Positions 1-40,485 are shown, counted from the first letter of the stretch. The stretch is 40,485 bases of DNA from an uncultured Candidatus Peribacteria bacterium (GCA_964625125.1 CAZVAP010000002.1:1-40485), one strand, 5' to 3'. Notes: generated from the letters alone by a model not told the origin. Numbers and translations: made by a program.

Positions 1-1951
1 ACCTATTAATATCTATATTCTCAATATTTATATCTACTTTCTTTAATAAGTTTTCTATAATAATAGATAAACCTTCCTTAAAAGAAGGTTTAACAATAGA
101 AAAAATATTATCATCTGGGATAATATCGTAAACCTCCATAACTTTCTTTAAAAAAATATAATCAAAAGTGTCTGAGTTAAAAAATTTTAATAAGTTTATA
201 GGATTAATTTGTAGATTAAATTCATTTACTATTTCATTTAATTTAAGCTCATTATCTTTAATGAAGTTTTTTATTTCTATTTGGTGATTTATTTGCTTAG
301 ATATAGAATTTTTTTCATTAGTGGAACTTTGTATTCCCTTTTCAGAAAAAATACTTCATAAAATTAAACTAAAATTTGATATAGCAAATAGTTTACCATT
401 AAAACTATTATAAGAATCAAGATTTTTTAAATTGTTTGCTTTCCCTATATCATGTAAAAAAGCAAACAATTCATATAGAGATTTTTTTGGAAGTAATAAT
501 CTAGTTTGTAAATCATTTAAAATATTAGCTATTTCAGATGGAAAAAATTTATCCATAACCATAAAAAGCTTAGATATCCTTTCCATATGAAAAATAGTTT
601 CTGGATGATTTTCTAATTTTTTTAATTCTACTTCTAAACTGGTATAAAAATCATTTAATGATGATACATATAACATCCATTCATTTATAATAGCATCTAC
701 TTTATTCTTATTAAATTCATTATATTCTTCATTGTCAAGAGGTAACCATAATTTAATTCCTAAGTTAAATTTATCTGAGAGTAAATAATAAATCTCCTTA
801 TAATTTTTTTTATCTACAGGAGTATTATCTGTAGAAATACCAGTTAAATAATTATCAATATACTTAGATAAAGATGTTTTAAAAAAAATAATATTAAAAT
901 ATAAATCTTCTAATTGTAAATGTAAATCATAAAATCTAATAACCAGACTTTTAATAAAATCTTTTAAAAATATAGGAGGTACCTTTACAATCTGGGAAGA
1001 AAAATATTTTTGTAAGCTATCAACATAAAAATTTACTTTATGAATATCAACATCTATATTTTCAACATTAGATAAAAACCTATTAGCTATAACTTTAACA
1101 TTTAAAAATGCTGAATAATTAGAAAGATATAATAAATCATCCTTTATACTTAAATCTCAAGTGGAAATATTTTTTATAACAGATAAAAATGAAGGAAAAT
1201 TATGTCAATTTTCTGATATTTTTCAGTTTCCAAAATCTACAACAAATCAAGAATAATCCATTAAAAAAGATACATATTTGTAAGCATCTTCTTTTAATGT
1301 ATTAATATCAAATCTTTCAAAAAATTGGGTATAATTAAACTTATCATTATTAAAAATATTTATTAACTTTAGATTAGAAACAAACACTGCTTTTTTCCTA
1401 AAATCTATCTCATCAAATTTTTCTAAATTATTAGAAAGATCTTTATAAAACTCATCTAATTTTTTAGCTATCACATTTACTAACTCAGTTATATCCTCCT
1501 TTAAAAATAACATATTACATATAAAATATCAAGAATAAGAAATCACAGTATTAATAGCAGAAAAATATTTTTCATAATCTCAACTATAATTAACATTAAC
1601 AGAAAAAAATCTTAAAATATATTCTTTCAAGTTTTTTAATAATATATCTTGTTTTTTATCTACTAAGGAAATAAATATTAACAAAGTAATAACACGAGAA
1701 TTTAAATAAAACTCTTGAACTCATAATTTATCCAATTTTAATCCTTTTAACAACTCCTTTAACTTATTAATTCAACCAAATTTATTAAACTCAGTAGAAA
1801 ATTTATCTATATAATTGTTATCTAAATATCAAAGCAATTTATCTACTTCCTTAACTAAAGAACCAATATCATCTCCAAAACTTATATTATTAGGTAAGTT
1901 ACTATCTGCATATTCAACAGAATCATTTTTATTAATATTATGTATTGACAT
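1..1951 (-). CDS. HD-domain protein with long N-terminal extension (3' end runs off the window; more than 650 aa)
   Basis: ATG at 1951 (rc). With TGA read as Gly, one frame stays free of TAA/TAG down to position 2. It joins track fragments 1247..1513 and 356..676. It carries an H...H(x~30)FLHDIGK metal-binding motif (HD codons rc 449..454). The rest has no motif I recognise. Confidence 0.6.
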
Positions 1952-2051
1952 TTTAAATATATTGTTTATAATAAAACTACATTTATATCATAAATAAAAA
2001 CAAAATGGGATGCTAAAAAAGAAAAAAAACTAAAAGTAAAAAAGGAGATTT

Positions 2052-2072
2052 AGGCTCACTTAATGTGAGCCT
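2052..2072. terminator. Stem-loop just 3' of the ABC ATPase gene (putative intrinsic terminator)
   Basis: AGGCTCAC (2052..2059) pairs with GTGAGCCT (2065..2072) across a 5-nt loop. It lies 5 nt beyond the stop at 2077..2079. The T-run is immediate on the + strand; the U-run on the - strand is offset by about 9 nt. Confidence 0.5.
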
Positions 2073-2076
2073 TTTT

Positions 2077-2817
2077 TTATTTAATTTCTATCTTCTCTCA
2101 AGTTGATTTAATTTTTTCTACAAAGAACTCCTCTAAATTCATATTGACACTGTTTATATCTCATTCAAATATAATTTTTCACTTATTAATAATTGCAAAT
2201 CTATCTGCTATTTCCTGAACATCTGGTAAAATATGAGTATTAAAAAATATAGTAGTTCATTGTTGCTTTAATTCTTTCATAATTCCTTTAACTAGTTGTC
2301 TTCCTAATGGATCCAAACCTGACATTGGCTCATCAAAAAATACTAATTTTGGAGAATGAATTATTGCAGAAGCAATTCATAATCTTTGCTTCATTCATTT
2401 AGAATAAGTTTTTATGTACCTTTTAGCTGCAAAATCTAATCATACTTTTTTAAGATAAATGGGAACTAAATCCTTAAGGTCTTTATAAGACAATCAAGAT
2501 AATTTTCCCATATAATATAAAAATTCTTCTCAAGTTAAATAATCATAATAATATGCATTTTCTGGAGCAAAACCTATATATTTTAGGATTTGTCTATTTT
2601 TATGTAAATTTTCTCAAAAAATTTTTATTTCTCAACTAGTAGGTTTAATAAAGTCTAAAATAGCCTTAATAGTAGTTGTTTTTCCTGCTCAATTTGGTCA
2701 AAGAAATCAAAAAATCTCACCTTCATTTACTTCAAAGCTAACTCATTTTAAAACTTCTAATTTTTTAAAATTTACCTTAAAAGTTTTCTTTAAATCTTTT
2801 ACTTCTAAAACACTCAT
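2077..2817 (-). CDS. ABC transporter ATP-binding protein (246 aa)
   Basis: Table-25 translation MSVLEVKDLKKTF... has Walker A FGFLGPNGAGKTT (two of the Gly are TGA, rc 2698..2700 and 2689..2691), signature YSKGMKQRLGIA and Walker B LVFFDEP. It ends at TAA. No permease gene is adjacent. Confidence 0.9.
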
Positions 2818-2838
2818 TTACTTAATTTAGTAAATAAA

Positions 2839-5223
<2,385 letters not shown>

Positions 5224-5294
5224 TTAAAAAATATTAAAAATAAAAAAAACAATTAGTTTATATAAAAAAAATTAAGTTTTTCAATTGAAAACAT

Positions 5295-5321
5295 TTAAAA
5301 AAACCTAGGTTTTACCTAGGT
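5295..5321 (-). terminator. Intrinsic terminator after secG
   Basis: Two copies of the self-complementary 8-mer ACCTAGGT (5303..5310 and 5314..5321) are separated by TTT, directly after the TAG stop (5322..5324). The A-run 5295..5302 gives a U-run on the - strand. Confidence 0.6.
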
Positions 5322-5687
5322 CTATTTATTTTCTAATGATTTAGTTTTAATTTCAACTGCTCTGTTATTTTCTGTTTTGATTTTAATATTTTCTGGAGCA
5401 AGTTTTATTTTCTGATTAGATTGAACTACACCAGCAGAAATTTTCCCTGTAGATAAAGATTTTTTAGCTAAATAAGGATAAATCAAAGCACTACAAGTAA
5501 AAATAACTAAACTAACAATTGCTACTCTTTTTAAAGTAAACTCAACAGATTTTTTACTACCATACTCATTTGAAGTAGACATACCTCATAAACCAAATCC
5601 TATTCCTCCTTTTGGAGTCATCAACAACACAGCTCAAATAAACAAACCTCCAGATAAAATCATTAAAAACAACACAAATCCTATCAT
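5322..5687 (-). CDS. secG: Preprotein translocase subunit SecG-like small membrane protein (121 aa)
   Basis: MIGFVLFLMILSGGLFIGAVLLMTPKGGIGFGLGGMSTSNEYG...LKRVAIVSLVIFTCSALIYPYL. It has two TM helices flanking a Gly-rich loop, which is the typical SecG layout. The track ORF 5322..5582 is extended upstream through two TGAs to the ATG at 5687. Confidence 0.65.
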
Positions 5688-6119
5688 AAATATTAATTAA
5701 CAATTTAAAATAATAAGCTACTTATAACTATTTTAAATCTAAGTTCAATTTTTATTTTTTACTTTTTTTCAAATACTTATTTCTTTCCTTTACTGCTTTT
5801 TTAAACATTTCTTTATTCCGTTGCCTATAAATCTGTTCTCTAAATTTCCATAAATTAGGCCAGTAATCTAATAGTTTTTTTCCTTTTTTTCATATAATTC
5901 AATTATTAATGAAGAGTCCAAAATTGAATTAAACTTATTTTTTTAAAGCAAATAATAAGCAATTTTAGTATATTTATCAGCAACTTTTCTTAAAAATTCA
6001 AATCTGTAATAAATAATTTCTCACAATCCCATCAATAAAACTTTGCATAATTTATTTTTAACTCATTGATTATTATTTACACATTGTTCAGCTTTCAAAT
6101 ATAATGATTCAAGTTTTCA

Positions 6120-8498
6120 TTATTTATCCTCATAGATATAAAACTCTAAAATATCTCACTCTTTAATTTTTTTACCTGTTCTTACTCTTACTCAACATTC
6201 CCTTCAAGCTTTAACTTCATTAACATTTTCTTGCTCAATTTTTAAGGAAGTTACTTTACCACCACCCAATTCATCTTCTCATCTTTTTAAAACAAAATGA
6301 GAGCCATTTTTAATAAATCCATCAATTACCTTTCAACCAATAATCATGTCATTTCATTTTTTATAGAAAATAGCCAATACCTCAAGTTTACCAATATATT
6401 TTTCTTCTTGCTCTTTTTCGATTAAACCAGCTGCAAGTTTTTCAACATAATCTAATAATTCATAAATAATAGTAAAATTCTTAAAAATTATCTTTTTCTG
6501 CTCTAATTTCTTTTTTAAAGAAGAATTTATTCAAGAATCAAACCCAAATATAAATGCACCTGAAGCCTCTGCTAAAGCTATATCTGAATCTTTAACTTGT
6601 CCTACTTCTTCATGAATAATTTTTAATTCTACACCTTCCGGCAAATTAACTTTTCATAAAGCATATTTTAAAGCTTCTAAACCACCGAAATCTCCAGCTT
6701 TTAAAATTAATTTTAATTCAACATTTTCACCGGCTTTCATTTTTTCAAGGAAAGAAGAAAGTGCAGTCTTTTGCTCAGTTTTTTTAATTATTTCTTTAAT
6801 CTTTTCTACTTGCTTTTGTGCTTCTTTTTCTGAATCAAAAACTTCAAATATTCTTCAAGCTTGTGGTACATCCTCAAATCACATTACTTGAACAGGATCT
6901 CATCATTTTGCTTCATTAACCACTTTACCAGTCCAGTCTTTCATAAGTCTCATTTTACCATATACATCATAAGCAACAACTGAATCTTTTTTTCTTAAAG
7001 TTCAAGTCATAACCAACAATGTAGCAATAGTTCAAGCTTTAGCATCTTTAGAAGCTTCCAACACAACTCATACTGCAGGAGCCTTCGGATTATATTTTAA
7101 CTCCAACATTTCAGCTTGAAGCAAAATATACTCCAATAAATCATCTACTCATTCTCAAGTAACAGCTGATAACTCAATAAATGGGACATCACCACCCCGT
7201 TCTTCAGGAATTAATCCATGCTCAGACATTTGAGACTTACACATTTCAGGATTAGCATTTGGTTTATCAATTTTTGTAATTGCAACTATTATACTAACTC
7301 AAGCATCTTTAGCATGATTAATAGCTTCAACAGTTTGTGCTTTTACACCTTCATCTGCAGCAACTACTATTACAGCAATATCTGTAATTTTTGCACCTCT
7401 TGCTCTCATAGCAGTAAACAATTCATGTCAAGGAGTATCAATGAAAGTTATCTTTTTACCATTATGAGTTATTTGGCTAGCTCATATACTTTGAGTAATA
7501 CCACCAGCTTCTTTTGAAACAATATCAGTTTTTCTAATATAATCCAATAATTTAGTTTTACCATGATCTACATGTCCCATAATAGTTACAATAGGAGGTC
7601 TTTCTACTAATTCTGACTCATCTACCAAAGAATTCTTAGCTTCTATAATTTCCTTTAGATTCCCTTCTACCATAGCATTAACATCTGTTTTCACATTTTC
7701 TCTTTCTACTTTTACACCAAATTCATCAGCTAACAAAACTACGGTATCAAAATCAACTGACGAATTAATACCAACTGGCATTCAGTTTAACAAAAATTTT
7801 TTAATAACTTCTGTAGCAGGAATACCTATTTTTTCAGAAAGTTCTTTGATACTAATAGAATCTCCAATAACAATTTTATCTTTCTTTTTTAAAGTATCTG
7901 AAACCTTAGGTTTCCTTTCTTCTTTTTTAACTGGCTTATTTTTGTTTTCCTTTTTTTCAGCTTTAGAAACTTTTGAATCCTTAAAATTATTTTTCTTAAC
8001 TTTAATTTTATTTCCGGTTTCCTTTCTTTCTATAACAGGTTGCTTTCTTTCCTCTTTAGTTTTTTTAACAACTGTAAATGATTTTTTCTCTGGTTTTTTA
8101 AAGTTTTTATCTTTAGTTGACTTAGATTTTATATCTTTTTTAAACTCCTTCTTTTCTTTATCTGAAAAATGTTTTTGTTCTGATTTTTCTTTATTTTTTT
8201 CAGTTTCAACTTTTTTTTCTTCAGTATCAATAGATTTAGAATGCGATATACCTAAAGTAGAAGCTAAGAAATCTACCTCATCAATATCATGAGAAGTTAA
8301 AACCTTTTTATCATCCTCTTTAGAATTTTTAGATTTTGAAGATAGTTTTTCTAAATCAGCTTTTATTTTATTAAAAGTAGAATCTCAAATTCTAGTAGTT
8401 TTAGAAGAATATGGCTTACCAGTTTTTTTCTCCAATAAATTAAATAAATCTGCCCTGCTAATTCCATATTCATTTACAATTTCCTTTATGCTCTTCAT
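6120..8498 (-). CDS. infB: Translation initiation factor IF-2 (792 aa)
   Basis: A Lys/Glu-rich N-terminal region is followed by the G domain [19 protein letters not shown]...GGITQSIGAS...[17 protein letters not shown] (the Gly of PGH is TGA, rc 7428..7430). The C-terminus is ...[32 protein letters not shown] checked the frame across 6120..6960. It ends at TAA. Confidence 0.95.
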
Positions 8499-8546
8499 AA
8501 ATTTTTACAACAAAAAAATAAAACCTCAAGTAGTTATATTAAATTT

Positions 8547-10691
8547 TTAGTAAGTTTCAACATAAACCCCAGGAAAATACCACTGAATAATTTGTTTATA
8601 ATTTAATCATTTTTTAGCTAAAATTTCTGCTCATTTACCTGACAATCAAACTCAATGTCAATAGAATTTTCCACAATTTCCTAAATCAGGAGTATTTACT
8701 AAGTATGGAGTATCAATCCGTCAAAATTTCTGTTTTGCAGAAAAAGTAAAACCAGCAGAACAGCTAAAATAAGGCAAAATTGGAATATATCAGTTATATA
8801 ACAACACCTTATTTTTAATAAAATCTAAAGCTTTTGCCCATTTTTTAGAAGTAGCCTCAAAACCAGCTCCAACATATTTTTGAAAAATCCTAGGATCATC
8901 TACTGCATTATAACTAGCTCATTTAGGTATAAAAGGATGAATATTTTTTTTATTTTGATAAAATAAAACATAATCTTTAGCCAATAAAGCCATAACTTTT
9001 AATTTTTCCATAGGCATTTGATCATTTCATTCAGCAATTCATTTTAAATAATCTTGTAAGGATAATTTATTAATCACCACATATTTTTTAAAAATTTTAT
9101 GAGAATTAATTTTTTTTATGTAATCCTTTTTAATTAAAATTTCTCCTCTAAAAAAATTCCAAGGAATTCCAGCATAAGATTTTCTAGAATAATTAGTAAA
9201 TTTTATAAAACCTCATAGTGAGTCAATTTTAATATATTTTGCTTTAATAAGCTTTCAATTAATCCACAATAACAAATTATTAAATTTATCCACTGAAAAA
9301 GTTTTTGCAGTATAGGTTCTCTTATCTGTGTAAATAACACAAACTTTAGAACAACGAAAATCATAATGATTTTTCCAAGAAAGCTCATACAACAACACAT
9401 TTACAGGTAAATTATTTATATTAGATAAATCCTTCAAATAAATCCTTTTTTTAATTTTAACAGATAGCTTGGGATGAAAAAAATATTTTTTATTAACCTT
9501 ATTTTTAATAATCAATCTTAGATTACTCATAAAAATAGCTTTTCATCTAACAATATAATTAATTTTATCTTGAAATAACTTAAAATCTAAAGGCTGATAA
9601 ATTACTGGCAAAGGATATTTCAATTTCACAAAGACTTTATTTGACTTACAGAAAATTTCTAAATTTTTTACATTTGAGTTACACTTTAAAAATTTATTAC
9701 CAGAAAAATTAAGTACTAAAGTATCAGATAAGGTAAATTTTAAAGGTAAATTAACTATTTGAGTGATTTTTTTACTAACAAATCTAATTTTATTATTTTT
9801 TTCCTTAGAATTTCAAATAGCTTTTAAGTCATTAAAAACCTCTTTTCTAATAAATGGAAGTAAATTATAAAGATATTTTCCTGGACACTTAGTATGTCCT
9901 GTATCACGATGACCTGCTAAAGCATAATATGTAACATCTTTAATATAAGGATATTTCGGATAACTCTCATGATAAACTACTTTAGAATAAGGGTTTATAT
10001 TATATTTTTTTGCTAAAGCAGTTGATAATTTAATTAAAGATTTAATTTGTGCAGGTGTTGGCTTTTGTATCTCAAAATTTCAAATTAAAGCTATACCAAT
10101 AGATGAAACATTATTCCATTCGGAATTAGCACCAACTACAGAATCACCTCCTGCTCTTCATTCATATATATTTCAATAAGGTCAAATTAAAAAATTATAT
10201 CCAATATCTCACCATCATCTTTTAATTGCATGATAATAGTAAACTCCACGAATAAACTTTTTAACATCTTCAATAGATTTAAATTTTCTATAATCTGAAT
10301 CAGTATGATGAATTATAATACTTACCTTATGATATTTATATGAAAAAGGCCAAAATAATCTTTTTCAATTTAAATTAGGTATATATTTATCTGCTTTTAC
10401 CTGTTGTTTCCAATTTTTAAGAAGATATTTTTCCTGAGTTTTTCTAATAGCTTGTTTTTCAAGCCATCTTTTATAAGCTAATTTATCCTTTTTTAATTTT
10501 TCAATATATTTTTTTTGAGCTAAAATCATTTGTTTATAAGCTTTATAGTCAGCATATAAGTATTTTGAATCAGCTCACCATTGTTTTCTAGAAATAATAT
10601 CTATTCAAGGTAAATTCCGGTTAAAAGAAAAAGATATACTAAAAGCAAGTAACACAAAAATCAAAACAAAAACTTTTTTCATTAAATTCAT
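8547..10691 (-). CDS. Secreted peptidoglycan hydrolase: N-acetylmuramoyl-L-alanine amidase (Amidase_2/PGRP) fused to a C-terminal SpoIID/LytB domain (714 aa)
   Basis: Signal peptide [22 protein letters not shown]. Amidase_2 motifs: IIIHHTD...[25 protein letters not shown]...GHRDTGHTKCPG. SpoIID motifs: GIAEGNDQMPMEKLKVMALLAKDYV...FQKYVGAG...YFSCSAGFT...GHGVGLSGKGAEILAKKGLNYKQIIQWYFPG. It joins track fragment 9255..9530. Confidence 0.8.
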
Positions 10692-11257
10692 AGCTTATCA
10701 ACTAAATTTTTTAATTTTGATAAATCTTTTTTTATTTCTTCCTTTTTAGAAGGATTATATAAAGCTACTGCAGGATGATAACAAGGTAACAAAAATAATC
10801 AATCCTCAAATTTTTCTCATTTAAATTTAGTTATCTTAAATATTTTTCAATGGTCTTTACTAATTTGCAAGTCTGGAATAAAAAAATTCATTGAAAATCT
10901 ACCCAAAGTAACAATTATTTTAAAATTACCTAATTTAAGTTGCTTTAACAAATAAGGAGAACAAGTTTTTATTTCTTCATCTTTGGGGTCTCTATTATTA
11001 GGAGGACGACATTTAACAATATTGGTAATATAATAGTCTTTTTCTCTATAAAATCATAAGTCTTCTAAAATAGAAGTTAACAATTTACCTGACCTTCCTA
11101 CAAAAGGTTTTCCTTGCTTATCTTCATCTGCTCCTGGTGCCTCACCTACAAACAAAATTTTAGAATTAAAATTTCAGTCACCTGGAATAGGAGCATTACA
11201 GGTTTTTCTTAACTCACATTTATTACAACTTTTAATTTGATTAATAAGCTCTTCCAT
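10682..11257 (-). CDS. Uracil-DNA glycosylase, family 4 (191 aa)
   Basis: ...[10 protein letters not shown]...[27 protein letters not shown]...[15 protein letters not shown]...YHPA. The 3' end overlaps the amidase start by 10 nt. It ends at TAA. Confidence 0.85.
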
Positions 11258-11300
11258 AAAAAATTTATTAAAAATAAATCCAAAATGGATAATAAAAATT

Positions 11301-13901
11301 TTATTTATTTAAACAAGCTTTTTCACATTGAGATTTAGTATCAAAACCTGGACAAGAACAAGCTGCTGAGATTAAAACTTGTTTACAGTCTCCATTTTTT
11401 AGAATCCACCTTTGCCCACAATACATTTGACAAGTAATTGTACCTGGAGCTGGTCTTGTATAAAAACATTTTTTAGGAGGAATAAAGCCTTCTTTTTTAA
11501 CACCAAATCTTTCATTAAAAGGAATAAATTTATCTTCTCTTCATTTAAAGAAATCAGCAAAATTTACATTTATTTCAAATGGAACAAAATCATTTCATAA
11601 CTTATAATAAGAAACTCTATGGTTTTCATTTTTATATTTCCACTGAGTTAAATTAACTCAAGCTTTCTCATACAATTGCAAATAATTTTTACTTAAGATT
11701 TCTGAAATTCATTTAGATAAATCAAGTTTTAATCATTTTATTCAAACAAAATATGGTTTTTTAGATTTATATTCATAACAATTTTCTTTTGCTAAAATTC
11801 TTTGATTATTTTCATATTTATAAACAGGATAACACCTTTTTTCTATTGTATCCTTGGCTAAATAAACAGGCAACAACAAAACAAAACTTTTATTTTTATC
11901 TTCTGACCTCAAAATAACAAAAGCTCTAGGGTTATCAAAAACAGGAGTATAACTTCATCAATTACCTACTTTCTGCTCATCACCAAGTACATAAGAATAT
12001 AATTTTTCTACTTTTAACAACTTATTATTTTTTTCAATTTTTTGATCTCATTCTCATTTTTCAGATTCATTTTCTTCATCAGAACTTAAATAAACTTTAT
12101 AAACATCAATTTTTATATTTTTTGGTAAAGACCAATTTCAATGAACTTCTTCTGCTTGCTGTCATATTCATAATAAATATTGAACATTTCATTTTCAATT
12201 ACTACCAGAATTTAATTCTCCGATATTCATTAAAGGATGCAAATATAAACTATACCCAGGTATTTTCAATTCCCCAATTATTTTTGGATGAGATAAATCT
12301 CTTAAATCAATTACAAATAGTGGATCTGTTGCTTTGAAAGTTACTAAATATGCTAGATTTTGTACAAATCTAGAAGCCTTAAACTCTTCCCCTGGAGCAA
12401 TATTAACCAACTTACCTTTTAATTTTAAATTTTTATCAAATACATATAAATCAGTAGCTCTTTCAGGATAATAGTGTTTAGTAAAAATCCTAAAATTTCA
12501 ATTTTTATCCTCATCCATACTATATTGATTTATAGGTTGACCTGGAATAATCTGACTATCAACATAATCTAAGTTAAATCATTTTAAAGAAAGTTTATGA
12601 ATTAATGTAAAATTTCATCTTGGATAAATAGGTAAAATACATAGCAAACCTGGTCTACATCTCCAAGGATAAGAAACATAATAAGTATTAACTAAGTATA
12701 AACTACTTTTTGTCATATGAATTTGTCAATTTGATATATTTCCAAAAATAACATATTGATTTGGATTTTTACCAGTATTTAAGTCCACAATATTAACAAC
12801 ATTAAACTTTAAGTTATAGACATCTAAATCTTTCCATTTGGTAGGCAAAAATAATACATTATTAAAAGAAGAATTTACTAACCTAATTTTTATAGGATAA
12901 ACTTTTCAACCAAATTTAAATCTAGAAGTTCTATCAAATAAAATATCAACATTATTTATCAAAATTTTCTCTTTTAATTTATTTAAAATTTCTTGCTTAT
13001 TTAAGTTTTCTTTTATTTGATTAATTTTTTTCTCAATTTCATTTTCAATTTTTTTTCTTTCAGCTAGCCTTTGTTGGAAAGATAAATTTGAATGATAATA
13101 CAAATCTGAAATCTTCTTTCTTAAAGGCATAATCGGCTTTGTGAAATAATCATAACAAATTTGTCTAGCAATATTTCAGAAATCATAACTTGTAATTAAA
13201 TAAATTTTATTATTTACAATCCTTGCATCTTTAAATTTTCCTTTAACATCATACAACCTTAAAAATTTTGCTTTTCAATTAACAATTTTGTAAAATACTA
13301 AATCAGTAATTGTTTGTTTTAAAGAATTAGAATATCTAGTTCAGATAACAATTAACTGATTATCTATAAAAAACAATTTAACTGAATCAGAAAAAATTAC
13401 ATGTGGAACTTTAATTACATCAGAGACATTAATTTTTGATATATCTATATGATTTCAAATTACAGGTGATTTAATAATATAAACCTTTTTAGTTAATTTA
13501 TTATAATAAGCTAAATAATCTTTTGTAAGTTTTAAAACTTCTGGTTCATCTACATTTGCTTTTTGTAAATTAGTTTTTCCATAAGAAAGATTTAAACTAG
13601 TATTTTCAGGAGAAACTGAAGTAATTCCTTTAAGTAAAGGTCCATTATAATCATAGTAATACAATGGATAATAAACAGGTCTACAAGAATTAATTATTTT
13701 GTTATAAAGTTTATCTAACAACACATTTTCAAAATCATCTTTAGAAACAAATTTTTGAAGTTTAAAATTTTCATTTAATATTTTCACTTGCTGAGAAATA
13801 ACTTGTTGTTCTTCTTTATCAATAACATCTTGCCAATCAGAGAAAGTATAAGACATTCCAAAAAAAGCAAAAATAGCAATAAGTAAGATCTTTAATTTCA
13901 T
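11301..13901 (-). CDS. Secreted beta-propeller-domain protein (Beta_propel/PF09826-like) with Cys-rich C-terminal tail (866 aa)
   Basis: Signal peptide MKLKILLIAIFAFFGMSYTFS. Core motif SRFVQNLAYLVTFKATDPLFVIDLRDLSHPKIIGELKIPGYSLYLHP. It joins track ORFs 13455..13901, 12906..13130 and 12195..12410. I checked the gaps between those track fragments and the stretch below 12195 for TAA/TAG; the fragments themselves come from the track. The last ~55 aa contain 8 Cys. Confidence 0.7.
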
Positions 13902-14027
13902 AATAAATTTTAAATAATAAAAACTAATTGTAGTATTTATAAAAAAAATTAAACTTCAAGTAAAATTTTGACTATAAAAACAAAAACAATAAAATTAAAT
14001 CACTTATTTATATTCTCAATAAACTAA

Positions 14028-15098
14028 ATGGATTTTAATACTTTGTTAGATAAAATTTCTAAAGAAAACTATTCTGATATTCATATTTGTGAGGACAAAC
14101 CCGTAGCTGTAAGAGATCATAGTGGAAATATTAAAAGACTGGAATTTATATTAGATAGAGACGAAATTTTTGGTTTAGCAAACAAAATAAATAGTCCAGA
14201 CCAAATTGATGCTTTGTTACAATGAGAAGAGATAGATAATGCATACACATATAACTGAAACAGATATAGAATTAATATCTATTATGATATGAATGGGATA
14301 AATATGGCTTTAAGAAGAATCCCTGAAAAAATACCTTCAATGGAAGAAATTTTACTACCTGAACATATTAAGCAAGTACTACATAAAGACAAATGACTAA
14401 TTTTAGTAACTTGACCTACAGGTTCCGGAAAATCAACAACTGTAGCAAGTTTAGTAAACTATATTAATGAAAATTTACCAAAACATATAATAACTCTTGA
14501 AGACCCAATTGAATTTATTTTTAAAGAAAAAAAATCATTAATTAATCAAAGAAATGTTGGGAAAAATACTCTATCCTGGACTAGATGAATTAAATATGCT
14601 TTAAGACAAGATCCAGATGTAATTATGGTGTGAGAAATGAGAGATTTAGAGACAATCCAATCTGTACTAACTTTGGTAGAAACCTGACATTTAGTAATTT
14701 CTACTTTACATACAGTAAATGCTCCTCAAACAATATCAAGAATTATAGATGCATTTCCTCCAGAAAAAGCAAATATGGTAGCTACTCAATTAAGTTTATC
14801 ATTGGAAATGATAATTTCACAAAGATTAATAGAAACATCAGATTGAAAATCTAGAGTAGCAGCAAGAGAAATTTTATTACAGGATTCAGCTATATCAAAT
14901 CTAATCAGAGAAAGAAAAATAGCACAAATTTTCTCTGTTATGGAAACATCACTAAATAAAGGTATGATAACAATGGATCACAGTTTAGCACAATTAATAG
15001 CTCAATGAAAAATTAATTTAAACACTGCTTTACCATATGTAAGAAATAAGCAAACTTTCAAGCAATTAATACAATTTTACTTAACTAAAAATAGATAA
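14028..15098 (+). CDS. pilT: Type IV pilus retraction ATPase PilT (356 aa)
   Basis: GLILVTGPTGSGKSTT (Walker A; TGA at 14412..14414), ITLEDPIEF, DPDVIMVGEMRD, ETGHLVISTLHT and the AISNLIRERK signature. It ends at TAA 15096..15098. Confidence 0.9.
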
Positions 15099-15853
15099 TG
15101 ACTTCTCTAAAAGATTTCTTTCACAAATATGGAACAGAAAAACAAATACAAAAATGAGATTTCTTATATAAAAGTAATAAAAAAGATACAAATATTTATT
15201 TTATAGAAAAATGAAAATTCATTTTACAAAAAGATAATCAAAAAATTGCATTAATTGAAGAGAATGAGATTTCTTGAGAAAAAAGTTTTTTAAACAATAT
15301 GCCCAAACCAATTGATGCTAAAGCTATTACAAATAGCACAATATTTTACTTAACAACTGAAGATTTTGAAAAACTTGATAATAAAACAAAAGAAGAATTT
15401 TTAAGATTATTAACTTTATTTATTTCTGATAGAGTGTATTTATTAAATTCAATAATTGATAATATTTCATTTTTAAGCAATTTTATTAACAGAAACTCAC
15501 CTGAACTAAGCTTAGATTATTTTAAAAAGCTTTTTAATAAAATTTTAGACATAAAAAGCATATTTATTTATGAAACATATGAAAATAGTATTCTTGCTCT
15601 ATTTACATCAGAATTTAATCCAGACATTGAAAATAAGATAAATAACCTATCGAACAGAAAAGAATTCTTGAACATAGAAAACAATAATATAACTTTTAAA
15701 ATAGGAAGTTTTATTTTTTATATAAATGGAAATTTTAAACAACCAAGTTATATTGTAAATAATACTTTAATTCACTCCTTAACAAGCTTTAAATATTTAG
15801 CTGAAAAAATAAGAAATTTAAAAAACGAAGAATTAAATAATCTTTTAAAATAA
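15098..15853 (+). CDS. Cyclic-nucleotide-binding (Crp/cNMP-like) domain protein, C-terminal half unknown (251 aa)
   Basis: The ATG shares its A with the pilT TAA (TAATG). The N-terminus GDFLYKSNKKDTNIYFIEKGKFILQKDNQKIALIEENEISGEKSFL...AKAITNSTIFYL fits the cNMP beta-barrel pattern only loosely. It extends track ORF 15299..15853. Confidence 0.5.
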
Positions 15854-17077
15854 GATTGTAAAATCACTAGCAGCTGTAGTATCAAATACAGGCTTTGAAA
15901 TCAAAATTTTAACATCATAATCTATAACTTTTCCTTCTCCAGTAATATGAAAATTTAAATCAGGAATAGGAATAGTCCCATCTCCAGCAGCATCTTCAGC
16001 TTTTAATTTTACCTCTAAATAGGGATAAATCTTTGATTCATCATATTCAGGTACATTAACCAACGAAAATTTTAAATTCATTTTTCAAATTTTTGAATTT
16101 TTTTTAGAATAGTCAAAATTACCTTCATAATTTTCATTTAATACAAAATCAAATCAAGTTGATACAGCATCATCAGGTGATTGATTAAACTCAGCTACAT
16201 CAGATGTATGATCTCAAACTTCATTTGGATTTGTATCCTTAGAAGTTGTATCATACTTAATATTAAATCCACCATCAGAATTAACATATCAATTAATTAC
16301 ATCTTCTCTTATAGTTGTATCACCACTATTAACTAAATTATCTTCAGTATCTACATCAACTGTTGGGAAAATAGTAAACTGGGTATCTCATGTATAACCA
16401 AACAAAGTCCGATTAACAATTACATCATTTTTTATTCAATCTCAATCTAAATCATTATTATCATTATCTAACAAAACCAAAGAATCCCGAGAAGAAGAAT
16501 TACAATTTCAATTAGAAGAATTATAAGCACATGTTAACTTAAAAGGAGTCCTTATACTTACTGATATTCAACCATTTATTTGTATATTTTCAATGTTTTC
16601 ATCCTTTACTCACGTATAATAATCTCCGGTTAAACTTTTATCCCTATATAATGCATACTGCAAAGCTTTATTAAAATCTAATTTTACATAATCATTTCCA
16701 GAGCTAATATCTGGATCTAAATTTCATTTTCAAGGCTTAGGAACAACTCAATCTGTCATACTTTTTATAGACCAAGTAATTCAATTTCAAAATTGCTTTA
16801 AAGATAGAAATCAAAAATGCTCAAAATCAGTTATTTTATAATCAGATTGATTTCAAAAGTTATTATTTCATAACCATCATCAACTTCATTCAAATCAAGC
16901 AGTATGTCCTCTTAAAACTAACTCTGCCCTTTCAACTCAAGCAATGGCTCAATAGTATGCTTGATTATATCTTTGAATATTTCATAATTCATCTACAAAA
17001 GGATTTATAATACCATACACTCAAGCTATTATAGCAGATCAAATTAAAACTAAAACTAACACAATAAACAATACCAT
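15845..17077 (-). CDS. PilX-like minor pilin / pilus-associated surface protein (410 aa)
   Basis: N-terminal TM MVLFIVLVLVLIGSAIIAG is followed by QAYYGAIAGVERAELVL (PilX_N-like). An acidic DNDNNDLDGDGIKND motif lies at about rc 16425..16472. There are very many TGA Gly codons. It extends track ORF 15845..16081. It ends at TAA. Confidence 0.5.
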
Positions 17078-17086
17078 AACTTATAT

Positions 17087-18763
17087 TTAAGAATTTAAAC
17101 TTTTTAAATATTCTTCAGCTTTTTCTAATAAAATATCCTTTTTATTTAGATCAGGATTTTCTAAAACAATCTCAAGTAAATAATTTAATATTTTACCAAC
17201 CATTGGTCAGGCTCATCATAATAATTTAACAATGTCATTTCAATTTACTGCTAAATCCTTCAATGTAATTCTACCAAATTCATTGTAAATTTCTAGTATT
17301 TCTTCTTTAAGTTTATAAACTCATTCTATATTAGAATGTTGTAAAGGATTATACTGTCAAAGTCTATCTCAAATAGTTATATCACATAAATTAAGTAATT
17401 TATCCACTCAATATTGAGAAATAAATTTCTTTATTTCATTTTTTCTTTTATTTTTACCCATATTAATTAATTCTCAAGGAAACATATGGTAAAGAACATA
17501 AAAACTAATTTCTTCAACTTCTTTTTTAGAAAATCATAATTTTGAAAAATCTTCTTTTGCATATTCTGATCAAATTTGTGGATGAACAATTGGTAATTTA
17601 TAAAGTTGTTGAGAAGATTCTTCATCTTTTTTAATACTTGCCCAATAATATTGATCTGGTTTTCAAACATCATGATATAACATTCAAAATCTAACAAGAT
17701 AATCAGAAGAAATATTTTGTAAATGATATAAAGTTAATAAACTATGGGAATAAGTATCAAAAGGATGATATCTAGTAGGCTGATCATTATGTTTACACCT
17801 ATATAAAGCTGGAAAGTAAAATTTTAAAATATTAAGCTCATCCATTAATCCAATAAATCAAAAAGCATTTCAATTTTTAAACACTTTCTTCATTTCTTGT
17901 ATAACTCTTTCTTTAGCAATATTTCTTAACAAGAAATAGAATTTCTTCATTGCTAACCAAGTTTTTCACTCAAAGTCAAGATTAATCCAGTCATATTTAT
18001 TTAAAATACTAACAAACCTAATTCCTCTTATAATTCTTAAGGCATCTTCTTGAATTCTATTATCAGGATTTCAAACTGCTCTAAGTTTTTGATTGATTAA
18101 ATCATTTAATCACTTTTGTGGATCTAAAATAAGATGAATCTTATCAAATCAACCAATATAATTTTTTAAAAAATCAATATCAATTTTTCAGTTATTAACT
18201 ATCTTTGAAATTAATTCTTGATTTTGAACAATAACAATTGGAATAGTATCTGTTTTTATGATTAAATATCCCTTGTTTTTTAAAATTTTCAAAGCTTTTT
18301 CATAATCAATATCAATTTCATCAAAATCAAATTCAAGACTAAAAGTAAATCAAGCATTTACAAAAGCATAATACAAACAATTTATAGTAAAATCCCTTCT
18401 TATACTATCCAATAAAAGATTATTAGTCCATTTTAATTCATCAGGATGTCTATTATCTGAATAAGTTCCTTCTTCTCTAAAAGGAGTAATTTCAAACTGA
18501 CAGTTTTTTTCTTTATCAACTATAGTAATAGTTCAAAATTTATCAGTTTTAAAAATACTTCATGAAGACTTATCTAAAGTATTATAAATAACTTCTGGCT
18601 TTCAAGCTAAAGTAATATCAATATCTTCAAAATTATTAGTTCTAATATTTAACAAAATATCTCTTACAACTCATCCTACAAAAAAAATATTATTATTAGA
18701 TAAAACTTTTTTAGAAAATTCATAATATTCAATTAGATTATCAAAACCCTTAAAATTAAGCAT
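17087..18763 (-). CDS. cca: CCA-adding enzyme (tRNA nucleotidyltransferase) with HD domain (558 aa)
   Basis: FFVGGVVRDILL, RRDFTINCLYY, LRAVGNPDNRIQEDALRIIRGIRF and the HD motif MLYHDVGKP. The track ORF 17467..17697 lies in a different frame and is spurious. Confidence 0.85.
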
Positions 18764-18808
18764 CCTTCAAGTTAAATATTTAAAAAACAAAGTCTATACT
18801 AACAATTA

Positions 18809-19837
18809 TTAAATTAAATTCAAAGGTAACCAATCAACCTGAAATCATTTATTCTGAAGTTTTAATATTTCTACTGCTTTATCTAAAAAAGATTTTAGAT
18901 TTTTCCCTTTTAAAATAATATTAAAATGATATTTTCAAAACTTTTTATATACTAATTGAGGTGTTGTATACAAATTAATTTCATATCATAAGTTCTGTAT
19001 CAAATATCTAAGTTCAGCTTCAATTTTAGAAATTTTAGCATAAAGCTTATCTTCAATCTGATTTTTATAAATTAAAACAGCCAATTCTGTATATGGAGGA
19101 TAAGAAAATTGCTTTCTAAACTCAAGCTCTTTTTTCCAAAATCAATCTAAATCCATTTTTAATAAAGACTGATAAACATAATGTTCAGGATTGAATGTTT
19201 GAATAATAAAATTTTTAGTTGAATAGTTTTTTAAAAACTCATAAATAAACAAAAAATGCTTCTCAGCTACATTATAATCTGGGATAGACAATCAAGTATC
19301 TGCATTTGGAAAAACAATTATATCTGGTATAAAGAACTCATTAAAAGTAAAAATTCCAGTAGAAACAATAATATTTGTAGATAACAACAAAGATTTAATC
19401 TTTTTTATTTTATTGACTGAATTTATATCAGTATTTTCCAATACCAAAGAATCTAATGAAAATTTTTCCTTTAACATATAAGAAAACTTATGTACACCTA
19501 TTCATATTTCTTTAATCCTAGTAGATCAACACTTTTTACACACTAAAATATCACTATAAACTCTTCTACAAATAGGACACATATGGATAAATTTTGCATT
19601 TTGAACATATTTTCATATTGGAATATCACAACTTTCACATTTAGGAATCCATCAACAATCTAAGCACATATAAGAACTATTATATCCCTTTTTATTTACA
19701 ATAAATAAAATTTTTTTATTAAGAGACTTATATTTTAAAATTGTCTTCTCCAATAAATTTGAAAAAATGGAATTTTGCTGGTTTTTCATATCTACCAATG
19801 CAATTTTCTTTCAATCAACTTCTGATAATTTATACAT
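18809..19837 (-). CDS. PriA-like protein, C-terminal half only (Cys-rich Zn region, helicase lobe 2, C-terminal domain; 342 aa)
   Basis: ...KIALVDMKNQ...ILFIVNKKGYNSSYMCLDCGWIPKCESCDIPIGKYVQNAKFIHMCPICRRVYSDILVCKKCGS...FRKQFSYPPY. The ATG lies 4 nt after the pilC stop, and the upstream sequence is pilC coding in another frame. I checked the frame from 18809 to 19865. Confidence 0.7.
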
Positions 19838-19841
19838 TATA

Positions 19842-20936
19842 TTATCAACCAGATAAAGAACCAATTAATGTAGCCATTGGCAAGAATATAGAAGCTACAA
19901 TCACACCTATAACCCCTGCAACAAAAACCATTAATAATGGCTCAATCACTTTAGTTATTCACTCTAACTTTGAATTTAATTCTTCTCTATAAAAATCTGC
20001 CATCTGGCTTAAAACTTCTCAAATATTACCTGATTTTTCTCAAATTCAAATAATTTGAATTAAAATTGGGTTGAATAATTCACTTCATTCAAATGATTCA
20101 GTCATTTCCAATCAAACTTCAAGATCCTTTTTTACATCCAAAATCTTTTTTCTGTAATGATAATTTTGAAAAATATTAGCAATTTGCTGTAAAGCAATCA
20201 AAGGAGACAATCATGATTCATAAAAATCTCATAATAACTTAGAAAATCTATACCGATAAAAAGTTTTTACTAAAGGTCAAACTATAGGTGCTTTTAAAAC
20301 CACTTTATCAACAACTATTTTGAATGGTAAAACCCTAGTATATAAGATATGATAAATTACAGGAATAGATACAAGAATAAGAAAAATAGTAGTATAATTA
20401 TGTTGCAAATAATTAGAAGCAGCTATAACATATTGAGTAATAGCAGGCAACTCTAATCCTGGAGGAAAAATCTGGATTATAGTAGGTATAACTTTCCATA
20501 ACAATACAATAACAGCTAATATTGAAATAATTATTACAACAGTTGGATACATCATAGCAGATTTTAACTTTTTCTTTAGTAATTCAAATCTTTCTAATTC
20601 TTTAGCCATATTATCCAAAGTTTGAGGCAATCTACCCATTTGCTCTGCAGATCTAATAAGCTCTATTTCAGAAGGAGAGAAAAAATCACTATATTTAGCT
20701 AAAGCATCTGACATACTAACACCTTCATTCACTTGCTCAATAACGTCTTTCAATATTTTTTTCATACCTGGATGTGGCTCTGCTTTCTCAATAGTAATCA
20801 ATGCATCTCTAATACCCAATCAAGCTTTTTGAGTAACAGCTAAAAGTCTAAAAAAAATAGCCTTATTCTCAGTTTTAGGCTTATTTAATTTCATATACAA
20901 ATCTTCTAAAAAACTTTTTTTTTGTACTTTAGCCAT
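19842..20936 (-). CDS. pilC: Type IV pilus / type II secretion platform protein PilC (GspF family, 364 aa)
   Basis: Two GspF repeats: FFRLLAVTQKAGLGIRDAL...FSPSEIELIRSAEQMGRL and FSKLLGDFYESGLSPLIAL...FNPILIQIIGIGEKSGNIGEVL. There are three TM segments. It extends track ORF 20277..20819 in both directions. Confidence 0.85.
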
Positions 20937-20953
20937 ATTAATTTATAAAAAAA

Positions 20954-23092
20954 TTAAATTAAAATTTCTCTTGGTTTTGAACCTTCCTGAGGTCAAACAA
21001 TACCTCTTTCTTCTAATTCATCCATTAATCTTGCAGCTCTAGCAAATCAAATTTTTAACCTTCTTTGAAGCAAAGTAATAGAAGCTTTCCTAGTTTGTTG
21101 AATAATTTCGATAGCCTGTTGAATCAGTTCTTCATCATCTCCAGATCCTCAACCAGAATAAGAACTTTCAGGTTTGGTTCATTCTAAAGCATCCAATAAT
21201 TCCTGATCATAGACTGTTTCTACAGATAAATCTTTTAAATATTTTGATTTAATTTCATTAATAACTTTTTCAGAATCTTCAGTAGAAACAAATGGAGCTT
21301 GTATCCTAATAGGATGCTTATAAGTAGGACTAGTAAACAATAAATCTCATTTACCCAGTAAATCTTCAGCTCAAACTCTATCCAAAATAGTTCTAGAATC
21401 TACTTGGGAAACTACTCAAAAAGCAATTCTTGTTGGAATATTTGCTTTTATTAAACCAGTAATAACATTCACAGATGGTCTTTGAGTAGCCAATATTAAG
21501 TGCATTCAAACTGCTCTAGCCATTTGTGCAATTCTTGCTATATTTTGCTCAACCTCTTTTTTATTTCAACTCATCATTAAGTCAGCTAATTCATCTATTA
21601 TAATTACAATTCTACTCATTTTTTCATTATCGTCAACTTTTTGGTTATATTCATCAATATTTCTAACTTTTACATCCTTTAATTTTTTATATCTTCTATT
21701 CATTACATCTACTGCCCATTTAAGAGCTCTTAATGCTTTTTCAGGTTCAGTAATAATTGGAGCAAGCAAATGAGGAATACCATCATATAATCAAAGTTCT
21801 ACTTGCTTAGGGTCTACCATTATAAATTTAAGTTCTGCAGGTGTATTTTGGTATAGTAAAGAAATTATAAAATCATTTATAGCAACAGATTTACCTGACC
21901 CAGTTTGACCAGCCACAAGCAAATGAGGCATTTTCTCTAATGGGTATAAGAACAAATCACCAGTAATAGTTTTTCAAATAGCTAAATTAGTTAAATATTT
22001 ATTCATAGCTTTAATAAAATCACTTGATTTCAAAAGCTCTGATAAATAAACAATTTTCGAGTTAGGATTAGGCATTTCTATACCAACATACTCAGTTCAA
22101 GGAATTGGAGCTAAAATTCTTATACTAGATTTTAAAGCCAAAGATAAATCTTTCTTTAATTTTTCAATACTTGAAACTTTCACTCCCTGAGCAGGTTTAA
22201 TCTTAAATTGTATAACTGTTGGTCATACTTCATATCAAGCAACTTCCACTGGAATATTAAATTCAGCTAATTTAGCTTGTAATTCCTCTGCCTTTTTTAT
22301 TAATGTATTTTCATCTATTTTTATAGTAGTATCTCAAGATTGCAATATATCAGCTGAGAAAGTTGGCTTATCTTTAGGATAAGAAATTTGAAATGATTTT
22401 TTCTCCTGTTTTTGTAGTTCTTTTTTTAATTTAGTCTTTAAAAGATTTTTTACTAAATTATCTTTTCAATCTAATTTAGAATCAGTTGTTTTGGTCTCAG
22501 AAACTGAATTAGATAAATTTACAGAAGGCTTCTTAAGTGGAATTGTAATTTTTTTTCTCTCAATTTTCTTTTCAGGTATTTCAATTTCAATCTTAGGTAT
22601 TAACAAATAAAGATTAAGCTTCCAAAATACAAAAGAAGCTATTATAATAAACACAATTATAGAAAATATCTTAGTTGATAAAATATTATTTCACATAAAA
22701 AATGACCACAATTTCAATATTCCAAATCCAATATATCATCCTGTTTTTAAAATAGTATCTGAATCAACTGAATTTAATAAAGGAAAAGATAAAATAGGCA
22801 AAAAAGACAAAAATGCTACAAAACTATATAAAAAAATTCTCTCTTTCCAATTAGGAGGATACAATATTAAACTTACTCATAATAAAATCAAACTTCAAAA
22901 AAATACTTTTATTCCTAAATTTCAAAATAAAAATTGAAATAACCACCAAATATACTGAAATGGAGAATTTGGTGCATAAAAAGTAATAAAAAAATAAAAT
23001 AATCATATTCAAATTAAAATCAATCAAACCAATCCTGGAGAAGAAACTACTTTCCTTCTTTTTTTTGTAGTTTTTCTTTTTTTCCTAGCCAT
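20954..23092 (-). CDS. ftsK: DNA translocase FtsK/SpoIIIE (712 aa)
   Basis: Basic N-terminus plus TM helices. Motor domain with AGQTGSGKS and [11 protein letters not shown]. Gamma-domain end [16 protein letters not shown]. It joins track ORFs 22466..22654 and 21566..21769. I checked the frame across 21770..22466. Confidence 0.9.
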
Positions 23093-23156
23093 ATTTTATG
23101 AAGAAAATTAAATCTAAAATAAAAATTAAATAATCAAGAAGCTTTTTCAATAGGTT

Positions 23157-24308
23157 TTAAGAAGATTTCAAAAATTTCATAACAAAGTACAATGAAAATA
23201 GTAAAATTAAGCTATCTATAAAAAAAATATTTATTCAATATCCAACTAACAAACTACCAAATATAGGAGCAAATATCATTACAATAGACCTTAAAGAAGA
23301 CAAAACTCACAAGACTTCTGCAGTTCTATCAGTAGTTTCCATTATTTCAGTATTATAAATTGGTCTAAAAACACCCAATAAAATAGAAGAAAAAATAAAT
23401 AAAACTACAAACAATTCCAAAGTTACAGGCAAGCCCATTAAAAAAGTTAATATAAGTAACCCTAAATTAGAAAAAAATAATAAAAACTTATATGAAAAAA
23501 AGTTTAACCAAAATTTTTTCAATAAAATAATTTGATTTAGTAAACCTATAAATCCAACTATACCAAGCAAGTATCAAGAATATTCTCAATTCAAATTATA
23601 CCTTAATTTCAAAATCAAAGGTAAAATTAAAAAATATGATTGAACTGCAAATAAAGTTAATAAAAAAGAATACAATAAGTACTTTAAAGGAATAGTTTTT
23701 AAATATTTAAAAATAATTTTAAAAGGATTTAAAGATAGATTTTCATTTATTTTTCTTTTTTTGCCTGTTTCTTTTACAAAAAAAGATAAAATTATAGTGA
23801 TAAGTGACAAAATAACTATAAATAAAAAAATTGTAGGGACTCCAAACTTTAATAAATAACCTCAAATAAAAGGTCATATAGTAAAAGATATACTAAATAT
23901 TGCACCAATATAACCTAGATTAATTGCTTTTTCTTTCTTATTTTTGGAAATATCAGATAAAATTGCCTGAATTACAGAAACATTAGCTCAAGTAGCTCAA
24001 TCTATAGCTCTTCAAAGCAAAAATAACCAATAATTAGGAGCCAAATAAATAATTAAATTTCAAATAAAAGTTCAAACTAAAGATAAAAATAAAATTGGTT
24101 TTCTACCATACTTTTCAGCTAGTTGCCCTAAAATAGGAAGAAACAAAAAAGCAAAAACTGAATATATGGTTAAAATTAAACCAGTATAAGCAAGACTTAT
24201 TCAATAATATTGAGCTACATCTGCTAAACTAGGAATAAATACAGAAAAACTTAGCACATCCATAAAAACAATAAGCAAAAGTATTATCTTTTGAAAAGAA
24301 GAACCCAT
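23157..24308 (-). CDS. MFS transporter (383 aa)
   Basis: About 12 predicted TM helices. MFS loop motif GQLAEKYGRKPILF, then GRAIDGATGAN. It joins track ORFs 23586..23810 and 23307..23570. Confidence 0.8.
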
Positions 24309-24331
24309 TAGCTTTTAAAATTATATAAAAA

Positions 24332-25150
24332 TTAATATTTACCTAAAAGTTTCACCTCCTTAGCAAAAAATCATAATTCATTTAATGCTTCTTCTAGAAT
24401 CTTTTCATTTTTAGGAAGTTCCAAATCTATCCAAAACATATATTCAAACTTTTTTTCTTGAGTAGGTATAGATTCAATTTTAGTAAGGTTAATTCATCTT
24501 GTAGCAAAAGCTCATAAGCATTTATACAAAACTGCAGGCATATCTTTTACTTTAAAAACAAGAGATTTTTTTGTAAAATTAGAGACTAAACTTATAGGAG
24601 AATCTCTATGAGAAATAATAAAAAATCTGGTAGTATTACCCTTTTGATCATTTATTTTTCTATCTAAAATATTTAATCAATAAATTTTAGCAGCAAGCTC
24701 TGAACTAATAGCAGCTAAAGTAGGATCAGACTTTTCTTTTACAAACTTTGCAGAACCAGCTGTATCAACTCAGATTACAGGCTGAATATTATGTTTTTTT
24801 AAGTAATTTTCACATTGCATCAAAGCTTGATAATGACTATAAGCCTTCTTAACTTTATTTAAATCAGACCCAGTTCCAACTAAACAATGCTCAATAGGTA
24901 AATAGTATTCTCCAATTATTTTTACAGGATACTTAACTAAATTAAAAAAATTCTCATGAACTGAACCGGCATAAGAATTTTCAATAGGTACAATTCATAA
25001 AGAACCCTTATTTTCTGTAACATATTCAAACATATCTTTAAAAGAAAAAAGTCATTTAACAGCAGTAGAAGGCATATTTATTTTTTTAGCTACTTCCAAT
25101 CATACTTGATGAGAATAAGCTCAAGGTTGTCATTGATAAACAATATCCAT
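24332..25150 (-). CDS. pheA: Prephenate dehydratase (272 aa)
   Basis: YQGQPGAYSH...GIVPIENSYAGSV...NTTRFFII...ACT-like end INLTKIESIP. It ends at TAA. Confidence 0.85.
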
Positions 25151-25154
25151 AATT

Positions 25155-25940
25155 TTATTTATCAAATAAATCTTCCTGAATTCAAGCTACTACTTTTACT
25201 TTTCAATTATCAACTATAAGAGTATATTCCCATTGAGCTCACAAATCTCCTTTAGCACAATAAAGTGGCCAATCTCCAGGAAATTGCTCTACCCAGTCTG
25301 TAGATTCTACAGCAGTAATTGGTTCAACTGCAAAAGCCATTCAATTTCTTACAATATGCTGTTTTAATTCAGGATTAGGATAGTTATATAAATATGGATA
25401 CTCATGCACCTTTACTCATACACCATGTCAAGTTAAGGTTTTTATAACTGAAAAACCATTTTTTTTCATAACATTAAAAATTGTTTTACCCATATCATAG
25501 AAACTTTTACCAACTTTTAAAGTTCAAACACCAGCATCTAAAGCTTGTTTAGTAGCCTTTATAAGTTTATATCATAATTGATTAAATTGATTTCAACCTA
25601 CTATTTTAGAAAAAGCAGCATCTGATACCATTCACTTATGTAAAATACCAGCATCTATTTTAACTAAATCTCATTCTTTAAAAACGTAATTGTTTGGAAT
25701 TCAATGAACAACACAATCATTTACAGAAATACATAAATTAGCTGGAAATCAATGATAACCTTTAAAAGCTCATTTTAAATTATGTTTATCAATATATTCT
25801 TGAGCTTTTTGTTCCATATCCAGCCCAGATATACCAGGTTTTAAGTAGTCATATAAAATATATAATAATTCTGTTAAATATTTACCCGATTCTTCAAGAT
25901 TTCTAAGTTGTTCTTTAGATTTATAAATAATCCTAGACAT
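25155..25940 (-). CDS. map: Methionine aminopeptidase, type I (261 aa)
   Basis: CISVNDCVVHGIP...DLVKIDAG...LTGHGVGVKVHEYP...FAVEP...WEYTLIV metal-ligand pattern. There are 4 nt between its stop and the pheA start. Confidence 0.9.
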
Positions 25941-25960
25941 TTAAATAATTAGTAAATAAA

Positions 25961-27928
25961 TTAATTTTCAAAAAAGTTTTCTAAATCAGTTTTATAAATA
26001 CCATTAGTAGTAAGAATATAAACTACTCTTTTAGATAAAGAAGGTTTATAAATTACATCTACATCCTTAACCTGTGAATTTAGGTTAAACTTAATTTTAA
26101 ACAAATATTTTAACTTGTAAGAAAAAGTATATGATGTATTAGTTTTATAAGGTGTAGATAAATACACTACTAATGATTGAGTAGAATAATCATACAAATA
26201 AACATACTTATCATTATCTGATGTAATAACTTTAACTTTACCAGTAAAATCTGAATTAGAAATTTTTGCTTGCTCCCAACCAGGTACTAATCTAGCATAA
26301 AATTTTGTATCAAAATAATTTTTTCTATAAAATTGAGCCAATCCTTCTTTTGTCCAAACTAAAAATGTACCATCAATTGCAAATGTTGAACCTGTAAATA
26401 TTCAATTTAATAATTTAGAATCAGTTTTATTTGATAAAATATAAGGAGTAGCTTTACCAAAAGTATCCCTCGAATTTAATACATATCTTATAATAGGAGA
26501 ATTATTAGAAATATACTTTTTAGATGTAGTTAATACATAAAATTTATTTACACCATAAGTATTTATAGAAACTATATTATCTGGCCAAGATTTATCCAAA
26601 TTTTTTACAGATGATACTCAATATTTAGAAATATTTAAAATATCATTATTAGTCAAAGCACAATAAACTCCATTTTGAGATAAATTCTTTGTACAAGTTT
26701 TAATATTAGCTACACTAATAGTTTGATAAGTTGGTTTTAAATTTTTAGACACAATACCCAAAGCAACAGCTTTTTTAGATATAACATTCAAATAGCCATT
26801 AGTATAAATTAATTGCTGTAATCCAGATAACAATGCTTTATCCTTATCTGAAAATTTATAAATACTATCTAAAATTCAATCTTCATTAGTAACTATATTA
26901 ATATGGAAACCCTTAAAATATAATTGGTCTAATTTTTTCTTAAGTTCTTTTACCTCTAAAACTTGAATATTTGCCTTTTCTAACTCACTTAATTCCTTTT
27001 TTATATTTTCATATTGTTGTTTTGCAAGTTGTGTATTTGTATTATCTAACTTAGAAAATGCATCTATCTGTCTTTTAATAGAATCAATATCAAGTTTTAA
27101 CTTAACTTTTTTTCAATCAATAGTTGTAGTAATAGTAGGCTGATTATTTCAAATATAAGAAAATACTGATAAAATCAATAAAAATATAACAAATAAAGAA
27201 ACTCATATTCAAATTGGATATTTATAATTTTGTAAAAATTGTTTAACTTTATTAAATTTTTCTTTTGAAGATGAAATTTCAACTTTTACAATTTTAAATT
27301 CATAAACTAATGAAATTATAAAACCTATTTGAGCTGGCTCTATTCTAGTAGATAAGACTTCATATAAAGTTCAATTAATTTCTCAAGTATTAATAATATC
27401 CTTTAATTCTTCATCTCATAAATAATTATATACATTACAACCTACACTAATCAATTTATCATTATCTTCCAATTCTCCTCTAACTATTTCTGAAAAAACA
27501 TCAATTTTATCATCCTCTTCAATTTCATTAATAATCACTGCTTCTAATTTATTATTTCTTCAAATTATTAACGATGTTTCTCAAATTAAAACTCATATAT
27601 AATCTTGATCCCAAATAATTTGCAAAATTCACCTAATTTCTATTTTTGTATCCAAATTTAATTTTTCTTGAAAAATATTTAATTGAGTATTGAATTTTGT
27701 AATTTCCTTTTCCAAATACTCTCTAAAATCATAAAAATTATCATATTTATCTTTTAAAATTAATACATTAGAAAAAAAATCCGAAAACAAATTTTTCTGA
27801 TATTCTAGAAATGAATCAGAATAAAATACAACATCTAAATATATTTTTTTATTTTCATCCTCAAATTTTAATTGAAGTACCCTGTCCTCCTCAAGAAAAT
27901 AATTTTTTACTAACCTAGTATTAATCAT
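25961..27928 (-). CDS. Hypothetical bitopic membrane protein (655 aa)
   Basis: One frame is free of TAA/TAG between the track fragments across 26342..27629 (checked triplet by triplet). It fuses track ORFs 27629..27928, 26618..26833, 26402..26599 and 25961..26341. A central TM GVSLFVIFLLILSVFSYI is followed by a coiled coil (KQQYENIKKELSELEKANIQVLEVKELKKKL) and a beta-rich C-terminal domain. I recognise no family motif. Confidence 0.6.
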
Positions 27929-28061
27929 TATTTAAGCAAAGTAAAAAAATAAATTCTTTGTTTTTATAAACTATTTTATAAATTTTTCAATAAATAAGTT
28001 GATAACAAAAATATTTTATATAAAGTTCAAAAAAAATTTATTTAGATTTTACCTAATATAA

Positions 28062-28739
28062 ATGCTCTACTTTATTCCTACTCCAATTTGAAATTTAGAA
28101 GATATTACTATTAGGGCTTTAAACTTATTTAAAAATTTAAATATTTTCCTATGTGAAGATACAAGAACCTTTAAAAATCTACTTAAAAAATATGAAATTG
28201 ATTTTGCTGAAAAAAAATTTTACTCAATTACATCATATACTAACCAGTCTAAATTAAATTTTTATTTAGAATTAATAAAAAATAATGATGTATGAATTGT
28301 TTCTGAAGCATGAACCCCATGATTATCAGATCCTGGAAAAGAACTTATAAGAATTTGTTGGGAAAATCAAATAAAGTTTGAAGTTTTACCTTGAGCAAAT
28401 GCTTTAGTACCAGCTGTAGTTAGTGCATGCTTTGACACTTCCAAATTTATATTTTTAGGCTTTTTACCACAAAAAAAATGAAGACAAACTATGATAAAAT
28501 TCATAGTAAATAGTACTTTACCAGTTTTTATATATGAATCTGTACACAGAATAAATAAGACTTTAACTCAACTTAAAGAAAATAATTTCAAAGGAAAAAT
28601 ATTCATAATAAGAGAAATTTCTAAAATGTTTGAACAAAAAGAATGTGGTTATCTTGAAGAAATTGAAGAAAAAATTAATAATTGACAAATAAAGCTAAAA
28701 TGAGAATTTGTTTTATGAATAAAAAATGAAAATGTTTAA
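28062..28739 (+). CDS. rsmI: 16S rRNA (cytidine1402-2'-O)-methyltransferase RsmI (225 aa)
   Basis: LYFIPTPIGNLEDITIRAL...CEDTR...IVSEAGTPGLSDPG (both Gly are TGA: 28311..28313 and 28320..28322)...FLGFLPQKKGR. Confidence 0.85.
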
Positions 28740-30003
28740 AGTTAGTTGATTTCCAGAACTATTACCAGAAGAAAAATTAATTGAGGAAAAAATTATCAAT
28801 ATAATTAAAAAAAATTATCAACAAATATGATATACTCCAATAGAAACTCCTGCAGTAGAAAGAAACTCAGTTCTAACTGCAAAATGAGGTGATGAAGTAA
28901 GTAAACAAATTTTTTGATTATATGGACTAGCTCAATGATGTGAAGATAAAAAAGATTACTCATTACATTTTGATTTAACAGTGCCTTTTGCAAGATTTAT
29001 AATAGACCATAAAAATGAACTTACTTTCCCTTTCAAAAGAAGCCAAATTCAAAAAGTTCGAAGATGAGAAAGAGCCCAAAAATGAAGATTTAGAGAATTT
29101 TACCAAGCAGATATTGATGTAATATGGGAAAGTGAAAAAAACTTTGAATTTTATGATGCTGAAATTGTTTTTACAATAAATAAAACTTTACAAAATATTT
29201 TCTCAGAACTAAAAATAAACGAAACTTTTACAATAAAATTAAACAACAAAAAAATAATTAGCTGATTTTTAAAATGAATAAATTTAGATGAAAAAATACT
29301 AGAGATCACAAGTATAATTGACAAAAAAGATAAAATTTCACAAGAAGAATTTATAAATTTACTAAAAAAAGAAAGATTAACACCAAACCAGATAAATCAA
29401 ATTACAGATTTCACCAAAGCTACTATTGATAAAATTACACCATTAAATGAGGAAATGGGAAAATGAATAAATGAATTACAAAACCTTCTAAATAATTTAC
29501 AAAACCTATGAGTATCAAATATACAAGTAGATTTTTGAATAGTAAGATGACTAGATTATTATACCGGAATGGTATTTGAAACATTTATTGACAATAATAG
29601 AAAGTTAGGCTCTATTGCTTCTGGATGAAAATATGAAAATTTTACAAAATTTATAGATAATAAATTTAGTTTTTCAGGAGTATGAGGTTCTATATGAATT
29701 TCAAGATTAGAAAGTTTTATATTTGAAAAATTAGAATTAAATAAAAAAACTACAACTGAGTATCTTATAATAAATTTTCCTGAAACAAAAAAAGAAAGTC
29801 TAAATCTACTTATTTCTTTATTAAATCAAGGAAAACAAGTTGAATACTATCCAAACAATGATAAACTAAAAAAACAATTTAAATATGCAGATAAAAAATG
29901 AATAAAATATTGTATTATATTGGGAGAAAATGAGCTTAAAGAATGATACTATTTACAAAAAAATATGATAACTTGAGAACAAGAAAAAATATACTTGAAA
30001 TAA
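28726..30003 (+). CDS. hisS: Histidine--tRNA ligase (425 aa)
   Basis: GFPELLPEE...TPAVE...[12 protein letters not shown]...[21 protein letters not shown]...[12 protein letters not shown]...GGKYEN...GVGGSIGISRL. I checked the frame across 29101..30003. It overlaps the rsmI end by 14 nt; an alternative ATG lies at 28732. Confidence 0.9.
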
Positions 30004-30057
30004 AAAACTCTTTTTTTATATTGACATTAAGTTTAATTTTTAACAATTTTTTAACAA

Positions 30058-31155
30058 ATGGTATTTGAAAAAAAAATCATTGTAAAACCTTGAACTATAG
30101 ACCTTTCTAAAACAAATTTAAAAGATATAATTAGCCTTTGTACTCCTGAAGAACAATTTGTATTAACTGAGAAATATGGGCTTATAAGCAATAAACCTAC
30201 TCCTATGCAACAAATTTGACAAAAATTCAACATGTCAAGAGAAAGAATCAGACAAATACTAAATAAATCTTTAAATAAAGTAAGAAGATTAATTTCTCAT
30301 GATAAAAACCTTGAAAATATAATAAAATTAGCTCATCAAATAACCAAAGAAAATTGATATATAATCTCAGAAAAAGAACTAATAAACACATTATTAAATA
30401 AAATAGAATGAAACTTTTCTTATAATGAACTATTACTAATTTTAACATCTGACTATGATTTATACTATTTGCATAGAAATAAAAGGTTTGATAAAATTTT
30501 CTTCATAGAGCCATTATTTGAAGACTTAATAAATGATATACATGATACTGCTTATGAAATTTTAGAAACTGAAAAAACTTTATTCACACAAGAACTAATT
30601 GATAAGTTAAAAAGCTTATTTATCAATAAGTTTAATAGAAATTTATCTATAAAAGAAGTATTAGAAAATGATAAAGTTTATCAAAATATATTTAACTACT
30701 CAAGGCACATTTACCAATTTGACTGAAAAATTTGACTTGAAGATAACCCTATAGTAAACCCAAAAACAATAAAACTAAAAATTTTCTATATCTTAGACAA
30801 AGAAGGAAAACCTTTACATTATTCTGAAATATTTAAAAGAATTAAGGAAGTTTTTAACTTATCAAAAATAAAGGAAACTACAGTTCATAATGAACTAGTA
30901 AAAAATAAAGAATTTATAAATGTAGGAATGTGAACTTATGGATTAACAAAATGGTGATATAAAGGAACAAATACACTGGAAACTATAAAAAACATACTAA
31001 AAAAGGCTTGAAGACCAATGAAAATTTCAGAAATTACAAAAGAAGTTCTTAAAGAAAGAAACATCAGAGAAATTACAGTATTAATGACTTTACAAAAAAA
31101 TCCACAAGTCTTTAAAAGAGTATCTAAATGAGTTTATACATTAAACAAAGACTAG
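30058..31155 (+). CDS. DNA-binding protein with sigma-70 region-4-like HTH and C-terminal HARE-HTH-like domain (365 aa)
   Basis: EEQFVLTEKYGL...PMQQIGQKFNMSRERIRQILNKSLNKVRR is sigma r4-like. PLHYSEIFKRIKE...TVHNELVKNKEFINVGMGTYGLTKWG is a HARE-HTH pattern, followed by a second similar repeat. It ends at TAG 31153..31155. Confidence 0.6.
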
Positions 31156-31174
31156 GGGACTCCCTAGTTTTTTA
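31151..31174. terminator. Bidirectional stem-loop shared by two convergent genes
   Basis: ACTAGGG (31151..31157) pairs with CCCTAGT (31162..31168) across the loop GACT, followed by TTTTTT. The TAG of the + gene (31153..31155) and the TAG of the - gene (rc 31164..31166) sit in opposite arms of the stem. Confidence 0.6.
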
Positions 31175-32690
31175 TTATTTTAAAATACCTACTTAAATCC
31201 TTTAAAGTCATACCAAAATAACTTAACCAACTATTTCTCAAAGCATAAGTTATATCATAATAGTAATTATTAACTTTAGAAACCTGATGATAGTATCATC
31301 TATTAGAATATCAATCTACAATATCAGCATTTTGTCAATTAAACAAAGCTACTAAAGAAAATATATCTGATAAAGTTTGACAAACTCAATTTTTTGTTTT
31401 CAAAGTATAAAAATCAATCCAATTTTTCATTAATGATTTGTTGTTATTCAAATATTTATCTAATTCTCAATTTTTATAAGGATGTTTATTTATAAAATTA
31501 GAAATTTTTTCATTATAAGAAAAATTCATTTTCATATACTTAAATACTTCAGATAACTTTTTTCAATTAAATTTTAAAGAAAACACAATTAAATCTTTCA
31601 TATCTTTAGGAGTATAAGTATAATAACCTCTAGAAATAAAATAAAAAGTAGGTTCCAATATTTTTCATAATTTATTTAAATCAACATTCCCATAAAGTCT
31701 TTTATCTCAAAGATAAAAAAAATCAACAACTCAAGGCTCCAATAAATAAAAATTATTTTTATAAAAAAATACTAAGTTATAATTCTTTTTTAGAATTCAA
31801 TATATTAAAAAATCTAAATTTTTAGCCAAGAAATATTTAAAACTATTTTTATTAAAAGAAAATCAGAAAAGTTTACCATTATATTCAATAATTCATTTAG
31901 TAGGGAAAGTAGAATTATTTTGTGTATAAAACTTATCAATAACCAAAACTCAGTGCTTTTTTAATATATCTAAATTCTGTTTAACAGATAATTTAGGAGA
32001 CATTCAATCTAAATAAATAACATTAACCTTTTTTACAAATAAAGCTTCAGAATTTCAATAAAAAAGATAATCTGCTTTATACTTATGTAAATAATAATCT
32101 GCTTTTTTTACTATGTCCTTAATAACTGATGAAGAAGCTCTAATATAAGAATAGCCATTTAGTCTATACCAGGAATTGTTAACTTTTATATTAAATCAGA
32201 TTTTATCCTGTAAAGGAGAAACTCTTTTTAAAGGTAAAATATTTTCATAGTTAAAAATAGGTTTTAGCTGAAATTCTTTATCCAATGAATTTAAAAATTT
32301 TGTGTTAATAACTGAATTTAATTGAAAATCTCACCTTAATTTAATATTGGAAGAAGCAATATTTTGTTTTTTAATTTTATTTTTAGAATTAGATGATAAT
32401 AAAGTTTTACACTTTCTTTCTTCAAGACTTTTTTTAAGTTGAATCCTATAAGCAAATAAATTAAGAAAGTCTTTATATTTAGGATATTTATTAGAATATC
32501 TATGTAATATATAAGAAATTTTATCATAATAAAAAGGAGCTTTCCTACAATATACGTTTAGAAGTGGGAATTTCTTATGTAATCTTATATCAATTTTATT
32601 AATATAGGAATTAATAAAATCATCGTAGTTTACTGCCAATGAAGTTCAACTAAATAAAATAAGTAAGATAAAAAAAACAATTTTTCTCAT
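31164..32690 (-). CDS. Secreted transglutaminase-like (Cys-His-Asp) domain protein (508 aa)
   Basis: Signal peptide MRKIVFFILLILFSGTSLA. The C-terminal core NGVCQTLSDIFSLVALFNGQNADIVDGYSNRGYYHQVSKVNNYYYDITY matches the transglutaminase-core spacing (C...H...D). It extends track ORF 32331..32639. Confidence 0.65.
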
Positions 32691-32757
32691 TTGTATTTAT
32701 TTTTATTTCTAAAAAAGTATAGTATATTATTATTTTACCAATTTATTTGTCAATAAA

Positions 32758-34395
32758 ATGTTTAGCATAGCTTTTTCAGGACCAGCTTGAAGTTGAGTAA
32801 ATACAGCTTGATTAATTATAGCAACATACTTAAATAAACTATGATATAAAGTTTACTGAGATAAAGAGTATCAAAGTATCATAAAATGATGAAACAATAC
32901 TTTTATTGTCTATTTTGATGAAAAAGATATTTTTCTTTCAAAAAAAATAAATTTATTTTTTGCTTTTGATAACTTATCTATCCAAAGAAATCAAAAAATA
33001 TATGAAATTGAAAATATCATAGCTATACCATATGAAAACTGACTTTATCAAAATATAATAAGTGTATGAGCTGCATTTAAAAGTCTTGGTATCCCAGTTA
33101 CTGAAGCAATAAATCATTTAAAAGACTATTTTTCTTATAAAATTTTACCTGATGAAATCATCAAAAAAAATATAGAATCTCTAAAAATAGGGTATAAAAT
33201 AGAAATTTCTAAAACTAAACCTATAAAAAAAATATGAGAACCTAGTATTTTCCAGGATTGAAATAAAACTATAGCTGAATGAGCATTAAAAGGTTGATTA
33301 GAATTTTATTCAGCATATCCAATGACTCCAGCTTCTAGTTTAATAAAGTATTTATCAAATAAAATAACTTTCTTCCAAGGAGAAGATGAAATAGCAGTTG
33401 CAATGTCTATGCTAGGTGCAAGATTTGCAGGTAAAAAAGCTATGTGTTGAACTTCCGGATGATGATTTGCTTTAATGGTTGAAAGTATAAGTTTTGCCAA
33501 CCAGGCTGAAATATGATGAGTTTATATATTATCTCAAAGATGAGGACCTTCTACTTGAACTCCAACATTTACAGAACAATGAGATATATTATTTGCTTGT
33601 AACCCAACTTTTTGAGATACCAAACCAATTGTTATATATCCAAATACATTTGAAAATTGATATAACCTAATTCAAAAAGCATTAAATTGGTCAGAAATCT
33701 ATCAACATCCTATAGTGGTATTACTGGATAAGCAATTTTCAGAAAGTTATTACACCTTAAAATTAAAAGAAGAAAATAATAATTCCCAAATTAATATAGA
33801 TGAAATTAAATTTAATCCTACTAAACCTGAAAAATTTAAAGAATTTAAAAGTTTACAGGAAGATAAGTTTTTAAGATACAAAATAAATGAAAATGGAATA
33901 TCAGCTTATACATATCCTTGAATAAAAAATTGAGAATTTATAGCTTCAAGCTATGAACATACAGAAAGCTGATTTTCTACAGAAGACCCTGAAATTAAAC
34001 AGAAAATGACTGAGAAAAGACATAAAAAGCTAAAAACATTTAAAAATAGAGAATTTAATGAAAACTTTTATGGTTATGAAATAATAAATCCAGATGCTAA
34101 AAAGTTTATCATTACCACAGGGATAAATCATTTAGTATGTAAAAAATTTGCACAAGATAATAACTGGTGATTAATAACAATTACAATGATTCAACCTTTA
34201 GATACAAGATTTAAAAAATACTTGGAAAATGCAGAAGAAATTGTATTTGTAGAATTAAACAAGAGTTGACAATTACAACAAATAGTAAGCTGTGAAATAT
34301 GATTAAACTGCCAAAATTACAAAAATAAAGTAAAACATATTAGAAAATACAATAACTATCCTTTATTTATTGAAGACTTAAATAAACTTTTATAA
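32758..34395 (+). CDS. 2-oxoacid:ferredoxin oxidoreductase, fused gamma-alpha subunit (545 aa)
   Basis: Gamma-like N-terminus FSGPAGSGVNTAGLII. Alpha motifs: DGNKTIAEGALKGGLEFYSAYPMTPASS...GEDEIAVAMSMLGARFAGKKAMCGTSGGGFALM...GGPSTGTPT. It contains track ORF 33715..33921. It ends at TAA. Confidence 0.8.
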
Positions 34396-34410
34396 TTAAA
34401 ATATAAACCA

Positions 34411-35256
34411 ATGCTTTATGATGCTCATACTCACCTAAACTCACCAGAGTTATTCCCAAAATATGAAGAATTATTGGAAAATTTTTTAAAAGTAAATTGA
34501 AAAATTTTAGTAAATGTTTGAGTTGATTATGAACGGACCCAAAGAGCACTTGAAATAGCTAAAAAATATCCAGCTTATTGTTTAGCAACAGCTGGTTTTC
34601 ATCCATCTGAAGTAATTTTTAAAGAAAAAAACTGAAAATTTTTATTTAATATGGAATATTTAAACTGGACAGATTATTTAACAGAAGTAGAAAAATATAT
34701 TTCAAATTTAATTGAAACTCAACAAATAGTAGCAATATGAGAATGTGGACTAGATTATCATTACACTGAAAAAAATAAAGAACCTTTAACAGAAACTACA
34801 AAAGAAAAGCAAAAAGAACTTTTTATTCTGCAGTGTGAAATAGCTAAAAAATATGATTTTCCACTAATTATTCACTCAAGAGATGCTTTCAAAGATACTA
34901 TAGAAATTTTAAAAAACTTTAATAATCTTAAAATCTATTTTCATTGTTGGTGATACTGACCAGAAGAAATTAAACAAGCAATAGAATTATTCCCAAATTT
35001 AAAAGTTTGATTTGATTGAAACATAACTTATAAAAAAGCTGATAATTTAAGGCAATCTGCTATAACTTGTCCTTTAGATAAAATTTTATTAGAAACTGAT
35101 GCTCCATATCTTACACCACAAATAATAAGAAAAGAACAAAACCAACCAGCAAATGTAAAATATGTATATGAATTTGTAGCTCAATTAAAAAATTTAAGCC
35201 TAATAGAATTAGAACTAGCTATAGAAGAAAATTTCTTTAATTTTTACTGAATATAA
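34411..35256 (+). CDS. tatD: TatD-family metal-dependent hydrolase/DNase (281 aa)
   Basis: MLYDAHTHL...GFHP...IGECGLDYH...PLIIHSRDA...FHCWGYG...LLETDAPYLTP. Confidence 0.85.
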
Positions 35257-35717
35257 TGAAACCAGCCATAGCATTAGAAAATATAAGAAGTGCCTACAAT
35301 GTAGGAAATATAATAAGAACTGCTGATGCTTTAGGTTTTGATGTTATATTATTATGATATAGCCCTTCTCCATTAGAAAATGAAAAAGTATTAAAAACAT
35401 CATTATGAGCAGAAAAAAATGTTAATTTAAAACAATTTTATAATACAAAAAAATGAATTGATTTTATTAAACAAAATTACAACTTATTAATCTCAGCTGA
35501 GTTAACCTCTAATGCAATTCCTTTGACTGAATTACCTAAAAAAATTAAAAATAAATCTTACTGCTTACTTGTAGGAAATGAAGTAAATTGAGTTAGTCTA
35601 GAAACATTAGAAAGATCTGATATTATAAGTTTTATACCTATGAAATGAGTTAAGGAAAGTTTAAATGTATGTGAAGCAGCTACTATATTTATGTGGCATT
35701 TATCAGTAAATATTTAA
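35256..35717 (+). CDS. SpoU/TrmH-family RNA 2'-O-methyltransferase (153 aa)
   Basis: LENIRSAYNVGNIIRTADALG...LLVGNEVNGVS...IPMKGVKESLNVCEAATIFMW. The ATG overlaps the tatD TAA (TAATG at 35254..35258). Confidence 0.8.
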
Positions 35718-35718
35718 A

Positions 35719-36066
35719 ATGAAATTTTTTCTAATAATAAACTTTTTAAAAATATTAATTTGAGGAAGCATTATTTATTTAGCTTACAACTATATTGATA
35801 TTAGTAAGGATTTTTTAATTTGAGTTTGAGTTATGAGTTTAGGAATTTTCCTATTTCTATGGTGAATTAGTTTTTTTTTGCTTGCTTGAATAATTTATTT
35901 AATTAACAAAAATCCTAAAAAAGCCTGCTTAACAGCCTATAAATATACTGGATTATTTGCTGTTTATATTATCGTAAATTTTTTATTATTAGCTTTTAAC
36001 TTTTGGAATAAAATTATAGGATTTACTTTACTTATTTGCTTTATAATACTATGAATATTGATTTAG
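35719..36066 (+). CDS. Small hydrophobic membrane protein (115 aa)
   Basis: The ATG lies 1 nt after the previous stop. There are three to four hydrophobic segments (e.g. VMSLGIFLFLWGISFFLLAGIIYLI). It ends at TAG 36064..36066. No family motif. Confidence 0.5.
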
Positions 36067-36683
36067 ATAATGAAATTTTAAAAGAAATTGAAAAATTTTT
36101 AGATAATAACTTAGATAATTTCATTGCACAAAATATTTTAAAAGACCAAAAAAATATTGATGAACTTTTAAGAAAAATACAAACAAAATTTAACTTAAAA
36201 AATTATCCTTATAAAATAATTTGTTTAGATATTTCACATAATAGCTGACAAAATCCTGTAGGATGAATTTCTGCAATGAAGTGATGATTTTTAAGTAAAA
36301 AAGATTATAGACAAATTAAGATACCAACTGAACTTTGAGGAAATGACTATGAAAGTATTAAATTTTGCCTAAATAAATATTTTGAGAACAATCAAGCTGA
36401 TTTAGTAATTATCGATTGATGAAAAGGCCAATTAAATACAATTTTTAATTTACCAAATAAAATATTACTTAAAACAGATTTTATAAGTATATGAAAATGA
36501 AAAGCTAGAAAAAGAAGCTGAAAATTAGAATGAAAACACGAAATTTTTTACACACTAAATTGAGAAATCCCAGTAAATTATGAATTATTAGAGGATAAAT
36601 TGCTAATAAAACTTAGAGATGAAGCCCATAGATTTGCTAATAAATATAGAACTAAAATTTGACAAATTAAAAATAAAATTTAA
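36051..36683 (+). CDS. Stand-alone UvrC C-terminal (RNase H-like, 5'-incision) endonuclease domain protein (210 aa)
   Basis: YKIICLDISHNSG (36222..36239), VIIDGGKGQL (GG = TGA TGA, 36417..36422) and LRDEAHRFANKYR (36618..36635) correspond to the UvrC catalytic Asp/Asp/His region. There is no GIY-YIG, UvrB-binding or HhH region. I chose ATG 36051 rather than the track's TTG at 36036. Confidence 0.7.
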
Positions 36684-36716
36684 AATTAAATTAAGTTTTA
36701 AAAATAAAAATAAAGT

Positions 36717-37256
36717 ATGGAAAATTTAAAATCCTTTGAATCATATGAAAATAATCCTGAGCAAAATCTTTTAAAAGAAACAAAAAACAAATTAACTTCT
36801 CTCACAACTGAATTAAAAAAAAGCTTAGAGTTACTAAATGAACCTCTTATAAAAGACTCAATAAAACAAATTAATACTCTATTGTCAATTAATGACTTAT
36901 CTGAAATAAACATTACGGAAAAGACAAATATACTAATTGAAAAATTAAGTTTATCAACAAATCCTCTAGCAAAAGATTTATTAAATGTAGTGTACTTAAT
37001 ACAACTTAAAGATTTCTGAGAAGTTTCTTTAGATGAAGTAAAATTATGAATAGAAAATATAATAGAAAGTAAAAACTTGCCAAAATCTATAAAACTAAAA
37101 ACAATTAGATGGTTAAAAAACAATGACTATTTAATTTGAGATAAGTTTGAACAAGTAAAATTACAAAACGAATTATTCAAAAAATATCCAAATTATAATT
37201 GGTTTAACTTTGAACCAACAACTACGGGTGAATACACAAACATATTTACACCATAA
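36717..37256 (+). CDS. Hypothetical protein (179 aa)
   Basis: Track ORF 36717..37019 continues through three TGAs to TAA 37254..37256, directly in front of a terminator hairpin. It is co-directional with its neighbours. No motif recognised. Confidence 0.5.
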
Positions 37257-37286
37257 ATAACCCAGATAAAATGGGTTATTTTTTTC
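37256..37286. terminator. Stem-loop between convergent genes
   Basis: AATAACCCA (37256..37264) pairs with TGGGTTATT (37272..37280) across a 7-nt loop, followed by TTTTTT. The TAA of the minus-strand methyltransferase (rc 37276..37278) lies inside the 3' arm. Confidence 0.6.
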
Positions 37287-37818
37287 TAAATAACATAAGA
37301 CCATCATTAGGAGGTATAGAAAAAATTTTATAATTAATTTGATTTTTATTTAAAAATTCATACAATGGAAGTGTTTTGGATTTGAACTTTACAACATTGT
37401 CCAGCAGTACCACAGCATTTTCTTCTAGCAAATCCTCAAAAGCTAAATAAAAATCAAGATAAAATTTCATCACAGCATCTATAAATAAAAAATCAATTCT
37501 TTTTTTTGTAAAAATCTTTTTTAAGTTAATCTGTAATGGATCTATATTATATGCTGTGATGTTATACTGCTGGAAGTTGTTAAAGTTCTCCAAAGCTTCC
37601 ATATATGAGGGATAAGAAACTTCAAAAGTTGTTAAAGTTCCTCACCAATCTGAAATTGCATTTGCTATTACTAAACTTGAATATCATATTGCTGTTCAAA
37701 TCTCAACTACATTTATTGGTTTTGTTCTATTTAAAAAATCTAATAAAATTCTTTCTACCTCCGGTTTAATAACTGGAACTTTATTAGCTTGAGCATAAAG
37801 CCTTAATCTAGATAGCAT
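37276..37818 (-). CDS. Class I SAM-dependent O-methyltransferase (family 3 / YrrM-like, 180 aa)
   Basis: NVVEIGTAIGYSSL (motif I) and IDFLFIDA (motif II-like). It extends track ORF 37276..37602 upstream to the ATG at 37818. Confidence 0.75.
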
Positions 37819-37903
37819 TATCTAAAATAAAAAAATAAATCTATTTTGTTATATATATACAAGAATTTAAATCAATTTATTTACTTTATTAATAAAAAAC
37901 AAG

Positions 37904-39892
37904 ATGACAGAATTTTCAAAAGCTTCATTACCACAAGAAGAAAATAATGGAATTCCTTTAGGAGAAAAATTAATAGGAAAATTTAAAAAAATAATCTCAA
38001 CAAATAAAGAGCAAAAAACAGAGAAGCAAAATACAGAAGTCAAAGAACAAAAATCTAATACTACAAATGATATTGTAAAAACTAATAATAAAAAAACTTA
38101 CACAAATGAAGAAAGTTTCAAAATTCTACCAGGAGAAAAACCAGTTAAAATTATGTCTTTGATGTGATTAGAACAAGTTGGTCAATGCTTATTAATAGAA
38201 TATGAAAATGATATGATAATGATAGATGCTGGTATGGAATTTGCAGCTGATGAAGATGTATTAGGAGCAGATTATGTAATCCCAGATATTAGTTATGTAA
38301 AAGAGAATCTACACAAATTAAGATGAATTTTATTAACTCACGGACATTTAGATCACATATGAGCATTAAAAGATATTTTACCTGAATTAGAACGGCCAAC
38401 TATATACACTACTCCACTTACATTAGGAATTGTAAAAAGGTCTTTCCAAAGCAAGGAGCAAATGAATAAAATTAAATATAAGATAATAAATCCTGATATT
38501 GATATTGTAAAATTAGGTGTATTTACAATAGAGTTTGTTCATGTAAACCACAACATACCAGAAACAATGGCTATGGCTATTCACACACCAAAATGACTAA
38601 TATTTAATACTGCAGACTTTAAAGTAGACTTTACTCCTGCAATTGATAGACCTGCAGATTTATCAAAAATTGCTAGAATTTGAAACGAAGGTGTTAAATT
38701 GTATATTGGTGATAGTTTAGGAACTGCTTCAAGAGGTGGAACAACTAAATCAGAAAAAGAAATTTGAGAAAATTTAGAAAAAGTAGTAAAAAATATAGAT
38801 TGAAGAGTTATTGTAGCTACTTTTGCATCAAATGTAGGTAGAATTATGCAATTAATTAATGCAGCTGTAAGAAACAACAGAGTTGTATTTTTAGCTTGAA
38901 GAAGTATGGTAAACAATGTAGAAATTTGTAAAGAATTAGGTTATATTAAAACTCCTCCGGGAATGGTAAGACAATTAAATGAGGAAGTAGAACAAATGCC
39001 AGACAATAGAGTTATGATAATTTGTACTTGAGCTCAATGAGAAGAATTCTCTGCATTAGCTAGAATGGCAAGAGATGAACATCCACAAATAAAATTAAGA
39101 AAATGAGATACTATTATGATGTCTTCATCAGTTATTCCAGGAAACGAGCTTCAAGCTGCAAAAATGATGGACTTATTAGTCCAAAAAGACGTAACATTAA
39201 TTACAAATGATGATATTGATATACATGCTTCATGACATGGTTCTGTAGAAGACCATAAATTATTCTTAAACCTAGTAAATGCTGAATATGTTTTACCTTA
39301 CTATATGACACCATATCACAGATATGCTCATAAAAAACTAGCATTAGATATGTGACGGCCAGAAGAAAAAATATTAATGCCAAATGAAAACTGACAAATA
39401 ATAGAAATGTATGAAAATTGAATTAGAATTTCACCTAAGAAATTAAAATTAAATACAGTATTAATTGATTGAAAAGGTAAATGACATTTAAGCTGAGAAT
39501 ATGTAGTTCAGGCAAGAAAAATCATGGCACATGATGGTGTATTGGTACTAACTTACAAAATTGATACAAATACAAAAGAAATTATATGAAATATACAAAT
39601 TGAATCGAGAGGTTTTGTATATTCATCAGAAGTTAAAAAAGTACATACCCTAATTGTAGATTTTGCTAGAGCTGAATACAATAAAATAATAAAACAATTA
39701 ATTAGAAATTGAATTAAACCAGAGGATATAGAAATAAAAGATGTGTTAAAAGAAATAAAGAAAAAACTTGAAGAATTTACAGCACAACATATTTGAAGAG
39801 TTCCTATGATAATAACAACTTATGTTTATATAAACAGACAACCAAAGCAAGCTCAACAAAATCAAGAAAAAGAAGAAAAATCAGAGAAATAA
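37904..39892 (+). CDS. rnj: Ribonuclease J (662 aa)
   Basis: A Lys/Glu/Asn-rich N-terminal tail, then IDAGMEF...ILLTHGHLDHIGAL (TGA 38360..38362)...beta-CASP region...IHASGHGS. I read the whole frame codon by codon to TAA 39890..39892. Confidence 0.9.
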
Positions 39893-39915
39893 AATAAAAA
39901 ACCTTTACCTTTAAT

Positions 39916-39948
39916 AACTCACTTCAAAGAAACTGAAGTGAGTTTTTT
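39916..39948 (+). terminator. Intrinsic terminator after rnj
   Basis: ACTCACTTCA (39916..39925) pairs with TGAAGTGAGT (39933..39942) across a 7-nt loop, followed by TTTTTTT. Confidence 0.75.
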
Positions 39949-40085
39949 TGTTTAAAAAATAAATGTTAAGTTTTATTCAATACATAAAATATCCTAATTA
40001 TATTATTATCTTGTATGTACTAACCTACTATTTACATTAGAATTACTTATAAAAATCTTCTACATTAAATAAAATATTAGCAAAC

Positions 40086-40121
40086 AAAAAAAAACACTTC
40101 TAGAAAAATTTTCTAGAAGTG
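40086..40121 (-). terminator. Intrinsic terminator after the partial minus-strand gene
   Basis: CACTTCTAGAAAA (40095..40107) pairs with TTTTCTAGAAGTG (40109..40121). The run of 9 A at 40086..40094 gives a U-run on the - strand. It lies 36 nt after the stop at 40158. Confidence 0.6.
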
Positions 40122-40157
40122 ACTTTTAAAATATAAATTAATTTTTAATACTATCTA

Positions 40158-40485
40158 TTATTTAAAGAACAAGAATGATGAATAAATTGAATCATGTTTA
40201 ACTATTACCGGATGAAATTTATCCTGAGGATCTCTTAAATCAAAATGTCTTATGTATGATCAACCACTCCATATCCAACCTCAAGCTAACTTAGCTCAAG
40301 AAGTAAGTGGTATAAAAGTAGAACCAGATAAGTATGCAGAATAATATCTTAAATAGTTAATATCATACATTTTAGCTAATTGCTGAGCTAAAACTAATCC
40401 ACTACCAGCTCCTTCAATATAATTGTTATAATAGTCATTAATCGTCTTAATATCATTATATTTTTTAGGTAAAATAATATAAGCT
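40158..40485 (-). CDS. Hypothetical protein, C-terminal 108 aa only (5' end outside the window)
   Basis: The frame is open from the window edge to TAA (rc 40158..40160) with three TGA Gly codons: ...GAGSGLVLAQQLAKMYD...GGWIWSGGSYIRHFDL... A terminator follows. No family recognised. Confidence 0.45.

Follow-up and report, generated by a model that had tools for sequence, protein, structure and literature searches.

A very AT-rich contig of the UGA=Gly radiation whose genes probably read CGG, and most likely CGA, as tryptophan in addition to UGA as glycine

The 40,485-nucleotide stretch of DNA analysed here, a full contig (positions 1..40485) which we refer to as the window, is very likely a chromosomal fragment of a very AT-rich bacterium belonging to the UGA=Gly radiation, and its genes appear to be written in a code where UGA specifies glycine, CGG and most likely CGA specify tryptophan, and CGU specifies arginine. 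The radiation in question comprises the Absconditabacteria/SR1 and the 'Gracilibacteria', corresponding to GTDB class JAEDAM01 (Absconditabacterales and BD1-5). That such a code exists is not new: the full combination of UGA=Gly with CGA/CGG=Trp has already been published, and the phenomenon is therefore known (PMC8629427).

Reading frames and gene content

The GC content of the window is 24.4%. Under the standard code its longest ORF is 184 aa (15299..15853, + strand, within g10), just as the preliminary description of this DNA had reported. If only TAA and TAG are taken as stops, ORFs extend up to 897 codons and, with TGA read as sense, 95.8% of the window is taken up by 32 ORFs that do not overlap. 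Base composition would give 0.07 TAA/TAG per codon, and an open frame of 794 codons would arise by chance with a probability of about 3e-26. Nevertheless, none of the 32 ORFs has an internal TAA or TAG, so the frequent TAA/TAG that the preliminary description had named as a possible objection to read-through are not found. One ORF runs off the left end of the contig and the remaining 31 end in TAA (27) or TAG (4), from which UAA and UAG would be the only termination signals. The same description had spoken of 32 full-length genes; the number and the stop codons stand, while only 30 of the genes are complete, g01 and g32 being cut by the contig ends. Low GC by itself was ruled out as the cause of this ORF pattern by a standard-code control: L002, a Bacilli MAG at 24.6% GC, has an intact gyrA of 848 aa with zero in-frame TGA, and low GC alone is therefore insufficient to explain the pattern seen here. 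The genes, together with the codons discussed below, are as follows.

2..1951 (-), g01, protein without assigned function, 10 TGA; 3' end cut by contig end, no Pfam match
2077..2817 (-), g02, ABC transporter ATPase; Walker A TGAs 2698..2700 and 2689..2691, ABC_tran match
2839..5223 (-), g03, DNA gyrase subunit A (GyrA), 34 TGA; homolog columns used
5322..5687 (-), g04, SecG-like protein; weak match, orthologs in L004-L006
6120..8498 (-), g05, translation initiation factor IF-2, 22 TGA and 1 CGG
7197..7199 (-), CGG codon, IF-2 residue 434, probable Trp of the PEE-W-GG motif
8547..10691 (-), g06, Amidase_2 and SpoIID cell-wall hydrolase; TGA-TGG-TGA 10209..10217; CGG 10617..10619 and 8718..8720; CGT 10248..10250, 9906..9908 and 9354..9356
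10682..11257 (-), g07, family-4 uracil-DNA glycosylase; CGT 11006..11008 in KC-R-PPNNR
11301..13901 (-), g08, secreted beta-propeller domain protein; PF09826
14028..15098 (+), g09, PilT-type ATPase; Walker A TGA 14412..14414
15098..15853 (+), g10, cNMP-binding domain protein; Pfam
15845..17077 (-), g11, protein without assigned function, hydrophobic N-terminus, 27 TGA; CGG 16487..16489 and 16409..16411
17087..18763 (-), g12, CCA-adding enzyme / poly(A) polymerase family with HD domain
18809..19837 (-), g13, PriA, C-terminal half only
19842..20936 (-), g14, PilC/GspF platform protein; CGG 20253..20255
20954..23092 (-), g15, FtsK/SpoIIIE DNA translocase
23157..24308 (-), g16, MFS transporter
24332..25150 (-), g17, prephenate dehydratase with ACT domain
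25155..25940 (-), g18, methionine aminopeptidase (M24), 14 TGA; Peptidase_M24 match
25961..27928 (-), g19, protein without assigned function; ortholog in L006
28062..28739 (+), g20, RsmI-type methyltransferase; TGA 28311..28313 and 28320..28322
28726..30003 (+), g21, histidyl-tRNA synthetase (HisRS), 19 TGA and the sole CGA of the window
29059..29061 (+), CGA codon, HisRS residue 112, aromatic position of motif 2
30058..31155 (+), g22, sigma-70 region 4 and HARE-HTH protein
31164..32690 (-), g23, protein without assigned function, possibly secreted
32758..34395 (+), g24, 2-oxoacid:ferredoxin oxidoreductase (POR/POR_N), 29 TGA
34411..35256 (+), g25, TatD-family hydrolase; CGG 34534..34536
35256..35717 (+), g26, SpoU-family RNA methyltransferase
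35719..36066 (+), g27, small membrane protein
36051..36683 (+), g28, UvrC RNase-H endonuclease domain protein; TGA-TGA 36417..36422
36717..37256 (+), g29, protein without assigned function
37276..37818 (-), g30, O-methyltransferase
37904..39892 (+), g31, RNase J, 21 TGA (e.g. 38360..38362) and 2 CGG
38393..38395 (+), CGG codon, RNase J residue 164
39356..39358 (+), CGG codon, RNase J residue 485
40158..40484 (-), g32, protein without assigned function; 5' end cut by contig end

The gap at 5688..6119 (432 bp) contains no ORF and gave no match to an RNA family, and an Rfam scan of the whole window returned zero matches.

UGA as a glycine codon

The window genes comprise 12,925 codons, including 443 TGA (34 per 1000 codons), compared with 345 GGN. 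If TGA is glycine, it accounts for 56% of all glycine codons (443/788), and the glycine share of residues rises from 2.7% without TGA to 6.1%. In the ABC transporter ATPase, the earlier hand count of 15 TGA among 22 glycines was reproduced exactly (15 TGA and 7 GGN), and all 14 TGA-related codons cited at that stage lie in frame, in the gene and in the peptide context given for them, including the TGA-TGG-TGA of the amidase.

In order to assign a residue to TGA, we compared the columns where it falls with homologous proteins. In GyrA, using 119 standard-code homologs, log-odds over the 20 amino acids gave +51.8 bits for Gly, with Ala next at -49.2 and Trp at -140.6; in IF-2, using 139 representatives, Gly scored +45.4, Asn came next at -46.3 and Trp stood at -55.7. 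These values match those for Gly at the window's own GGN columns (+52.8 in GyrA and +77.7 in IF-2). In addition, 10 proteins were scored against Pfam with TGA read as Gly, masked as X, or read as Trp. The scores followed the order Gly above masked above Trp in 18/19 domain matches, and Trp fell below even the masked residue in 17/18 of the matches scored under both. For instance, ABC_tran in g02 scored 99.1, 69.6 and 58.0 under the three readings, respectively, and Peptidase_M24 in g18 scored 126.4, 103.4 and 92.5. Finally, in 483 pairings of window TGA with ortholog codons of relatives, counted without regard to kinship, GGN was found 198 times, TGA 221 times and TGG never, such that GGN or TGA stands opposite 87% of the sites; conversely, window GGN faces TGA in 215 pairs, again ignoring kinship. 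Taken together, column scores, Pfam ranking and ortholog pairs strongly support UGA as a major glycine codon, neither Trp nor stop, and bear out what the preliminary description had proposed, along with the enrichment of Gly at TGA-aligned columns that it had foreseen.

Could the code nonetheless be the standard one, and each in-frame TGA a sequencing error, the lesion of a pseudogene, or a site of programmed readthrough or selenocysteine insertion? Only the bare presence of in-frame TGA speaks for this, and it has to be set against 443 such codons in 32 genes with zero in-frame TAA/TAG, their concentration at invariant Gly columns, a coding density of 96%, and the recurrence of the pattern outside this sample, in 17 related and independent contigs. 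We regard this explanation as already refuted and its probability as negligible.

Code 4, used by the Mycoplasmatales and several insect endosymbionts, reads UGA as Trp and leaves the reading frames just as open. It is also the code that automated gene callers pick; namely, the IF-2 of this contig stored in a public protein collection carries W for each of its 22 TGA codons, and R for the CGG. However, the strongly negative Trp scores at the GyrA and IF-2 columns, the Pfam ranking and the absence of TGG among the 483 pairs all argue against it. Moreover, the Trp share would reach 4.0%, and the G-W-G of the amidase is encoded as TGA-TGG-TGA. Code 4 is thus refuted by the column statistics, and we consider it exceedingly improbable. 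As already claimed, standard-code annotation is unsound here: code 11 shatters every gene of the contig, while code 4, with which the stored IF-2 was translated, places Trp at 443 glycine positions.

The divided CGN box

Arginine in the window is carried almost entirely by AGA (275) and AGG (52), while all CGN codons sum to 15: CGG 9, CGT 5, CGA 1 and CGC zero. Expressed per 10,000 codons, CGG occurs at a frequency of 7.0 and CGA at 0.8. The most informative CGG site is that of IF-2, whose column contains W in 121, Y in 9, F in 5 and R in 2 of 139 diverse representatives, W in 5/5 PDB IF-2 sequences, and, among 119 relatives, W in 82 and R in 37, with nothing else. At the same site L004 has CGG, while L005 and L006 have TGG. 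In RNase J, the ortholog codons are TGG x5, CGG x2, TTC/TTT x4 and TAT x1 at residue 164, and TGG x5, CGG x3, ATG x3 and ATA x1 at residue 485, with Arg codons at neither. In g06, L004 has CGG at both window CGG sites, and it also has CGG at residue 192, where the window has TGG.

Summed over the window, CGG (n=27 pairings) faces TGG 12 times, CGG/CGA 6 times and Arg codons never, whereas the window's Arg codons (n=482) face Arg 338 times and TGG never (Fisher p = 1.7e-22, the pairs not being phylogenetically independent). That said, not every site is equally telling. There is no informative homolog column at 4/9 CGG sites (g06 residue 25, both g11 sites and TatD), the SpoIID site is aligned to non-conserved Asn/Ala in PDB alignments, and the PilC site is aligned to Val in M. 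xanthus PilC, again in a non-conserved column; PDB alignment of the TatD site likewise gave a column that was poorly aligned or not conserved. With generic Pfam models, R and W are barely separable at most CGG/CGA sites, the columns not being modelled.

It is these last points that leave some room for plain NCBI table 25, in which UGA is Gly, CGG and CGA are rare Arg codons and the rest is standard: UGA=Gly is fully supported, CGG and CGA together amount to only 10 codons, several of them in non-conserved columns, and the Pfam scores are near-equal for R and W. What decides against it is the IF-2 column, with its two Arg in 139, and the ortholog pairings given above; also, were CGG an Arg codon, its excess over CGT (9 vs 5) would be an anomaly at 24% GC. 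We find table 25 in this plain form very unlikely. The preliminary description had proposed table 25, and its UGA=Gly and UAA/UAG stops hold; its CGG as Arg does not, as CGG behaves like a Trp codon. By the same token, the statement that Trp remains TGG is correct in so far as TGG (68 codons) is Trp, but TGG would not be the sole Trp codon. As part of the overall code, we consider it highly probable that CGG is read as Trp beside UGG, making up 9/78 of the Trp codons.

The case of CGA is thinner in the window itself. Its single site, in HisRS, falls opposite an aromatic residue in 6nhi (W), 3net (F) and the human enzyme (Y), with no R among the aligned residues, and Pfam tRNA-synt_His scores 85.7 with W vs 82.5 with R, a difference of +3.2 bits at a single site. 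The relatives add to this: their CGA stands opposite window TGG four times, two of these in L010 (74-80% protein identity to the window), including g30 residue 58; the four also include a GyrA column where 119 homologs show F or W and nothing else, and at which L001 and L003 carry CGA. One could argue that, as in the CGG-only Bacillota lineages, UGA is Gly and CGG is Trp while CGA has not been reassigned and is unassigned, ambiguous or still Arg. With a single CGA in 12,925 codons, the codon is indeed near extinct, and Codetta predictions of CGG alone do exist for some Gracilibacteria (PMC8629427). Against this stand the aromatic HisRS site and the CGA codons of L010, L001 and L003, as well as the expectation that in CPR bacteria a tRNA(UCG) decodes CGA and CGG alike (PMC8629427). 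We consider an unreassigned CGA improbable, and conclude that CGA is probably Trp.

The other half of the box would remain arginine. In particular, the CGT of g07 encodes what should be the invariant Arg of KC-R-PPNNR, which is R in 4/4 PDB family-4 UDGs, and CGT/CGC in relatives stand opposite Arg 32 times, Lys 10 times and Trp never. On this evidence CGU is still arginine, CGU/CGC stay Arg, and the CGN box is split. Further codon changes were considered and rejected: each adequately sampled codon in GyrA decodes as standard, and no additional reassignment was found.

Decoding, lineage and comparison with known codes

How might such a code be read, and how might it have arisen? Going by the published biology of the clade, a tRNA-Gly whose anticodon is UCA would decode UGA following loss of release factor 2, while CGG and CGA would be read by tRNA(CCG)/tRNA(UCG) that acquired tryptophan identity. 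AT mutational pressure would have come first, making UGA and CGR codons rare, and this rarity could then have let other tRNAs capture both. No tRNA genes were found in the window, and in a search of the window and 18 related loci, tRNAs with anticodon UCA, UCG or CCG were absent, the only ones present being Lys(CTT), Trp(CCA), Arg(CCT) and Leu(GAG). A Pfam release-factor family was matched by 0/32 products of this 40-kb window, which is one contig.

The lineage given by the preliminary description, i.e. the SR1/Gracilibacteria radiation, agrees with the nearest named matches. Namely, GyrA finds its best species-representative match, with 56% identity, in a MAG of Candidatus Absconditabacterales, and the named IF-2 matches at 50-53% identity are Absconditabacterales, SR1 or Gracilibacteria. 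In a rough neighbor-joining tree of IF-2, whose internal branching order is not resolved, the window's clade is sister to all named SR1/Gracilibacteria sequences and well apart from the standard-code outgroups. A tentative reading of this tree, which we hold to be possible but rather doubtful, is that a deep, very low-GC (21-26%) clade, sister to all named SR1/Absconditabacterales/Gracilibacteria, already had CGG (and CGA) as Trp, and that CGR capture is ancestral. Were the clade to keep this position, the change of CGR from Arg to Trp would date back as far as UGA=Gly and be ancestral to the whole radiation, and not a later Absconditabacteria-specific event with scattered Gracilibacteria cases. 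If true, CGG would also be spreading again as a Trp codon in spite of AT pressure, and its excess over CGA would reverse the published pattern. In any event, the contig adds a data point on the age and spread of the CGR-to-Trp change in the UGA=Gly radiation, a question raised by Shulgina & Eddy.

There are also practical consequences. Table 25 would place Arg at about 10 probable tryptophan positions of this contig, e.g. in PEE-W-GG of IF-2. We know of no NCBI table that combines UGA=Gly with CGA/CGG=Trp, and because of this, proteins of the clade would be systematically wrong in databases, to the detriment of the group's phylogenies and of structure prediction and homology searches.

Among known codes, the closest is that predicted by Codetta for Absconditabacteria, with UGA=Gly and both CGA and CGG as Trp (Shulgina & Eddy 2021, eLife, PMC8629427), a prediction repeated in PMC13092985. 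The window resembles it in having UGA as Gly, CGG as Trp, CGA probably as Trp and CGU as Arg, and also in its very low GC, its rare CGN codons and its Arg being almost entirely AGA. It differs in that CGG is far above CGA, whereas CGA is more abundant than CGG in most Absconditabacteria (PMC8629427), in that its GC of 24% lies just under the range of 0.26-0.38 quoted for CGA/CGG-reassigned clades (PMC8629427), and in that, in the rough IF-2 tree, its clade branches outside all named SR1/Gracilibacteria. With table 25 (Campbell et al. 2013, Rinke et al. 2013, as cited in PMC8629427) it shares UGA=Gly, UAA/UAG stops and UGG=Trp, but there CGA and CGG are kept as Arg, which they would not be here. 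CGG has also been reassigned to Trp in Bacillota, in Anaerococcus and in RFN20/Onthovivens (PMC8629427, PMC13092985), where, as is probable here, Trp took over a CGG that had become rare at low genomic GC; however, those lineages are unrelated and keep UGA as stop and CGA as Arg. Finally, the window has in common with code 4 that UGA stands for an amino acid and that the genome is AT-rich and reduced, the difference being that UGA is Trp there and, in all likelihood, Gly here.

Reading frames and gene content

Over its 40,485 bp (GC 24.4%), the window holds no standard-code ORF longer than 184 amino acids (15299..15853, + strand), a maximum for which the ORF tool returned the same figure as the preliminary description. 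When TAA and TAG are taken as the only stops, frames of up to 897 codons open, and 32 ORFs with essentially no overlap account for 95.8% of the window, 27 of them ending at TAA and four at TAG, as had been counted before, with one running off the left end. The count of 32 genes stands, while their characterization as full-length does not, since two are cut by the contig ends and 30 are complete. Base composition predicts TAA or TAG approximately 0.07 times per codon, such that an open frame of 794 codons would arise by chance with p near 3e-26. What is more, low GC alone does not yield this pattern, because in the control locus from a Bacilli MAG of matched composition (L002, 24.6% GC) gyrA is intact at 848 amino acids and has zero in-frame TGA. 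All 14 TGA-related coordinates previously cited lie in frame, in the genes and peptide contexts assigned to them, including the TGA-TGG-TGA at 10209..10217, and the hand count of 15 TGA among the 22 Gly codons of the ABC ATPase is exact.

Annotated by Pfam, the products make up the ordinary housekeeping set of a reduced CPR-type genome. Seven proteins have no Pfam match, namely six without an assigned function and one small membrane protein.

Table. Products of the window genes by Pfam.
Replication, repair, division: GyrA, family-4 UDG, PriA C-terminal half, FtsK, UvrC endonuclease-domain protein
Translation, RNA metabolism: IF-2, CCA-adding enzyme, MetAP, RsmI, HisRS, SpoU methylase, RNase J
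Envelope, transport, pilus: ABC ATPase, SecG, Amidase_2/SpoIID hydrolase, beta-propeller protein, PilT, PilC, MFS transporter
Other: cNMP-binding protein, prephenate dehydratase, sigma-70 region 4/HARE-HTH protein, 2-oxoacid:ferredoxin oxidoreductase, TatD, O-methyltransferase

Several features stand somewhat apart:
5688..6119: intergenic gap between IF-2 and SecG, 432 bp, GC about 22%
14028..15098, + strand: PilT (g09)
15845..17077, - strand: g11, 410 aa, hydrophobic N-terminus, 27 TGA, 2 CGG, no Pfam match
18809..19837, - strand: g13, 342 aa, PriA match limited to the C-terminal part
19842..20936, - strand: PilC (g14)
36051..36683, + strand: g28, 210 aa, UvrC RNase-H endonuclease domain alone

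Genes g13 and g28 have the look of single-domain remnants or of minimal forms, and g11, flanked by the type IV pilus genes PilT and PilC, may be a pilin of divergent sequence or a protein associated with the pilus. The gap is unusually long, 432 bp as against 65 bp at the IF-2/SecG junction of the syntenic relative L004, and contains no notable ORF and no Rfam match. Finally, the GyrA with top identity to that of the window in the protein search (63%; P0004, from L003 325..3984, GCA_054046625.1) has 1219 amino acids and carries an intein with Intein_splicing and LAGLIDADG domains, while the window GyrA (794 aa) has none.

The meaning of TGA

Within the window's reading frames TGA occurs 443 times, the standard Gly codons (GGN) 345 times and TGG 68 times. 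Gly accounts for 6.1% of residues if TGA is counted and 2.7% if it is left out, and Trp would reach 4.0% if TGA were read as Trp. We put the meaning of TGA to three independent tests, namely Pfam scores, log-odds over homolog columns and codon exchange between orthologs. In the first, Pfam models were applied to ten conserved proteins in three versions, in which TGA stood for Gly, for a masked residue X or for Trp, and the order Gly > X > Trp was found almost everywhere, the sole neutral case being the IF-2 domain.

Table. Pfam bit scores with TGA read as Gly/X/Trp.
ABC_tran: 99.1/69.6/58.0
DNA_topoisoIV: 550.2/523.6/510.5
Peptidase_M24: 126.4/103.4/92.5
tRNA-synt_His: 82.5/65.9/51.4
TP_methylase: 75.1/55.5/48.8

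In the second test, all 20 amino acids were scored in the manner of Codetta over columns of real homologs. The 33 usable TGA columns of GyrA, aligned with 119 standard-code homologs, gave +51.8 bits to Gly, with Ala second at -49.2 and Trp at -140.6; columns where the window has GGN gave Gly +52.8 with the same homologs. Over the 21 TGA columns of IF-2, set against 139 diverse cluster representatives, the values were Gly +45.4, Asn -46.3 and Trp -55.7. In particular, the TGA-encoded position of the IF-2 motif DTP-G-HE is Gly in all 139 sequences, and in five of the TGA columns of GyrA at least 116 of the 118-120 homologs carry Gly. When all codons with a usable sample were scored in this way on GyrA, no further one deviated. 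The third test used orthologs on 17 related contigs, with a near-identical contig left out. Opposite window TGA (n = 483) the orthologs have TGA 221 times, GGN 198 times and TGG never, and in 215 pairs a window GGN faces TGA; the Gly-like share is 87% for TGA and 88% for GGN. Ranking, log-odds and exchange all agree with the earlier reading, and, judging from the sequences, it is practically certain that UGA stands for Gly in the window. Since the three tests favor Gly, code 4 (UGA as Trp) and the standard code are both excluded.

CGG, CGA and CGT

The Arg box of the window contains nine CGG, five CGT, one CGA and no CGC, next to 275 AGA and 52 AGG; in other words, the GC-rich CGG is commoner than CGT, the opposite of what Arg codons should show at 24% GC. 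The CGG of IF-2 (7197..7199, residue 434, LIPEE-[CGG]-GGDVPF) falls on the Trp of PEEWGG in all five solved IF-2 sequences, and the 139 diverse representatives have W 121 times, Y nine, F five and R two times. Among 119 relatives in the protein collection the column holds W (82) or R (37) and nothing else, alternating even between nearest relatives, which is the look of TGG/CGR synonymy after standard translation (CGR being CGA or CGG). At the codon level, L004 has CGG here and two further relatives (L005, L006) have TGG. The two CGG sites of RNase J behave similarly: at residue 164 relatives have TGG five times and CGG twice, distant ones TTC, TTT or TAT (five), and at residue 485 TGG five and CGG three times, distant ones ATG or ATA (four).

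Over all orthologs, window CGG faces TGG 12 times, CGG or CGA six times, an Arg codon never and other, aromatic or hydrophobic, codons nine times, while 482 pairs involving AGA, AGG or CGT include 338 with Arg and none with TGG (Fisher p = 1.7e-22, for pairs that share phylogeny and are not independent). Informative columns are lacking for four of the CGG codons, namely residue 25 of g06, the pair in g11 and the one in TatD, and the sites in SpoIID and PilC are weak. Taken together, these columns and exchanges make it very likely that CGG is read as Trp in the window.

The sole CGA (29059..29061, HisRS residue 112) aligns with W in the closest solved HisRS, with F or Y in others and with R in none, and under the Pfam model for HisRS W scores 3.2 bits better than R there. 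Window TGG faces a CGA of the relatives in four pairs and a CGG in one; among the four, one CGA falls in a GyrA column with only F (66) or W (53) among the 119 standard-code homologs. CGA, then, is probably Trp as well. CGT, as judged by its alignments, is still Arg: it occupies the invariant Arg of KC-R-PPNNR, present in all four solved family-4 UDGs, and the relatives' CGT and CGC pair with Arg or Lys, never with Trp. In a variable loop of distant RNase J relatives (L014-L019, GC 28-42%), CGA stands opposite the non-aromatic window codons GGA, ACA, ATT and GAA; there it may have a different meaning, or the columns may simply be unconserved.

Lineage, decoding and known codes

The only close species-representative match of GyrA is a Candidatus Absconditabacterales MAG (L001, 56% identity), and IF-2 matches labelled Absconditabacterales, SR1 or Gracilibacteria reach 50-53%, which bears out the SR1/Gracilibacteria-type lineage proposed earlier. 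Metagenomic relatives form a graded series for IF-2 (67-89%) and, in JGI metagenomes, span 59-96% for RNase J; the nearest relatives of the window have 21-26% GC throughout. One JGI contig (Ga0256833_1008261, L007 1..6627) is approximately 100% identical in protein to g24-g31 (window about 33.1-39.7 kb), and the sister samples Ga0256829, Ga0256842 and Ga0256843 contain relatives at 72-80%; ENA ERZ23491869 is a related sample too. When IF-2 sequences were placed in a rough NJ tree after masking G, W and R, the residues sensitive to recoding, the window clade came out as sister to all named sequences and far from the standard-code outgroups.

Neither the Rfam search of the window nor the Pfam search of its products for release-factor families gave a match, the contig carries no tRNA gene, and the 18 related loci carry no tRNA relevant to UGA or CGR decoding. 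The window spans the full contig, as the IF-2 record in the protein collection lists 40,485 bp for the longest contig. On the close relative L004 (39..191) a tRNA-Lys(CTT) adjoins a tRNA-Trp(CCA), which is silent on CGG/CGA or UGA decoding because CCA is the ordinary reader of UGG. Following the literature, UGA and CGR would have become rare under AT pressure and then been captured: UGA would be read by a tRNA-Gly(UCA) once RF2 was lost, CGG and CGA by tRNA(CCG) and tRNA(UCG) of Trp identity, and CGU/CGC would stay with tRNA-Arg(GCG).

The significance of these results is practical, as the window is mistranslated whether it is read with the standard code, with code 4 or with unmodified table 25. 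In the public protein collection, the stored window IF-2 (P0121; 6120..8498, - strand) has W at all 22 TGA and R at CGG, and is a code-4 translation. Such mistranslation is widespread among this clade's database proteins, since 71 of 119 related IF-2 entries exceed 2.5% Trp; the stored P0004 GyrA, with W in 13 of 26 invariant-Gly columns, is another instance.

Table 25, as first assigned, is right for UGA but incomplete, given the Trp reading that homolog columns and codon exchange support for CGG and probably CGA. As shown directly by the sequences, the code comprises UGA = Gly, UAA/UAG = stop, UGG and CGG = Trp, CGU = Arg and, probably, CGA = Trp. Both reassignments were previously published. 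Shulgina and Eddy (eLife 2021, PMC8629427) predicted the same code for Absconditabacteria, and CGG = Trp as part of the code of some Gracilibacteria; a 2026 NAR paper (PMC13092985) repeats their code, and the gTranslate preprint places all table-25 users in the GTDB class JAEDAM01, comprising the orders Absconditabacterales and BD1-5. In the window CGG is about nine times as frequent as CGA (7.0 vs 0.8 per 10,000 codons) and supplies nine of the 78 inferred Trp codons despite the 24% GC. In most Absconditabacteria (PMC8629427), by contrast, CGA is the more abundant of the two, the reverse of what we see here.
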